A stretch of 64,000 nt of DNA from a virus: positions 26,333 to 90,332 of IMG/VR virus record IMGVR_UViG_3300032516_000013; one strand, given 5' to 3'. The position numbers were made by a program, and so were the translations under genes. The notes beneath the pieces were generated by a model. The model did not search any database. It was given only the letters and a program-made list of their open reading frames with translations, and was not told the origin of the DNA. This document shows positions 1-64,000 of this stretch, piece after piece (the first letter of the stretch is position 1; the number at the start of each line of letters is the position of its first letter).

Positions 1-867
1 ATCAAACTGAGCACCAAGCGACCACTTTGCTCTCAGCGGGAAGTCTATTGCCTCAACAGCACTTTGAGAAAGAGTAATGTTCATCTCTGGCACACCGTCT
101 CGATTCCCATTAGCATCAGTAGGAAGATCATATTGATAATCATAGGAAAGCAGAATCGTAGCAGCAGAACTTACTCCAACAGTTGTAAAGGAATAAACAC
201 CATCAGCAGCAATTGAACCAGAACCAGTAATACCAGCACCAGTAACAACTCCGTTAGCATTAGAAGTACCCAACGTAGCATATGTGCTGCCAGTCTTACT
301 CTCAACCTTCACGTTCTCCAGATTAATCAAACCAGGAGCCGTCGAAGTTGTACCACTCTTTACACCATTACCAGCACCAACATTCTCTCGCTCAACACGT
401 GCGATGGCGTACCGACGCTCAGACTGACCAGTGTGATGACCAGTCTTTGCACCAATCATGGTCTCGCCACTAGTTGCCTCACCCTTTGCTGTTCCATACA
501 ACACATCCAGATAGAACACAGCCGCAATTCTTCGGTCAATAGCCTGAACAATCGCAACCTCATTCAACACCAGTGAAGGCAGCAAAGCTGAAATCACAGG
601 CAGCTGAATACCTAAGAAGGAAATACTGTCTTCGGTCGTAGCTTCAAACAAATGAGAGTTCTGCTTACAACCAGCTTCCAAAATAGCATTGTAAAGACAT
701 TGAGCAACATTCCGCTTCTCATACATCGTGATGGGACGACCTTGGGTCTTCTCAACCCACTTACTTACTGAACGAACGAAGGGCCGAATCTTAGGATGAT
801 TCATCAGAGCGTCCCTTTGCTCCTGCACCTTCTTCATTTCGTTCTGAATAACCTCGTTCATGTTCAT
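1..867 (-). CDS. Major capsid protein, T4 gp23-like (5' part; runs off the window start)
   Basis: Not in the ORF track. My translation from ATG at 867 gives MNMNEVIQNE...SHLFEATTEDSISFLGIQLPVISALLPSLVLNEVAIVQAIDRRIAAVFYLDVLYG, matching the gp23 pattern (propeptide ending LxE, then P..V.R..P.L....I..VQ....FY). It has a GGAGA RBS and follows the prohead protease. Confidence 0.9.
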   Translation of the reverse strand, partial: MNMNEVIQNEMKKVQEQRDALMNHPKIRPFVRSVSKWVEKTQGRPITMYEKRNVAQCLYNAILEAGCKQNSHLFEATTEDSISFLGIQLPVISALLPSLVLNEVAIVQAIDRRIAAVFYLDVLYGTAKGEATSGETMIGAKTGHHTGQSERRYAIARVERENVGAGNGVKSGTTSTAPGLINLENVKVESKTGSTYATLGTSNANGVVTGAGITGSGSIAADGVYSFTTVGVSSAATILLSYDYQYDLPTDANGNRDGVPEMNITLSQSAVEAIDFPLRAKWSLGAQFD

Positions 868-897
868 AAAAATAATCTCCTTATTTTCACAATAAAC

Positions 898-3636
898 CTA
901 ACCACCAAATCGTTTAAACATTCGACCCACAGCTTCATCGGCATCATTCTGCTCTGAGTCCACAGTTGCCTCCTGGATTTGTACTTTGGTTAGCGGCTTA
1001 GAATGAAGTGCACTCCTTCTCGCAATCCCTACAAGTCTTTCCATTAGGCTATCCACTTCTTGCAAATCTTGAATTTTCTCGAGAAGTGCCCGAGTGTTTT
1101 CATCTGTTTGCAATCTATGTTCATTAAGTTTAATTTCAAAATATTCTTTTACTAATTGTTTACGTCCTTCTTGAATAGCATCGTTTGCTATTTTTGTTAA
1201 CTCTTCTTGATGAGCAGCATGAAGAACGTCTAATTTCTTTTGGTTGGATAAAGATTCTTCCAACTTCTGATTTACATCATTTACTTCCTTTGCTTTCTTT
1301 TCTAACAAAGAACGGACTCCTTTTAGTTCGGCTTCCGCTTGGGTTAACTTTAGAAGTGCCTCAGTTAGCTTTGATTGTAAGATCTTAGAAACAATAGAAA
1401 CATCTCCCGCTTTATCCAAATGCTCCAGAGAGACTTCAAGTTCTGCTTTAGAAGTTGCTTCAGAAACTTTAAGATCAATTAACTCATCAGAAAGTTTTTT
1501 GACTGGATTTTTAGATTCCTTTTTAATAGGTTCAGGTTCTGTAGCTTTATCCCACAAATCATTTAATTGACGCAATTTTTCAATATCTGTTAAATCGCTA
1601 TCAATTATTCTTTTTCTTTCAGCATTAAGTTCAGTCACAGTCCATTGTTTTTGTTTTTCATTAACCTTAGTCTCTGTCAAATCCTTAAACTCAATATCCC
1701 AACTTCCTGCGTATTGCTTGCCTTGAGTAACAGCTGCTTCCTTTTCATCTAAACCATATTTAGTTAAAATACGTTCTGGACCTTTCCCTTTAAGAACAAC
1801 AACATAACCATCATCGTGTTCCTGAACTACAACAACTACTCCTTTTTGTTTGAGGAAGTTTCGTTCATTAGTTTTGGATTCGTTTGCTGGTCTTCCATAT
1901 CCACATACTGGACAGTATTGCTCCTTCTTGTCCTGATCCATTATTAATTCTTCACCACATTTTGGACAAACGTCCTCTGCTGGAACTAAATTCTCATTTA
2001 CTTTAGATTCCTTTTTAGCAGATCCTGAAGCAACTTTATCCAAAATAACATCTTCACCTGTCTTTTTATCAATATAACGCTCGCCATCTCTCTTTACTTC
2101 ATGCTCTGGAATTCCGGTACGGCTTCCAGAAACAATTTTGTAAACATTTATAGCTTCCGTTTCCTTCATTTGAGATTCTCCAACCATTGCCAACATAGCT
2201 TGCTTCGAAGCTTCCTCAAAGGAACCATATTTTCCTAAATGATCTCCTTTATGATAAAGATTAAAGGATTTACTTCCCTTTAAATTATCGTGAGAAACTA
2301 TAACCCAATCAAGATCAGTTGACAATTCCCAAAATGATTTTTCAGAATCACTTTTTCCTATAGATTTTTTCCAAGTTTCTTTTAATTCTGATTCAGAAAC
2401 CTTTTCCAAACCCAGCCCATCAACATTTCCCCAATCAACAGTTTTTACGTTTGCTTCTCCCACATCAGTTTGACCTTCTCCACTAATAGGTTCTAAATGA
2501 AGACTCAATGAATCAGAATCAGAAACCGTCCAAAGCTTTCCATCTTTATCTTTTAACAAATTTCCTTTTTGGAATCCATGATCTTCTGTAATTTTTGATT
2601 CTTTAACTTCAGCATATGCTTCTTTTGCTTGAGGAAGAAGAATATACTTCAAATAAACTGCTTCTATTTCCCCAAGATCTAAACCTTCAGGATCTTCGAC
2701 TCCCACATCTTCTAAGGATTCAAACTTACTAAGTTGATCAATCATATCTCCGTTTTCTGGGAATTCATTAGGAATAGTCTTATTTGTTATTGCCCAATTA
2801 AGGATCTTCTGATCTTCTGGATTTATGCCTGGAATTTCTCCTATTAATTCTTGAACAGATTCTTTTACATTTTTAGATTCTTCAAGTTTAGCAATTTTCC
2901 TTTGATGTTGTTCAGGAACACCTAATTCCATCTCACTCACTAAATTCCGAACTTTGCACTTCCCAGTACCACATCTACATTCTTTGCATTGAACAGATTC
3001 CAAAATCCTAGAAGCAAATTTCTTTTCAACAAGATTCATCTTGCCTTCTTTAACCAACGCAGAAACTGTTTCTACAACATTTCTTTCGATTTTTTGAGGC
3101 TCAACTCCGTCAGTAGAAGGATCTGCGGTAAAGTCGGTAGTCACAAAGTGATAAGTATCAGACACTACTTTTTGACATTTCTTCTTTTTACCATCAGCTT
3201 CATCTATTTCAAATTCCTCAAGATCTCCTTCAGCACGAGTTGAAACTCCCACTTTACAACCTGCCCGCAATAAAGTTTCCAAAATACGACCGGTAGGGGT
3301 ATCTAAAATCTCCATTTTCTGATAAACTTTGTTATCACTTTCATCAATCCACATCTTTGTTATAATATGTGAAGTTAGTTGAAGATCGCTTTGTGTTTCT
3401 GCTGGATGTTCCCCCTGTCCAAAAAGTGTCCTATCCGCTATTTTCTGCTGAATATTTTCGTCTGCTAAAACCTTCTCCCAAACATCAGATTCATAAATTC
3501 TGTTGTTTGCATTCACCTTTCCTATATTACAAATATTGTATGTTACGCAAGAAAGAACACCTTCAGGGAGTTTAACTTTTGTAACATCTTCAATTATAGG
3601 AGCAGAAGTAATAGTCTCATTGAGTTTCATTTCCAA
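898..3636 (-). CDS. Prohead protease (T4 gp21-like) fused to central modules and a C-terminal coiled-coil scaffold region
   Basis: N-terminal N-x-N-x-R-I-Y, G-x-x-x-H-P, SH, LDTPTG..L..L, GVSTR(A)EG and DFTADPS motifs of the gp21 family. The C-terminal ~200 aa is heptad-rich. Lies directly upstream of the capsid gene. Confidence 0.9.
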   Translation of the reverse strand: MEMKLNETITSAPIIEDVTKVKLPEGVLSCVTYNICNIGKVNANNRIYESDVWEKVLADENIQQKIADRTLFGQGEHPAETQSDLQLTSHIITKMWIDESDNKVYQKMEILDTPTGRILETLLRAGCKVGVSTRAEGDLEEFEIDEADGKKKKCQKVVSDTYHFVTTDFTADPSTDGVEPQKIERNVVETVSALVKEGKMNLVEKKFASRILESVQCKECRCGTGKCKVRNLVSEMELGVPEQHQRKIAKLEESKNVKESVQELIGEIPGINPEDQKILNWAITNKTIPNEFPENGDMIDQLSKFESLEDVGVEDPEGLDLGEIEAVYLKYILLPQAKEAYAEVKESKITEDHGFQKGNLLKDKDGKLWTVSDSDSLSLHLEPISGEGQTDVGEANVKTVDWGNVDGLGLEKVSESELKETWKKSIGKSDSEKSFWELSTDLDWVIVSHDNLKGSKSFNLYHKGDHLGKYGSFEEASKQAMLAMVGESQMKETEAINVYKIVSGSRTGIPEHEVKRDGERYIDKKTGEDVILDKVASGSAKKESKVNENLVPAEDVCPKCGEELIMDQDKKEQYCPVCGYGRPANESKTNERNFLKQKGVVVVVQEHDDGYVVVLKGKGPERILTKYGLDEKEAAVTQGKQYAGSWDIEFKDLTETKVNEKQKQWTVTELNAERKRIIDSDLTDIEKLRQLNDLWDKATEPEPIKKESKNPVKKLSDELIDLKVSEATSKAELEVSLEHLDKAGDVSIVSKILQSKLTEALLKLTQAEAELKGVRSLLEKKAKEVNDVNQKLEESLSNQKKLDVLHAAHQEELTKIANDAIQEGRKQLVKEYFEIKLNEHRLQTDENTRALLEKIQDLQEVDSLMERLVGIARRSALHSKPLTKVQIQEATVDSEQNDADEAVGRMFKRFGG

Positions 3637-3664
3637 TCCTCAACTAAGTTTAATCATATTTCTC

Positions 3665-6600
3665 TTAAAGTTTGTAAACTTGATACAAATCATCTCCATA
3701 CCAAGCTTGCTCTGCTTCAGAAGCCTTACCTGTTATCTCAACACCCTTCTCTTTGTTAATTGATCTTACAGTTGCTTCCTCAACAATAACCTTCAAATCT
3801 CTCTTTAGAACTATCTGAACTACGTCACCTTCCTTGATCTCTTCATCCTCTGTAACTTCACTAGATAAACCAAGAATTCTCTCTGCCATTGCAACCGCTT
3901 TTCTACCACCAAAAGCATCATCTTTTTTATCAGGCTTCACAAATTTACCTTCTAACAAACCATTATCCTTTGCATATTGATAAGCAGACTTATGCCAATC
4001 CTTTGCATCTAAGAAACCATCCTCCACTGCTTCCCAAACATCCTCATCATTCCATTCTTTAATAGTCTCGTTGGCTTTCTTATTGATAAGTTCAATATGA
4101 GCTCTATCTCGTTCAAACCAAGTATCAATCTCAGTGTCTTCAATAGTTATTTCTTCAAGAATTTTCTGAGATTCTTTTGCAGATTCCTTTTTTGCTTCTT
4201 GACATACTCCTCCAGACACTTTCTTAGCACTTAAAACTTTGACGCCCGGCTTTTTAGAAAGCATTCTCTTTGCTTCTTCTTCATCCAAAGCTTCTACTCT
4301 TGTATGTGTTTTCTTTCCATCCTTTTCGTATTCTACTTCATAGACTTCTTTAGTAAAGCCTACATCTTCACCACGAGCTTCGTTGGTTTTAGATTCAACA
4401 ATAAAAGTTTCCTCTCCCCTATCTTTTAATTTTTTATCATATTTTAACATCAAATTCTTTAACTCATTTTCCGGAACTTCATCTGCTGTTCGACAATGAT
4501 GTTTCTTCAACAAAGATTTCACTTCAGCATTCCATCCTTTGGAAAACTCTTCATCTTCAGAAAGAGTTTCATCCATATCTGGAAATATCTGATATATATT
4601 TTGTTCATGTTTCTCATTTGTTTTAGATTCAAATGGTAGTTTCTCCTCACCAGCAGCAACTTCTACTTCCTCTTCCTCCGGCTTCACTGCTTGTTCAGCA
4701 GCTTCCTCTTCTGGAGTTTCCATTTCCTCATGACCAAGTTCTCCTTCAGAAGGAACAGCTAATTCCTCTGGAGTAAGTGAAGCAGTTATAGGAGGTTCGG
4801 GTGGAGCAGGTATAACCGTTACAACACCATCATTACCAATATTAACTGCAGTATTACCATTTATGTTTACACTAACAGAAGCACCAGCTTCATCACCAAC
4901 TGTTAAAGAAATATTTGCTTCAGTAATCTTTGTAATTACAGCCGTCTTATCTTTATATTTAACTACTGTACCTTCTTGAAGCTTGCCTTCCTTTACAGCA
5001 TTCTTGATTATAAGTTTGGATTCCTTAGTAATGCATTCTGCATAATCTTTACCAGATTTCTTAAGAACACTCTTACAAATATTTGCAACATCTTCAAGTT
5101 CAACGCCTTCTTCTCCTGCCCAAACTTGAAGAACTAATCTACAAATATTTTCTAAAGTTGGTTCCTTACCACCTAAAAGATCCTCATTCATTTTAGATTC
5201 CTCAACTTTACCAGAACCAATTAGTTCAGCATATTCTCCATCATCCAAATGCTTAAGAGTTTCTAAAGCAAGTTCCTGCACACCTTCATTAGTCAATTTA
5301 CCAGAATCATCACTTCCAAACAACTTAGCAAAATCCGGTTGGAAATGAAAATCTCGCTTATTGATTTGGAGAGTTACTTCTTTATCGCTTCCCTCATCCA
5401 TAATCTGGACGCTAAAGGAATTACCTTTATCGTCCTTGACTTGAGTTGTTTCTGAAAGTGTATCTTCTTTTACTTCTTTTTCTTTCTTCATTTTCTTAGA
5501 TCCACATTTTTCAGATGTTTCTACGTCTTTTATATCTTCATCCTTTTCAACTCCACCACACTTCTCAAACGGCCAATGAGCCTTCTTACATTTAAAACAC
5601 GTAGGTGCTGTTTTTTCATCTACAGATTCCTTCTCTTCTGTATCCTTTTCATCTTTGGCTTTTGCATCACGATTCATTTTCTTGGACGCTTTAGCAGCGT
5701 CTGCGGCGTCATCTGCAACGTCTTCTAATGCTCTAGCAGCTTCTTCATAGTCCTTTACTTTCAATGCGTTAGAAGCGGCCCTAACTGCTGTTTTTAAGGA
5801 TCTCATATAATCAATACCCATTTTGGCTTCATTGGTTTGTATTTTTGATTCCCCAAAATATCCTTTAGCTTTTTCTCTGCTAGAAACATGGACAAGAACT
5901 CCTGCACCTTTATTTTCTGGATCTGGAATTGCTTCAATTCCTTCTTTTTTCAGATCAGCAAGAATTTCTTTTCTTCTATCTGGGTCCCAAACGGTATATG
6001 GAACCCATTCTCTGTCTTTATATATTACAGTATCTTTCTTCTCTTTCATTTTAGATTCCTCAACTTCTACATCCGCTTTTTCCAATTCAACTTTAAGAAT
6101 CTCTCCACTTCTCCACTTAGCCTGGAATCGACGTCTTGCTTCATTTTCATCTCTTCCATAATATCCAGCGACATGTTTTTGACCTTTGCCTTTGTTACTT
6201 TCTTCTCGTTTATTTCTCCAAGTAATGGTATACATATTGGTCTTATATTCTTGAACCTTCTTTGATTCTAAAGGTTTTTCTTTCTTAGATTTTTCTTCTC
6301 CAGGAACTTCTTCCTTAGAAACATCTTCTGGTTCTTCCAAACCCAATTCTTCTTCTGTATCTTCTTCCTCTTCAGCTTCTATTTCTTCTTTAGCCGGAGG
6401 CACAAGATATTGTAAAACCACGCTACGCTCAATCTGAGCAATATCAATTTCATCAATAGCTGCTAAAATAAACTGAGCAACATTTGTAGTATCTATTTCA
6501 TGCTCTTTAGCTGAATAAACTTTATTGCCTTCTTGATCATCTATTTTAAGATCTTCGATTTCACCTTGATCATTTTTGTCAACAACTACATAATAATGCA

Positions 6601-7186
6601 TATCGTCTTTACGACCTAAATAAAGCTTGTCGAAATCAGGTGTAGCTGCTTCTTCTGGTACTTCAGGAACATCTAAATCCTCTTCCTCTGGAGGAAGTTC
6701 ATCATCTCCTATAGGATTTTCAGGAGGAATATCATCACCAATCTCATTAATTTTATTCTCGTATTTCATAAGATTAGAATGTTTCTGAAGACAAGATTCA
6801 ACTTCTTTAAGACGGTTGGTTAATAATTCAAGAGCATCTGGTTCCCATTCTCTAGAAGAAATGCCCTTCTCTATACTAGATTTTAGATTTCTTAATCCTT
6901 CTACAAACATGTGTTCAGGATTTGCTGTACCAACCAAAAATTTGGCAGCTTCAATATCTCCGGCTCTCTCGATTAGTTTGGATTCTTTTGTTTCCTTCCC
7001 AGTGTCAACATCAATATCAACACCATTACATTTTGGGCATCTCATTTCAGTACTAGGATTCTTCCTATTAAATCTATAACCACATTCCTGACATTGCCAG
7101 TCTTTCATATCTTCCTGAAGTTTAGAATCTTCTTCCGACAGAAGCTGATCCTTATTCTCAATCATTTCCCGCATTATATCTTCCAT
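3665..7186 (-). CDS. Large acidic prohead core/internal head protein (putative polyprotein)
   Basis: 1173 aa, very E/K-rich, with two Cys/His Zn-ribbon-like modules and about 12 ESK-x-x-E-like motifs; next to the protease gene. Confidence 0.6.
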   Translation of the reverse strand: MEDIMREMIENKDQLLSEEDSKLQEDMKDWQCQECGYRFNRKNPSTEMRCPKCNGVDIDVDTGKETKESKLIERAGDIEAAKFLVGTANPEHMFVEGLRNLKSSIEKGISSREWEPDALELLTNRLKEVESCLQKHSNLMKYENKINEIGDDIPPENPIGDDELPPEEEDLDVPEVPEEAATPDFDKLYLGRKDDMHYYVVVDKNDQGEIEDLKIDDQEGNKVYSAKEHEIDTTNVAQFILAAIDEIDIAQIERSVVLQYLVPPAKEEIEAEEEEDTEEELGLEEPEDVSKEEVPGEEKSKKEKPLESKKVQEYKTNMYTITWRNKREESNKGKGQKHVAGYYGRDENEARRRFQAKWRSGEILKVELEKADVEVEESKMKEKKDTVIYKDREWVPYTVWDPDRRKEILADLKKEGIEAIPDPENKGAGVLVHVSSREKAKGYFGESKIQTNEAKMGIDYMRSLKTAVRAASNALKVKDYEEAARALEDVADDAADAAKASKKMNRDAKAKDEKDTEEKESVDEKTAPTCFKCKKAHWPFEKCGGVEKDEDIKDVETSEKCGSKKMKKEKEVKEDTLSETTQVKDDKGNSFSVQIMDEGSDKEVTLQINKRDFHFQPDFAKLFGSDDSGKLTNEGVQELALETLKHLDDGEYAELIGSGKVEESKMNEDLLGGKEPTLENICRLVLQVWAGEEGVELEDVANICKSVLKKSGKDYAECITKESKLIIKNAVKEGKLQEGTVVKYKDKTAVITKITEANISLTVGDEAGASVSVNINGNTAVNIGNDGVVTVIPAPPEPPITASLTPEELAVPSEGELGHEEMETPEEEAAEQAVKPEEEEVEVAAGEEKLPFESKTNEKHEQNIYQIFPDMDETLSEDEEFSKGWNAEVKSLLKKHHCRTADEVPENELKNLMLKYDKKLKDRGEETFIVESKTNEARGEDVGFTKEVYEVEYEKDGKKTHTRVEALDEEEAKRMLSKKPGVKVLSAKKVSGGVCQEAKKESAKESQKILEEITIEDTEIDTWFERDRAHIELINKKANETIKEWNDEDVWEAVEDGFLDAKDWHKSAYQYAKDNGLLEGKFVKPDKKDDAFGGRKAVAMAERILGLSSEVTEDEEIKEGDVVQIVLKRDLKVIVEEATVRSINKEKGVEITGKASEAEQAWYGDDLYQVYKL

Positions 7187-7194
7187 GTATTCTC

Positions 7195-7518
7195 CTAGAA
7201 TCCAAAAATATCCCCTACTACGGTCTCATATGAATTTTCCACATCATCGGTATTAGCTGGATTACTTCCAGCCTGATGATAAATAGCAACTTCGTGAGTG
7301 GCGGCAGGAAAACCAGCTGGAATTAAAACAGGAAATTGACCAGTCGTTCCCTTTTCTACTAATATAATAACCGAATCAGCCCAAGTGGTTGAATGGGAAA
7401 ATGCTAATGCAACATTATCCCAAACCATTCCATCTCCTCGACGGATTATTCTATAATAGTAAGTGTTGCCTGTATGTCCCAAAGCATCCATAAAAATGCG
7501 ATCAATATAAATATCCAT
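7195..7518 (-). CDS. Small beta-sandwich-like virion protein
   Basis: LVEKGTTGQF motif resembles neighbouring paralogues; head-module location. Confidence 0.45.
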   Translation of the reverse strand: MDIYIDRIFMDALGHTGNTYYYRIIRRGDGMVWDNVALAFSHSTTWADSVIILVEKGTTGQFPVLIPAGFPAATHEVAIYHQAGSNPANTDDVENSYETVVGDIFGF

Positions 7519-7537
7519 GTTAATCCCCCTTGATTAT

Positions 7538-8026
7538 TTATTTCTTCCCTAATTTTGCTTCTCTCATCTTTGCTTTAGTCTCTTCCGACCTAGGTTTTCT
7601 CAATTTCTGCTTGTGCTCTTCCGACTTAGGCTTCCCTAAATGAGATTCTCGTATTTTTTCAATAGTTTCCGCAGACATAGGGCCACGTTTCTTCCCTAAA
7701 TGAGATTCTCGTAATTTTTCAATAGTCTCATCAGAACATATCTTTCCCCCCTGTCCACCAGAATTAAGATTATATCCATTAGGCCATTGAGTGTTTAATT
7801 CAACAATATATGCTTGTTCAAGTTCGTACGCTTCTTCATAGCTGTCGGCTGCGTCGAGAATATCAAAATCAAAATCATGCTTTCTTAACTTGTTTCCAAT
7901 AAGAGAATTATTTTTTATGTGTTCATAAAATCTCTTCTCCGGATCTTTAGAAACACCAATGTAAGAAAATCCTTTTTCTAAATGGTTCTCATCAATATTA
8001 GTATAGATATAGATGTAGATCTTCAT
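7538..8026 (-). CDS. GIY-YIG homing endonuclease with NUMOD3 repeats
   Basis: IYIY...YIG..K....R...H, LE...I, GYN....GG, then repeated SxETIEKxRESHLG. Confidence 0.85.
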   Translation of the reverse strand: MKIYIYIYTNIDENHLEKGFSYIGVSKDPEKRFYEHIKNNSLIGNKLRKHDFDFDILDAADSYEEAYELEQAYIVELNTQWPNGYNLNSGGQGGKICSDETIEKLRESHLGKKRGPMSAETIEKIRESHLGKPKSEEHKQKLRKPRSEETKAKMREAKLGKK

Positions 8027-8232
8027 TTCTCTCTACGTTTTGCTCCATACTGTCGGAACAGTATCAGGATTATTCCGCCACATAATGATAAGAATGCTGT
8101 GAACAAGGCCAGAGTATAAATTGTGTGATGGTGAAGATGATTTGTCATCATGGTTTGGAACATATCTATTTTTGTAATAATTTGTATTAATAAATCATGA
8201 TCAGTTTCAATAAGAGATAAGATGTTAAACAT
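8023..8232 (-). CDS. Small single-TM membrane protein (holin-like)
   Basis: NHLHHH followed by a hydrophobic helix and a basic C-terminus. Confidence 0.45.
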   Translation of the reverse strand: MFNILSLIETDHDLLIQIITKIDMFQTMMTNHLHHHTIYTLALFTAFLSLCGGIILILFRQYGAKRREK

Positions 8233-8234
8233 GT

Positions 8235-8483
8235 TTAATCCCCAGATTCTTTCAATTGTTTAATCAATTCTTCCTTCTCTCGACGATTCGCTTCCGTATC
8301 AAAAAGTAAGTAGCGGACATTGACACGAATAACTGCTAGTGTGTCCATTAAGGTTTTAAAAGAAACATCCGGAGGACTATCTGTAAAATTAACATTTTTA
8401 TTTACAATAGTGATTATCTCAGCTGCTTCTTTTTCTGCCTCTTGCAACTTATTTCGCTCTTCTTGATTCATGGTAAAACTCAC
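8235..8483 (-). CDS. Hypothetical coiled-coil protein
   Basis: 82-aa ORF packed in the operon. Confidence 0.55.
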   Translation of the reverse strand: MSFTMNQEERNKLQEAEKEAAEIITIVNKNVNFTDSPPDVSFKTLMDTLAVIRVNVRYLLFDTEANRREKEELIKQLKESGD

Positions 8484-8508
8484 ACAATCAATAAATTCTC
8501 ATTTACAA

Positions 8509-8817
8509 TTATCCATTCAACAAATTTCCTGAACGTCTTTTAACTTCGGATGGAATTCTTTTGGTATTATAAGCTTGAACTGCTGTCTCCACATCATTCT
8601 CAGAAAACACAGCTATCCATATCCCTTCCATATAGAAATTAATCTCAGTGAAATAAATCCTTCCTACTTCTGAAACTTTTTCAAATGTTGGAAGATTCAC
8701 AACCTCTGAATTAGGATAATTGGGATCTAGAATCTTTGCTGTTATTATTAAATCATCAGTATCTTTCACTGCCTTATAATAGATTCTTTGAATCCCCGGA
8801 GGATATAATTCAGCCAC
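8509..8817 (-). CDS. Small beta-sandwich-like virion protein
   Basis: E.VSEVGRIY...F..EGIW pattern shared with neighbours. Confidence 0.5.
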   Translation of the reverse strand: MAELYPPGIQRIYYKAVKDTDDLIITAKILDPNYPNSEVVNLPTFEKVSEVGRIYFTEINFYMEGIWIAVFSENDVETAVQAYNTKRIPSEVKRRSGNLLNG

Positions 8818-8858
8818 ATTATTTTACCTCTTAACTCTTAAGATTAACCAAATAATTT

Positions 8859-9545
8859 CTAGAAGGCCATTGCCGGAGTATCAAGTCCACCCACAGCAAT
8901 AGCTATATTATCAACTGCAGTCTGTACATTACCAACAGCAACAGCAGTAGCAAGACCAGCAGCAGTTATTGCTGCAGCAGCGGCTGACTGAACTTGAACC
9001 TCACTAAGATTATTAAGAGCATTAATTAAATTAGCTAAAGCGGTTTGTGTGTCAGTTACATTGGTAGCAGTAGCTAAATTAGCAGCAGTGATTGCTGCAG
9101 CGGCAGCGGTCTGAACACCCCCAGCATCAATGTTATTAAGGGCGGCAATAGCATCTGTAATTGCACCTTGAGCTGTGGTAACATCGCCACTTGTAGCAAC
9201 ATCACCAAGAGCAGTAAGAGAAGATTGTACAGCCTCTACTGCTACACCAATATCGTTTAGATTATAATTACCTACGGAGTAAGCTTTGATGACCTGACCT
9301 TCTTTACTAAGAGCACCAGCCTTGTGTATAATAACCTGCCAAGTTCCAACAGCATTAGGAGTAAAACTACCGCGATATGTACCTGTGTCTGCTACCTCAA
9401 CCAATTCAACATTAGGAAAAAATGAATTCTTTGTCTTGTTGGGTAAATAAATCTCAGCCACAACTTCAAGTAAACCTGTTGCCGCATTTGGTGCCTGATA
9501 ACCAATTTCGATCGCTTCATTTATTTTAAATAATTTGTCTGCCAT
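8859..9545 (-). CDS. Virion protein with an Ig-like N-terminal domain and an Ala-rich helical repeat (head fibre/decoration-like)
   Basis: ELVEVADTGTYRGSFTP..VGTW, followed by repeated ALNN...VQ.AAAAAITAA.LATA. Confidence 0.55.
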   Translation of the reverse strand: MADKLFKINEAIEIGYQAPNAATGLLEVVAEIYLPNKTKNSFFPNVELVEVADTGTYRGSFTPNAVGTWQVIIHKAGALSKEGQVIKAYSVGNYNLNDIGVAVEAVQSSLTALGDVATSGDVTTAQGAITDAIAALNNIDAGGVQTAAAAAITAANLATATNVTDTQTALANLINALNNLSEVQVQSAAAAAITAAGLATAVAVGNVQTAVDNIAIAVGGLDTPAMAF

Positions 9546-9561
9546 TTTCTGTTTCCTTTCT

Positions 9562-9867
9562 TTAAGCTACCATAGGAAGAGTTGTTAATAAACTTTCAAT
9601 ACTTTTTTCAACTTCATACTGTTTTATTACTGAACTAGTTCCATCTGACTTATTAACATGCACTGTCCAAGTTCCAAGAGCATCAGGAGTAAAACTTCCT
9701 TGATATATTGAACATCCAGACAAGGGAATTTCTGTCATTGTAACATCAGGGAAATTTACTAAATCCTTAAATCCTGTTTCATCAATAATCTCCATTTTGA
9801 TTACTAGACCTGCTTCTCCACCAGCAGGCTGATACTCAACTCGAACAGATTGATTTAAATGAGCCAT
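9562..9867 (-). CDS. Small beta-sandwich-like virion protein, paralogue of the 8859..9545 N-terminus
   Basis: FPDV.M.E....YQGSFTPDALGTW. Confidence 0.55.
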   Translation of the reverse strand: MAHLNQSVRVEYQPAGGEAGLVIKMEIIDETGFKDLVNFPDVTMTEIPLSGCSIYQGSFTPDALGTWTVHVNKSDGTSSVIKQYEVEKSIESLLTTLPMVA

Positions 9868-9868
9868 C

Positions 9869-10252
9869 TTAACCCTTTTGAGCAGTCTCTACATTTAATA
9901 ACTTGCTGCCATATTTATTATCCCAAACATTTTGTGATATAACACTAAAATCTTGAAAAATAGGAAGTTCCCAAGTTCCTTGACGATAAGCATAAAAATA
10001 TAAAGAACCTAAAACATTTACATCACTAGGTATCAACTGTAAACTATAACAACCAGCAACATTATTAATATTTGTCCATTCTCTTGGAGATAATGTTACT
10101 GTTACACCATTTGCTTTTATCAAATGTGCATACATGCACTGACTTAACAGTGCCCCGTATATAGGAATAAAAGGGTCTGATAGTCGTGTTATTTTAGTAA
10201 GTACGACACCTAAATTGATAATTTGAGCTGTATTATATCTTAGTTCTATCAT
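9869..10252 (-). CDS. Putative virion protein (Ig-like)
   Basis: AGCYSLQL..SDVN.LG motif; head-module location. Confidence 0.45.
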   Translation of the reverse strand: MIELRYNTAQIINLGVVLTKITRLSDPFIPIYGALLSQCMYAHLIKANGVTVTLSPREWTNINNVAGCYSLQLIPSDVNVLGSLYFYAYRQGTWELPIFQDFSVISQNVWDNKYGSKLLNVETAQKG

Positions 10253-10266
10253 TGTTTAATTAAGGA

Positions 10267-10653
10267 TTAAACTTCGTCTTCCCCAGGTTCACCTATTGGA
10301 AGTTCTTCCTCATCAGCAGCTACTTCTTCTGTTTCCTCTTCAGCAGATTCACCTGAAATAAATATAGTATACATGTCCTCGATTCTATCGTCTTCACAAC
10401 CACGAACAAAATCCAATAATGCTTTCTTCATTTCTTCAATAGATAAAATTCCGCCTTCTTCACCTAGCTCTTCTGCTTTTCTTTCCTCGGCCTCTTCATT
10501 CACATTATCCAACTGAGGATCTTTGCCTTTCATCTCAGGACCTTTATCTGGACCCTTACCAGGCTGTTGGGCTTCTTTAATCTCCTCAGGAAAATCCTTC
10601 TCTGCATTTTGAGTTTCATTCAATAACTGCCGGAAACTTTGATCCATGTTCAT
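10267..10653 (-). CDS. Acidic putative prohead core/internal protein
   Basis: Highly acidic; N-terminal leader ends LLNE. Confidence 0.45.
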   Translation of the reverse strand: MNMDQSFRQLLNETQNAEKDFPEEIKEAQQPGKGPDKGPEMKGKDPQLDNVNEEAEERKAEELGEEGGILSIEEMKKALLDFVRGCEDDRIEDMYTIFISGESAEEETEEVAADEEELPIGEPGEDEV

Positions 10654-10654
10654 T

Positions 10655-11047
10655 TTATTCTCCCTTAAATAGTTCGAAACTTGTTTTGTTTAATCGATTC
10701 AATAACACAGGAATCAATTTTCTATATTCTAAATTACCTTTTTCACATTCAATAATCGTATGTGTGAGAATACTGGAAATACTCTTGATATAAGTAAGAT
10801 TCGATTCCCCTATTTTCTTAATTCTCTCCAATGTCTTATGAACGCTCTTACCTTTTAATTTCTCTACCAATTGACTCAGCAACTGCCCCTCAGAAGGAAG
10901 TTGCTTTAATGTTTTTCGAACAGCTGCAATATTACCTTGATCCCATTGAGCTTGAGCAGAATCCAATATCTTCTGGTACTTAGTTCCAGAGAAATATTTG
11001 CTTGCTTCATTTAAATCAATTAATATTTGTACAGAAAGAGGATTCAT
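10655..11047 (-). CDS. Hypothetical protein (possible head protein)
   Basis: ORF with GGAGA RBS; leader ends DLNE. Confidence 0.55.
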   Translation of the reverse strand: MNPLSVQILIDLNEASKYFSGTKYQKILDSAQAQWDQGNIAAVRKTLKQLPSEGQLLSQLVEKLKGKSVHKTLERIKKIGESNLTYIKSISSILTHTIIECEKGNLEYRKLIPVLLNRLNKTSFELFKGE

Positions 11048-11089
11048 ATTAAATAGAGTCTCCTACTAACAAATAAATAAATGAGAATA

Positions 11090-11986
11090 CTATTGTTTCG
11101 CTGCTAATTGCTCTAATAATTTTGGGATATTTTCCAAAATATCAGAAGATGAGACACAAAAACCTAATGTCCCATTGGGGTAAATAAGTGAAACTAATCC
11201 ATAACATTTTCCATTTAAACCAAAAATAGGACCACCAGAATTTCCCAGATTAACAGAAGTATCAACCTGTATAAAAATCTGACTCCCTCCTAAAAACTTT
11301 CCTATTCTGCTAACTACTCCAGTTGAAATACTATTTGTTAATCCTCCTGGATTCCCAATCATTAATAAACTTCGTCCGATTCTTAAATCTCTTATATCTC
11401 CGAACTGAACAGGAGTTAACTCTAAACAATCAGGAATATCAATCTTTAAAATTCCTAAATCGATTGAAGAAACAAGTGATTCTGGATTAGAAATATCAAA
11501 AGGAATATTAATAAAATTCCGTATTTCAAAAATTTCTCCAGAATATATCTGAACAGTTGCCTTAACATCCCAATATGTGTTAGGGTCAGATAAAAAACCT
11601 TTCAAAGAATCAACAACATGAGAAGCTGTTAAAATATTTCCTTCCTTATCTAAAACCATTCCAGAAGCATTAACATACGTTAGAACTTCTTTTCCTGTCA
11701 TTGGATGACGGGTTTTTGCTATTACATTCACACAAACAACTGTTGGATTAAGTCTTTCTACTAAATTCGGAATTTGTTCTTCACAAATATTATCTTGAAT
11801 ATTTCCCAACAATTTCTTATACAGCATGCAATCTCTCTCAACTAATTGTTCTACTAGCTGAGTAGTTCGACCTTGGGTGTATAAAATATCTAACTTCCTT
11901 GTTCGCATTTGATAGTTCAAAAAGCTTATATTAACAACAGCAACCAACAAAATCGAAACAATTGATATTTGAATCCATCTCTTCAT
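11090..11986 (-). CDS. Trypsin-like (HtrA/DegP-type, no PDZ) serine protease with N-terminal membrane anchor
   Basis: ILTASHV, DLGIL and VNLGNSGGP catalytic triad motifs; hydrophobic N-terminus. Confidence 0.9.
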   Translation of the reverse strand: MKRWIQISIVSILLVAVVNISFLNYQMRTRKLDILYTQGRTTQLVEQLVERDCMLYKKLLGNIQDNICEEQIPNLVERLNPTVVCVNVIAKTRHPMTGKEVLTYVNASGMVLDKEGNILTASHVVDSLKGFLSDPNTYWDVKATVQIYSGEIFEIRNFINIPFDISNPESLVSSIDLGILKIDIPDCLELTPVQFGDIRDLRIGRSLLMIGNPGGLTNSISTGVVSRIGKFLGGSQIFIQVDTSVNLGNSGGPIFGLNGKCYGLVSLIYPNGTLGFCVSSSDILENIPKLLEQLAAKQ

Positions 11987-11996
11987 GATAATCTCC

Positions 11997-12356
11997 TTAT
12001 TCTTTAGGAATATTTACCGGAATACCAGTTTCTTTTCCTTCTAAAATCCTGTCAATTTGTCCAAAAATCATGGAGGAAGCAATAAATTTTCCGACTACTA
12101 CCTTCACCAAAACTATTTCCTCTGTAATTAATTCAACTTCTTGTCCAGCTTCTACACCAAGAAGTCTTATTGCTAATCCATATCTCTTCATCTTTTCTTC
12201 TGCTGTCAGATTTCGCTCATCCGGATATGATGTACCTAAAGCAGATACCAACACAAATCCAAGATTAGCAGGATTTCTACTCGGCACTCCGAAAGATGTC
12301 TGAGGAAGCACATTGCCTTGAAAGTCACAAATAGGTTGCTGTAAATTAATCTTCAT
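11997..12356 (-). CDS. Hypothetical phage protein
   Basis: 119-aa ORF in the operon. Confidence 0.6.
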   Translation of the reverse strand: MKINLQQPICDFQGNVLPQTSFGVPSRNPANLGFVLVSALGTSYPDERNLTAEEKMKRYGLAIRLLGVEAGQEVELITEEIVLVKVVVGKFIASSMIFGQIDRILEGKETGIPVNIPKE

Positions 12357-12377
12357 CTTCTTTCCCTTTCAAAATAG

Positions 12378-12599
12378 TTATGTTTTTAATTGATTTATTT
12401 CCGATTCATACGCATCAATCTTTGCATATATATTTGATTTAGATTGTCCTTTAGGCATTGTTTTTGCCAAGTTTTCCAAATCCTTTATTCTCTTCTGCAA
12501 ATCTTCTATTTTGTCCATAGTGAACATTTTCTTAAGTTTGGGATCCGATATGGTTGAGACATCTTCTTTAATTATGTGCTCAAATAGTTCTTCAAACAT
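12378..12599 (-). CDS. Small putative internal head protein
   Basis: Leader MFEELFEHIIKE also occurs inside the upstream 789-aa protein. Confidence 0.5.
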   Translation of the reverse strand: MFEELFEHIIKEDVSTISDPKLKKMFTMDKIEDLQKRIKDLENLAKTMPKGQSKSNIYAKIDAYESEINQLKT

Positions 12600-12600
12600 A

Positions 12601-14970
12601 TCATCTCCCTAAAGACTTCTCCCAGTAAGCACCATCTTTAGTTTCTTCTGCTCTTTTGAAACCCATTTTCTCTAACATAGATTGGGATGCTATATTAAAA
12701 GATTCTACATATCCTCTTGCCTTAGTGACCCCATATTTTTCAATAGCATATTTTATTCCAAACTCCAATAATTCTGGACCATACCCGCTACCTTTTATCC
12801 GAGCATCTAATCTAGTCAAATATACTAATTTATCTTTACTATTTATGTCGAGGGTGGCTTCTACTACTAAATCATCACTTATATCAAGCCAAGTTTTGGT
12901 TTCTTTATTTAGCCGTCCATCAAAAAAAATTCTGACCTTCTTATCCGTAATTGTGATATCTAATCGTCTGGTTTTATATTCTCTCTTGTCTTCCTGAGTC
13001 TCTTCTCCAATTATATATTCAAATAGTTCTTCTTTAACTTTCTTGGTCTCTTTTGATTCTCTGATTTCTAATTTGGAACCACACTTTGGACAAGTCATAG
13101 TTTTAAGAACTTCTGGCTTTGTTTCCTTTACAGTTTTTCTATAACTACGCCAAGGACATTCCTTGCTCGTACAAACTAACTCAGTCCAATCTCTCCAATA
13201 TCCTCTAGCTTCTACAGCTTTTGTAATTTTGGATTTATGCATTACTCTTTTATCAAAACCAGCATTACCAAGTTCATCCAAATCATAATATGTCTTACCT
13301 TCATCAGTTGAGAAGCAAGTAGGACATCTCTTAGATTGCCAATCAGGTTTATGATCCGGAGATCTCGCATCATTAACATCCATCCACTCTTCTGGATTAT
13401 CTGTAAGTTCTGTTAAAGGTTTATACTCTGCCAATTTGTTAAATATGGAAGTTGTTAATCCCGCGGAGAATCCGGAATGTCCTTGATCAGCAAACTTCTG
13501 GATAAGATCCATTACTGCTTCACCAATCATTCCATCGTAGTCAGAATCTTTATCAAATAGTCCTGCTAATTGAAGTTCCTTCTTTGCAAAGTCAGTTAGA
13601 GATTCATTTATTGATTCCCAAGCTTCTGCTTCTTTTTTACCATAACCATAAGTAAGAATATATTCTAATTGATCTATATTTTTTATACTTATTGGAGAAC
13701 TACTATCAAAGTCTTCTCTATCTAGATCTAGAAACATCTTTTCAATTCCTGAACCATATTCTTTATACAGACGAAGAAAAGATTCTATTTGTTTCTGTGT
13801 AGGTTTGTTATTTCCTCCAGTTATCCCTATTTCTTTTGCATGCGGGGAAAAGTAACCAGCTATTGCTCCAGCAAAGTACATATCACTTGGAGCAATATCA
13901 ATTTTGTTAATAGTAACCAAATAAGCATAGAAAACTGGAATAACTGTTCCATCAGTAAGTAACCAAAACTTTAGTTCTCCTCTTTCTTTACCTGAGTAAG
14001 TACATGGAACTAACTTTTGACTTTTTCCTTTATAATAGTTCTTTAGCTTTGTTTGAACTTTACCAAGTGGTAAGAATGCTTCTTGAATGGATTCCCCCAT
14101 CTTCTTATATTTAGCAATATAGCTCTTTGTCTCTTCAGGAAGTTTAGATCCACCAACACCATTATTCCCCTTTAGATTACCAACACCCCAATTATAGGCA
14201 GCTAATCGATTCTCAAGATTATCCTCAAGATTATAATGCTTTAATAATCGAGGGATTTCTATGTTTAAATAATAAGAACCAACCTTCCTATTCTTGTTGG
14301 AATCGAATGCTTCTTCCCAAGACCATTGGACATTCATCTTGCGAGTCATCTCTTCCCAAGTAGGTTTTGTTATCTGAAGAAGACCTCTTGCTCCAGATCT
14401 TTTGTTCTCGGCCTTTGGATTATTTGAAGATTCGATTGATGCTATTTTAGATATGTTGATTTGAGGAGAAGCTTTTGGAGATACAATAGTAAACTTAGGA
14501 GTTACTTCTTGTCGAGAAGGGGCAGAGATAGTAGGTGGTTCGCTTTTGTCTTTAGGAACGCTTGTCTGCATACCTCCTAGGCCTATCAAACTGGCTGCTG
14601 CAGTTGTAACTAATGTTTTGCCTAGACCTTCCTCTAATTTGTTTACTCTATCTCTAAATTCTTCCCAATGACCAGTAGAACTATAAGATTCAAAATATTC
14701 TATATCCCCATCAGGATGAATCCAACCACCTTTATAAGATAATTGTTCATTCAATAATTCATTCTTCTTCGCCTGGATCTTCATTACAACATTACGAAAT
14801 GCTTCTGAACTTTCCTTGCACATATCATCAGAAGTGTCAATATTATCTAAGATTTGATAGAGAGCCTTAGCAACTTGCTCCCAGGTCATATCCTTGCTCT
14901 CTTTAAGAGAAATGAGTTTACCTAGAATCATTTGATCTGTGAAAAAAGAATTGGCTTCGATAAAATCCAT
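12601..14970 (-). CDS. Multidomain protein with an SLT lytic transglycosylase, a Zn ribbon and a C-terminal GNAT (putative internal virion polyprotein)
   Basis: IASIESS...SGARGLLQI...AAYNWG (SLT); IKGSGYG...N.AS..MLEKMGF (GNAT); ES-x-x-E linkers between modules. Confidence 0.8.
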   Translation of the reverse strand: MDFIEANSFFTDQMILGKLISLKESKDMTWEQVAKALYQILDNIDTSDDMCKESSEAFRNVVMKIQAKKNELLNEQLSYKGGWIHPDGDIEYFESYSSTGHWEEFRDRVNKLEEGLGKTLVTTAAASLIGLGGMQTSVPKDKSEPPTISAPSRQEVTPKFTIVSPKASPQINISKIASIESSNNPKAENKRSGARGLLQITKPTWEEMTRKMNVQWSWEEAFDSNKNRKVGSYYLNIEIPRLLKHYNLEDNLENRLAAYNWGVGNLKGNNGVGGSKLPEETKSYIAKYKKMGESIQEAFLPLGKVQTKLKNYYKGKSQKLVPCTYSGKERGELKFWLLTDGTVIPVFYAYLVTINKIDIAPSDMYFAGAIAGYFSPHAKEIGITGGNNKPTQKQIESFLRLYKEYGSGIEKMFLDLDREDFDSSSPISIKNIDQLEYILTYGYGKKEAEAWESINESLTDFAKKELQLAGLFDKDSDYDGMIGEAVMDLIQKFADQGHSGFSAGLTTSIFNKLAEYKPLTELTDNPEEWMDVNDARSPDHKPDWQSKRCPTCFSTDEGKTYYDLDELGNAGFDKRVMHKSKITKAVEARGYWRDWTELVCTSKECPWRSYRKTVKETKPEVLKTMTCPKCGSKLEIRESKETKKVKEELFEYIIGEETQEDKREYKTRRLDITITDKKVRIFFDGRLNKETKTWLDISDDLVVEATLDINSKDKLVYLTRLDARIKGSGYGPELLEFGIKYAIEKYGVTKARGYVESFNIASQSMLEKMGFKRAEETKDGAYWEKSLGR

Positions 14971-14982
14971 TTATTTATTTCC

Positions 14983-15249
14983 TTAAACTATTTCCTCTGC
15001 TCTTACAGGGGTCAGATACACTTCCATATTATTAGGAAACACTTCTACTATTCCAGTAACAATATCTACTACATAAACAACATCATCTCTTAATATAGGA
15101 GGCTGTTCTGGAGTAGCATTTTTAAACATATCCGTCTTTGTTAAATCAATAACTAGGAAGCATTGCATTTTCTCTATAAGTCGAAAGGTTTCTCCAACTT
15201 TAACTTCTCCAACCTTTAGCTTTTTTCTTAATTTCAAAACTGTTTCCAT
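14983..15249 (-). CDS. Hypothetical protein
   Basis: 88-aa ORF in the operon. Confidence 0.55.
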   Translation of the reverse strand: METVLKLRKKLKVGEVKVGETFRLIEKMQCFLVIDLTKTDMFKNATPEQPPILRDDVVYVVDIVTGIVEVFPNNMEVYLTPVRAEEIV

Positions 15250-15250
15250 A

Positions 15251-15409
15251 TTATTCCTTTAAATAGGATTTGGCTAAAATAAAACTCATAGTTGCTAGAA
15301 GACCAAAGAAAATAGCTCCTATAACATCTTGTTTGATTTCTAATCCATACAATGCAAAAATCAAAAGTTCTATTCCTAAAACAGAATATGCAACAGAATA
15401 GGAATTCAT
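15251..15409 (-). CDS. Small two-TM membrane protein (52 aa)
   Basis: My translation MNSYSVAYSVLGIELLIFALYGLEIKQDVIGAIFFGLLATMSFILAKSYLKE abuts the next gene. Confidence 0.5.
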   Translation of the reverse strand: MNSYSVAYSVLGIELLIFALYGLEIKQDVIGAIFFGLLATMSFILAKSYLKE

Positions 15410-15509
15410 ATATTTCTCTAAAATATATTAAGAAAGAGTGCTTATTACTAAATAAATGGGTAGAAGAAGAATATTTTGTAAATTAAAAAGCCTCTCCAAG
15501 ATATCATCC

Positions 15510-15881
15510 TTAGTGTTGGAGAGGCGGTAAAACATCCTTCTTCATCGAGAGTTTCTTTTCTATCTGCCCAAGCATATACAAAATCCTATATGCAAAACTC
15601 TTAGCAATATCTGGCTTCAACATTACCATATCCAACCAAGGATGTCCGGTCTTTAAGACACTCCAAGCACATCTAATTCTCCTAGGCCAAGATAGTTTTC
15701 CATTACCATAAGGACCAAATCCCCAGAAGCTAATGCTAATTCCATAATAGTTAAATTCATCTTCCATCTTTCCATCTCTGGAGACAACTACTTCAGAATC
15801 ATCATTTGCTAGGAATTCAGAATAGACAACGAGTCCCTCAGACAGGCAATCACATTCAAACAATGGCTTGGAATTTTTCAT
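15510..15881 (-). CDS. Hypothetical phage protein
   Basis: 123-aa ORF overlapping the end of the HNH gene. Confidence 0.55.
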   Translation of the reverse strand: MKNSKPLFECDCLSEGLVVYSEFLANDDSEVVVSRDGKMEDEFNYYGISISFWGFGPYGNGKLSWPRRIRCAWSVLKTGHPWLDMVMLKPDIAKSFAYRILYMLGQIEKKLSMKKDVLPPLQH

Positions 15882-16569
15882 TCATTAATTCCTTAAACAT
15901 TTCTTCCCAATATTCTCTACTATAGTTAGTTTTTATGTGGCAAGACAAACATAAAGTAATTAAATTATTTTCATCAAGATTCTCTTTATCATAATCAATG
16001 TGATGGACACAAAGATTTCTTTCTTCTTGTTCTTTTGTTTTTCCACAATTTTGACAAGTTTGATAATCTCTATTTCTTATATACTCTCTTAATTGTTCAG
16101 TCCAATTTTCAGGATAGGGATTAAAAGAGATTCCTCCCTGCCAATTATAGCTATTTTCTCCTCTCAATTCTCCTCTCAAAGCTCTACAGGCAACACACAA
16201 ACAATCTTCACGATGAAATTCTAGAGGAGTACAAAAAGTACAACCACAATCTGGTTTATGTAAATTTCCTTCTCTATCTTGATTAGAACATTTTCGAGAG
16301 CAATATTCATTATCCCAAGATCTTAGGACTTCAAATTCTTTATTACAATCATTATTTTTACAAATTCTAATTTCTCTTCTTTTATTGGCTTCGGCCCATC
16401 TTTGAACGTTTTCTGGAACATGCATAGGATGATTTACATGGACATTATGTCCATTTACAAACCGTTTGTTTCTTTTACCTTTAATTATTTCAGTTTTAAA
16501 TTGTTCTCCACAACCGCATTCACAATAAGCTGTTATATAAGAATGAATTGGAGGATAATCCCATCTCAT
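15856..16569 (-). CDS. HNH homing endonuclease
   Basis: CxCGCG, YCS..C, NWQGG, RD...CQNCG, VHHIDYDK.N...NLITLC.SCH. Confidence 0.9.
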   Translation of the reverse strand: MRWDYPPIHSYITAYCECGCGEQFKTEIIKGKRNKRFVNGHNVHVNHPMHVPENVQRWAEANKRREIRICKNNDCNKEFEVLRSWDNEYCSRKCSNQDREGNLHKPDCGCTFCTPLEFHREDCLCVACRALRGELRGENSYNWQGGISFNPYPENWTEQLREYIRNRDYQTCQNCGKTKEQEERNLCVHHIDYDKENLDENNLITLCLSCHIKTNYSREYWEEMFKELMNEKFQAIV

Positions 16570-16693
16570 TTAATTATCCCATTTAATTAATGCTGCAAAA
16601 ATAATACATTGATCAACGACTTCCTGAAGTCTTTCTACCTTTTTCTTAATACCTGGATCAAAAGATTCAATTGGATCAATTAAATCTAACTCT

Positions 16694-16867
16694 TTATCTG
16701 GTTTGTCTCTCATTTTGTTTCCCAGTTGCTCTCTTTATATCTTCGCTAATGCCTGGAAACAAATCCTCAAAAATTGATATTAGACTAAAATTATGCCCAC
16801 AAACACAAAACTCCTGTTTAAAAGAACAAGGGCATCTACATTTAGGACATATTTTAAATTCAGACAT
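16694..16867 (-). CDS. Small Cys-rich Zn-ribbon protein (57 aa)
   Basis: My translation MSEFKICPKCRCPCSFKQEFCVCGHNF...; AGGAG RBS. Confidence 0.5.
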   Translation of the reverse strand: MSEFKICPKCRCPCSFKQEFCVCGHNFSLISIFEDLFPGISEDIKRATGKQNERQTR

Positions 16868-16882
16868 TATTTATTCTCCTAA

Positions 16883-16956
16883 TCTGGGCAGCAGGATTCG
16901 AACCTGCGACTACCTGGTCCCAGGCCAGGTGGCATACCAGACTTGCCCATACCCAG
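16883..16956 (-). tRNA. tRNA-Pro(UGG), no encoded CCA
   Basis: Acceptor stem CTGGGTA/TGCCCAG plus A73, D-loop GG, anticodon arm CCTGG-CCTGGGA-CCAGG, T arm GCAGG-TTCGAAT-CCTGC. Confidence 0.88.
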
Positions 16957-17304
16957 AACTACTTACCATTCCCCAATCTCCAAATTAAATAAACCACACC
17001 TACTGTATCTACAACTAACTTTAAAATCAACCAAATCAATAAATAGAAATCACATCCTCTTAACATCCCTGCATCTCCCCCCCTTAATTCTCCGAAGACT
17101 TCGTAAGACGAGCAATCAAATTCTTAATTGCAGGCCCAAACAAAACACCAAGGGCAAACACCAATGCATGAGTTACTAGTACCATAATGATTCTCCTAAA
17201 AAATGTTAATACTGTTGTTTAGAACTCAAAACCTAGATTTTTTGCTGCCACAATTTCTATCTCTGTAAGATATCTTTGTATTTATTTTCCAAACTTCTTC
17301 ATAA

Positions 17305-18102
17305 TTAAATTATACTCACTTCATTTATGACTTTATAATCTAATCCGTTTCTCAACTGCACAACATCCTTTGTAACTGCAATAAATGTAGGATCAGTATC
17401 ACCAACCCAAGTTCCACAGTTAGCATAGATTCTTCGAGTAGTGGGTTTATAATCATAATTTTCATTTACATCAATAATCTCACAAACTTCAGCTTGATGA
17501 TTATGCCCAAATATAGAAATCTGATTCAAGTTATTTAGTTTAAGATTCTCCATATCCTTTATATTTCGAACCTTATTCTGCAGCAGAGCAGCATCAACTT
17601 TAAAATTACCAAATTTAGGCCGCATCTTCTTCAGCCAAACATCTACATCTGGATGAATCCATCTCCCCATTTCTGCTACAGACAATGTAACCCAATAACC
17701 AACAGGCCATTTGATGCTTCTAAGAGGGTTCTTAAACTTATTCCATTTATCGAACTGATGCCCATGCATAGCTGTAATATTTCCACTTTGATATTTCTCA
17801 GGAGTCAATTTAGCAAATGGAAGATAATCATGATTGCCAAATAGATATGTAATCTTCCTACTTCTCTTAGACAACTCATTCACAACATCATCATGAGCCC
17901 AAAATATCTTATCTAAATGAGCCTGCCAAAGTTCATAGAGATCGCCTACAATGATTATCTCACTTGCTCTGTTATCTGTCCACTCGAGGAAAGATATAAG
18001 TTCTTTGTCTCTATGGAAATCATCAGACTTAGAACCGTCTCCAAGATGGATATCACTTATGAATATCTTCATTCCTATCCTTTCTTCTGGCTCTTCAGCC
18101 AT
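17305..18102 (-). CDS. Calcineurin-like metallophosphoesterase (LpxH-like)
   Basis: SDIHLG, GDLYE, GNHD, HGH and GHNH motifs. Confidence 0.85.
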   Translation of the reverse strand: MAEEPEERIGMKIFISDIHLGDGSKSDDFHRDKELISFLEWTDNRASEIIIVGDLYELWQAHLDKIFWAHDDVVNELSKRSRKITYLFGNHDYLPFAKLTPEKYQSGNITAMHGHQFDKWNKFKNPLRSIKWPVGYWVTLSVAEMGRWIHPDVDVWLKKMRPKFGNFKVDAALLQNKVRNIKDMENLKLNNLNQISIFGHNHQAEVCEIIDVNENYDYKPTTRRIYANCGTWVGDTDPTFIAVTKDVVQLRNGLDYKVINEVSII

Positions 18103-18197
18103 GTTTGAAACACATGATTTCTAATCCTTAGTTAAGAAATACAATCCCACAACAAGAAGAAACAATCCTTCCACCATACATTGTAAAGTTATCATAA

Positions 18198-18422
18198 TTA
18201 AACCTCCCTAACATTATTATAAAATTCATCATCTGACCAAAAACCAAGAATCTTAGGAGACATCCTTCTTAATTTGCCTGTATTTACTTCTTCCATAAAC
18301 TCTCGAGCTTTTACTTCATCCTTAAACACATACAAGATTCTCCAAGGCATGGTATTTGAACATGACTGACCACAAGCCCCAGATGGACCTTTATCCTCAT
18401 AAGCTACATAATAAGTTGACAT
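18198..18422 (-). CDS. Hypothetical protein
   Basis: 74-aa ORF on the coding strand. Confidence 0.5.
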   Translation of the reverse strand: MSTYYVAYEDKGPSGACGQSCSNTMPWRILYVFKDEVKAREFMEEVNTGKLRRMSPKILGFWSDDEFYNNVREV

Positions 18423-18444
18423 TAATCACTTCCCCAAATTGATC

Positions 18445-19026
18445 CTAGTACACACAACCACAATCAGCACATGTATTAGAACTACCCATTACTAGTCTAC
18501 TACTTGGATTACCACAAACACAAATATATTGTTTCTTATCTCGAATATTTTTATCAATATATCCGGCTGTTTCTCTCTGAATATCGCTCTCTTCTATTTC
18601 AACAAAAGAAACTTCTATTACCACTGTATCTTCAAGAGCTTGGAACTGATGCTTCACACCAGCCCAAACAGTATAATTCTTTCCTGGAGACAAAAGATCA
18701 CTACAATCTTCTGCTTCAATATTCAACAATCCAGAAATAACATGGAAAGTATTGTGCTTCATTCTATGAGTATGCAAAGAGCTTGTTCCACCCTTCTTTA
18801 TACGAAGAACATTTACACTACAGAGATCATTGGAATGGATTACTCGATTTGTTCCCCAAACCTTAGGAGTGTCTGTTGCTTTCTTACATCCTTCCGAGCA
18901 ACTTCTGGAATCCAAATCAAAATCACATTTAGTTGCATCACATTTATCCTCCTCCCCTTCAAAATACATCGTAAGAGGACAAATAGGTTGAGGAATGTTT
19001 TGCATTGATTCTTCTTTATTTGTCAT
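18445..19026 (-). CDS. Cupin-domain protein (mannose-6-phosphate isomerase type II-like) with Cys-rich ends
   Basis: K.WG, SLHTH..KH.TF.V.SG, HQF, EVS, DI.R. Confidence 0.7.
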   Translation of the reverse strand: MTNKEESMQNIPQPICPLTMYFEGEEDKCDATKCDFDLDSRSCSEGCKKATDTPKVWGTNRVIHSNDLCSVNVLRIKKGGTSSLHTHRMKHNTFHVISGLLNIEAEDCSDLLSPGKNYTVWAGVKHQFQALEDTVVIEVSFVEIEESDIQRETAGYIDKNIRDKKQYICVCGNPSSRLVMGSSNTCADCGCVY

Positions 19027-19029
19027 TTT

Positions 19030-19212
19030 TCACCTCAGTTTCTCCTCAAGATATAAATTTACTAATTTGCTTGTTAATCTAATACACCAACCTTCAGGAA
19101 ATTTCATATCTTTCGGGATAAAATCTTTAGGCCAAAAACCTTCCTGAAACATTTCCTGAAATGCTTTCAAATGCTCAATATTTGTTGGATCAAACCATTC
19201 AATAATTGTCAT
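19030..19212 (-). CDS. Hypothetical protein
   Basis: 60-aa ORF. Confidence 0.5.
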   Translation of the reverse strand: MTIIEWFDPTNIEHLKAFQEMFQEGFWPKDFIPKDMKFPEGWCIRLTSKLVNLYLEEKLR

Positions 19213-19235
19213 AATTTCACCATTTCTATTATACT

Positions 19236-19272
19236 AAAAAATAAGGGAAGCTGAAAGATAATTCAACTTCCC
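19236..19272 (-). terminator. Rho-independent terminator after the portal gene
   Basis: Minus strand GGGAAGTTGAA-TTATCT-TTCAGCTTCCC followed by TTATTTTTT. Confidence 0.7.
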
Positions 19273-19312
19273 ACTCCTTTAATTCCTTGGTTATCCCTAA
19301 TTATTTTTAAGC

Positions 19313-21793
19313 TCACACTTCTTCAGGTTCATCCTTTATAAGATCTAACTCCTCTTCAACAACTTCCATTTCTGATTCTGGTTTGAACTCGACTATTGTC
19401 TTTGAAAACTTTAATTTCCAAGATCGAGCGTCTCTTTCTATTAACCAACCCGAACTAATGTCTTTGTCTCCTTTTCTCTTAGCTTCTAAAAGAGACTTAT
19501 CTCCAATCTTAATAGCTTCCTCATCATCTTGAACAGAAACTAAAGCTGGCAAATATGATCGAACATCCATGCTCTCAGTAGGACGCCTTCTTGTAAACAA
19601 TTTATCTCTTCGTTTTATTGCCTCATTTATTGCAACATCTGTTATGAGTTCATAATTAATATTTCCTGAACCCAATGTGTTATCCTCTGGTATAAGATTG
19701 CTATAAATGCTTTCAAATCCTGGCTTAGGAGGCTTCTTTTCTCCAGGTTGCTCTCCGGGTAATGCTGTAGGCTTTGCCGTTTCTTCTTTAGCCGCTTTAG
19801 CCGCAATCATTTGTTTTCTTAATTCATCTTCCTTTTGCATAACTTCAGGAGATTTAAAGAAATCTGTAATCTGGAAATCTTCCATCTTTAGAATCTTCTC
19901 ATTAAAATACTCCCAGATCTTCAGCATATCAATTCGATTACCAGCTACCTTTTTCAAAGTCTCAATAAATTTCCTAAATGAATCTATCCCAGAATTCAAA
20001 GACTTCATCATTTGAGCTTCTTCAGTTGAGGAAGTTTCAGACATATGAACTTCAAACAAAGCAGGATCCGGATCCATTCCCATATAAGCAAGATGTATCT
20101 GACATAGGCGAACAATGCCTGAAACTAGCGATCTCTGTAATCTTCTAGCAGATCTGGCGAATCGTATACCTAATTCTGATATAGCCTCAGAACCTAATGC
20201 TCCGGATGATTCCTTAGTAAATGCACCACCTAATGATGGAGAACATGCCATAGCAAATGCTAATTGATTCCTTAAGTTATCAACATCAACAATCCATCGA
20301 ATATCAGCCTCTCCTCCAACCTTCTCATACTTAAGATCATCAATGCTTCCCCACACAGGAACAAAAATATCTTCAATTGCAGTCAATGAATTTTGCTTGT
20401 TATCAAAACCAGGACTGCCATCTCTTGTATCAATAGCTCGAGCCTGAGTAATCAAAGTAGCATATTGATCCATCAAGCTACTAACAGCCTCAGCATTATT
20501 CATATCTACTTTCATCTTCCAAATATAACGAATAATGCCTCTTGTTACACGAGCTAACAGTAAACTATCCTCTGCTAATCGAAGTCTCTTATAAGCAGGT
20601 AATGCATTAAGAGCTATAGATGCTCCATATCTTGTATTTATCTGTTTAGTGTCTCCCCCTGTTACAAGATGGATTTGTCTCATCTCCGCATAACCAGGAT
20701 CGCCTCCAAATTTAGGTCTCTTCCTTTTAGTTCCAAGAAGTCTAAAATGCACATAATCCCATGGAGGAATCAATGCTTGAGATCTATCATCATATCCTGT
20801 CTGAGCAATACCCTGAGGTGTCCTATAGAATCCAACAAGCATTCCTTCCACTTCTACTCGACTTATATGCATTGGATAAACACCATCATCCAAAGAGATA
20901 ACTCCAATACCTGGAACTCCATTTGCTTTTATAAAGAGATCACCAAATGTAGCAACAGAAACAGCCCAGTCAAATATCTTCTCTTCTACTCCTACTTGAT
21001 CTAGAAAACTAGTAAGCTCCTTAGCATATGTATCGTTTTGAGAAGTCACCCAAACTGTTGCATTGTGGATGGGATTGAATGTCGTCGCAACATTCCCATA
21101 AAGATCAAGAGCAGGACCAACAAACCAATGCTCGCAATTACTTACAAAAACGCCAGCTTTCAATGGAAAGTTATGATTCTTCTCAGTTCTTAAACAGTAA
21201 ACATCCTCAAGATGAGGTAATTCCTGAACAATAACAACTTTATGATTCAAAAGACATTCCATTAATTTAGACATTAGGGAATCACCGGATTGAAGATACT
21301 GGGCTTCTTTATATGTTCCATCTCTCAGAAGAAATTTATGATCTAAGGTACAATCTATTTCTTCTCCATTATCCAAAGTAACTCTCACCAATTTAGAAGA
21401 TCTTCTAGTAAGACCAACAGCCATTATTTTATCTGGTTCTAATCCTAAAGTTTCTGGGTTAATACTCAAAGTGTATTTTCCAACAAAGTTCTCAGGATGT
21501 TCTGACATTTCTTTCAATGTTGGAGTTGTGTTGTTTAATAGATACACTTGGGTAGATCCTACAAAACAGGCTCTTTCCAGTTCCTGATACATTCCAAATC
21601 TATCAGCTGAAACTCTAACATCCTCCTCTATCGAACGCTGTAACATCTTAGCAGTCAACCCAGCTTTTTGTAACAGAAGAATTGCATCCTTATCTAACTT
21701 TTGTCCTACTCCACGAAAAGTATCAGCAGGAATCATCGGAGGTTTATCTGTTATACCTGGCAATAATTGAGTAAATGGATTTGTTGAAGGCAT
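19313..21793 (-). CDS. Portal protein (T4 gp20-like) containing an intein
   Basis: VHFRL, YGASI, LRLAEDSLLLARVTR...K.D, EDIFVP and DVDNLRNQL motifs of gp20-type portals. Confidence 0.88.
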   Translation of the reverse strand: MPSTNPFTQLLPGITDKPPMIPADTFRGVGQKLDKDAILLLQKAGLTAKMLQRSIEEDVRVSADRFGMYQELERACFVGSTQVYLLNNTTPTLKEMSEHPENFVGKYTLSINPETLGLEPDKIMAVGLTRRSSKLVRVTLDNGEEIDCTLDHKFLLRDGTYKEAQYLQSGDSLMSKLMECLLNHKVVIVQELPHLEDVYCLRTEKNHNFPLKAGVFVSNCEHWFVGPALDLYGNVATTFNPIHNATVWVTSQNDTYAKELTSFLDQVGVEEKIFDWAVSVATFGDLFIKANGVPGIGVISLDDGVYPMHISRVEVEGMLVGFYRTPQGIAQTGYDDRSQALIPPWDYVHFRLLGTKRKRPKFGGDPGYAEMRQIHLVTGGDTKQINTRYGASIALNALPAYKRLRLAEDSLLLARVTRGIIRYIWKMKVDMNNAEAVSSLMDQYATLITQARAIDTRDGSPGFDNKQNSLTAIEDIFVPVWGSIDDLKYEKVGGEADIRWIVDVDNLRNQLAFAMACSPSLGGAFTKESSGALGSEAISELGIRFARSARRLQRSLVSGIVRLCQIHLAYMGMDPDPALFEVHMSETSSTEEAQMMKSLNSGIDSFRKFIETLKKVAGNRIDMLKIWEYFNEKILKMEDFQITDFFKSPEVMQKEDELRKQMIAAKAAKEETAKPTALPGEQPGEKKPPKPGFESIYSNLIPEDNTLGSGNINYELITDVAINEAIKRRDKLFTRRRPTESMDVRSYLPALVSVQDDEEAIKIGDKSLLEAKRKGDKDISSGWLIERDARSWKLKFSKTIVEFKPESEMEVVEEELDLIKDEPEEV
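21137..21568 (-). mobile_element. Mini-intein (144 aa) in the portal
   Basis: Starts CFVGSTQVYL; block B CTLDHKF; block F DVYCL...HNF; ends VFVSN followed by Cys+1; no LAGLIDADG domain. Confidence 0.9.
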
Positions 21794-22038
21794 AGTTTCT
21801 ATCCCAAAAAGTTTGATGGTTAGTTATAAGAACAACTTGCTAATTAATAAATAAATGGAAATAAAGAGATAAAGGTGGAAAATAGAAATTTAATTAAGAA
21901 ACTTTTAATTCAAGTTCACTCATAAGCACATACCGCTCTACTTCCTGTTTAATTTTCTTAAACATTTCAAAAGCAACAATTTGAGCCGAAGTTGGATGAC
22001 TGCTACAGTCAAAAACTGATTGTGACTCAACATTTTCA

Positions 22039-22362
22039 TTACTTTCTTTTCTTAGATAATCGTTTCTTGTTTAGTCGAACTAACAGTTTATAAAACTCTA
22101 TTGGGTTATCCTCATAATCTATATCCCCTATACAATTAAAATTCTTATTTACTAAAATACCTGGGCACACAGTACATTCACCATTACTATAATCACAAAA
22201 ATAACAATCATTTTCTAAAGTATGCGGACTATATCCATTAGCAGTTAAATATAGATGTTTTAATTCTTCTATATCTTCTTCTGTAAGTCGTAGTCCTACT
22301 TGTGTAATCCACTTCCACATTCTAAGACACTCTGACCATGTTTTATTTAATGACATCTTCAT
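22039..22362 (-). CDS. Hypothetical Cys-rich phage protein
   Basis: CYFC...CTVCP. Confidence 0.55.
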   Translation of the reverse strand: MKMSLNKTWSECLRMWKWITQVGLRLTEEDIEELKHLYLTANGYSPHTLENDCYFCDYSNGECTVCPGILVNKNFNCIGDIDYEDNPIEFYKLLVRLNKKRLSKKRK

Positions 22363-22771
22363 AATCTTTCTCCTAAGTTAGTTCAAACAATAATAGTTGT
22401 TCATTAGGTTGTCTTAACATTTCTATATATCTTGTGGACAATTCCCAATACTACCCCAATGGTGCTTTAGGATTTTTAGTTGTTATACGAAATATATCAG
22501 AACTTATAACTGCTATTATTATACAGGGGTTCAAAGCATCTTCTTTCGCCTCTTTACACCAATCACTCTCAGGAAACAGTTTTACTCTATCACCAACTTT
22601 AAATTTAGTCCGGCCAATCATAGTCATTCCTTATTGCTAAAGTAAGATACTTTACTAATCCTTCAGCACGTTTCTTATTGTATGATTCTCTATACTTGGT
22701 ATATAAACATCTGTTTCAATACAAACTTACTTGTCTCCTTATCTTGTAATATCCAACCAAACTTTTTCATA

Positions 22772-22957
22772 TTATGTTATCTCCGGTGCTCTCTCTTTTC
22801 TTAATTCTTCACTTAACTCATTATTTGCAGTTTCTAAAGTTTGTAGTGCTTCCGCAGCCATTATGCATAAAACTAAATAAAATCCTTGAGATACTGGCTT
22901 ATCTGTATTTCCATATATCTTCAACACATTGATTAATGCTTGCGTAGATTCATCCAT
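22772..22957 (-). CDS. Hypothetical protein
   Basis: 61-aa ORF with GGAGG RBS. Confidence 0.5.
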   Translation of the reverse strand: MDESTQALINVLKIYGNTDKPVSQGFYLVLCIMAAEALQTLETANNELSEELRKERAPEIT

Positions 22958-23079
22958 TTTTAAACCCCCTCCAAAGTTACTTTAATCTTCACAACTATTT
23001 CTTGAGAATTTCTGTGTATACTTGCTACCGCAATTTTGTTCCTGCACGCACGCTCGTCAATAAATTGCCACATATCCAT

Positions 23080-23157
23080 TAAATCATAGCAAGGAGGGCT
23101 GATGTTAATAAGTCATCGAGCTTTTAAGGACTGTGCCACCTCCACGCTAATGATTTA
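23080..23157. ncRNA. Candidate structured RNA / long intergenic hairpin
   Basis: Nested complementarity TAAATCAT-AGC/GCTAATGATTTA, GGAGG-GC/GCC-A-CCTCC and GATG/CATC in a GC-richer intergenic gap. Confidence 0.35.
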
Positions 23158-23158
23158 T

Positions 23159-23446
23159 TCAATCTTCAATTGCCAAAACATCTTGCATGTCTATTATCCG
23201 GAGATTTTCATCCTTACTATCAAGTTCTTGTCCAGAAAAAGAAATTAAAACTCTATCCCCAACCTTTATAGACATAATATTCCTTTTTCCATTACCAAGA
23301 ATCCTACCAGGCCCAACTGCTCTCACCACACCAGTAGTTGGACTCTTCTTAGCAACTCCGGGAATAAGAATTCCTTTGTCTGTTCTATCTTTTGGAACAA
23401 TGTATTCCACCAATAATTTATCACCTAATAAAAGCTGAATGTTCAT
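23159..23446 (-). CDS. groES: Co-chaperonin GroES
   Basis: LGDKLLV...T.KGILIP....K.PTTG.V.AVGPG......IKVGDRVL...D.LAI. Confidence 0.9.
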   Translation of the reverse strand: MNIQLLLGDKLLVEYIVPKDRTDKGILIPGVAKKSPTTGVVRAVGPGRILGNGKRNIMSIKVGDRVLISFSGQELDSKDENLRIIDMQDVLAIED

Positions 23447-23772
23447 GATTTCTTTGTCCTAAAAATAAAATGATGAATTTTCCCCAAAAATGTAACAACA
23501 CTTACCTGCATATACGGCTCTTCTGCGGACATTGTCTGTGCTATATTTTCCCAATAAACCGCCTTAATAAAAGATTTCGGACCACCAACACAATTGAGTG
23601 ACATAAAAGTTGAGACCATCTCTCCCATTTTCAAAAAATTTCCGCTTCTTAATCCTGATTCAAACAAACCACTTAATCCATTATGAATATTATGAACTAT
23701 TGTATTCTCCACTATATAACCAGTTACTTCTGGAGAAGGAAGAGGAACAATTTTTGGACCTTCATCTCTCAT
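23443..23772 (-). CDS. Hypothetical protein
   Basis: Coupled to flanking ORFs. Confidence 0.55.
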   Translation of the reverse strand: MRDEGPKIVPLPSPEVTGYIVENTIVHNIHNGLSGLFESGLRSGNFLKMGEMVSTFMSLNCVGGPKSFIKAVYWENIAQTMSAEEPYMQVSVVTFLGKIHHFIFRTKKS

Positions 23773-24082
23773 CTGTTTTCTCAGGCTTTTTTACTTTCTT
23801 ATCCTCACTCTTTATCTTATACTCTGCTTCTTCCTTGGTGCAAGTAACTAAAACAGTTTTTCCAGGAAGAAATATTCGACATGCTACTTTTGTTTGAGAT
23901 TGTCCATCCGGACCCATCACTTCTAAAGGAATGATATCGGGAGCTAAATAGCAAACATGCTCAGCTACAATTGTAACTGACATATGACTTACTCGAATTT
24001 GCTTCTCACTAACTGGCTGAATAACTACTTCTGTAAACTCGACGAATCTCATGTTAGTTCTCCTTCTTAATGTCATCCACAT
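23762..24082 (-). CDS. Hypothetical protein
   Basis: ORF in the operon; start probably at MRFVE. Confidence 0.55.
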   Translation of the reverse strand: MWMTLRRRTNMRFVEFTEVVIQPVSEKQIRVSHMSVTIVAEHVCYLAPDIIPLEVMGPDGQSQTKVACRIFLPGKTVLVTCTKEEAEYKIKSEDKKVKKPEKTDER

Positions 24083-24253
24083 TAAACAAAAACTTTGCTT
24101 TCATCATATACACTTTCAATTGCTTCTTGTTATGTCCACAACAAATTCCTAAACAAAATACCTTTGGCTTTCGTTAGTGACCAAATAAATCATTTTCACG
24201 TTAACACTCATAAAAACATCACCATGTTTCCATTTTCTATTCATGTTTTTCTC

Positions 24254-24781
24254 CTAAAAGAATGTTTTACTATTTTTAACCCCCAATTCTTCTCGCACCC
24301 ATTGAGGATAAGATGATTCCATTTCCCAAGATCTTGTAATAGCATAAGGCAACTTAATTTCTGGATGCTCTTTTAACAATTTCGTAAGTTCCATATACAT
24401 TATATCATACTCTTGATCTGAGACTTCTGAACGAAATAAAACATAGTACAAGTAATCATATCTTGTTAGTTTTCTTTGAAGTTCAAAAATATGCTGCTCA
24501 ACTTCTTTTCCAGAAGTTTCAATTCTTGATTTTCCAACTTGTTTCGGTTCTTTCCATTCATATTTTTTAGGACGATTGATACAAGAACCGACAGAAGGCT
24601 GGAGATAATCTGGTTCAAAACTTAGAAACTCAGTTTCACATTTCCAACAATAAAATAAGCTGTAATACTTCCCATCCTTTTCAAGTGGTAAACAATTGCA
24701 TTGACACCAGTCATGCTCCTGACTAGCCATCAATTCGTCCCACCATGCTCGATGTTGTATTGGGTCAGTAAAGCAAGACAT
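24254..24781 (-). CDS. Stand-alone NAD-dependent ligase subdomain Ia (Nlig-Ia) with a Cys-rich N-terminus
   Basis: L...YDYLYYV....EVSDQEYD....EL..L..EHPE, with no adenylation domain. Confidence 0.7.
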   Translation of the reverse strand: MSCFTDPIQHRAWWDELMASQEHDWCQCNCLPLEKDGKYYSLFYCWKCETEFLSFEPDYLQPSVGSCINRPKKYEWKEPKQVGKSRIETSGKEVEQHIFELQRKLTRYDYLYYVLFRSEVSDQEYDIMYMELTKLLKEHPEIKLPYAITRSWEMESSYPQWVREELGVKNSKTFF

Positions 24782-24840
24782 TATTGTTTCCTAAAAGGGT
24801 GATCATTTTCATTTCTCTCATTTAGTTCTCTCTCATTATT

Positions 24841-24880
24841 TAAATTATACGGGATTTTTCAAGAAAACCAAATGAAAAAT
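24841..24880 (-). promoter_or_regulatory. Repeated sigma70-type (early) promoter, copy 1
   Basis: Minus strand CATTTGGTTTTCTTGAAAAATCCCGTATAATTTA; motif repeated six times. Confidence 0.7.
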
Positions 24881-24887
24881 TGAAAAA

Positions 24888-25718
24888 TCAAAAAAATATT
24901 TTTCTCTTATCTTTGAATGGTTTAATCCAAAGAACTTCTATTCTTTTATCTTCTTCATCACTTTTACCAACAAGAAAATTACTAACAACTTCCTTTTTAA
25001 GAACCTGCCAACCATTACTCTCTAAAGGCTTATAAATTTCATTTTCAAACCCACTCAAAACAACGTAGCCTTTCAAGCATAACAATCTTTCGATCAGTTC
25101 TGCGTGATCTGCATCAATCATTTCAAAATTATACCTACCTGATCTTCTAGTAGAATGAACATAAGGAGGATCAAGATAGAACAATGTTTCCAAAGAATCG
25201 TACTTTTCTAAAATATCTCGCCAGTCCAAATTCTCCAAAACAACTGATTGAAATCTTGAATGTATTTCCGGAAGACCTTTTATAATAGACAACCAAGCTG
25301 CTGCACTTCTGAATGATCTGCTCCAAGAATTATTATTTACAAATATTGCCCCAAATAAATTTCTCACCATAACGAACCATTTTGAAACTCTCTCTACTTT
25401 ATTCTCCTCTGATTGCCATGTTTTTAAACATTCATTAAATAGTTTTAAACTATAAGGCAAAACAGAAACTCTTCGATAAAACTGAGCAAAAAGATCTTCT
25501 TTACTAATAACATCAAAGAAATCATACAAAGCACTGTCTAAATCATTATAGATTTCTTCCCTTACATGTCTCTTTGCAATTAATAATCCTCCAGATCCAC
25601 CAAAAACTTCAACATATCTTTGATGTGGAACTGCTTCTAAAATAGGAAGTATCCAGTTCTGCAAATCCATCCTATTTTTTCCACCAAAAATTTTAATTGG
25701 TGATTTAAGTCTTGCCAT
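24888..25718 (-). CDS. D12-class (Dam-like) DNA adenine methyltransferase
   Basis: GGK, YVEVFGGSG, ND, YLDPPY; probable start MARLKSPI. Confidence 0.9.
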   Translation of the reverse strand: MARLKSPIKIFGGKNRMDLQNWILPILEAVPHQRYVEVFGGSGGLLIAKRHVREEIYNDLDSALYDFFDVISKEDLFAQFYRRVSVLPYSLKLFNECLKTWQSEENKVERVSKWFVMVRNLFGAIFVNNNSWSRSFRSAAAWLSIIKGLPEIHSRFQSVVLENLDWRDILEKYDSLETLFYLDPPYVHSTRRSGRYNFEMIDADHAELIERLLCLKGYVVLSGFENEIYKPLESNGWQVLKKEVVSNFLVGKSDEEDKRIEVLWIKPFKDKRKIFF

Positions 25719-25953
25719 TTTTTCTGAAATTGTTACATCTAAAACAAGGAATACTGTTTCTATCATAACGTGTGAATCTATGCAAACAAGATTGACAACA
25801 CTCAAATTCTGAAGTTCCAAATATGTAATTAACACAAAAATTTGAAAAGTCTAATTTACAAATTTTATGATGAAGGCATTTTGAGCAAGAAGTTTCTTTT
25901 TTAACAATAACATTAAACTCACATTCTCCGTATAACCAATGGGATATTTTCAT
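25705..25953 (-). CDS. Cys-rich hypothetical protein
   Basis: 82 aa with multiple CxxC; coupled to neighbours. Confidence 0.5.
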   Translation of the reverse strand: MKISHWLYGECEFNVIVKKETSCSKCLHHKICKLDFSNFCVNYIFGTSEFECCQSCLHRFTRYDRNSIPCFRCNNFRKNGKT

Positions 25954-26873
25954 TATTTAACTCCCTTCAATAACTCTGGTTCATTTCCTACTATCCAATA
26001 TACTATTTTTCCTTCATGAATTAAGGACTTTCCAATCAGATTCTTTTTAACCCAAGTAAATGTTTTCGCTTCGTAAACTGGATGAAATTTAATGTCTCCA
26101 AAGGAAATATCCTCTACCCTCTTTTCGTAAGTCATTCCTTCAGCAAACAGATCCATATAATTAAATGGATAATTCCAACAATTAACTCCTGTAAGCATCG
26201 CAAGATTTGAAAGTCTGTCTTGAACTTTCTTCTTACGACTAGGAGCAGTTCCTAACAACCAAACATGATTTACCTTCCTATTCCACTTCTGCAAGCCGTA
26301 GATTATCCCTGCAGCCGTGATCCCTGATCCACAGGTCACCGCTAAGTGTTCAATCTCTTCAGGTAGATTGTGAACTTGAATAGCTGTTGAATCATAAAAT
26401 GCCACAAGATTGTGAGGATCCTTGGAGTTCATCCCATAATTTACAATGAAATCACCATCCTCCTTTATCTTCTTAATTTCATGATAAAGAACCGAAGATC
26501 TTCCAGAATTTGCTATTTGAATCTCTGCTCCAAAGTGCTTAACCAACCGAGGCATGTGCTTTTCATCAAGATATTCCTTCTTTGTTCCTCCATAGAACAC
26601 AATACATTCCATGCCAAAATATTTGGATAGTGCTGCAATTATTGGTGCCTGCGGAGAGTTTAAAGAACATCCCGTTAAGATTCTCTTATAGCCTTGCTCT
26701 TTCGCTTGTGCTAAGAGAAATGCTCCTTGACGAAATTTGCCACCATTAACATTGCCAAGACCAAAAGGAGTAAACAAATCATCTCTCTTAAAGAATACAC
26801 CTTCAACCTCTTGAACTGGTGTTAATTCAAAGGCTCCAAGATCTTCTAATAATTGTTGAGAGGAAAGAATCAT
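25953..26873 (-). CDS. PLP-dependent enzyme (ACC deaminase/D-cysteine desulfhydrase fold)
   Basis: LTPV.....KRDD......GGK.R, SPQ, CGSGITAAG, P.YEAK, WIVG. Confidence 0.82.
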   Translation of the reverse strand: MILSSQQLLEDLGAFELTPVQEVEGVFFKRDDLFTPFGLGNVNGGKFRQGAFLLAQAKEQGYKRILTGCSLNSPQAPIIAALSKYFGMECIVFYGGTKKEYLDEKHMPRLVKHFGAEIQIANSGRSSVLYHEIKKIKEDGDFIVNYGMNSKDPHNLVAFYDSTAIQVHNLPEEIEHLAVTCGSGITAAGIIYGLQKWNRKVNHVWLLGTAPSRKKKVQDRLSNLAMLTGVNCWNYPFNYMDLFAEGMTYEKRVEDISFGDIKFHPVYEAKTFTWVKKNLIGKSLIHEGKIVYWIVGNEPELLKGVK

Positions 26874-26939
26874 TTGTTTAAATTATTCCTCCTATCAAAT
26901 CCGGTGCTCCATTCATGTCTGCTCCACTCAGTAAGGCTG

Positions 26940-27530
26940 CTAAGAGATCCGGTAAATATGCCGCAGGTCTGCTCCACGCAGGTCTGCTCCACTCAGGTTT
27001 GCTTCATTCATGTCTGCTCCATACAGGTTGGCTTCACACAGGTTTGCTCCACGCAGGTTTGCTCCATTCATGTCTGCTCCACTCAGGTTTGCTCCATACA
27101 GGTCTGCTCCATACAGGTCTGCTCCAATCAGGTTTGCTCCACTCAGGTTTGCTCCATACAGGTTTGCTCCACTCAGGTTTGCTCCATTCATGTCTGCTCC
27201 ACTCAGGTTTGCTCCATACAGGTCTGCTCCATACAGGTTTGCTCCACACAGGTTTGCTCCACTCAGGTTTGCTCCACTCAGGTTTGCTCCATACAGGTTT
27301 GCTCCACTCAGGTTGGCTTCACGCAGGTCTGCTCCATACATGTCTGCTCCACTCAGGTTTGCTCCACTCAGGTTTGCTCCATACAGGTCTGCTTCACGCA
27401 GGTTGGCTTCACGCAGGTCTGCTCCATACAGGTCTGCTCTACTCAGGTTTGCTCCATACAAGTTAGCTTTAGCTTTTATTTCATAACCATTTACATTCAC
27501 ATTCACTTCTGTTTTCTTTTTATTTTTCAT
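26940..27530 (-). CDS. Pentapeptide-repeat protein, copy A (3' end appears frameshifted)
   Basis: A(N/D)LxG repeats encoded by 15-bp units. Confidence 0.85.
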   Translation of the reverse strand: MKNKKKTEVNVNVNGYEIKAKANLYGANLSRADLYGADLREANLREADLYGANLSGANLSGADMYGADLREANLSGANLYGANLSGANLSGANLCGANLYGADLYGANLSGADMNGANLSGANLYGANLSGANLIGADLYGADLYGANLSGADMNGANLRGANLCEANLYGADMNEANLSGADLRGADLRHIYRIS

Positions 27531-27539
27531 ATCTTCTCC

Positions 27540-27555
27540 TATTTGCCTATTTGCC
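27540..27555 (-). repeat. 8-bp tandem repeat (GGCAAATA)x2 in the 5' leader
   Basis: Counted directly. Confidence 0.8.
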
Positions 27556-27569
27556 TTCTCTCACTAATT

Positions 27570-27610
27570 AAATTATACGGGATGATTTAGAAAAAGCCAA
27601 ATGAAATCTT
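27570..27610 (-). promoter_or_regulatory. Repeated early promoter, copy 2
   Basis: CATTTGGCTTTTTCTAAATCATCCCGTATAATTTA. Confidence 0.7.
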
Positions 27611-27640
27611 AGGAAAAAGAAAAATTTATTTTGTTAATTT

Positions 27641-27663
27641 GTGAAACAAACAATTTGCTTCAC
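27641..27663 (-). repeat. Repeated stem-loop GTGAAGCAAA-TTG-TTTGTTTCAC
   Basis: Identical 23-mer at 27641, 54156, 55067 and 63918, each just after a gene end. Confidence 0.75.
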
Positions 27664-27692
27664 TTGTTAGTTAACCAATAACAACACCTAAA

Positions 27693-28166
27693 TTAACAAA
27701 AATTATTTCCATCTGTTCTTTTGTAATTTTTTGCTCCATTCATGTCTGCTCCATACATGTCTGCTCCACGCAGGTTTGCTCCACGCAGGTTTGCTCCATA
27801 CATGTCTGCTCCACTCAGGTTTGCTCTACTCAGGTTTGCTCCAATCAGGTTTGCTCCACGCAGGTTTGCTCCATTCATGTCTGCTCCATTCATGTCTGCT
27901 CCATACAGGTTTGCTCCACTCAGGTTTGCTCCACTCAGGTCTGCTCCACGCAGGTTTGCTCCATACAGGTCTGCTCCATTCATGTCTGCTCCATACAGGT
28001 TTGCTCCACGCAGGTTTGCTCCACGCAGGTTGGCTTCACTCAGGTTTGCTTCATACAGGTCTGCTCCACGCAGTTCTACTCCACGCAGGTTTGCTCCATG
28101 CAAGTTAGCTTTAGCTTTTATTTTATAACCATTTACGTTCACTTCTGTTTTCTTTTTATTTTTCAT
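27693..28166 (-). CDS. Pentapeptide-repeat protein, copy B (C-terminus frameshifted by one extra A)
   Basis: Same N-terminus as copy C; A6 instead of A5 before the conserved tail. Confidence 0.85.
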   Translation of the reverse strand: MKNKKKTEVNVNGYKIKAKANLHGANLRGVELRGADLYEANLSEANLRGANLRGANLYGADMNGADLYGANLRGADLSGANLSGANLYGADMNGADMNGANLRGANLIGANLSRANLSGADMYGANLRGANLRGADMYGADMNGAKNYKRTDGNNFC

Positions 28167-28175
28167 ATCTTCTCC

Positions 28176-28247
28176 TATTTGCCTATTTGCCTATTTGCCT
28201 ATTTGCCTATTTGCCTATTTGCCTATTTGCCTATTTGCCTATTTGCC
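28176..28247 (-). repeat. 8-bp tandem repeat (GGCAAATA)x9
   Basis: 72 bp, counted directly. Confidence 0.9.
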
Positions 28248-28260
28248 TTCTCTCACTAAT

Positions 28261-28300
28261 TAAATTATACGAGATGAATTGAGAAAACCAAATGAAATCT
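28261..28300 (-). promoter_or_regulatory. Repeated early promoter, copy 3
   Basis: CATTTGGTTTTCTCAATTCATCTCGTATAATTTA. Confidence 0.7.
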
Positions 28301-28315
28301 TAGAAAAAGAAAAAT

Positions 28316-28534
28316 TTATTTTTGCACTATTTCAATTCCCTCTGGCACAGAAATAGGTCTTGTTCCATCAAGTGAAAAAATGAAATTAAGGCTGAGATCT
28401 TTTCCTATCTTTTTCAGATTCTCTATCATTTCTCCTAAAGATTCTGGATCTTCAAGCAATCTACTTCTGCTTATGGTGATCCAGTATATCTTTCCAGGTT
28501 CAAGAGATTTTATGTCTTCGATTTCAATGTTCAT
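28316..28534 (-). CDS. Hypothetical protein
   Basis: 72-aa ORF. Confidence 0.55.
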   Translation of the reverse strand: MNIEIEDIKSLEPGKIYWITISRSRLLEDPESLGEMIENLKKIGKDLSLNFIFSLDGTRPISVPEGIEIVQK

Positions 28535-28543
28535 ATTACATCC

Positions 28544-29638
28544 TCACATCTTAATATCAAAAGCCTTTGCTCGACTCTCAATATCAAGACCCATTGTCTT
28601 ATAACCATATTCACTCTTTGCTATTTCTCTCATCATAACATCAAAAGGTATTTGATCCAACACATCTCCACACCATGCGCTTTGCTGAAGCGTCCTAAAA
28701 CAAACTGTTGTGCCAACTTTTTTCATTGCAGGAGTGGGTTGAGGATCTTCTCCCATATAGATGTGGTTAAGATTATATTTATTACCAACAAATCCTGGCA
28801 TATCATCACACCCACAGCAACCAAGACTATCTCCCATCCATCTTAAACGATTTTCCCCACAAAAGAAAGCTAATCCTAAATCTTTTGCTCTTGTTCTGAT
28901 CTTTGTAAAATGTTCTTCCAATAACCAAGTAGGATAACATAAATCGCCTCCCACTTGTTCCATTCCGGGAAGCTTGCCTTCATAGCATTTCATTCCTTCG
29001 ATTACAACACCATATACTCCAGCCTCTTTAGATTTAGGTAATGTAATATTCAATACATTGTCCAATTCCTCAATCATGTAAGGCTGGATTCGAACTATCA
29101 TTCTAGGCACTACTGCTGCTACCTTCTTGATTATCTCTAATCTTTGATAAAACGAAGGAGCACCAGGCTCAAGTTTATCATATTCTGGAGATACAAGTGA
29201 ATACTGAAAGCAGACATTGCACTTTGATAGCAAAGACAAATATTCCGGATTTGCTGGTAAAGCATGTTTTGTAGAAACAATCCAAGGATATTCTGTTTCA
29301 GCTAATATTTCCATGCATTGAAACATCCGACGCTTTTCCCTTTCAACGGGCTGAAAACAGTCTGACATACCCCCAAAATGCAGAGGAAATTTCCAATCAG
29401 AATCAATCCAGGAAACTTCATGCTTTCTTTCACCATCTATAAAGTTCCTTAATGCTTGAGGTCCTTCATCATTTTCAACTTCTACTTTAGTACCAATTAT
29501 TTCATCTTTTTTACGTCTCGTGAAGCAATAACGGCAGCCCGAAACGCAGCCTTTATAAGTATCAAATCTTACTGGATAATCACACAAAACTACTTGGGAA
29601 CCTGCTCTTGGCATTTTTATTCCTCCTTCTTTCCACAC
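28544..29638 (-). CDS. Radical SAM enzyme (spore photoproduct lyase-like clade)
   Basis: DTYKGCVSGCRYCF (CxxxCxxC), GGMSDCFQP.E, STK, LEPGAPS...R, VRIQP. Confidence 0.88.
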   Translation of the reverse strand: MWKEGGIKMPRAGSQVVLCDYPVRFDTYKGCVSGCRYCFTRRKKDEIIGTKVEVENDEGPQALRNFIDGERKHEVSWIDSDWKFPLHFGGMSDCFQPVEREKRRMFQCMEILAETEYPWIVSTKHALPANPEYLSLLSKCNVCFQYSLVSPEYDKLEPGAPSFYQRLEIIKKVAAVVPRMIVRIQPYMIEELDNVLNITLPKSKEAGVYGVVIEGMKCYEGKLPGMEQVGGDLCYPTWLLEEHFTKIRTRAKDLGLAFFCGENRLRWMGDSLGCCGCDDMPGFVGNKYNLNHIYMGEDPQPTPAMKKVGTTVCFRTLQQSAWCGDVLDQIPFDVMMREIAKSEYGYKTMGLDIESRAKAFDIKM

Positions 29639-29841
29639 ACCATTTCTATAATCATTTTCACAATCGGCTCCTTGCCATGTTCCTTCATATAAGCTTCCAC
29701 CTTCTCAAAATCATCGAGCCTAAAAATAAATGAGGTTGACATAAAGAGTTTAGCTCCCATTATTTCTGCAGCTCCAAAAATAGCATCTTTAACTCCTTTA
29801 TGCTTGAGTCCCGCCCAGGCCGGTGCTTTAAATCTATCCAT
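29617..29841 (-). CDS. Hypothetical protein
   Basis: Probable start MDRFK after GGAGGA; overlaps the rSAM start. Confidence 0.45.
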   Translation of the reverse strand: MDRFKAPAWAGLKHKGVKDAIFGAAEIMGAKLFMSTSFIFRLDDFEKVEAYMKEHGKEPIVKMIIEMVCGKKEE

Positions 29842-29842
29842 G

Positions 29843-30655
29843 CTATATTTCCTCCAAATGTTTCTTTGTTTGCCAATAATAATTTTCACAGTTGCCGCAG
29901 TCTTTGCAGTATCCGCTCTCAGGAGTACCACACATCGTAACCAACCGACCACCAATATTCTTCATTCTCTTCAACACGTATCTCATATACTCTGAAGTTG
30001 GGCACCAATAAGAATTTATATGACGAACTTTCCAAGTGTAAGCTATTCTTCCAAAATCTTTTCGATCAGAAAGTATACATATATTTTTATCCCAATCTTC
30101 TAAATTTTTTCTAACATTTTCCTGTTTCGGCGGCTTAATGGTTCCTGGCGGAAGTTGATCATAGTATGCCATGTATGTAAGGACGCAATTAACCCCCAAT
30201 GTAGTAATATTTCTTATAGCATGTTCTATATGCAGAAGATTTGTTGGAGAAACTCTAAGTCTAATAAACATCATATTTTCTGGAATTTTGGTTTCCCCAA
30301 ACATAAAAACAGGTTTTTCCTCTTTTGGATTCGCCGTAAATACAACAGGACCAGGAAAATCAAATTTTGGAATAGATGTATTGAAAAAGAAATGCTTATA
30401 CTGTTTTGCAGTTTCAATAACCAGATCTCTTTGAAGATTGCTGTCGTTTCCACAGTTTATGCGACATATTCCATCCCCAACTTCTTCTGATGTAGGAATG
30501 CTTGGTTGATCAATAGGAACATAAAATGCTCCAGGCCTGTTGTAGAAACATTGATTACATTGATTTCGACAAGGTCCTACTTGAGGAATACAATCGAACA
30601 AATTAGAACCTTCTTGTTTAGGATTTCGTTTGGTCATTTTTATTTTTCTCTGCAA
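29843..30655 (-). CDS. Divergent radical SAM-like Fe-S protein
   Basis: GPCRNQCNQCFY (CxxxCxxC) plus a C-terminal C..C..C cluster. Confidence 0.6.
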   Translation of the reverse strand: MQRKIKMTKRNPKQEGSNLFDCIPQVGPCRNQCNQCFYNRPGAFYVPIDQPSIPTSEEVGDGICRINCGNDSNLQRDLVIETAKQYKHFFFNTSIPKFDFPGPVVFTANPKEEKPVFMFGETKIPENMMFIRLRVSPTNLLHIEHAIRNITTLGVNCVLTYMAYYDQLPPGTIKPPKQENVRKNLEDWDKNICILSDRKDFGRIAYTWKVRHINSYWCPTSEYMRYVLKRMKNIGGRLVTMCGTPESGYCKDCGNCENYYWQTKKHLEEI

Positions 30656-30900
30656 GATATTTCAGAAATTTGTGTTGAATGTTCTCATTAAGCACATGTA
30701 TCGCCAGTTGTGTGTCAAAGATGTTCATATTTTTTAATAGTTTTATAAACCCTGGACGTAACCTCGTCATACCAATCTATTTTATTAGAACGAGTTATAA
30801 ACTCATAAACATCTTTTAGTAGTTTTAATACGTTTTTAGGTAGTGGTGTTGGTTTCATTTTTTCTTTAGACATATATATTCCTCAATCTATCTCCTAAAA

Positions 30901-31338
30901 TTAAAGGTTTTTACCTTTCTCAGTAAATGGTTTTACACAGTATGGGTATTTTTGAATTATTTCTTCAGCCTGCTTATTTAACTGAGAAATATCCAAACCT
31001 TCAGGATATTTGAGTGGTCTATCGTCTTCACAATTTCCCATAAGCATTGAGTCTCTTAATACAAAAAGACAGGCTATTGCTTTAATAATATGAAAGACAC
31101 CACTATCTGGATCAATATCTTCTCCTTCCCACCAAGCCATAAGATGTCGAATTACAGCATCATAATATACTGAAGATCTTACACCAACACTCCTATAATT
31201 GTGGGAACCATACTTACGACCACCTTCCATCATAGCCAAACCTAGTTCCATTAAAGGACCACATGGTACACAGTGAAAAGGAACTTTTTTAATTCCTAAT
31301 GCATCCTTTGGATTAGTTGGTTTAGTTTTTTCGATCAC
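30901..31338 (-). CDS. dATP/dGTP diphosphohydrolase-like protein (DUF5664-type)
   Basis: NPKD..G.KK.P, G..KYG..N.R, Y.DA..RHL.AWWEGED.DPDSG..H..A.A, DDRP. Confidence 0.8.
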   Translation of the reverse strand: MIEKTKPTNPKDALGIKKVPFHCVPCGPLMELGLAMMEGGRKYGSHNYRSVGVRSSVYYDAVIRHLMAWWEGEDIDPDSGVFHIIKAIACLFVLRDSMLMGNCEDDRPLKYPEGLDISQLNKQAEEIIQKYPYCVKPFTEKGKNL

Positions 31339-31355
31339 TATTAAACACCTCTAAT

Positions 31356-31562
31356 TTATTTCCTTAATTTTGCTAAAAACCAATTTAACATTTGCTTAAA
31401 CCAACTCAATTTCTTTTCTACAATCTCTTTTTCACATAAATTCTGAAATCTCTTTTTCAAAAGAAAAGTTTCAGCTACAAGATTTGCCTCATTCCGAACA
31501 GATCTAATTTGTTTTTTATTTAACAAAGGAAGTTCTTTGTATTTATACCAAGGAAACTTCAT
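31356..31562 (-). CDS. Hypothetical protein
   Basis: 68-aa ORF coupled to the sigma gene. Confidence 0.45.
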   Translation of the reverse strand: MKFPWYKYKELPLLNKKQIRSVRNEANLVAETFLLKKRFQNLCEKEIVEKKLSWFKQMLNWFLAKLRK

Positions 31563-32164
31563 TTTTGATCCTCTAAAATTCCTCTTACCCTAAATTGATG
31601 TCGAATTCTTAATAAAGCATCCTGTATATATTTTCTAACAGTTCCTTCAGGCATATCAAATAATTTTGATATTTTTTCACAAGAAAATTCTCTCTTGTAT
31701 CGAAGTAAAACTAAATTCAATTCTTTTTGTGTTAAAATTTCTTCTTTAACCAATTGTTCCAATGATTCTTGTATAAATTCATTCTCCAATTCTAAAAAAG
31801 CAGAATTATCTACTTCAACAGATTTCTGACTTAAAATAAACTCTTCTGGCATTGGCTTATACGGAAATTCCACCCTAATAGCACACTTCATATAAGCTAT
31901 CATACGAGCTATCATGAGATCTGAAGATTCTTCTAACTTAACTTTTAATAAACCATTATTCAATCCTATTAAAGCAGTCTGGTAAATATCCTCAGCATCT
32001 TCGTCCATTAAATGAGGACAAACTTTACGACAACCATGTACAACAGAAAGAACTAAATTATCCACTCTGGATAAAATTCTTTCAAACAATTGAGGATCTA
32101 ATTTTTCTTGGTACTCTAAAACTAATTCTTTCAACACACCTTTAAAAATCTTGTCCGATTCCAT
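31559..32164 (-). CDS. Sigma70-family RNA polymerase sigma factor
   Basis: EDIYQTALIGL (region 2); LT.KE..LVLLRY....S.EKIS......EGTV (region 4 HTH). Confidence 0.75.
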   Translation of the reverse strand: MESDKIFKGVLKELVLEYQEKLDPQLFERILSRVDNLVLSVVHGCRKVCPHLMDEDAEDIYQTALIGLNNGLLKVKLEESSDLMIARMIAYMKCAIRVEFPYKPMPEEFILSQKSVEVDNSAFLELENEFIQESLEQLVKEEILTQKELNLVLLRYKREFSCEKISKLFDMPEGTVRKYIQDALLRIRHQFRVRGILEDQK

Positions 32165-34130
32165 GTTGTCCTTTCTGTAAACATTTAGCTTTCCTCAATA
32201 ACATATTATACGAAGAAAGCTGCTCCTTTGAAACTCCAGTTTCAATTTTTTCTTCCCTTTTAACTTCCACACCAGCTAAACGTAAATATTCAGAGTTAAC
32301 AACATCTTTTGGTTTTGACATAGTTCTATTTAACAAATTCTTCATGATTTCTTGATCCGGAGGCATTATACATTTTTCAATAGCTCTTGTTACTGAGGCC
32401 GCCACAGAATCAGAAATATCCTTACTTCCTTTTAATACTATTTCTCTAGTGTTTCCATCTTCCAAAAATTCCAACTCTGCCACCTCTTCTGGATGATCAA
32501 TCATATTTTTATCTGAATCTTCTTCCAAGTTCTTCAACTCAAAATGAAGATAAGGATGCCAAGGACTACTCCATCTTTCTTCCAAAATTAAATTTCTAAA
32601 TCCCCTATAAATATTTGGATCCTTATCCACAGAAAAATAATCACAAGCTATTCCTGCTCTTTCCAATATTTGTTTATCACTCTCTGTAGCCAATCTTAAA
32701 TCAAAGGTACATTCTGCAATATTAAATCCATGAACACTCTTTAAATCTAATATCATCTTTCGAACCAATGCTAAAGGTATTCTGTCGCCAGGATAAGCTT
32801 TGATTCGAAGAGCAAAATCTGTTGCTGCCACAGGAACTTTTTCCACATGAAAAGTACCATCTGCATTCTCTACATTTTTTCTTGCCCAGCCAGAAATGCA
32901 AGACATTGCGAGTCCAAAGGCATCCCCATCCCCGGAATAAGCAAAGTCTCCGTGTATAAATCTAGGAACATTTCGTGGAATCTTAATTAAATTTAAATCC
33001 AAAAAATTCAACAAGTTTATGTCATCTTTTAATCCAACATTTAATGTCATAACTTTGACAGGATTTGGCTCTTCTGTAAAGCATTTCAAAATCAAACTCT
33101 CAGAAGGAAATAACTTTGTGGCTCGAATATGAGATACAGATATACCTCCGATATCTCGGAGACTTCCGTTCACATCCCGCAAAAACAGATCATAAAAATC
33201 CATCGGAACTCTGATAATTTGATATCCTGCTCGAGTAACTTGTTCTAATTCTTCTGGTGTTTCTACTATTTTTGGTGGGTTGTAAACATCTCCACAAGAC
33301 ACAGTAAACTCTTCCTTAGAAAAATCTGCTCTAGGTCTTGCCAACCAAAGAGGAACGTCTACAATAACAATGCTTTTAGAATTTTTGTACTTTGCTATAA
33401 AAGTATTCAAAAAAGATAATCTTTCCTGCTTTGAAGCAACCATAAAGAATCGGCCTATCGTTTCCTCATGTGTAACGAAACGAGATTCCAATCTTCTTCG
33501 AGCATTCTCATAAGCGGATACAACTTTTTCTCTTTGGATTTCTGAAGCTATTGGAGAATCTACTTCATCCAATAATGCAAGTATAATATGCTCCCCCTGC
33601 GAACCCCAGCCGGGAACAAAGGGAGAAGCAAAGGTATATTTAAAAAGAGGAAACTCCAATTTAGGATTTAATTCCGATCCACCTAAAAATCCTCTCTCCC
33701 TAAACCAAGGAGAATTTACCAAACAATTTTGAAACAACTTATATGCTGTACTTTCACTTTGACTCTTTGTCAAATTGAAAAACACAATAGACATCTGACT
33801 GCCTGGAGCTTTTCCAAAATATGCCCAAGGGTCTTTAAGACAAAGGACACGACACATTGTGTAAAGCATGCCATAAATCGCACAGAACGTCTTACCTATC
33901 CCAATCGCACCCGTTAGTACATAAACATATTTAGAATCCTCCTTAGCAACCAATTCAAGAGTATCTTTCCAAACCGGATAAACAGATTTTCCATTATTTG
34001 TCAATTTCCCCAGATATTGAGGACTAGAAAGAAATTCCTCCATACTAGGAGGCTGTTCCTTATAGTTAAGGCCAGTAACATAACTAAGATAGTTATGAAT
34101 CAAATCCTTTTTACTCATTCTTTGATTCAT
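32142..34130 (-). CDS. terL: Terminase large subunit
   Basis: Walker A GAIGIGKT, Walker B LALLDE, RNase H-like HGDF...GDA, IDHP and KDISDSVA. Confidence 0.85.
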   Translation of the reverse strand: MNQRMSKKDLIHNYLSYVTGLNYKEQPPSMEEFLSSPQYLGKLTNNGKSVYPVWKDTLELVAKEDSKYVYVLTGAIGIGKTFCAIYGMLYTMCRVLCLKDPWAYFGKAPGSQMSIVFFNLTKSQSESTAYKLFQNCLVNSPWFRERGFLGGSELNPKLEFPLFKYTFASPFVPGWGSQGEHIILALLDEVDSPIASEIQREKVVSAYENARRRLESRFVTHEETIGRFFMVASKQERLSFLNTFIAKYKNSKSIVIVDVPLWLARPRADFSKEEFTVSCGDVYNPPKIVETPEELEQVTRAGYQIIRVPMDFYDLFLRDVNGSLRDIGGISVSHIRATKLFPSESLILKCFTEEPNPVKVMTLNVGLKDDINLLNFLDLNLIKIPRNVPRFIHGDFAYSGDGDAFGLAMSCISGWARKNVENADGTFHVEKVPVAATDFALRIKAYPGDRIPLALVRKMILDLKSVHGFNIAECTFDLRLATESDKQILERAGIACDYFSVDKDPNIYRGFRNLILEERWSSPWHPYLHFELKNLEEDSDKNMIDHPEEVAELEFLEDGNTREIVLKGSKDISDSVAASVTRAIEKCIMPPDQEIMKNLLNRTMSKPKDVVNSEYLRLAGVEVKREEKIETGVSKEQLSSYNMLLRKAKCLQKGQHGIGQDF

Positions 34131-34839
34131 TTCCCTTATTCCCTTCCACAAATTCAGCATTTGTTGCTTCTTGAGCTAAATTTGTTAGTTGATGAATCAA
34201 TTTTTCTCTTTCCATAGGAGTCATTTCTTCCGCCTTTTTTGCTATTGATGATTCAACAGGAATCCCAGAAAGAGGAGGGTTGTTTTGTTGCTGATTAACA
34301 AATATGTAATTTTTGTCCCCCTTAGAAGTTGGCTCTCCTGATTCTGCTATAAACCCCATTTCTTTTGCAAATTTCATGAGATGCTCACTCTCTAATCTCA
34401 TATCTTTAATCAGGCGAAGCTTCAGATTTTCCAGGTCCAGATTCTTTGCTTTTGCAACATTACAAGTATTATTGCATTTTAAGCATCTGTAATAGATATT
34501 TCCCTCAATAGTTTCATGTTTATCTACAGGAAATTCACAACAAGCAGAGACTAAAGGTTCCTCCTTTCCATCCCAATGTGTGTATATTGCTTCCAGTTTA
34601 GCCTGCCGACTCATAGATTGTCGGAGAACCTCTTGAGCTAAATTACAAGCAACCCAATATTTGACATCTCTGTCCTGCTTAGTTTTAAACTTAACTAAAA
34701 TCTTATTGACAACAGAAACTGGAACATCAGTTCCCGCATAATTAGACGCTTCTTCTGCAACTCTATCCAAATTCTGTGGATATCTCAAAAGAAGAAATCT
34801 AATGTGCTCTTCTAACTTTAGTTTTACTATATTTCCCAT
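34111..34839 (-). CDS. Putative terminase small subunit
   Basis: Directly upstream of and overlapping terL; helical with a Cys cluster. Confidence 0.4.
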   Translation of the reverse strand: MGNIVKLKLEEHIRFLLLRYPQNLDRVAEEASNYAGTDVPVSVVNKILVKFKTKQDRDVKYWVACNLAQEVLRQSMSRQAKLEAIYTHWDGKEEPLVSACCEFPVDKHETIEGNIYYRCLKCNNTCNVAKAKNLDLENLKLRLIKDMRLESEHLMKFAKEMGFIAESGEPTSKGDKNYIFVNQQQNNPPLSGIPVESSIAKKAEEMTPMEREKLIHQLTNLAQEATNAEFVEGNKGNESKNE

Positions 34840-34840
34840 A

Positions 34841-35203
34841 TCAATTCTCTAAAACACAAAGAACATCAGATTCCCCACAAAGAACCACAACGTATTGCTT
34901 TCCATCCAACCCCTGAACCACTTGTTTCCAAGGCACTGTAATATCATAGTAAACCTTAACACCAGGTTTTAAAAGAGAAGAAACAGCTTTCCATTTACCT
35001 CTCTCATCATAAAATCCAGGACCTGCCGCTAAAAGAATTCCAATTCCCTCCTGATAAAAATCTTGGAATAATTTTGGAATTTCTATTAATCCTTTTTCCT
35101 GAAACTTTTCCGGTGGAGAAGATGGATAAATAAAAACTCGGTCTGCTGTAGGATTCCAATGGAAATTAATGTTTCCCTGTTCATCATGAAATGGTGTAAT
35201 CAT
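34841..35203 (-). CDS. GroES-like co-chaperonin (second, divergent)
   Basis: PTADRVFI...KGLIEIP...GILLAAGPG.....LKPG.KV.Y.......ESDVLCVL. Confidence 0.7.
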   Translation of the reverse strand: MITPFHDEQGNINFHWNPTADRVFIYPSSPPEKFQEKGLIEIPKLFQDFYQEGIGILLAAGPGFYDERGKWKAVSSLLKPGVKVYYDITVPWKQVVQGLDGKQYVVVLCGESDVLCVLEN

Positions 35204-35418
35204 TTATCCTCCAATTCTTGTTCAATAATTTCAAGAGTTGATAAATTGCCTGAAATACCATAATGTAAATCTAATAATTGTCCATTTTGTAATACCCACT
35301 CCAATGCTGCTTTCCACGCATGTTTTCTTTGACGTAAACAATCTCGTCCAATTGGGCCTCTTTCAATTGTTGGTGACAAAGGGTATTCTTTTGCATCCCA
35401 TTCTTCAAATGCTTTCAT
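35200..35418 (-). CDS. Hypothetical protein
   Basis: 72-aa coupled ORF. Confidence 0.5.
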   Translation of the reverse strand: MKAFEEWDAKEYPLSPTIERGPIGRDCLRQRKHAWKAALEWVLQNGQLLDLHYGISGNLSTLEIIEQELEDK

Positions 35419-35422
35419 AAAT

Positions 35423-36025
35423 CTAATTCTCCTTTGGTTGTTTTACTAAAGGCATTGGAGGATCTTGTTGCTTCCATAATCTTGATCTTTCCTTTTCTTT
35501 TTTTCTTTTGCGGCCGGCCTGCTTTTCTTCTTTCTTTTTCAAAACAGACTTTATACTTCCTACAAGGTTTTCAGTAACTCTATTCTGGTTCTTCCAAAAT
35601 GTCTCATTGATTTGATCCTTAAGTTCTGGAAGTTTCATCTTTAACTCCTGAACAGCTTGAACACTTTGGAATTGGAACTGTCTATTCCTAATCAACATTG
35701 CTACCACAACACAAATAGCTGCTATACATCCTCCTAGGGCAAGCCACCTACCAAATTCTGCAACCATCAGGGAAAGAACAATACCTCCAACATTCCCCAA
35801 TGCTACAACCCAACCAAACTTAAAACCTCCAAATCCAGCAATTATCCCAACAACTGCTCCTACCATAAATAATGAAAATAACCAGTCAACTTTCACTGTT
35901 GTACTAGAACCTGCTCCTGCAGAATTATTATATCCTGTATTTGGTCCAGGCTGTGAAGGATTTGCCATCTTACAACCACAAAACATCAATATCAATAAAC
36001 ATAATCCAATTAATGCATTCCTCAT
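35423..36025 (-). CDS. Membrane lipoprotein-like protein (lipobox-like Cys plus 3 TM helices)
   Basis: MRNALIGLCLLILMFCGC, three hydrophobic segments, basic tail. Confidence 0.55.
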   Translation of the reverse strand: MRNALIGLCLLILMFCGCKMANPSQPGPNTGYNNSAGAGSSTTVKVDWLFSLFMVGAVVGIIAGFGGFKFGWVVALGNVGGIVLSLMVAEFGRWLALGGCIAAICVVVAMLIRNRQFQFQSVQAVQELKMKLPELKDQINETFWKNQNRVTENLVGSIKSVLKKKEEKQAGRKRKKEKERSRLWKQQDPPMPLVKQPKEN

Positions 36026-36125
36026 TTTCTCTCACTCCCAATTCTTTTTCTCATCTTAAACTCAAATCTAGCAGATTTTAATGTTAAACAAGTCTCACAT
36101 TTACCACAAGCTTGAATTTTCGATT

Positions 36126-36776
36126 TTATTTTAACATTTCTACGTGGCTTATTCCTTTAGACAGCGTTACCAAAAATGAACGGTCTGCTATATCAATCAA
36201 ATCATACTCGTGAGAAACCATTATTATTTGAAGACCCAACATATCAGAAAAACTCTTCAGCATTTTTCCTACCAACATCATTTTATCTCGAGAAACAAAT
36301 TTTAATGGTTCATCCAAAATAAATATTGGCTCTGTCTTTTCTACTTGTATTGCCCAAAAAATGATCCTTAATGCAAAAGATATAATATCCAAAACTCCAC
36401 CACCCAATTCATCTTCCAAAGAACGTCGAACTCCATCCTTCACAACAAACATATGAGTCTCTGGCTGATTTCTAAATATCTGATTATCTAACTCAAATGA
36501 ATAATTTTCCCCAAACACGTATTGCAAAGCTTCGGTAACAAGCTTCTCTACAACCTCTTGAAATTGACTTTGAGCTAAAACTCCAGCAGCATTAAGAATC
36601 TCTTGAGCCTCAATTAAAGACTTGCCCAATTCTTTCAATGTGCTCAACTTATTTTCCAAATCTTCTTTTTGTGAAGAAATAATTGTATAAAGAGCTTTAT
36701 TCTCTTCTAAAAATTTTCGAAATTTGATTATATGATTATTCACTTTACAAAATCCCACCAGCCAAATCACATTCAT
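36126..36776 (-). CDS. sbcC: SbcC/Rad50 (gp46-like) C-terminal half
   Basis: Coiled coil, then signature-like LGGG, Walker B IFILDEP and H-loop VSHE. Confidence 0.8.
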   Translation of the reverse strand: MNVIWLVGFCKVNNHIIKFRKFLEENKALYTIISSQKEDLENKLSTLKELGKSLIEAQEILNAAGVLAQSQFQEVVEKLVTEALQYVFGENYSFELDNQIFRNQPETHMFVVKDGVRRSLEDELGGGVLDIISFALRIIFWAIQVEKTEPIFILDEPLKFVSRDKMMLVGKMLKSFSDMLGLQIIMVSHEYDLIDIADRSFLVTLSKGISHVEMLK

Positions 36777-36802
36777 ATTTCTTAATCAAGTTCTTCATTT
36801 TC

Positions 36803-37111
36803 TTACTCCTCTGGAACAAGCCAATCAATTCTAGTACCTAATTGTATATTTCCATGCGTGGGAAATACAAGAGGCTGTTGGGGTGAAAGATTTGTATGAG
36901 CTTCTCCATCTCCATTAAATGTAGCCCACATTTTCATTCCTGAAATATCATCTTTGATAAGTATAGCGTAACCAATAAGTTTCATTTTTGGTTTTGGATT
37001 TTCTACTAAAAACCAATCCCCATAATTATTCGTAAGAATTGAAGGGTTTGGAGAAGACACATTAAACTTTTTCTCTTTCCCATTTTGTTCATTTCTATAA
37101 AGAACCCACAT
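36803..37111 (-). CDS. Hypothetical protein
   Basis: 102-aa ORF. Confidence 0.5.
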   Translation of the reverse strand: MWVLYRNEQNGKEKKFNVSSPNPSILTNNYGDWFLVENPKPKMKLIGYAILIKDDISGMKMWATFNGDGEAHTNLSPQQPLVFPTHGNIQLGTRIDWLVPEE

Positions 37112-37112
37112 T

Positions 37113-37394
37113 TTATTCTCCTACCTTAGCGTTTGTTATAATAGAATCCATTTCTTTTTCTAATTGTACTAATTGAGCTTCATCCTCAGAATTCTGAGCA
37201 GCAATCTTAGCCATTTCCTCTTGAGCAGACAGTATTGAATCTACTCCAAACTCCTCTTGCAAAGTCTTCTTTAACTGATCCTCTCGACCCTGCCTTCTCT
37301 CTTCTTGACGAAGCATATTCTGTATCTCTTCTTGCTTTTTCTGAAGTCTTTGAATAATATCATCAGCCATTTGATTTATTTTCCTCCTCAGCAA
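37113..37394 (-). CDS. Short coiled-coil protein in the SbcCD cluster
   Basis: Heptad-rich. Confidence 0.55.
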   Translation of the reverse strand: MLRRKINQMADDIIQRLQKKQEEIQNMLRQEERRQGREDQLKKTLQEEFGVDSILSAQEEMAKIAAQNSEDEAQLVQLEKEMDSIITNAKVGE

Positions 37395-38298
37395 TTTCTA
37401 TTTGTTTTTGAGCTTCTTTCGATGCTCCTCTTTCCTCAATCACTTGTAACAAAATCTTCTTCCAAGCTACCACTGATTTTCCCTTTGAACTTCTAATATC
37501 TTCAATAAGTTGATTTAATGCTTGAGCATTGTTTTTTGTTTCTTTACGAGACAAATCAAATATTTCTTCTGCTGGGCTAACATCCAATTCCTTTGCTTCA
37601 ACTTCTAAAGTTTCCAAATCTATCACAAACACAGAAGGCTTCAGCCCTAACTCTATATCAGTTATACTCTGTCGCATCAAAGCCCCAGGATTAATTATTA
37701 ACTGATCTTTTAATCGGTCAATAAAGTGATAATGATAGTCTCCTACTATTACAACACGGTACTGAGGATAGCTTCGAAGGAATGATCTAGGATCCTCTAA
37801 TGGTTGGCCAGGCCACAAAGGTCGATTGCCAATCATTCTATGGGTAGCAAGTATATTATAAAATTCCGGATGAGGTGGATTAGGAATTTCCTCTCCAAAG
37901 GAAGCTCCATAAGCCCAAACAAGAATGCCGTCAATCATACCAAGTTGATGACCAAACTCCAAAATATTTATTGATTTAGAAGCTTCCAAAACAGCCAAAG
38001 GACTATTTGGAAAAGTAGAGGATGAATGGCCAGAAATATCATGCTGACCATAGCAAGCATAGACAGGCATTTTCTGCATATAAGGCATCAACAATCTTAT
38101 AACAGCAACTTCCACCCTTCTTGCTACAGTAGGAGAATCAAAGAAATCTCCAGGCTGAAATACACAAGAACAATTTCTAGATTCAAAGAAATCCATTGCC
38201 TGTTGAATCTTTCCTAAAGCAGTTTGCAGAAAATCATCCTTCCTTCTTTCAGGATTTCTGTTAGTTAAATGAAGATCTCCAATAACCCCGAATTTCAT
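37363..38298 (-). CDS. sbcD: SbcD/Mre11 (gp47-like) nuclease
   Basis: GDLH, GDFFD, GQHD, TH, GDYH, NPG. Confidence 0.88.
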   Translation of the reverse strand: MKFGVIGDLHLTNRNPERRKDDFLQTALGKIQQAMDFFESRNCSCVFQPGDFFDSPTVARRVEVAVIRLLMPYMQKMPVYACYGQHDISGHSSSTFPNSPLAVLEASKSINILEFGHQLGMIDGILVWAYGASFGEEIPNPPHPEFYNILATHRMIGNRPLWPGQPLEDPRSFLRSYPQYRVVIVGDYHYHFIDRLKDQLIINPGALMRQSITDIELGLKPSVFVIDLETLEVEAKELDVSPAEEIFDLSRKETKNNAQALNQLIEDIRSSKGKSVVAWKKILLQVIEERGASKEAQKQIEIAEEENKSNG

Positions 38299-38302
38299 AT
38301 GC

Positions 38303-39520
38303 TCACCCGCCCAATAACACTTCTCTCGATTTCTCAGTCAATTCCATCCCACATTTTGGGCATACTTTCAATTGTTGTTGAAGTTCCTTCTCCTCCTCTT
38401 TTAGCTTTTCCAAATCCAATTGAGCCTTTTCTGCTTCCAAACTAGAAAATTTAATAGTCTCTATTAATTCATGTATCCTCAACAGCTTCTGGCAAGAACT
38501 TCTATATTGTTCAGCAAGCTCTTTAACAGATTCTACATTAAAGGAAATTTCTAAAGTTTCCTCTCTTAAATTCTTCCAAAGAGATAAACTAGAAGATAAT
38601 TTAGTTCTTTTAGAAATTCCTGCTTCATATCTTTTTAAAGTTTCCTGAATATCTTTTTCCAAAACTTCAAAACGATCTTTTGAAATTTCAACTTTCTCAG
38701 CAACAAGTATCTTCCAAAGATTCAAATTTGCTAATAACTGGTTCTTTCTTAAATTATTTTTCTCAAACCTCTGGGAAGTTTCACTAATCTCTCTTCCTAT
38801 TTGCAGAAACCTTTTTTCTGGTATATAAATTACAGAAGCTTTTAACGCTTTTAATTGACGACAAATATCTTCTAATAACTCTAACTGTTCTTGCTTCTCA
38901 GCAGATTGTTGAAACAATTCTTCAAATGTCTCCAAAGTTAATTCAAATTCCTTTAACGGAATTCTTTCAAGAATTTTTATCTTTTTTAATAATTCCGCCA
39001 ACCCAACTTCTTCCCTTGTTAATTCTGCTTTATTTTTTCTTACTTTAGAAGAAACTATTTCTGTTATTCTATCTATTTCAGCCAAACCGGTAGCAGATTT
39101 AATATACTTAGCCACAACACCCGGACTATCCATAACCAAGAAGTAAGGAGAAAATTGGCGTTGTAAATTGATATCAGACAAATTAATTGCTTCTAAAACC
39201 TCTTTAGGTGGAGAAGTTCCAAAAGCAGTAAAATCCTCATAACCAGACAAGGAATAAAGATTTTCTGTTTTGTTTCTCTTTCTTCCTACGTCTAAATTTT
39301 TATCTTCTTTACCCCAAACAGTTTTAACAGCAACTTCATTTGATCCATGATGAATAAACCCTTCTCCCAAAGGACGATTCTTCAAAATCCAATAAATACT
39401 TCGAAGAATGGCTGTCTTTCCTGCGTCAGAAGAACCCACAAAAACATTGACCCCGGACACAAGTTCGACAACTGTGCTCTTATGAGATTGGAAATCTTGG
39501 ATAGTTAGTTTCTGAAGCAT
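38303..39520 (-). CDS. sbcC: SbcC/Rad50 (gp46-like) N-terminal half ending in the Zn hook
   Basis: FQSH, Walker A GSSDAGKT, Q-loop, coiled coil, terminal CPKC. Confidence 0.85.
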   Translation of the reverse strand: MLQKLTIQDFQSHKSTVVELVSGVNVFVGSSDAGKTAILRSIYWILKNRPLGEGFIHHGSNEVAVKTVWGKEDKNLDVGRKRNKTENLYSLSGYEDFTAFGTSPPKEVLEAINLSDINLQRQFSPYFLVMDSPGVVAKYIKSATGLAEIDRITEIVSSKVRKNKAELTREEVGLAELLKKIKILERIPLKEFELTLETFEELFQQSAEKQEQLELLEDICRQLKALKASVIYIPEKRFLQIGREISETSQRFEKNNLRKNQLLANLNLWKILVAEKVEISKDRFEVLEKDIQETLKRYEAGISKRTKLSSSLSLWKNLREETLEISFNVESVKELAEQYRSSCQKLLRIHELIETIKFSSLEAEKAQLDLEKLKEEEKELQQQLKVCPKCGMELTEKSREVLLGG

Positions 39521-39522
39521 TT

Positions 39523-40254
39523 TTAATTATTCTGCTGTATAAATGGCCTAGCCAGAATGTTCACAGGATACATTTTTGTTGTTCGATTAAACACTTGAAT
39601 TTGATGGAGAGACAAATCTTGAAGAGATATCTTTCCTTCTCTTAATTGTAATTCTGTCCAAAGAAGTCGAGCAAGAAAATAAGCATCCACAACATCGGTC
39701 AGGAGACCTTCACAATCATCAATCATTACTTTGTTTCTTTTTCGTTTAACATATTTAACAGGAATTTGTTTTACCAACTCTTCCCCTAAAAACTTTTCTT
39801 TCAATGCCTGATCCACCATTTCTTTCTTAGTTGCATTCCCTTTTCCTGTAGCAAAAAACTTTACACTTATTGGATCATGAATTCTCATAATCCCACCTGC
39901 TCTATAAATACTTGTCTTTAAAGCCCCTGTCAATTCTGCTATTTGACACAAAGAATTAGTTATAGCACCATAAGCATAACCTTCAAAAACAACATAAAAT
40001 GGACAAAGTCTCTGAACAACTTCTATAATATGATCAGAAAAAAGTTCTCGATAACGACATGCTCTGCGAATATTGTATCTTTCCAATTCTTCACCTAGTT
40101 CTCTCTTTAAACCCAAAAAAACCACAGAGGAAGCATTTTTCTCCACATCTTTTTTATTGTTGCTAAAATATTTATAATAGTCGACCTGACCATTTTCATT
40201 CAAAAAACAAAAACCTCCGTGTTCCAAAGATACATCACAGCCTATGATTACCAT
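39523..40254 (-). CDS. RuvC-like Holliday junction resolvase
   Basis: IGCD.S...G, VVFEGY, AEL.G..K, KFFATGKGNATK, D..DA. Confidence 0.8.
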   Translation of the reverse strand: MVIIGCDVSLEHGGFCFLNENGQVDYYKYFSNNKKDVEKNASSVVFLGLKRELGEELERYNIRRACRYRELFSDHIIEVVQRLCPFYVVFEGYAYGAITNSLCQIAELTGALKTSIYRAGGIMRIHDPISVKFFATGKGNATKKEMVDQALKEKFLGEELVKQIPVKYVKRKRNKVMIDDCEGLLTDVVDAYFLARLLWTELQLREGKISLQDLSLHQIQVFNRTTKMYPVNILARPFIQQNN

Positions 40255-41396
40255 ACTCGAACTTTCCTTTCTTCTGTAGCATATTCTTCTTTCCAAACTT
40301 TAGAAACATATTGTCTTAAATTTATTTCCTGGTTATTTTCTTCAATATAAGCAACCCAATCCATAATTCGTTTTGCCAAGAGTTCGGGAAATCCGTCACA
40401 GTTTTTTGATTTACAAGCAACACTCATTTCATTTTGAATACATCCACATTTAGAACAAACAGGTAATGCTATCGAAGTAGTCATTAAATACTCTTCATCT
40501 TTTTTACATTCAGGATCAGCACCAACTAACCAAGATAGCATAGAAGTTACGTCATCAAGTCCATAATCAAATAATATCTTGAAGTGTCCTCTCCTAAATG
40601 GAGGACCTACTTTGTTCTTATCAACCTTAAACTTTACCCAAATTCCTATTTCTTTCTTTTGAGTATTTACCACATCTTTATCATGCTTAAGATATAAACG
40701 AACAGAAGAATAAAACTCCAACCCTCTTCCACCGTTAGTGACTTCTGAAGATCCAAATCCTCCCACATTGTCTCTCGTTTGATCTATACAAATTAATGTT
40801 ACATTCTTTCTATTTATTTCTCCCAAATACTTTCTCAATCCTAAGCTTATTGCCTTTGCCCTAGAAGTAGCAAATCCCTGCTCTGTCATTGAAGTCTTTA
40901 ATTCTATAGCAGAAGGCAAAGCAGTAATGCTATCCACAACCACTATTTTAGGTTTTCTGCTTCTTGACTTCAAAATTCCGGCCAACCATTCATCAAAAAA
41001 CTCTTCTAAAGTTACAGGCTGATCATTATCATGTTTTTTATCCGAAAAACTATAACCACAAAAGAAATCCGGATTTGCACAATCCAAACCATAATAACGA
41101 GCAAAGGTAGGAACCAAAGTATGCTCAACATCTGCTAAATAGGCTTGTTTACCTGATCTTAAAGCGTAACCCAAAATGGTTGTGGCTAAAACTGTTTTAG
41201 CTGTGCTAGCCCCACCAAACAACTGGATTACCCGTCCTATTGGAACTCCTCCAGGAAGTTTATTTGCAATAGCTAAATCTAAAGGAGTACACCCTGTAGA
41301 GCACCAATCAGTTACTTCGGACAATCCCAACAACTCCGCAGCTTTAGCAGTTTCTTCCATTTCTTTAATAACCTGATCTTTTTCAGTCGGGGTCAC
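40248..41396 (-). CDS. recA: RecA/UvsX recombinase
   Basis: STG...LD.A...GG.P.GR, GGASTAKT, D.EH, VVDS, Q.R, GG.GL.FYSSVR, KNKVGPPFR. Confidence 0.92.
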   Translation of the reverse strand: MTPTEKDQVIKEMEETAKAAELLGLSEVTDWCSTGCTPLDLAIANKLPGGVPIGRVIQLFGGASTAKTVLATTILGYALRSGKQAYLADVEHTLVPTFARYYGLDCANPDFFCGYSFSDKKHDNDQPVTLEEFFDEWLAGILKSRSRKPKIVVVDSITALPSAIELKTSMTEQGFATSRAKAISLGLRKYLGEINRKNVTLICIDQTRDNVGGFGSSEVTNGGRGLEFYSSVRLYLKHDKDVVNTQKKEIGIWVKFKVDKNKVGPPFRRGHFKILFDYGLDDVTSMLSWLVGADPECKKDEEYLMTTSIALPVCSKCGCIQNEMSVACKSKNCDGFPELLAKRIMDWVAYIEENNQEINLRQYVSKVWKEEYATEERKVRVW

Positions 41397-41928
41397 GAGT
41401 GTTTTCCTCCTTTGTATCTTCGACTCTTTGAACAGCTATTCTTTGTCTGTGAACCAATACTTCTTCTTCCGAAACTTTAGACAAGGATTTCTTTTCTGGG
41501 GCCATATCTTGGCTGCTCATATAATACTGGTGAATGAACAAAGAAACAACATCCCGGAGAGTGGACTTTCTTTGTCCGGCAGCTTCCAGCATCACAAATC
41601 CAGCGTCTGCCAAATGTTGAGCATCAGAAGAATCTGTAAGTGCTGCTCGATATTCTGTGTTAACTTGGCAAGCATCTTCTACAGCATCCACAGTAGGTTT
41701 TAACAAACCATAAGATGCAGGATTTGCCCGAATCTTATTTCGAATATCGGCTCGGACAAACTCAAGATGATCCTTCTTTACTCTTGCCTCACTTTTCAAA
41801 TCCATTATAAAACTCCCAATGGATTCGTAAAGAGAGGCTTGTCCTGCAGCTTCGCTCTCTAAACGATCTCTGTCTATAGGAAGTTGTTTTCTGAACTCTT
41901 CTAGTTGTTTTCTAATGTCTTCAAGCAT
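41383..41928 (-). CDS. UvsY-like recombination mediator
   Basis: Helical protein between SSB and RecA; ID...L..E...Q pattern. Confidence 0.5.
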   Translation of the reverse strand: MLEDIRKQLEEFRKQLPIDRDRLESEAAGQASLYESIGSFIMDLKSEARVKKDHLEFVRADIRNKIRANPASYGLLKPTVDAVEDACQVNTEYRAALTDSSDAQHLADAGFVMLEAAGQRKSTLRDVVSLFIHQYYMSSQDMAPEKKSLSKVSEEEVLVHRQRIAVQRVEDTKEENTRDPD

Positions 41929-42955
41929 TGGTATTTCCTCTATTCCGAAGTACTTTTATCCTTGCCAAAACTTCTGGATCCACATTTTCTCTACCTTCTC
42001 TAGCAGTTGCTCTAGTTTCAGGCTGAGAAGGCTCTCCTCTTTCCCTAGTTGTTCTTGTTTCTGCAACTGAAACAGAAGCTTCCGGAGCTCTTGTATTTGA
42101 AGCAGGAGGAGCAGTTGGTGGATCTACATCTCTCTGTACTTCTACTCTCTGCACCTCAGGAGGAACAGGATCTCTATGTTCCTGTCTAGTTCCTGCTTCC
42201 GATCTTGACGATGCTGGATCCTCAACAGTTTCATGAGTCGTTCTGTTTCCTCTATCCTCAAAAACAGGACCCAAAGCCTCGGCTACAGTTTCATAAGAAG
42301 GATAAAGAATGAATTCTTCAAAATCATCGGGAACACTGTCATACCAAGACTTTGGAGGAACTCCATTATCCCGCAAACAAAATCCTCTATACTCGGTATT
42401 ATTCATCCCTTTGCCTATCCTCTCAAATTCAATATCCATACCTTCTTCTCGTGTACTAACATCGATAAACTTTCCGGTGCGTTTATCCCTAGAAATAGAA
42501 ATCACTTCTACCTTAAATGTAACAGGGGCATCATACCAATGAAGTCCCTTCTTTTCCGTCTCTGCGTTTTTGACATCATACACGAAGAACAGATAGTCTC
42601 GATAAGACCACAAAGCCTTAACCTTTTCCTTATCTCCATCTGATGTCTTTAATCTCTCAGCTAACTCGCAAATCGGACAGGGTAAATTCTTCATCTTTTT
42701 CAAACAAACGAATGTACGATCATCTGCTCCAATATGAGAATGCGTCCACACTTCTTTCCAAAAAGAAGGAAGGTCATTTGGAGGATACTTGGAAAACTTC
42801 GGGGAAATAATTCTCACAAAATTATCTCCAGGCTCTGCCTTATAACTCATAATTCCCAACTTTTCCAAAGCTCGAGTATCCACATAATTGTACTTGCCAC
42901 CAGAACCTTCTTTTGCTTTACGATGTTCATCTGCCAATATTTCTTGACGACCCAT
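41921..42955 (-). CDS. Single-stranded DNA-binding protein (T4 gp32-like)
   Basis: G.N.VRI, H..., C.......CPIC, G.D..FER.GKG..TEY; low-complexity tail. Confidence 0.7.
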   Translation of the reverse strand: MGRQEILADEHRKAKEGSGGKYNYVDTRALEKLGIMSYKAEPGDNFVRIISPKFSKYPPNDLPSFWKEVWTHSHIGADDRTFVCLKKMKNLPCPICELAERLKTSDGDKEKVKALWSYRDYLFFVYDVKNAETEKKGLHWYDAPVTFKVEVISISRDKRTGKFIDVSTREEGMDIEFERIGKGMNNTEYRGFCLRDNGVPPKSWYDSVPDDFEEFILYPSYETVAEALGPVFEDRGNRTTHETVEDPASSRSEAGTRQEHRDPVPPEVQRVEVQRDVDPPTAPPASNTRAPEASVSVAETRTTRERGEPSQPETRATAREGRENVDPEVLARIKVLRNRGNTNA

Positions 42956-43028
42956 AATTTGACCTCCAAAAACATTGCTTTTTTGATTTACTTTCCAACA
43001 ATAACATTATACGAAAGAAAACACTATT

Positions 43029-43976
43029 CTAAGTAAAGATTCTTTTAAAACATGCTTCTGCAACTTGAGCTCCTAATTGGGATTTTCCACCATAAAAACA
43101 ATTAACAGAAAATATCTTTATAAGATAAGCAAGATCCGAAGCCTCCTCAGAATCCTTACAAGTAACTAACATCTTATAAAGATAACCCATGATTGACTTG
43201 CGAACTTTTTCTGGTTCATCTTCAATCATATCGAAAGTATTGATTATAGTTGACCACTTACTTTTACGCACTTCAGGATTGCAATTCAAAAGTTTGCAAA
43301 GCTCAATAATTGAGACATCATTCTCTGTTCCTTTTAATAGCAGCTGTATGGCTGTATCCAAATCTGTAATATCTTTTACTTTTTCCAACGCGACCAACGT
43401 AGCTCTTGGGGATCCCTCAGATGTAGCTGCAACAGCTTGAACTATTTGTAGCGACACATTTAGCTTTGCTTTCTCACAAGCCTTCTCCAATAGAACCAGC
43501 AACTCTTTACCTGTAAGCTTTCCCACTTCATAATCAGTACAGCGATTTCTGATTGTTGGGATAAGATTTGCTGGTTCAGTTGTGCAAAGAATGAAGTAGC
43601 AGTTTGGTGGACTTTCCTCTAAAACTTTCAAAAAGGCTTCTTGTGCCGCAGAAGTCAATTGATGGGATTCATCCACGATATATGTTTTTGCTCCCCCACC
43701 TAAAGTTGAAAGTGGGGCTGTTCGAGCAATCTCCCGAATATCCTCGATGCCTCGAGTATTGGCTGCATTCAACTCAAAGATGCTGTCTTCATTGGAACCA
43801 AACTCTTTAGCAAGGATCCTAGCGATGGTTGTTTTTCCACAACCACTTTGTCCTCTTAAAAGAATGGCATGAGGCCTTTTTGCACTCTTTACCATCTTTT
43901 CTAAGGCTCGAACTGTGTTTACATTCCCAACTATTTCAGCCAAACTGGATGGTCGAACTTCACGATACAAAGACAT
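43029..43976 (-). CDS. dnaX: Clamp loader, DNA polymerase III gamma/tau-like
   Basis: LYR..RP, GQSGCGKTT, ELNAA..RG, VDESH, LEE.P, TIRNRC, GSPR. Confidence 0.9.
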   Translation of the reverse strand: MSLYREVRPSSLAEIVGNVNTVRALEKMVKSAKRPHAILLRGQSGCGKTTIARILAKEFGSNEDSIFELNAANTRGIEDIREIARTAPLSTLGGGAKTYIVDESHQLTSAAQEAFLKVLEESPPNCYFILCTTEPANLIPTIRNRCTDYEVGKLTGKELLVLLEKACEKAKLNVSLQIVQAVAATSEGSPRATLVALEKVKDITDLDTAIQLLLKGTENDVSIIELCKLLNCNPEVRKSKWSTIINTFDMIEDEPEKVRKSIMGYLYKMLVTCKDSEEASDLAYLIKIFSVNCFYGGKSQLGAQVAEACFKRIFT

Positions 43977-44005
43977 AATTCCTCCTCAAAAATACTGATC
44001 CTATC

Positions 44006-44057
44006 TTGGCCTTCGGATCTCTACATTCACCGTCGTAAATGTACCAAGCAAGGCCAA
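44006..44057 (-). promoter_or_regulatory. Two-tier intergenic stem-loop upstream of the dnaX-like gene
   Basis: TTGGCCTT/AAGGCCAA outer stem and TACATTTAC-GACG-GTGAATGTA inner stem. Confidence 0.5.
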
Positions 44058-44067
44058 CATCAACCAA

Positions 44068-45102
44068 TTAACTTTCGTAAAGACTTCCACAATGATCACA
44101 AATAGAGACTTCTCTAACGAGATCGCCGGCGACACAACGAAGTTCCCTAGCAGAACTCAAACTAAGTTTTGGAGAATGTGTGGCAACTCTTGTCACAGAA
44201 TTCCAGATATCATACATTGTCTTCGGACCTTCTCCAGCATTCATTGAAGCCGCTTCTCCAACTATTTCCTTTTGAGTTCTTGTGGGAATCCCAAACTTCA
44301 AAAATAAACTACGTAAAGTATTATCAGCTCTTTCCCCCACAGGCACTTCTGTCAACTTCTTAATTCGGTGAAATTCTCCCTCAATTCTTTGCACAGATCC
44401 AGTAGTTGCAGATTGAGCCCACAATCCAAAATTCTCATCTCCTTTTCGGCTCCATCGACCGATACTCTCACTTACAATCATTCCATTCGTGCAAACCTGC
44501 CTAAAAATAAACGGAGCTATCTCTATAGATCTCTCACCAATAACCGAGTTCTGTACTTCAATTCCGCCAAACAAGCGATCCCCTGTTATTGCTTCAAAAT
44601 TTCGATTTACTATGATAGAAAACACTGAATGATCTAAAGAAGATGATGGGTTATGATAACCAAGAATTTCTTCAGACTTCAACACTTTTTCCACATTATC
44701 CAAGATTTCCATATTGGTATGATAAGAAGGAGTATTGGCAGTACATCCAATAACTATATTGTTTTGCAAGAAAAATCGAGCCTTACCAGATCCGCCCAAT
44801 CCAAACCAATGCTCCAAATGCGGAAATATCATCTCGCTAGGGCATCTATTAGCATAAGCTTGAGGCACCCCCACAGTACGAGCGGCTTCCAATAATGCAG
44901 AAGAAGTTAATGGATATTCTTCCCCATTAATGGAAATGTGGGGAACATTTTGAACTTTTTCTACGTCCGTAAGACGAAAACGAATTTTTGCGTTGCCCCC
45001 CAATTCTACGTCTTTGTGTAAAATGTTCTCACAAGGCTCAAAAATCTTCTCTAACTCATCTCGTTTCATTAATGTCAATTCTGGCATTTTGTTCTCCTCC
45101 AA
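44068..45102 (-). CDS. DUF932/DUF945-like phage protein
   Basis: NS..G..S.....FR.VC.NG.I and YD.WN..T motifs. Confidence 0.65.
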   Translation of the reverse strand: MEENKMPELTLMKRDELEKIFEPCENILHKDVELGGNAKIRFRLTDVEKVQNVPHISINGEEYPLTSSALLEAARTVGVPQAYANRCPSEMIFPHLEHWFGLGGSGKARFFLQNNIVIGCTANTPSYHTNMEILDNVEKVLKSEEILGYHNPSSSLDHSVFSIIVNRNFEAITGDRLFGGIEVQNSVIGERSIEIAPFIFRQVCTNGMIVSESIGRWSRKGDENFGLWAQSATTGSVQRIEGEFHRIKKLTEVPVGERADNTLRSLFLKFGIPTRTQKEIVGEAASMNAGEGPKTMYDIWNSVTRVATHSPKLSLSSARELRCVAGDLVREVSICDHCGSLYES

Positions 45103-45121
45103 TCAATATTATACTAAAAAA

Positions 45122-47887
45122 TTATTTAACTCCCACTAAAATCTTTTCTTTATTCTGACAATAACCACATTCAAAATGTTCTTCTTTTGTCCCATTTTCC
45201 AATTTTATCGTTTCTTTGCCTTGAGGAGCAGAAGTTTTTCCGCAAGCAGGACAAGATCTAAAGACTAAACTTTTTAACTCAAACCAATTCTTCCCTATTT
45301 CCCAGTCAACCCCCATAGGCACGTTTCTTTGCCAGTCAAACCAATTACATATCATTGCTTCAGAAACTAACTTCACTAAATCCTCTGCTTCCGAAGCCAA
45401 AGCATCAAATGTTATACTGTCGTGCACCTCAAAAAGCGGATGAGATTTAAAACCATTTTTTGCCAATAAACTGTTTACATCATAATCCAGATGTATCAAA
45501 CTATTTAAACAGAGATGAAAACCCGGTCCTTGAATAGGTGTGTTGTAAATCTTATTGATATTTAAAGGACCATATCTTCTAAATCCTGAAACTGCTTCAA
45601 TATAACCAAGTTTCTTGTAAGTTTCAATAGTTCTATTTTGCCAACGCTTTACTCCTTTATACTCATTCCAAAACTTTTCCTGTACATAAGCAAAATGCTT
45701 CTTTGAAACTTTACTAAAGAGATCCGAATAACGGGGCATAGCGTCTGGGGTTCCACCATAAAAAGATTTAAAAACAAAACCATTTTTAGCTTCATATCTT
45801 TCATCATAGGTAATTTCCTTTCCTGGTTTTTCAAATATTTCAGAAGCCCATTTTCTATGTGTATCTATTCCATTTATAATCTGACGAATTAATTCCTCAT
45901 CCCCTGATGCCATTGCTACAACTCGAACTTCCAAACCACTTTCATCTACCTCCAAAAGTATCCTACCGGGAGAAGGAATTACTATTTTTCTAAACCCCAT
46001 TAATTCTTTATCATGCTTATAGACATTTTGGATACTGGGACTTTCAGCAGAAGATCGAAAAGTGTCTGTTAACAAATAAAAGGCCGGATGGACTTTATTT
46101 TCAGAATCCATGTTCTGCCAATAATTTTTTGCTCTCTTCAATATTGAACCACATTTTCGAAATCGCAAAAGAGACTTAATCAAATTTTTAACTTCTAAAT
46201 TACCAACATTATCCATTATAAGGGGCAGAGCATCTTCATCTGTACAAAGTCTTCCTGTTTTGGTTGTAGGTAATTTATTTTCTTTTGTTGGGATAACTTT
46301 ATAATGATTTCTAAGAATAGAAGCAAATTGAGGAGAAGATTCTGGATTAAATTCCGCTTTCTTATCTTCTTCATATTTAACGACTCCAGGACATCTTTTC
46401 ATTTCTGAGACTCTGCGTTCCAATTCTTCTCCAAACTTCTTTTCCAGTGCTTTAAGTTCCTTAGAATCAATTAAAATACCACGACATTGCAATCCCAACA
46501 AAACCTCTTCACCCTTAACCAAAAAATCATTAAATTCCTTCAATCTTCCTTCTATTTCTAATCTGGGTTTTTGATAATAATATGCCATCAAAGTATATCG
46601 AGAATCCCAACAATTATAATGAAATAAATTCTCCAACTTGGAAGCCATAATATTATGCGTATTCACCATCTCCTTATAATCATGTCCTGTCATTAAATAG
46701 ACTTGAAAAGCTAAACTAGCTGTGTTTTTTCTGCAATGTAGAACATGAGAACCCAACATTGTATCATGAAGAACATTGTTGGTTCGAACTCCTAAATGTA
46801 TTCTATCCCAAGAACCTTCCATGTTCAAATTCTGAACTATTTTAGAAGTATTACTTAAAAGAAATTTCTTCCAAGCTTCCTTTATCCTAAAAACTTCATT
46901 TTCAGTAAAAAATGGTCGAAATGTTGCTGGATTTATGAAATTAAGTGGAATAAAATATGCAGAATCAACATTAGAACAAAAAGCAATTGAAACAATCTGA
47001 GCTTTCTTTTCCCAAGGAGTTAAACATGTTGTCTCGTAATCATAAGCAACCGGATCCTTAATATCTGTAAAGCTTTCGATCTTTGCAATAATTTCATCCA
47101 CATCACTTAACAGATGATTCCCTTCTTCTGTAAGAGGATGAGGAAGAGGTTGCTCCAAATAACTCAAAGCACTAGCTATATCAAACAATAGTAAATTTTC
47201 GTCATCTGGAACCTTTGGATCATTCTTTCTTCGAATGTAAAACGCAGGATGATAAGAAGATCCAACACAACAACCAAATTCTTTGCTGGGAATTACTAAA
47301 CCATGCATCATTCCAGCATAAAAACTTCCTGAAAAGCCACAAGCCTTAGGTTTAATCAGCACAGCGTTTATTGCTATATCCCCAAAGGCAATTATCAATT
47401 TAGGCTGAACTTCATGAATGTCCTGTAAAAGATTTTTAGAGCATGCTTTTATTTGTTCTGTAGTAGGATCTTCATCCTTGAAGCAGGCAACAACATTAGT
47501 CCGAACACAATCCTCATCTATATCAATACCCAATTTAATCAAATTCCTCCGAAGCATTTGCCCAGATTCCCCAACAAAAGGTACTCCATATCTGTCTTCA
47601 TCCTTTCCTGGACAAATATCAACCAACAAGATTCCTTTCTTTCCTCTTCCATATCTTTTAATTTTAGGGTTGCGGCAATTTTTACTTAAACCACAAGTAG
47701 AGCAATCATATGTTGTTTCTTGAGTAGATCCTCTAGAAACTCTTTCTTTAGAAGCATCCCACCAATCTCCAGAACTTCTCCTAGAACTAATTATTGGAGA
47801 ATCCTTTTGAGATCTTGATCTTATAGGTGTTAAACCTACTTCTGATCTATCGGGAAATAAGCTTTCCTGTTTTCCCATATTAACCAA
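45122..47887 (-). CDS. polA: Family A DNA polymerase with an N-terminal family-4 UDG-like domain (SPO1-type architecture)
   Basis: UDG: C..C....C, PG.DED..G.PFVG.SG, TN.V.C, YHP. Exonuclease: DYET, DTML, YN..D. Polymerase: D.SGLE.R, R..AK...F...YG, NTPIQG, VHDS. Confidence 0.92.
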   Translation of the reverse strand: MVNMGKQESLFPDRSEVGLTPIRSRSQKDSPIISSRRSSGDWWDASKERVSRGSTQETTYDCSTCGLSKNCRNPKIKRYGRGKKGILLVDICPGKDEDRYGVPFVGESGQMLRRNLIKLGIDIDEDCVRTNVVACFKDEDPTTEQIKACSKNLLQDIHEVQPKLIIAFGDIAINAVLIKPKACGFSGSFYAGMMHGLVIPSKEFGCCVGSSYHPAFYIRRKNDPKVPDDENLLLFDIASALSYLEQPLPHPLTEEGNHLLSDVDEIIAKIESFTDIKDPVAYDYETTCLTPWEKKAQIVSIAFCSNVDSAYFIPLNFINPATFRPFFTENEVFRIKEAWKKFLLSNTSKIVQNLNMEGSWDRIHLGVRTNNVLHDTMLGSHVLHCRKNTASLAFQVYLMTGHDYKEMVNTHNIMASKLENLFHYNCWDSRYTLMAYYYQKPRLEIEGRLKEFNDFLVKGEEVLLGLQCRGILIDSKELKALEKKFGEELERRVSEMKRCPGVVKYEEDKKAEFNPESSPQFASILRNHYKVIPTKENKLPTTKTGRLCTDEDALPLIMDNVGNLEVKNLIKSLLRFRKCGSILKRAKNYWQNMDSENKVHPAFYLLTDTFRSSAESPSIQNVYKHDKELMGFRKIVIPSPGRILLEVDESGLEVRVVAMASGDEELIRQIINGIDTHRKWASEIFEKPGKEITYDERYEAKNGFVFKSFYGGTPDAMPRYSDLFSKVSKKHFAYVQEKFWNEYKGVKRWQNRTIETYKKLGYIEAVSGFRRYGPLNINKIYNTPIQGPGFHLCLNSLIHLDYDVNSLLAKNGFKSHPLFEVHDSITFDALASEAEDLVKLVSEAMICNWFDWQRNVPMGVDWEIGKNWFELKSLVFRSCPACGKTSAPQGKETIKLENGTKEEHFECGYCQNKEKILVGVK

Positions 47888-48092
47888 TCGTCTTCGGAAG
47901 CACTGTCATACCTTCCAATGTATGAATTCTATCTTCTAATTTAACAGCGTAAGCAAAGAGTTCGCAAATTGCGTTATCTCCTAAAAAGCTTCTCCAAGGA
48001 TTTGGTTCTCCAATTTTGTCGCAGCAAAGAACACCATTTTTGGATGTGTAAAATTTGTATCTGCCATGATCTAAATCAATTATTCGAATCAT
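47880..48092 (-). CDS. Hypothetical protein
   Basis: 70-aa coupled ORF. Confidence 0.5.
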   Translation of the reverse strand: MIRIIDLDHGRYKFYTSKNGVLCCDKIGEPNPWRSFLGDNAICELFAYAVKLEDRIHTLEGMTVLPKTIG

Positions 48093-48102
48093 TTTTGTCT
48101 CC

Positions 48103-49161
48103 TTAAGATCTCGCCTTAACTAAATAACGAAACTTATTTTCCAAAGAAAACAAAACAACTGAATTCTCTGCAAAATAACGAAACTCCAAACACAAACTAA
48201 CCACGTCTTTCAAAAGAACAGGATTAACACAGAACTCAAATTGTTTGCCTGTTCTCTTAGTTTTAAGAGGAACAACTTCCCTCAAACTTCTCTCCTTTTG
48301 TCCACCCACAATAAATTTCTGAGATGTGGTCTCCGCACTCTCTTCCAAAACAGTAAATTGCACTTCCTTATCCTCTCCAGAAACATCCTTCAAAAGACCC
48401 AAATGCCTTTCCAAAATACTGGGGAAACTATCATCCAAAGTTATTGTTTCGGCCCCTTCTCCATTTGGAAAGAATCCACTTAGATCTTTATACTCTCCTT
48501 CAATGGTAGTTGCCCATATTAATGTTCCATCCTTCAAAGTTATTCCAAAACAACCTCCAAAATTCTTCCCCGGAGCAAAACGCATCTTATCTATATCTCC
48601 CCGAAATTCATACAAAATACTAGCTAATCTGGCAGGAACGCAACAATTTAATCCTATAGGATTTTTAAGTTTCCAATTCAAAATCCTATATTTGTCACAA
48701 CTCCACAAAGAATCATCCTGTATCTTAACACCAGAAAGGAGACCAACAGTCTCATCCTTTGAAGTCCCCAATTGACAGAACCTTAATCCAGCTATAAAAT
48801 CCTCTAAATCCCCAACAATCACATCGCTACCATTCTCTGGAACAGCAACTGGAACAGGATCAGAAATAGCAAACTCGCCCTCCAAATTCTTAGCGGTGAT
48901 AAACATTTTCCCATCCCGCATATCCAAATCTAATTCCTTTGCAGAAAGCCGCTTCAAAAGAAAATAAAATGGTTCAGCCTGCACTCTCAAGTTTAATCTT
49001 ACACCCTCTGGAAGAATTGTATTTATGCATATGTTACCGTTTGTTGCTTGAAGTCTGTCATCACAAAAATTCAGAAGTTGATAATCTGGTGCTGACTTAG
49101 CACTTATAACAGGCATAACTCTTTCCAAGCAATCTAGCAAAACTTTTCTACTGACCTTCAT
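48103..49161 (-). CDS. dnaN: DNA polymerase sliding clamp, beta (DnaN)-like
   Basis: About 350 aa; L.ATN, LSGV, CD.YR, EG.Y.D, NP.LL.D three-domain pattern; next to pol and loader. Confidence 0.7.
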   Translation of the reverse strand: MKVSRKVLLDCLERVMPVISAKSAPDYQLLNFCDDRLQATNGNICINTILPEGVRLNLRVQAEPFYFLLKRLSAKELDLDMRDGKMFITAKNLEGEFAISDPVPVAVPENGSDVIVGDLEDFIAGLRFCQLGTSKDETVGLLSGVKIQDDSLWSCDKYRILNWKLKNPIGLNCCVPARLASILYEFRGDIDKMRFAPGKNFGGCFGITLKDGTLIWATTIEGEYKDLSGFFPNGEGAETITLDDSFPSILERHLGLLKDVSGEDKEVQFTVLEESAETTSQKFIVGGQKERSLREVVPLKTKRTGKQFEFCVNPVLLKDVVSLCLEFRYFAENSVVLFSLENKFRYLVKARS

Positions 49162-49172
49162 GTTTTCACCTT

Positions 49173-50141
49173 TCAAATTAAACATTCCTCTTTGATAAGT
49201 TGCCACACATTCTCAGCACCCCAACTATCGGGGTCCTCATTTACATGTTCTGTAAAACTCTTCCAAAAATAAGGAAGTTGAATAACAAAAACTTCATCAA
49301 TAAAAGGCATAAAGTATTGGGATTCTCTCTCCCCAATAAAATATGCGTCACCGTCGTAAGCAAAGATTAATTTTTTTGGTTTAAGTTTTATCAGCAATCT
49401 CTTCTGTTGTTCCGTCAAAGCAGTTCCAAAAGAAGCTAAAGTATTTCCTCCAAGCCTCCAAGCGTCTAGCAAACCTTCAACTATAATAACATAACCCAAA
49501 CTTCTATCCAACATATCCCAACGATAAAAATATTGCTTAATCTCACTATCTTTTGTATCCGCTTTATATTTTGACTCTGCCTTTCCTGTCATATCAGCTG
49601 CTTGAAATCCTATCAATTTTCCTTCAAAGAAAATAGGGGCAATCAGTCTATTCATATACTCGCCCACACAACAAATTCCACACTTATGTTCAATTAAAGT
49701 TTCTAAGGAAAGTTTTCTTCTCTTAATATAATCCTGCAACAAAAGAGAATCAACATTCTGAACCGGCTCAAAAAACTTAGGAAGTTGAATTGATCCTCGT
49801 TTCCATTTCTCTTCCTTCTCCTTAGGTTCCTCCCGAAATATCTTAAGAATTTGCTGCTCAGAATCCTGAATAAATGAAGAATCAGAAGATTGTATTATTT
49901 CTAACTGACAAAGTTCTTTTGGCCTATGAGTAATAACTGATAAAAGGTAAGCAAAATCTCCACTTTGCCCACATTTCCAACAATGGAATAATGTGGAATC
50001 CCTAAATATGCCGCAATGGTTGGACTGATCTGTACAAAGAGGACATTGAATATTTACAGAATTAGAAACATTTTTCCCTTCTGTCCAATAAGGAACAGAA
50101 TATTTTTCAAGAAGAGAAATAATAGTATTAATATAATCCAT
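49173..50141 (-). CDS. DNA primase (Zn finger + TOPRIM)
   Basis: CPLC.D...H......FHCWKCG; VEG..D, FG, YDGD, DPD. Confidence 0.88.
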   Translation of the reverse strand: MDYINTIISLLEKYSVPYWTEGKNVSNSVNIQCPLCTDQSNHCGIFRDSTLFHCWKCGQSGDFAYLLSVITHRPKELCQLEIIQSSDSSFIQDSEQQILKIFREEPKEKEEKWKRGSIQLPKFFEPVQNVDSLLLQDYIKRRKLSLETLIEHKCGICCVGEYMNRLIAPIFFEGKLIGFQAADMTGKAESKYKADTKDSEIKQYFYRWDMLDRSLGYVIIVEGLLDAWRLGGNTLASFGTALTEQQKRLLIKLKPKKLIFAYDGDAYFIGERESQYFMPFIDEVFVIQLPYFWKSFTEHVNEDPDSWGAENVWQLIKEECLI

Positions 50142-50142
50142 A

Positions 50143-50412
50143 TTAAAATCTATTTTTATCCATTCCTCTTACTGGATGTGGGATTAAATTCTCATAACGC
50201 GTTTTTGAGGCGGCTATATACAAGAGTTCATGTAATTTATCTCTACTCCAGCCAAACCCCAAAAGTTTTAACCTAAATTTTTCCAATTCCCCTTCTAAAC
50301 CATTTAAAAGAAGATCATGAAAATCTAGCAAGGCACGAAAATGTAATATGACAGATCGTTCATTCAAATAATCAACTTGGGCTGGTTCAGGCAAAATATA
50401 ATAATTGCTCAT
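50143..50412 (-). CDS. Hypothetical protein
   Basis: Coupled ORF. Confidence 0.5.
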   Translation of the reverse strand: MSNYYILPEPAQVDYLNERSVILHFRALLDFHDLLLNGLEGELEKFRLKLLGFGWSRDKLHELLYIAASKTRYENLIPHPVRGMDKNRF

Positions 50413-51620
50413 AAATTATCCTCCACATCTCCTTGTTCTTTTTCCATCTTCTTATCTTGATCCATTAAGAATTCCTCAGATTTGTGTTTTAAGCAAGTCC
50501 AATTTCCATTTCTATCAGTAAACCAAACAACTACTCCTTCTCTCAAAGTGTTGGCATCTAAAGTAGATCTGCCTTTAGCATAAAATTGAACATTGTCTAC
50601 TATTCCGTCTACAGTTGTCAAGGCAATATTACGTCCAGAATTAGTAAACATAAAAGGTTTTTCTAATCCCAGTTCTCCTGCACGATGATATACTTGTTCT
50701 CTATTTAAGTCTACTGTAAAACCATTAGGAGTAGTTATAGTAACTCTATACAGCATGCACTTAAACTCACCAGGTCGACAATTGTATGGATACCCTTCTT
50801 GAATCATAGATCCATTTACATCATACCCGTATATTTCGTAATAGATCTCTTCCCCTTTGTGAAGGTGAGGAGCAACTTTACGTTCAATTTCTGCTCGAAC
50901 TTGTGGAATATGATTATTTATACTATCAAATCTGCGAATTCCTGAAACAATTCTCCATGTAGGTTCTGATTTTCTCCAGCATCTCCACCACTTTTTACCT
51001 ACGGGACAAAGAACATTCCCTGTCCTTCCAGAAGTTCCATGAATCTTTTCTTCAATATAGCAAACAGCATCTTCAGGAATATCATCCAACTGTCTCATCA
51101 GTTGCTTTGTATCCCAATGCTTGTGGAACATATCAGAAATAGGCTTTGAAGGCTGTCCTGGACATCCTTTTATTGAAACAATATATTTGCTACAAATTTC
51201 AATTCCATTTATGTGTGTAAATTCTGTACCTTCTGGAAGATTTATCTCTAATGTTTGCACAGATGGACCTTGCAAAGGAAGGCACAATAAACTTGATAAT
51301 TCTGCAACATACCCATTACTCATCTCTCCACGAAACTTCTGTGCTCTGACTTTACCATCCTTACCAAAACGCCCTTTCTTTGTGGAATCAACGTTCATTT
51401 CTGAACTGGAATATAAATTGTTCCAACGAAGATAATCGTGGGATAATCGTAAGTTGGAATCAAAATAGATAACCAAATCGTCATCTTTTACATCCAAACC
51501 CACAATCACAGTAGTTCCTAAAATGGTAGCAAGCTGTAAACGATCCGCATTGGGGTGCTTTCTTACGTTTTTCAAGCGAGTAATTACAGCATTATTTGTT
51601 TCTGATTTAGTTAACATCAA
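50409..51620 (-). CDS. RNA ligase (DRB0094/Rnl2-like, with N-terminal OB domain)
   Basis: HPNADRL, K.RG..S.G, EEKIHGT, E.YG, REGVV, LK.KS..F. Confidence 0.85.
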   Translation of the reverse strand: MMLTKSETNNAVITRLKNVRKHPNADRLQLATILGTTVIVGLDVKDDDLVIYFDSNLRLSHDYLRWNNLYSSSEMNVDSTKKGRFGKDGKVRAQKFRGEMSNGYVAELSSLLCLPLQGPSVQTLEINLPEGTEFTHINGIEICSKYIVSIKGCPGQPSKPISDMFHKHWDTKQLMRQLDDIPEDAVCYIEEKIHGTSGRTGNVLCPVGKKWWRCWRKSEPTWRIVSGIRRFDSINNHIPQVRAEIERKVAPHLHKGEEIYYEIYGYDVNGSMIQEGYPYNCRPGEFKCMLYRVTITTPNGFTVDLNREQVYHRAGELGLEKPFMFTNSGRNIALTTVDGIVDNVQFYAKGRSTLDANTLREGVVVWFTDRNGNWTCLKHKSEEFLMDQDKKMEKEQGDVEDNL

Positions 51621-51873
51621 ATTCCTCTAGCAACATATTCATGTCTTGAGCAGAAATACAGACTTGAAATCCGTTATGATTTCTTCCCATAATATCTATA
51701 CAAAAATCTTTTTCGTAAGGATAGTTTTCTAGCAAATCTCCTATATAATACGAAACAGGCCAGCCAAAATCCAGAACCATTCTATTTTTATCAAATTCTG
51801 AATTTCTCAAAATAACTTTCTTCTTGAATTTATTTCCCATTGTATCAAAGGCTTTTATTTCAATTTCTTTCAT
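51607..51873 (-). CDS. Hypothetical protein
   Basis: 88-aa ORF. Confidence 0.5.
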   Translation of the reverse strand: MKEIEIKAFDTMGNKFKKKVILRNSEFDKNRMVLDFGWPVSYYIGDLLENYPYEKDFCIDIMGRNHNGFQVCISAQDMNMLLEEFDVN

Positions 51874-51874
51874 A

Positions 51875-52327
51875 TTAATCCCACCAAGTTCTTACCTGCT
51901 TTTTTATTATACGAAGCAAAAGATCAATATCCTGTTGAATCATTTTTTCTTTATATTTAAAACCCCAATCAATATATTTTCTTTCTAAATCCGTGCAATT
52001 ATCAACAAGTCTTAAAACACCTTTTCCTTCATCTACAAAATCAAATTGATCAAAAGCTTTAAAATTTCGATCTTCCCAAGGAGAAGTATAATCCTCTTCT
52101 ATCAATCTCTTGCAAAGAAGTTTGCATATCCTAACCTGCTTCGCCACATGTTTAGCATCAGCAGACATTGCCATATTTGAATTATAAAACTCTTCCATCA
52201 ATTGAAACTTAAACTGCAACAAACTAAAAAGAAAACATTCATCCCAGGGTTGATCTCTCCAAATGACAGGAAGCCATCTAGCAAGAAGAACTATCTTCCT
52301 AAAGAATCTTCGAATCCTCCAAATCAT
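51875..52327 (-). CDS. Conserved hypothetical phage protein
   Basis: W.P.IW.D..WD...WWD pattern. Confidence 0.6.
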   Translation of the reverse strand: MIWRIRRFFRKIVLLARWLPVIWRDQPWDECFLFSLLQFKFQLMEEFYNSNMAMSADAKHVAKQVRICKLLCKRLIEEDYTSPWEDRNFKAFDQFDFVDEGKGVLRLVDNCTDLERKYIDWGFKYKEKMIQQDIDLLLRIIKKQVRTWWD

Positions 52328-52614
52328 CTCACATCCTCCAGTGAAGAAGAATCCAAAGTGCTCACAGATCCATTCTCTCTCTTTTTAACATCCTCATAAG
52401 GAGCGGCAATTTGACGATAAAGTTCCAACTTTGCACATTCAAGAATACCAATAACTTCATTTATCCGAGCATATTTTAAACCAAGTCCCTGAAGATATAA
52501 ATGAATCAGTTTGGTGATTGCATAATTCATCTGCCCACAATGACCAATACTTTTAATCATTTCATTTAGAAGTTTGTCAATTTCTTCTCTTTCAAGTTGT
52601 CTTACGTAGGGCAT
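52324..52614 (-). CDS. Conserved hypothetical phage protein
   Basis: MPY...G..NY.IT....Y..IN..IG.LECAK.E.YR....PYED.K...NG. Confidence 0.65.
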   Translation of the reverse strand: MPYVRQLEREEIDKLLNEMIKSIGHCGQMNYAITKLIHLYLQGLGLKYARINEVIGILECAKLELYRQIAAPYEDVKKRENGSVSTLDSSSLEDVR

Positions 52615-52625
52615 ATTTTCTCCTA

Positions 52626-53153
52626 TTAATCCTCTATTAATTGAAAATAAGTTTCCAAAACATCTTTACAAATGCTATAATAATTACTCTCTTTTAGTTC
52701 TTCTTCCAAAAAGACAAAGTATCTTATATCTCCATCATATCTATCGTCTTCCCCAGCATAACCAATTGAGTAAGTAGAACCAACAACACCTTCTCTCTCA
52801 TTACCAAAATCAAACTCCTTTATACATTGATATTTCTGAACAGAATCTAAAGCACTTTTAAGCTGAACTTCTTCAAATTTTTCGTCTTCCTGAACCTGTT
52901 GAGCAGATTCTCGATAACTATGTATTGCTTCTTCCAAGATTCCCAATGCTTCATAATGACTACGAGAAGCCCAATTTACTATTTCAAAAATAAGAAGGGA
53001 AGCTGCACCAGATTTAAAACCATTAGAACTATCTGGTATTTGCTGAAATAAATTAATAAGCCTTTCTTTCTCAACTTCAATATCGTCCCAAGTTATTGTT
53101 TCAAATATATTTTCAGGCATTATAATTCCTCCGTTTCTAAACCAAAGCAACAT
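52626..53153 (-). CDS. Hypothetical acidic protein
   Basis: ORF; probable start MPENI. Confidence 0.55.
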   Translation of the reverse strand: MLLWFRNGGIIMPENIFETITWDDIEVEKERLINLFQQIPDSSNGFKSGAASLLIFEIVNWASRSHYEALGILEEAIHSYRESAQQVQEDEKFEEVQLKSALDSVQKYQCIKEFDFGNEREGVVGSTYSIGYAGEDDRYDGDIRYFVFLEEELKESNYYSICKDVLETYFQLIED

Positions 53154-53199
53154 ACCCCTCGTAATATGTGCTGATGGGTATGCTCTCTGGCAAACATAC

Positions 53200-54123
53200 T
53201 TATCGATACAATTCAGCTACTACATAAGCCCTGGAAAGCTTCTCTCCGGTACTCGAACCAATACCTGTGGCTCCGTTAAAGACACTTGTTGAACCAGCAG
53301 TCTGAGCACCACCACCACCCAAAACTGCTGAGCTAACCTTCGTCACTGGATTCGAAAAGGTTCGAAATACAACCAGTTTGGCACCGGCCTCTGCAGCCTT
53401 AACTGCCATAGCAGCCATTGCCTGATGCTCACTCTTACAAAGCTTCTTCGAATATGCCTGAGCCTCACCTATCTTTGTCATGTTTGTGGCAACATAGTCG
53501 GAAGACACAACTACTCGAATTCGACTAACTGCCTTCTCCTTAGTAAAAACAGCTACTTCAACCTGATAAGTGCTTTCCCAATCCGACCACAAAATACTAA
53601 GGCAACGACCAGGATTTGCAAATCTAGTCAGCTCTGTAACTGTGTACTCAGCACGCTGGAGCTTAAACATGCTTGTGGTCATTGTAAGCTCATCACCAAT
53701 CGTCCGGTACATAGGAGCTACTGAACCTGGAGCCAAAAGCTGTGTCGGATTAATTGTGGTATCAGTAATTGAAACACTGTTGCCATGATTTGTAGCACTG
53801 CTGTTGTTCTCGTTAGCATTTGCATTCTCGTTGCTGTTCTCGTTAACGTTCTCATTGGTGTTTTCGTTAGTGTTCTTAACACTATTTTTGACGTTGTTCG
53901 TAATATCATTGTTGTTCTTCACATCAACATCAATCTTGTTGGTATTGGTAGTATCACCAATCCGAACTGAACCCCCATCTCCACCTTCAGCAGTAACATT
54001 ACCAATACTCTGGGTTTGATCTTGCTTATTCAACCCAGGAGGATCACCCTGAGGAGTTCCATAACTCACATTCACTGACCAAAACAATCCAACCAACAAA
54101 ACTACTGCAATTAACTTCTTCAT
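53200..54123 (-). CDS. Secreted/exported protein with an Asn-rich low-complexity segment
   Basis: Signal peptide MKKLIAVVLLVGLF...; N-x-N-E repeats; GGGAGGA RBS. Confidence 0.7.
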   Translation of the reverse strand: MKKLIAVVLLVGLFWSVNVSYGTPQGDPPGLNKQDQTQSIGNVTAEGGDGGSVRIGDTTNTNKIDVDVKNNNDITNNVKNSVKNTNENTNENVNENSNENANANENNSSATNHGNSVSITDTTINPTQLLAPGSVAPMYRTIGDELTMTTSMFKLQRAEYTVTELTRFANPGRCLSILWSDWESTYQVEVAVFTKEKAVSRIRVVVSSDYVATNMTKIGEAQAYSKKLCKSEHQAMAAMAVKAAEAGAKLVVFRTFSNPVTKVSSAVLGGGGAQTAGSTSVFNGATGIGSSTGEKLSRAYVVAELYR

Positions 54124-54155
54124 CTTACAATCCTCCCAAATAAATTAATACTTTT

Positions 54156-54178
54156 GTGAAACAAACAATTTGCTTCAC
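54156..54178 (-). repeat. Repeated stem-loop
   Basis: Identical 23-mer. Confidence 0.75.
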
Positions 54179-54185
54179 TTGTTAG

Positions 54186-54935
54186 TTAACCAATAACAAC
54201 ACCTAAATTAACAAAAATTATTTCCATCTGTTCTTTTGTAATTTTTGCTCTACTCATGTTTGCTCCATACATGTCTGCTCCATTCATGTCTGCTCCACGC
54301 AGGTTGGCTTCACGCAGGTTTGCTCCACTCAGGTCTGCTTCACACATGTCTGCTCCACGCAGGTCTGCTCCACGCAGGTCTGCTCCACGCAGGTCTGCTC
54401 CACGCAGGTCTGCTTCACTCAGGTTTGCTCCATACAGGTTTGCTCCACGCAGGTTGGCTTCACGCAGGTTTGCTCCACTCAGGTCTGCTCCATACAGGTC
54501 TGCTTCACACAGGTTGGCTTCACACAGGTCTGCTCCACTCAGGTTTGCTCCACTCAGGTTTGCTTCATACAGGTCTGCTCCATACAGGTCTGCTTCACGC
54601 AGGTTTGCTCCACTCAGGTTTGCTTCATACAGGTCTGCTCCATACAGGTTTGCTTCACGCAGGTCTGCTCCATACAGGTCTGCTTCACTCAGGTTTGCTC
54701 CATACAGGTTTGCTCCACGCAGGTTGGCTTCACGCAGGTTTGCTCCACTCAGGTCTGCTCCATTCATGTCTGCTCCACGCAGGTCTGCTCCACGCAGGTC
54801 TGCTCCACGCAGGTCTGCTCCACGCAGGTCTGCTCCACTCAGGTCTGCTCCATACAGGTCTGCTTCACGCAAGTTAGCTTTAGCTTTTATTTTATAACCA
54901 TTTACGTTCACTTCTGTTTTCTTTTTATTTTTCAT
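54186..54935 (-). CDS. Pentapeptide-repeat protein, copy C (intact tail)
   Basis: About 42 A(N/D)Lx(G/E) repeats, tail [20 protein letters not shown]. Confidence 0.9.
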
Positions 54936-54944
54936 ATCTTCTCC

Positions 54945-54984
54945 TATTTGCCTATTTGCCTATTTGCCTATTTGCCTATTTGCC
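54945..54984 (-). repeat. 8-bp tandem repeat (GGCAAATA)x5
   Basis: 40 bp, counted directly. Confidence 0.9.
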
Positions 54985-54997
54985 TTCTCTCACTAAT

Positions 54998-55035
54998 TAA
55001 ATTATACGAGATGAATTGAGAAACTAAATGAAATC
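54998..55035 (-). promoter_or_regulatory. Repeated early promoter, copy 4
   Basis: CATTTAGTTTCTCAATTCATCTCGTATAATTTA. Confidence 0.65.
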
Positions 55036-55066
55036 TTTAAAAATAAAAAATTTATTTTGTTAATTT

Positions 55067-55089
55067 GTGAAACAAACAATTTGCTTCAC
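55067..55089 (-). repeat. Repeated stem-loop
   Basis: Identical 23-mer, after the methyltransferase gene. Confidence 0.75.
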
Positions 55090-55108
55090 TTGTTAGTTAT
55101 ACTAATGA

Positions 55109-56596
55109 TTAAACCTTAAAAGTTAAATTCGTTAGTTCTATAGTTGGAATATCCAACTTCTTTCCTCCCAACAATTCCCCAACTGTTATAATCTGAATCT
55201 TAGGATGATCCTTCCAAAGAGATTTATATCTTCCTGCTCCTGCTGCTTCTGCAATCATAGGCTGTGTTGGTTCTTTAAAACAAATGAAGACACCCATCTC
55301 TGCCTTTTCTCGCTCTATAACTCCTCTTAAGTCACGAACTTGAGTGACATCTACATTCCCAGCTTTTACACTAAAAATAATTTGTTTGGTTTTCTTATTG
55401 TCTGCTTCATCATGGAAGTATAATCTACCATCGATACCTTTATCTGCACCTTTCTTTTGCTCAACAGGCCTAGCACCAACCAGTCCTAAAGACCACCATT
55501 GAAATTGATATGGATCATCTTGTGCCAACTTTTCAGCCCCTGCAAGATCTTCAGGTTCTCCTATCACTTTGTAATTTTCATTAGGAATTCTTCTTTTTGT
55601 TGTAGATATAGCGACGTGGGTGACATCAATTCCAATCCACTGACGATTTAATCTATCCGATACTACACAAGTTGTTCCTCCACCGCAAAACGGATCAAGC
55701 ACAACATCACCTTCCTTAGAAGATGCTTTAATTATGCGCTCAAGTAATGCTTCTGGCTTTTGGGTGGGATATTCTGATTTATTTTCCCCTAAAATATCCA
55801 CCCAAGTGGTGTTTATAGCATTTCCTTTTGCTTCATCTAAATAATCTTTCACATATTTTCTTCCAGTTGAAGAAATCCAAATTTCTCCATTAACTTCAAA
55901 TCTCTTTATTGATTCTTCGGAATAATCACCAAGAGAAAAAGTTGTAAATTTTCTACCATCCGGATCTTTCTTCGAATAATTATTTGCAATTTGTTCATCC
56001 GTATATGGAGCATAAGGTCTTTGAAAGAACCAATTTTGCGTTTTTGAATAAAATAAAATTGTGTCAGCAACTCTATGAAATTGTTTTGCCTGATTAGTTA
56101 TTCCCCTACCTGCAGGTCTTCTATTCCAAACAATCTCATTTCGATAATTTTGAACACCAAACACAGCATCCATCAACAATTTAATGTAATGAGAAATAGA
56201 TGGATCACAATGCAGATAAATTGATCCTGTATTCTTTAACACTCTTCGAAGTTCTTTTAATCTTGGAGCCATCATTGACAAATAAGATAACAAACCACAA
56301 TCGCCAAGAAATATTCGAAATGCTTGTAAAACTTGAGATATTTTCCCCCCCGATACAACCACCTCAAAATAAGACTTTGAAGAATCCTCATTCCAATACC
56401 AGGTATCCTTGAAGGCATTTAATTGGGCTTGAGATTCCTCTCCTGACTGCTCTCTAAACAGAACATTGAAATCTCTGTTTGTGTTGAATGGTGGATCTAA
56501 GTATATGAGATCAACTGTCTCATCTTTGACATATCTGCGAAGGATATCAAGATTGTCGCCATAGTATAATGTGTTCATATTCCTTCCTTTTGGCAT
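55109..56596 (-). CDS. N6/N4 DNA methyltransferase (beta class) fused to an Mrr-like PD-(D/E)xK domain
   Basis: GDNL, YLDPPF, YPTQKP..LL.RII..SS..GD.VLDPFCG.GTT; C-terminal ADKGIDG...SVK.G. Confidence 0.88.
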   Translation of the reverse strand: MPKGRNMNTLYYGDNLDILRRYVKDETVDLIYLDPPFNTNRDFNVLFREQSGEESQAQLNAFKDTWYWNEDSSKSYFEVVVSGGKISQVLQAFRIFLGDCGLLSYLSMMAPRLKELRRVLKNTGSIYLHCDPSISHYIKLLMDAVFGVQNYRNEIVWNRRPAGRGITNQAKQFHRVADTILFYSKTQNWFFQRPYAPYTDEQIANNYSKKDPDGRKFTTFSLGDYSEESIKRFEVNGEIWISSTGRKYVKDYLDEAKGNAINTTWVDILGENKSEYPTQKPEALLERIIKASSKEGDVVLDPFCGGGTTCVVSDRLNRQWIGIDVTHVAISTTKRRIPNENYKVIGEPEDLAGAEKLAQDDPYQFQWWSLGLVGARPVEQKKGADKGIDGRLYFHDEADNKKTKQIIFSVKAGNVDVTQVRDLRGVIEREKAEMGVFICFKEPTQPMIAEAAGAGRYKSLWKDHPKIQIITVGELLGGKKLDIPTIELTNLTFKV

Positions 56597-56618
56597 AATT
56601 TAAAACTTAGTTTCTACT

Positions 56619-56660
56619 TAAATTATACCGGATGTTTCTGAAAAGCCAAATGAAAAATCA
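56619..56660 (-). promoter_or_regulatory. Repeated early promoter, copy 5
   Basis: CATTTGGCTTTTCAGAAACATCCGGTATAATTTA. Confidence 0.65.
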
Positions 56661-56674
56661 GAAAAACAAAAAAT

Positions 56675-58243
56675 TTATTTCCCCTGAATATACTCCATAT
56701 ATTCTTCAACTTCCGTTTTTCGACTTCCCTGATTTTTCTTCGTCACTTCATTTATACTCTTTTCAAGAACCAGTTCAATAACTAAAGTAGCTTTTGTTTG
56801 CCCACTTCGAAGCATTCGTCCAATACACTGCTTCCTAATTTTTGGACTAGAAATAATATCCCAAAACACAACCACTTCTGCCGAAAATCCGTCCCAACCT
56901 TCTGCTCCAGCAGCTTCCTGAACCACAGCCCCTAATACCTCTGGATCCTCCTGAAATTGCCTTTCGAGCTCCGATCTCTCTTCTGGCTTCAATCCTCCCT
57001 TTAATCGAATATACCTTGTCCCTTGCTTCTGCAAAGCTTCACAAAGGATATCCCCAACTTCCTCAAACCTATGAAACACAATCATCTTCTTCCCACAATC
57101 AAACAATTCCAGAACTGCCTCCAATTTTGGATTTTCTTTCAGCCTATAAGCCACCCTATTGTTTCTATCTTCGTTAAAATAAAGAAATCCGTCTGTTAAC
57201 TGCTTCAACTTAATAACTTTTGTAGAAGCTTGAACAAATATAGCAGATAAACCTAAAACCTCCAATGGAATTCCACCAATAACCTTCATTTCTAAATCTT
57301 GAAACTCTTTGGTCGGTTGCAATAATAAAACTTCTTCCTGACATTCCGGCAAATCAAAACACTCTTTCCTATCAAAACTAAGAGAAGATGTTGCCCATTT
57401 CTCCAATAAACGATCTTTCTGCTCCTTTGATTTAATTTGCCAATCAAATCCCCATTTAGTAAAATAACTACTTCGAAAACCCAAAAAGTTCCAGCCAAAA
57501 GTCTTTCCTAAATCCAAAACTCTGTAGATATTAAATAATTCCAGAAGGCATCTATCCACAGGGGTCCCGGAAAGCCCCACAGTAAATTTTGCCCTTTTAC
57601 TTAACTCTAAGCATATCTCAGATTGTAGTGCTGAATAATTATTGCATCTATGTATCTCATCAAAAATAATGCAGTCAAAATGAATAAATGAAGTTTCATC
57701 AATCTTCCAACTTCGAGACTTCTCTTTAACAACCAAATATTTTCCTGGGTTTTCCTTATCCAGAATTACTTTCCTCCTATCATCTTCTTTAACTAATTCT
57801 GAAGCATCTTCAGCAGTCAAATTCCCTTTCAAAATCGTATAACCAAGTGTTTTACCTAGTTTTGCAAATACTGTTTTCAAACTTTCATATTGTAGGATAG
57901 ATACACATTGTCTCTGCAGTATTTTAGCCTTTCGCTCTGATGTTTCTCCTGAAATAATTTCATAGGAGTAATTGGTTTTCTTTGCATCCCGCACCCACGC
58001 AGAAATAGCCGAGCCTGGGCAAACAACAAGGATTTTATGACATCCCCATTGCATAGCTGACCAATATGCTGTAAGAGTTTTTCCAACACCGACGTCCATC
58101 CAAAAACCTATGCGTTTTTCATTGGCAGCAAAAGCCATGCCTATCAGTTGATGCCTATAAGGTCGGGTCTTCTTAAATGGAAAATCCTTATAAACCCATT
58201 CCAAATCTTGCAAAGAAAGAGATTTCCAATTAAAATTATTCAT
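56675..58243 (-). CDS. SNF2-family (SF2) helicase
   Basis: PY.HQ, DVGVGKT, FDEIH, LSGTP, K.IVF, G.EG, Q..GR..R.GQ; probable start MNNFNW. Confidence 0.88.
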   Translation of the reverse strand: MNNFNWKSLSLQDLEWVYKDFPFKKTRPYRHQLIGMAFAANEKRIGFWMDVGVGKTLTAYWSAMQWGCHKILVVCPGSAISAWVRDAKKTNYSYEIISGETSERKAKILQRQCVSILQYESLKTVFAKLGKTLGYTILKGNLTAEDASELVKEDDRRKVILDKENPGKYLVVKEKSRSWKIDETSFIHFDCIIFDEIHRCNNYSALQSEICLELSKRAKFTVGLSGTPVDRCLLELFNIYRVLDLGKTFGWNFLGFRSSYFTKWGFDWQIKSKEQKDRLLEKWATSSLSFDRKECFDLPECQEEVLLLQPTKEFQDLEMKVIGGIPLEVLGLSAIFVQASTKVIKLKQLTDGFLYFNEDRNNRVAYRLKENPKLEAVLELFDCGKKMIVFHRFEEVGDILCEALQKQGTRYIRLKGGLKPEERSELERQFQEDPEVLGAVVQEAAGAEGWDGFSAEVVVFWDIISSPKIRKQCIGRMLRSGQTKATLVIELVLEKSINEVTKKNQGSRKTEVEEYMEYIQGK

Positions 58244-58421
58244 TATCTTCCACGTCATTAGTAAATTCCACAAAATTGTTGTTCCTTCCACAAAATGGAT
58301 CGCACCAACCTTTTCCATCTTCTATATATCGAAAGATCAAATCCTTTATTGGTTTAATAGAAAATGTCCAGGCGGAAGGCATTGACCAAACTCTATTTAT
58401 AATAACAGACATACAGTTCAT
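58236..58421 (-). pseudogene. Truncated adenine methyltransferase-like remnant (N-terminal part only)
   Basis: R.W.MPS..TF.I.PI..LI.RY......DPFCG......TND; stops before any DPPY-type motif. Confidence 0.5.
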
Positions 58422-59293
58422 TAAAATAATCTCCTATTTTTAGTTCTTGCTTGCATAAGAGAAACAAAACCCAATTCTTCAAACATAGGATTAAGCTTTT
58501 CCCAATCAAAATCTTTCACTTCCATTGCTTTAAAATCAATATCCAAAGGAACATTTCTCCTTATAGTTACAAGATCTTTACTTAAGATAAAATCTTCTTT
58601 GCCATCTCTTAATTTCTGAGCTGTCTTTTCATTAATTGAATCAAGATTTTCATAAATGTTTTCTGAAGAACACCAACATTTTAAAAGCTCAACTGCTTTC
58701 TTTGGACCAATCCCTCGAATACCCGGAACATTATCAGAAGGATCTCCCTGTAAGGCTAGAAAATCAATAAACTGAGAAGGAAAAACACCCCACTTATCAA
58801 ACACTTCCATAAATCCAGTCCGAATATCCTTGTTTATATCGAGAACATCAACATAGCTCTTTTTAACTAATTGCAAAACATCTTTATCACGTGTACATAT
58901 TGTGACCATAATATCCCGATCTTGAGCTTTTTCCACAATAGTCCCGAGGATGTCGTCAGCCTCGTAGCCAGGTGCATGATAAACAGGGATTCCCATAATC
59001 CCCAATATTTGCTCGATGCGTTCTATTTGCTGAGAAATTCCTTCAGGCATATTCTCAGGACGATTGGATTTATACCCATCAAAAAGTTGCTTACGAAAGG
59101 TTTTAAAGTGACTATCCATAGCTACAGCCAGTAAATCCACAGAATAATTTTTCAAGAGTTTAAATAGTGTTTTCACAAACACATATGTAGCTGTAGTGAG
59201 TTCACCGGCAGGAGATGTTAATTGCTTTCCCATATGGGCAAAATAACTTGTATAAATCCACATATATCCATCTATCAAAAAGAGATTTTTCAT
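58421..59293 (-). CDS. 5'-3' exonuclease / flap endonuclease (Pol I N-terminal domain)
   Basis: LIDG, TFR....YK.NR, GYEADD, DKD..QL, L.GD.SDN.PGI.GIGPK.A. Confidence 0.92.
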   Translation of the reverse strand: MKNLFLIDGYMWIYTSYFAHMGKQLTSPAGELTTATYVFVKTLFKLLKNYSVDLLAVAMDSHFKTFRKQLFDGYKSNRPENMPEGISQQIERIEQILGIMGIPVYHAPGYEADDILGTIVEKAQDRDIMVTICTRDKDVLQLVKKSYVDVLDINKDIRTGFMEVFDKWGVFPSQFIDFLALQGDPSDNVPGIRGIGPKKAVELLKCWCSSENIYENLDSINEKTAQKLRDGKEDFILSKDLVTIRRNVPLDIDFKAMEVKDFDWEKLNPMFEELGFVSLMQARTKNRRLF

Positions 59294-60709
59294 TTAAGAT
59301 TCCCTATCATCTTCCTCTCCTCTACTTCTTTTCTTAGCAGAACTATTATACTCCCAACTACCTAAACAAAACTGCCCAATCTCCAAATTCATTGAAAACT
59401 TACAACCAAAATCCATTGCCCCATGACGATTCGCTAAAACCCACATAAGCATTCGATTCATTTCTGCCATCTCATCTGTCTGCGATAAAGCCAACACAAT
59501 ATCAGCATTACCCAATTTCCGAATATCTTCTGCAAAGTCTTTCTGATCAAGTTTGTGCTTTCTTAAAGCTTCTCGAGTAGTCTGGCTAACAGTTACAGAA
59601 AGAAGTTTCCTCTCATCAGCAATACCCTTCATTTCCATATACATATCATTTATAAGATCTCTTCTACCTTCTCCTGCTGGAATTTTCATCTTTTCTACAT
59701 AATCATTAAGCAAAATATCTGGAACAAATCCTTCAAAAGATTCCAAATAATCCAAATAACGAATTATTTCCCCCATGGTGCAAGAACCCATATCATATTT
59801 TTGTATAATCAATCCTCCTCCTAAACGTCCTATTTTTCTCCTCACGCTGTTGATCACCAAGTCTGAATTTGCAACCGTAGGAACCTCTACTGTCTCCATC
59901 TTTCCTAAACTTCCATCTTCTCCAGGATTTTCAATGCAGACATTATCCTTTAATTTCTCCAGTTCTCCAGATAAAGATCCGTGCATCATATCATAACGTA
60001 TTGCTGTATCGTTCAAAGAAAGCTCATGAGAAATATGCAAAACTTTCAATCCTCTCAACAATCCAAGCATTCCCAAATAAATGCATGCCCAAGACTTCTT
60101 TCCTTTGTATCCACCCAGCAAACATAGAAAATCCGTCCTACAAAGCCCTCGAGGGAATCTTTTGTCAATCGGTGGCATTCCTAAGTTAATAAGCTTTTCG
60201 CTAGAACTGTGAGGCATCAAATAGCCTGGAAAGTCCTCCTTGAAATACTTCAAACCAACTTCTTCATTTGCTATTCCAGATCTAAGAACTTTCTGCATCA
60301 CCTCTCGAGCTTTTTCAAAATCTCCATCTTTTGCCAATCTTGCTATATCTACAGCACCCTTTTCCATTTCCCGAGCTTGGCAAAATCGGTTTATTCTGGA
60401 AATAATATAAGCTCGATTAGGAAGATCTAACTCCTGGATTCTCTCCAGATAAGTCATAGTCAAATCAATGTCATCTTTGTTCCTTCCTTCCAAAAATCGG
60501 ATCATTTCATCTTTGAAATGCTTTCCTGGAGAAGTAGCAAACTGATCAAAAAAGTTGTAACAAATCTGAACTATTTCTTGGGTAACTTGACTGCCAAAAT
60601 AAGCTGGCTTAATAGAATGCCGAGCAGCCCTTACAAATCGATCATCAGAAATAGCAAGCAGAACAAAATAGTCCTGCACACGTTGATCAACCACACCATT
60701 CTTTTCCAT
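59294..60709 (-). CDS. Replicative helicase (DnaB/gp41-like)
   Basis: Variant Walker A GGYKGKKS, HISHE, DY, SQ..R, AED..K...AD, NR.G. Confidence 0.8.
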   Translation of the reverse strand: MEKNGVVDQRVQDYFVLLAISDDRFVRAARHSIKPAYFGSQVTQEIVQICYNFFDQFATSPGKHFKDEMIRFLEGRNKDDIDLTMTYLERIQELDLPNRAYIISRINRFCQAREMEKGAVDIARLAKDGDFEKAREVMQKVLRSGIANEEVGLKYFKEDFPGYLMPHSSSEKLINLGMPPIDKRFPRGLCRTDFLCLLGGYKGKKSWACIYLGMLGLLRGLKVLHISHELSLNDTAIRYDMMHGSLSGELEKLKDNVCIENPGEDGSLGKMETVEVPTVANSDLVINSVRRKIGRLGGGLIIQKYDMGSCTMGEIIRYLDYLESFEGFVPDILLNDYVEKMKIPAGEGRRDLINDMYMEMKGIADERKLLSVTVSQTTREALRKHKLDQKDFAEDIRKLGNADIVLALSQTDEMAEMNRMLMWVLANRHGAMDFGCKFSMNLEIGQFCLGSWEYNSSAKKRSRGEEDDRES

Positions 60710-60722
60710 ATTTCTCTCTTAT

Positions 60723-61469
60723 TTATTCAAAGAATTTTTGAAAATCTGTTTTAATATTTTCTGCTGGAAAAATCTTAATGTTTTTCTTTGGTATTTCAAA
60801 TCCTAAAGAAGCCCAAGGTTCTAAAGGTTCTAACCAATCTATAATTTCAGACAAATAAGTATCAATACCCAAATCGTTAGCAGTTCTCTGTAAATGCTTC
60901 AACACTAACAAATCCCAAGTCAATTCTTTTGCATCAAACTGCCTAAATACTGTTTTGCAATCAGAAATCCAACGAAATCCAAAACCATGTTTAGTTAAAC
61001 TAGCAACTTGATTTTTGGAAGAATATCCTATACAAATATGAGGCAACATACAATTAACAGGCTTCACAGCATGGATAGAACATTTGCCATCCTGTTGTCT
61101 CAAACTACACTTCTTAGTATCTGATAAGGGATAAGCCCACCAATGTTTCAACTGCTCATTAACTATCAAATCCTTTTGCAACAAATTAAATCGTAATTCT
61201 CGCACACTACTCAAGTCATAGAAATACTCAGAAGATGCCTGCCCAGATATAATGTTGTCAATAATCTGAACATCTGATGCTGTATAAATACAGGGAACTT
61301 TACAGCAAGAACCGCATCCAACACAGGCAGCACTTCTAAAAAACAGTGGAGAAATAACAACTTCCTTTGGTGGGATATATTGCTTTCTCTTTCTGGCTAA
61401 TTGAACAGTAAAGGGAATTTTTGTTAGTCTACCAATATAATCCAGGATGTAAAATAATGATTGATCCAT
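60723..61469 (-). CDS. YkgJ-like Fe-S/Zn cluster protein
   Basis: C.GCG.CC ... C.L....G.CSIH..KP..C. Confidence 0.65.
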   Translation of the reverse strand: MDQSLFYILDYIGRLTKIPFTVQLARKRKQYIPPKEVVISPLFFRSAACVGCGSCCKVPCIYTASDVQIIDNIISGQASSEYFYDLSSVRELRFNLLQKDLIVNEQLKHWWAYPLSDTKKCSLRQQDGKCSIHAVKPVNCMLPHICIGYSSKNQVASLTKHGFGFRWISDCKTVFRQFDAKELTWDLLVLKHLQRTANDLGIDTYLSEIIDWLEPLEPWASLGFEIPKKNIKIFPAENIKTDFQKFFE

Positions 61470-62135
61470 TTAATCCAAACCTGCAACAACTAAAAATTGA
61501 GGCATAAGTATACCCCAAGTATGATCCGAACATAAATGTCCCGGATAAATTGTTTCGCTCTTATTTACGTATTTCTTTTCCAAGCAATCAAGAAGATAAT
61601 CTACCCAATAATCTTCATGAATGTCTTTGTTTGAAAAGAATATCTCCATTTTAACTCGAGCTTCAACAAATTTAGTGTGTTCCTTAGGGCTAGGACTATA
61701 CTCTGAATTATTTATCAATGCCCGAAAAGCCCTAATTATTTTTTTAGTTAATTTAGGATTAGAGTCCTCCGCCATAGAACCGATACCTTTTTCTTTCATT
61801 TGCCTCAAGAGTGTTTCATACTTTTCACGAAACTTGTAAGCAGACAAAATATTGTGCTTCCAAAAATCATCCTCCTGTGACCATTCAAGAATCTCAATAA
61901 CTTCCCTTTGATCTTTCTTGTCACGATTTAACAGTTGATGGAAATAATAAGCTTGATTTTGCAAAATAACTGTTAAGGCTTCAGGATTGTTTAAATATCT
62001 TGCATATGTATTTCTTCTTTGGTTAACCAAATCAAATAATAACTTCCCAAACATATAAGCTATTGAATCTGAAGGGAAATTTTTCTTAATTAATCTTTGT
62101 GGGATTTTTTTCAATTCTTCCATATTTTTCTTCAA
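61470..62135 (-). CDS. Putative replication initiator/helicase-loader-like protein
   Basis: W...D.FW..NILS..KFREKY..L motif typical of phage replication-protein C-termini. Confidence 0.5.
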   Translation of the reverse strand: MKKNMEELKKIPQRLIKKNFPSDSIAYMFGKLLFDLVNQRRNTYARYLNNPEALTVILQNQAYYFHQLLNRDKKDQREVIEILEWSQEDDFWKHNILSAYKFREKYETLLRQMKEKGIGSMAEDSNPKLTKKIIRAFRALINNSEYSPSPKEHTKFVEARVKMEIFFSNKDIHEDYWVDYLLDCLEKKYVNKSETIYPGHLCSDHTWGILMPQFLVVAGLD

Positions 62136-62158
62136 ATAAATTTTTGTCTCTTTAAAAA

Positions 62159-62704
62159 TTATCTTTCCTCTAAAAACAAAAATCTTATTGAGTTTCTTAA
62201 ATAATCCTCGTCTTTTTCATTGATGTTTAACTGAACCCGAACTCGTTCTCGAAATCCATTAATATCCTTGATTCTCTCCTCTAAGCAAAGTCTTATGTAC
62301 TTTCTTTCCAAACGAGTAAATCTGTTTTCTACTAAATCAAGTAAATCAATGAATTCCTCAAAAGGAGTTACAAGGTGTTGGAAAGGACTAAGATCTTCTA
62401 AAACTGTTGTAGTAATTTTGCGATAAGAATACCAAACAATATCACAATAATGTCTTTCTAGAATAAACTGTATCCATGTTGAAAGTTTTGTTCCTTTGGA
62501 CTCATCCCAATTATTTAGAGCCTTTATACAAGCAGCATATCCTTCCTGTATGAGATCATCCAAATCGTACGCAGAAGGTTTTCTTATTTTTCCAAAAGCT
62601 TTGTAAGCCATCCTTTTGATTAGCTCAGAATGCTCTTGCAATAGCGAACTAGTATTTAGGCTACAATCCATGCGGATCTCCTTAATTTTGTATGCAAAGG
62701 CCAC
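62159..62704 (-). CDS. Sigma70-family sigma factor (region 2)
   Basis: DDLIQEG.....KA...WD.SKG.KLSTW. Confidence 0.8.
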   Translation of the reverse strand: MAFAYKIKEIRMDCSLNTSSLLQEHSELIKRMAYKAFGKIRKPSAYDLDDLIQEGYAACIKALNNWDESKGTKLSTWIQFILERHYCDIVWYSYRKITTTVLEDLSPFQHLVTPFEEFIDLLDLVENRFTRLERKYIRLCLEERIKDINGFRERVRVQLNINEKDEDYLRNSIRFLFLEER

Positions 62705-62897
62705 AAAGACCTTCTGTATGACAATATGATCCTCTCTTTACCCAAAGTTCCTTCCCACATCTCCAACACTTAATCAGAACACTATTCTTCTTTTCCTTAA
62801 GAACAATAACTTCTCCGGAAGTGGGATTCTGAATTTCCTCTCCATCTTTTCCTTTCACAACACTTCGAACTTTCTTAAGCAAATCTGACAACTTCAT
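62682..62897 (-). CDS. Small Zn-ribbon protein
   Basis: CWRC...C....LC..C. Confidence 0.5.
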   Translation of the reverse strand: MKLSDLLKKVRSVVKGKDGEEIQNPTSGEVIVLKEKKNSVLIKCWRCGKELWVKRGSYCHTEGLCGLCIQN

Positions 62898-62908
62898 TGG
62901 ATTCTCCC

Positions 62909-63205
62909 TTAAATTGCTGTAGGTTTTATATAATCCATAGCGACACCTAACCTTATTGCTGCTAGTTCTAACCCTGAAATTGGCTTCACATCATTGATTA
63001 AAACATCTCCCACAAGGATACTAAGTAAAAATGTTCCTGTTCCCTCTTCTAAATCAAAAGCCTTATCCAAATAACTTCCTCGAATAATTTCATAATCTCC
63101 TAATTCGGGTATTTTTTCCCAAGTTCCAAGAACTGGAGATTCACTATTAAAATCCGGAGCATCTTTCCAATCTTCTGAATTACCACATTCTTCGCCGTCA
63201 AACAT
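62909..63205 (-). CDS. Hypothetical protein
   Basis: 98-aa ORF with AGGGG RBS. Confidence 0.55.
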   Translation of the reverse strand: MFDGEECGNSEDWKDAPDFNSESPVLGTWEKIPELGDYEIIRGSYLDKAFDLEEGTGTFLLSILVGDVLINDVKPISGLELAAIRLGVAMDYIKPTAI

Positions 63206-63566
63206 GTTTTATCCCCTAAAACAGATAGAAGCTAAAGCCCCACAGAAATAACACAGCATTCCTCCAATAAGAGATGGTTCTGCACCTTTGCAACCAACTA
63301 AAACCATCCCAACACACCCAAATAATAGTGTTAGAAGGAACAACCTAAATGTCTTTGAAGATATATCCTGTCTCTTTGTCATTTTATCTCCAATTCTTTT
63401 TCAATTATAATTTGTAAATCCGTGATAGTCATTCCCGGAGTATTCCTCATAGAATAAATCCATTCTACTGCCGCTCTCCACGTTTCTTCTTGACCCGGAC
63501 AAACTGGTATAATACCGAAAAGGAGGTCGGGTTTTATTTTCCCGCCATTTTTCAAATTCTTTCATA

Positions 63567-63797
63567 TTATTCATTCTCCAAAATCGGTTCTGTTTCCAAA
63601 CCCTTTATCAAAGCTCGTATATACTCTTTCTTTTCCATAGGATCAGGAAATTCTCTTCGAAGGACATAATCCTTTATTGCGAGATCTTCCCTTGATTTTC
63701 TCGCAAAAAGTTCATCTCTGTCTAAAGGTCTACGTCTTTTGATTTTGAGTTTCTTTGCCATTACATCATTGCAATAAAAGCCATTATCGCCAACCAA
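63567..63797 (-). CDS. Hypothetical protein
   Basis: First ORF after promoter copy 6; probable start MAKKL. Confidence 0.45.
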   Translation of the reverse strand: MVGDNGFYCNDVMAKKLKIKRRRPLDRDELFARKSREDLAIKDYVLRREFPDPMEKKEYIRALIKGLETEPILENE

Positions 63798-63846
63798 ATG
63801 ATTTCGCGATCCATGTTTAATCCCTTATTTAGTTTCTCTCACTAAT

Positions 63847-63890
63847 TAAATTATACGGGATTTTTCAAGAAAACCAAATGAAATCTTAGG
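63847..63890 (-). promoter_or_regulatory. Repeated early promoter, copy 6
   Basis: CATTTGGTTTTCTTGAAAAATCCCGTATAATTTA, identical core to copy 1. Confidence 0.7.
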
Positions 63891-63917
63891 AAAAAGAAAA
63901 ATTTATTTTGTTAATTT

Positions 63918-63940
63918 GTGAAACAAACAATTTGCTTCAC
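63918..63940 (-). repeat. Repeated stem-loop
   Basis: Identical 23-mer. Confidence 0.75.
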
Positions 63941-63947
63941 TTGTTAG

Positions 63948-64000
63948 TTAACCAATAACAACACCTAAATTAACAAAAATTATTTCCATCTGTTCTTTTG
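63948..64000 (-). CDS. 3' end of a probable fourth pentapeptide-repeat gene (copy D; continues beyond the window)
   Basis: Identical to the copy C tail encoding [16 protein letters not shown]. Confidence 0.65.
   Translation of the reverse strand, partial: KEQMEIIFVNLGVVIG

Follow-up and report, generated by a model that had tools for sequence, protein, structure and literature searches.

A family of length-variable pentapeptide-repeat genes behind shared stem-loop and promoter-like sequences in an uncultured sediment phage

Gene copies and their neighbourhood

Why does a phage carry several pentapeptide-repeat protein (PRP) genes that differ in length yet draw on the same 15-bp units, and what could have produced them? 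The window analysed here, a stretch of 64,000 nt, is part of a 90,332-bp IMG/VR contig (IMGVR_UViG_3300032516_000013) from an uncultured sediment phage, estimated to be about 58% complete. A sequence-only reading of the window had described a multicopy, length-variable PRP family, and this description stands: three full genes (A, B and C) and the tail of a fourth (D) were found, all on the minus strand, and A, B and C all match Pfam PF00805 (E values of 3e-87, 4e-56 and 2e-85). Gene C (54186-54935) encodes 249 aa, comprising 42 units followed by a 19-aa tail; it alone among the full copies in the window has this tail intact. Gene A (26940-27530; 196 aa, 34 units) is disrupted at its 3' end, where foreign sequence leads to a stop and then to an out-of-frame 27-nt array remnant (26905-26931, minus strand); it has neither the tail nor the stem-loop. 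In gene B (27693-28166; 157 aa, 25 units) a run of six A replaces one of five, and this extra A frameshifts the shared tail. Both A and B, two of the window's three full copies, therefore lack an intact tail and look degraded. The piece of D at the end of the window is 53 nt long (63948-64000), consists of a tail identical to that of C plus the stop, and is truncated by the contig end.

Another PRP gene, E, lies on a second contig, IMGVR_UViG_3300032516_005626. Since the two contigs overlap by 91 nt, D and E are possibly one gene. The Qnr-like C-terminal tail is intact in C, D and E and in no other copy. Across the 90,332-bp contig, a regular expression for the unit returned three clusters only (33, 22 and 41 matches). 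Judged from these predictions, the phage has at least four copies of the PRP gene, each behind its own predicted promoter.

Genes A and B sit between DNA-modification-type genes, in agreement with their earlier placement within a modification cluster, and C follows a DNA methyltransferase gene. The neighbouring genes encode DNA methyltransferases, a dATP/dGTP diphosphohydrolase, and PLP and radical-SAM-like enzymes. No relatives of the genes flanking the PRPs were found.

A repeated cassette with a leader microsatellite

The PRP genes have a common layout of stem-loop, sigma-70-like promoter, short N-terminus and repeat array. Every copy retains the promoter, a Shine-Dalgarno sequence and an ATG; the intergenic regions of the copies align with one another, and their flanks are identical over 67-127 nt. 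A promoter/leader 23-mer occurs in four exact copies in the window, compared with none in 100 shuffles. These lie, all on the minus strand, upstream of A (27556-27578), B (28248-28270) and C (54985-55007, including the TATAAT -10 box), and, as a fourth copy without the 8-bp repeat described below, ahead of the following non-PRP ORF (63834-63856). The promoter scan called only one of the three PRP promoters, that of A (TTGGCT-17-TATAAT, 10/12 matches), and missed that of C. Early expression, as proposed in the sequence-only reading, we infer only from this sigma-70-like promoter.

The stem-loop is a 23-nt hairpin with 10 base pairs and a predicted energy of -10.2 kcal/mol (z -2.65; 0/200 shuffles fold as well). 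On the minus strand it is found upstream of C (55067-55089), after the stop of the methyltransferase gene, and again, as a direct repeat, just past the stop of C (54156-54178). It also follows D (63918-63940) and lies between B and A (27641-27663), within a 127-nt block identical to the one after D. A terminator scan returned no sites because no T-run adjoins the stem.

A new feature lies between promoter and start codon: an 8-bp motif repeated perfectly in tandem in the 5'UTR, a microsatellite that terminates in the ribosome-binding site. It consists of CAAATAGG x2 in A (27538-27553), CAAATAGG x9 in B (28174-28248, perfect) and CAAATAGG x5 in C (54943-54985, perfect), all on the minus strand; in C, the final unit continues into the Shine-Dalgarno AGGAG, and the microsatellite RNA is predicted to be essentially unstructured. 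The near-identical N-terminus and leader noted earlier are borne out as a shared cassette but not in detail, as the N-terminus of A contains a 6-bp duplication and the leader differs in repeat number.

Composition of the arrays

TRF reports period-15 arrays of 32.9, 24.6 and 41.7 copies. The unit formula originally read from the letters, G(G/A)A-GC(A/C)-(A/G)AC-(C/A)TG-NNT with Y, S, R, C, N, I or H as the last residue, is exact over 129 units, and the corresponding protein unit is A-(D/N)-(L/M)-X-(G/E). The variable position is occupied by R (42), Y (32), S (32), N (11), C (7), I (3) and H (1), and 41 of the 42 Arg codons are CGT (the other is CGG). Only 34 distinct 15-mers occur among the 129 units. 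Synonymous diversity is low (piS 0.066, near 0 in four of five codon columns) and nonsynonymous diversity is threefold higher (piN 0.210, piN/piS 3.19), which corroborates the earlier remark on almost absent synonymous drift. Changes at the variable sites are two-state (A/G, G/A, C/A).

The arrays are written in fixed, GC-rich codons that are foreign to the phage genome. Their GC content of 0.52-0.56 compares with about 0.35 genome-wide; Leu is CTG in 106 of 110 cases (6% of Leu codons genome-wide), and AAC (72/72) and GAC (56/56) are invariable, compared with 21% and 13% genome-wide. Just one synonymous variant, GCC, is common, and 16 of its 17 occurrences stand in a GAA-GCC-AAC context, which argues that units are copied and do not mutate independently.

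Unit tallies and a shuffle test agree with the proposal of a shared unit pool whose order is scrambled between copies. The longest run of units common to two genes is 1-2, no longer than in 500 shuffles (P 0.43-1.0), and duplicated runs are present inside C (5 units, P 0.002) and E (4 units, 0/500 shuffles). The A at the inward-facing position is fixed and the central inward position is only L or M. The variable positions are those that we take to face outward in solved PRPs, and to this extent the variable surface residues of the sequence-only reading are upheld.

Fold and family

That the products are PRP beta-helices is supported by a model of C and by sequence matches to PRP structures in the PDB, including Qnr, QnrB1, MfpA and McbG-like proteins. 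The ESM Atlas contains C letter for letter; its model has a pTM of 0.89 and a TM score of 0.92 to PRP solenoid clusters, one of which is 75% viral. The last 70 aa of C align with the C-terminal ends of Qnr proteins (3pss 146-214/216; QnrB1 149-215/217). The suggestion that the proteins are DNA mimics fares unevenly: A, C and E have pI values of 4.5-4.7 and are acidic, whereas B is basic (pI 9.4).

These matches raise the possibility, which we regard as unlikely although the best of the alternatives, that the proteins are topoisomerase modulators like Qnr and MfpA, rods that would bind host or phage gyrase/topo IV and either retune supercoiling for phage replication or shield the enzyme from gyrase-poisoning toxins, with dose and fit tuned by copy number and length. 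The tail colinear with the Qnr C-terminus speaks for it, as do published accounts: PRPs are described as gyrase-binding dimers joined via C-terminal helices, alongside phage peptides that inhibit gyrase, in PMC10886550, and PMC12282133 reports a Listeria phage protein, CKA15_017, annotated as PRP-like and similar to gyrase inhibitors. However, the scores fall below the curated family cut-offs (97.5 bits vs 240 for Qnr NF033086; 92.6 vs 360 for MfpA), and a single conserved target leaves multiple copies with scrambled surfaces and a piN/piS above 3 unexplained.

Decay and assembly of the copies

It is improbable, in our judgement, that the family is mostly non-functional repeat DNA, a PRP gene acquired once, amplified with its cassette and now decaying, so that its patterns reflect mutation and recombination bias. 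The truncation of A, the frameshift in B and the foreign codon usage are all compatible with this; PRPs are also absent from fragments of three DNA-polymerase relatives (42-51% identity), which offer no conserved context. In addition, no reading frame is interrupted within the arrays, which makes the openness of a frame, by itself, weak evidence for a gene. Against decay of the whole family stand the fixed inward A, the L/M centre and the varying outward positions with their high piN/piS, as well as the promoter, Shine-Dalgarno and ATG in every copy, the tail preserved in C, D and E, and the recurrence of the same PRP architecture in many other phage contigs. Three different contigs carry one and the same tandem PRP pair, so instability does not extend to every phage PRP array.

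Even less probable is that short-read assembly is partly responsible for the order of the units or for B and A lying in tandem. The contig breaks inside D exactly at the 127-nt repeat, the first 127 nt from its end being identical to the block between the tail of B and the region upstream of A, and 127 is a common maximum k of assemblers. The B-to-A junction crosses this repeat, so the order of B and A rests on the assembler's repeat resolution. On the other hand, no exact repeat within or between arrays exceeds 89 bp, which is below k=127 and makes unique paths through the arrays plausible; each gene has single-copy flanks on both sides, all in one contig; and Logan contigs (k=31, one run) match several array segments with 0 differences. 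An artefact is also favoured by cases from other phages: PRPs of marine viruses are stated to occur 26 times more often in long reads than in assemblies (PMC9238414), the array of the cultured phage Barba29S carries ambiguous bases, and the vibriophage 24 study reports resorting to PCR and Sanger sequencing for its PRP 24_60 (bioRxiv 10.1101/2024.07.02.601686).

Origin of the array diversity and possible function

Dedicated enzyme-driven diversification of the arrays (DGR-like, or driven by a nuclease or recombinase) is the least credible explanation, as the two-state changes do not resemble the substitution by any base that a DGR should produce at template adenines, there is no apparent template repeat, and a search for reverse transcriptase (PF00078) gave no match in either contig (90 kb + 35.7 kb, ~126 kb) while control genomes matched; only ~81% of the genome is recovered if both contigs are added (58% + 23%), which leaves room for an accessory enzyme in the remainder. 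The earlier claim of independence from a reverse transcriptase is thereby supported for these ~126 kb, but nothing points to a dedicated diversifying system: slippage or unequal recombination, together with duplication through the flanking stem-loop/promoter repeats, explains the data. Our reading is one of ordinary slippage, out-of-register recombination and PeSL-type cassette duplication under diversifying selection, with no dedicated diversifying machine.

The explanation we favour, and consider probable, is that the PRP genes are paralogous phage beta-helix genes in PeSL-like units, reshuffled by slippage and recombination under selection. Each gene would form its own PeSL-like transcription unit of stem-loop, AT-rich tract, sigma-70-like promoter and a 5'UTR of (CAAAUAGG)n terminating in the ribosome-binding site. 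The predicted product begins with a short Lys-rich N-terminus, continues with 25-42 units of A-(D/N)-(L/M)-X-(G/E), which would make about 6-10 helix coils, and ends in a 19-aa tail that aligns with the C-terminal, dimerising end of Qnr proteins. Homologous recombination between repeated stem-loop/promoter blocks may have spread the copies through the genome, while replication slippage and out-of-register recombination of near-identical 15-bp units, within and between copies, would make the arrays grow, shrink and scramble, and would also keep unit spelling uniform. Selection would hold the inward A, permit L/M centrally and favour change at three outward-facing positions; some copies, such as A and B, would decay.

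As to function, we tentatively suggest, by analogy and with rather less confidence than we place in the origin of the arrays, that the rods are produced early and attach to a defence protein of the host, one that either binds DNA or senses phage. The vibriophage PRP precedent and the neighbouring DNA-modification genes make an anti-defence role plausible. If this is true, having several copies with different surfaces would insure the phage against variation in its host targets.

Comparison with known systems

The leader microsatellite resembles the 5'UTR and intergenic SSRs described as contingency loci in Haemophilus influenzae (PMC12721329): both are perfect short tandem repeats between promoter and start codon, repeat number differs between copies, and there are coding-region repeats too. 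The H. influenzae loci are bacterial, whereas the microsatellite of the window is in a phage, and a switching role would be assigned to it by analogy only. The cassettes resemble the PeSLs of T4-type phages as defined in PMC2839356 and PMC4122927, which combine a stem-loop with a sigma-70-like early promoter between a stop and the next Shine-Dalgarno, are repeated in the genome, flank accessory genes and serve as recombination substrate. The hairpin of the window is AT-rich, unlike the polyG/polyC of the T4-type PeSLs, and its cassette is a predicted PeSL-like element.

With Qnr, MfpA, McbG and AlbG, the PRPs of the window share the right-handed beta-helix of A(D/N)LXX units, a C-terminal segment that aligns with their tail and, in A, C and E out of four copies analysed, acidity. 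They differ in scoring below the curated cut-offs, in being multicopy and length-variable and in their phage context. The PRP 24_60 of vibriophage 24, with its own hard-to-assemble repeat region, is reported to counter the Sucellos defence, with escapers Y112R and N115D (bioRxiv 10.1101/2024.07.02.601686). These gain-of-function changes, Y to R and N to D, are of the same types as the residue alternations at the variable positions of the window. In contrast to the window genes, 24_60 is a single gene, compared here by description only, and its target is a RexAB-like membrane abortive-infection system, not a DNA enzyme.

Changes of length by 15 bp are already known in the PRP genes of cultured Rheinheimera phages and of phages L and ST64T. 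Six cultured Rheinheimera Barba isolates with flanks 99.7-100% identical have PRP lengths of 618, 603, 558, 558 and 513 nt plus a frameshifted 677 nt, and L and ST64T are one 15-bp pentapeptide unit apart in an early-operon gene, by the account in bioRxiv 10.1101/2020.10.05.325894. Like the genes of the window, Barba gp043 and orf232 of the P22-like L/ST64T encode small PF00805 proteins among small early-type genes, with uniform GC-rich codons in their arrays (in Barba, array GC 0.66 vs locus GC 0.37) and lengths that vary by multiples of 15 nt between near-identical phages; in Barba, a second repeat-protein gene is also nearby. The C-terminal domain of Barba gp043 differs from that of the window PRPs, and neither system has the 8-bp leader microsatellite or dispersal behind identical promoter/stem-loop cassettes. 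Both have one PF00805 gene per genome, whereas the window phage has multiple copies, with arrays fully scrambled between the paralogs.

The phage genome and its pentapeptide-repeat genes

The window derives from a phage. Nearly all of its genes lie on the minus strand, and phage-type genes, among them a DNA polymerase, a DnaB-like helicase, sigma-like factors and DNA methyltransferases, neighbor the genes described here. The window covers bases 26333-90332 of an IMG/VR virus contig of 90,332 bp, which is 58% complete according to CheckV. Three full genes for pentapeptide-repeat proteins (PRPs) are found in the window, all on the minus strand: A (26940-27530, 196 aa), B (27693-28166, 157 aa) and C (54186-54935, 249 aa). 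The final 53 nt of the window code for a C-type tail and a stop codon and represent the end of a fourth copy, D. A, B and C match PF00805 with 285.9, 186.5 and 280.1 bits respectively (gathering cut-off 20.2; E values from 4e-56 to 3e-87). Tandem Repeats Finder (TRF) identifies period-15 arrays of 32.9, 24.6 and 41.7 copies in them, and a regular expression for the 15-bp unit has 33, 22 and 41 matches that are confined to these three arrays within the whole contig. The multicopy arrays are real and far beyond chance, and the three methods agree with the sequence-only reading that the window contains multicopy, length-variable PRP genes and the tail of another.

The same putative promoter is found three times on a second contig, IMGVR_UViG_3300032516_005626 (35.7 kb, 23% complete), whose extreme start holds a further copy, E. 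Copy E is intact, its 171 aa from the start codon lying in an open frame of 177 codons. It has a shorter N-terminus and no expanded 8-bp repeat in its leader. The final 91 nt of the window contig are the first 91 nt of the second contig. Reading inward from the contig end, 127 nt (window 63874-64000) are identical to the block comprising the tail of B and the region upstream of A, and exact identity stops at 127. A usual top k in metagenome assemblers is 127, so the contig end can be attributed to a repeat-induced assembly break. The two contigs are probably neighbors in one genome of ~155 kb. D and E may be one gene, and the copy count is therefore at least four, perhaps five, in ~126 kb.

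The copies are not in the same state. Among the full window copies only C has the intact tail of 19 residues. Immediately before the tail B has six A's versus five in C, which leads to an early end in another frame. A has an N-terminal 6-bp duplication, and further on its array frame is broken by foreign sequence and a stop. On the 3' side lies an array remnant of 27 nt, out of frame, and directly after it the ribosome-binding site of the gene for a PLP enzyme. A -1 ribosomal frameshift at the A-run of B would not restore the tail, for which +1 is needed, and a transmembrane tail is unlikely with only ~12 hydrophobic residues.

Unit composition and selection

The arrays of A, B, C and E were cut into 129 units (34, 25, 42 and 28, respectively), which comprise 34 distinct 15-mers and 26 distinct pentapeptides. 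Codon choice within the units is extremely narrow. Asparagine is always AAC (72/72) and aspartate always GAC (56/56), glycine is GGA in 95 cases and GGG in one, alanine is GCA (107), GCC (17) or GCT (4), and the central position is leucine (CTG 106, TTG 4) or methionine (ATG 19). The variable codon is CGT (41-42), TAT (32), AGT (32), AAT (11), TGT (7), ATT (3), CAT (1) or CGG (1). Outside the arrays, CTG makes up 6% of leucine codons, AAC 21% of asparagine, GAC 13% of aspartate and CGT 13% of arginine codons. The GC content of the arrays is 0.52-0.56, compared with ~0.35 genome-wide.

Nucleotide diversity was calculated from 124 units, with the first unit of each gene and the broken last unit of A left out. 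piS is 0.066 and piN 0.210, a piN/piS ratio of 3.19, and four of the five codon columns have a piS at or near zero. The sole common synonymous variant, GCC, lies in GAA-GCC-AAC in 16 of its 17 occurrences; its near-confinement to one unit context argues that variants have spread by block copying and not by independent mutation. The number of distinct 15-mers and the low piS bear out the near-absence of synonymous drift that had been noticed from the sequence alone.

Within the unit the first alanine is essentially fixed, the center is L or M and the remaining three positions vary. In solved PRPs, two of these residues, the alanine and the central one, face inward, and the remaining three face outward. 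This inward/outward pattern is stated in general terms in the literature (PMC10886550).

Array order and assembly

Unit order differs between the copies, as had been proposed: the longest run of identical consecutive units between genes is only 1-2 and is not above that of 500 order shuffles (P 0.43-1.0). Duplicated runs are instead found inside genes, with five units in C (P 0.002) and four in E (0/500 shuffles). The flanks of these genes are identical over 67 nt (start of B and C) and over 86 nt and 127 nt (tails and hairpins). Identical flanks around scrambled arrays indicate that array rearrangement outpaces mutation, or that conversion keeps the flanks alike, or both. No consistent lag-4 autocorrelation was detected in the unit arrays, nor any consistent four-unit periodicity of the kind that would mark distinct faces of the helix.

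Exact repeats within and between arrays reach 89 bp at most, which is shorter than a k of 127 and can be threaded, so the arrays were probably assembled correctly. As a read check, we used k=31 Logan contigs of one sediment metagenome run, probably the source sample, in which array fragments are 70-86 nt long and the CAAATAGG repeat upstream of the genes is collapsed. One of these contigs is without the extra A of B, and the seven further differences that it contains suggest that it comes from another copy. Low-depth contig pieces at window 26400-28800 contain PRP units with a CTT leucine codon and a histidine or tyrosine. Such units are missing from all assembled copies and hint at further copies or co-occurring strains.

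Cassette layout and leader microsatellite

Alignment and reading of the intergenic regions revealed a common layout. The stop codon of the upstream gene is followed by a 23-nt hairpin, an AT-rich tract, a block ending in TATAAT, a common leader, a perfect CAAATAGG tandem repeat that merges into AGGAG, seven bases and the ATG. The hairpin has a 10-bp stem of -10.2 kcal/mol, and 0/200 shuffles were equally stable. It lies 3' of B, C and D and also 5' of C, which is thus bracketed on both sides by the identical hairpin; none lies 3' of A. A 23-mer of the putative, sigma-70-like promoter and the leader has four exact copies in the window versus none in 100 shuffles, located before A, B and C and before the gene after D. 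TATAAT is unchanged in all four, and the AT-rich tract is seen in the intergenic alignment. A consensus promoter scan called only the promoter of A, with 10/12 matches, and not those of B and C. The terminator scan called no intrinsic terminators, as the stem is without an adjoining T-run.

The CAAATAGG microsatellite has nine copies before B (28174-28248), five before C (54943-54985) and two before A (27538-27553), all on the minus strand. The copies are 100% identical, and the last one supplies the Shine-Dalgarno sequence. It is the sole perfect 6-12-bp repeat with at least four copies in the window contig and the other fetched loci, and is a feature absent from the sequence-only reading. 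The PRP cassette layout resembles the PeSL (promoter-early stem-loop) of Arbiol et al., a cassette that flanks accessory genes of T4-type phages and mediates their shuffling (PMC2839356, PMC4122927).

Mechanism of diversification

Diversity-generating retroelements (DGRs) are recognized by a template/variable repeat pair differing at adenines, with substitutions to any base. No template copy is apparent here, and the variable sites are mostly two-state (A/G, G/A, C/A), which does not match the DGR pattern. The search for reverse transcriptase (PF00078) gave no match in either contig (58% and 23% complete), while control genomes were matched, in keeping with the suggestion that the arrays vary independently of reverse transcription. 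We propose that the arrays would change by slippage and by out-of-register homologous recombination among their near-identical units, and that whole genes may be moved or duplicated by recombination between the PeSL-like blocks. The CAAATAGG repeat and the 6-bp duplication in A suggest that slippage is active at the PRP loci. Slippage and recombination would suffice. The data fit PRP paralogs with variable surfaces that shuffle their units without reverse transcriptase, but the purpose-built diversifying system that had been envisaged finds no support in them.

PRP genes of other phages

No match to window 26000-34000 was obtained by megablast in 50,697 phage records, and the exact DNA patterns of the promoter, N-terminus and tail occur in one other IMG/VR contig only. 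Three phages with 42-51% polymerase identity were compared as fragments; no PRP was found in them, and they are not close relatives. A homologue search with residues 1-40 of C, in which 3851 of 4693 candidates were scored at E<=0.01, showed no relatives of this N-terminus, and matches to the repeat dominated. PRPs in general are widespread. A degenerate three-unit DNA pattern is unspecific, fetching >118 metagenome and 33 viral stretches of generic PRPs, and the loci fetched by it are biased to the same codons as the window arrays. By protein search, 465 of the 50,697 cultured phage records have PRP matches, 110 of which are Rheinheimera Barba isolates.

The pattern-fetched loci also encode further small phage PRPs whose tail is related, of the type AK(I/F)...Q.E..L..LG(I/V)(I/V), including tandem PRP paralogs that have common termini and unequal length (206 and 315 aa at locus L004; three copies at L041). 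An identical pair of 196 and 176 aa is present at L103, L137 and L152, which counts against general array instability. PRP arrays of AT-rich phages are GC-rich (0.50-0.66 vs 0.34-0.43) and have few distinct units (L033, L136, L148, L037, L004, L081, L043, L130, L020, L123, L152 and L161). They use CTG and AAC/GAC almost exclusively, although most of these loci come from the codon-biased DNA pattern. L161, a Barba phage with an array GC of 0.66 compared with 0.37 for the locus, was found by protein search and is free of this bias.

The Barba isolates were also used to examine natural variation in unit number. Six of them share 99.7-100% identity in the 1600 nt before and the 700 nt after the PF00805 gene gp043, whose length is 618, 603, 558, 558 (of differing sequence) or 513 nt, or 677 nt in a frameshifted form; a seventh isolate is without gp043. 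The in-frame differences (-15, -60, -60 and -105 nt) are all multiples of 15. A neighboring repeat gene of the NTGN type, gp041, measures 993 nt in Barba31A and 978 nt in six isolates. The two repeat-protein genes of Barba6A lie close to each other, amid small hypothetical genes. Our literature search turned up no account of PRP length variation in Barba phages, its one match being an unrelated review. In another pair, phages L and ST64T are reported to be >99.9% identical with two differing sites, one of which is the loss of a single 15-bp pentapeptide repeat from a gene of the early left operon (bioRxiv 10.1101/2020.10.05.325894).

Fold, family and possible function

C is present letter for letter in the ESM Atlas (model pTM 0.89, pLDDT 0.91), and its model has TM scores of 0.89-0.92 to PRP clusters over residues 5-249. 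C is thus predicted to adopt a right-handed quadrilateral beta-helix fold. By sequence it matches the structures of Qnr, QnrB1 and MfpA, and its last 70 residues align to the extreme C-termini of Qnr chains; PRP dimers are described as joining at the C-terminal end (PMC10886550). The bit scores of C, A and B are 97.5, 75.2 and 55.1 to Qnr (NF033086, cut-off 240) and 92.6, 73.2 and 69.1 to MfpA (NF000349, cut-off 360), all below the cut-offs, and by these profile scores C falls outside both families. The Alr5209 profile (NF052603, cut-off 125) gives 195.3, 237.2 and 117.6 bits, but these scores arise from four to five repeated stretches against a 113-position profile and reflect the repeat, not orthology. 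In PHROGs, C falls in families annotated as function unknown. With a pI of 4.5-4.7 and a net charge between -6 and -13, A, C and E are acidic proteins whereas B is basic, which argues against DNA mimicry as a trait of all copies.

The neighboring genes are compatible with a counter-defence setting. C follows an N6/N4 DNA methyltransferase (window 55109-56596) with a C-terminal Mrr_cat / NA-iREase1-like domain. A and B are surrounded by a run of DNA-modification-type genes (window 24254-31338). One flank encodes a radical-SAM-like protein and a dATP/dGTP diphosphohydrolase, the other the PLP enzyme, a Dam-type methylase and an Nlig-Ia protein. No relatives of the PLP and radical-SAM-like proteins were found in three related contigs or in the IMG/VR scan. 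Elsewhere in the window, small proteins with matches to sigma-70 region 4 or sigma factors are encoded at 31559-32164 and 62159-62704, and the phage may redirect transcription after using host-type promoters.

The sole experimental lead that we found on function is the PRP 24_60 of vibriophage 24. Its deletion is reported to make the phage highly sensitive to the RexAB-like system Sucellos, and Sucellos escapers have the changes Y112R and N115D in 24_60 (bioRxiv 10.1101/2024.07.02.601686). We favor the view that the window PRPs would be made early and act as inhibitors or decoys of host proteins involved in defence or DNA handling; the main rival is a gyrase-directed role.

A broader scenario, which we consider rather unlikely, is that the PRP cassettes are phage contingency genes mutating fast at two levels, an RT-free, bet-hedging repertoire for counter-defence. 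The 5'UTR microsatellite would set the protein output of each copy and the 15-bp arrays would reshuffle the surface and length of the protein, so that no population would be without variants that can block a host defence or DNA-handling protein encountered for the first time. It may extend to phage PRP genes generally, the arrays of which are GC-rich and uniform in codon choice even in AT-rich genomes.

Phage PRP genes are common, and nearly all are annotated as function unknown. They are reported to be under-recovered by short-read assemblies, being 26 times commoner in marine long reads than in assemblies (PMC9238414). In this one genome, all the marks of a protein repertoire in rapid evolution come together: there are several copies, each with its own putative promoter, their units are homogenised but scrambled in order, and amino-acid changes are in excess at the outward-facing positions. 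Considered with the experimental precedent of 24_60 and Sucellos, the locus makes PRP rods a candidate class of adaptable, phage-encoded inhibitors that act on host proteins, for which the cultured Rheinheimera phages are a ready system with natural PRP length variants.

Comparison with known systems

Phage PRPs, 15-bp indels, PeSLs and one anti-defence PRP are already known separately; their combination, the quantitative signature and the 8-bp leader microsatellite are new here. The PRP arrays differ from a DGR in that no RT gene was found in either contig, no template repeat is apparent and the variable sites are mostly two-state. They resemble 24_60 in that its escaper residue changes are the same kinds of alternation as those in the window units. 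The PRP intergenic element shares with a PeSL the stable stem-loop. Its putative promoter block occurs four times in the window and three times on IMGVR_UViG_3300032516_005626. Like a simple sequence repeat (SSR) contingency locus, the element has a perfect short repeat in the 5'UTR whose copy number varies between the PRP paralogs, and it would be an unusual viral case of repeat-tuned expression if the copy number proves variable.
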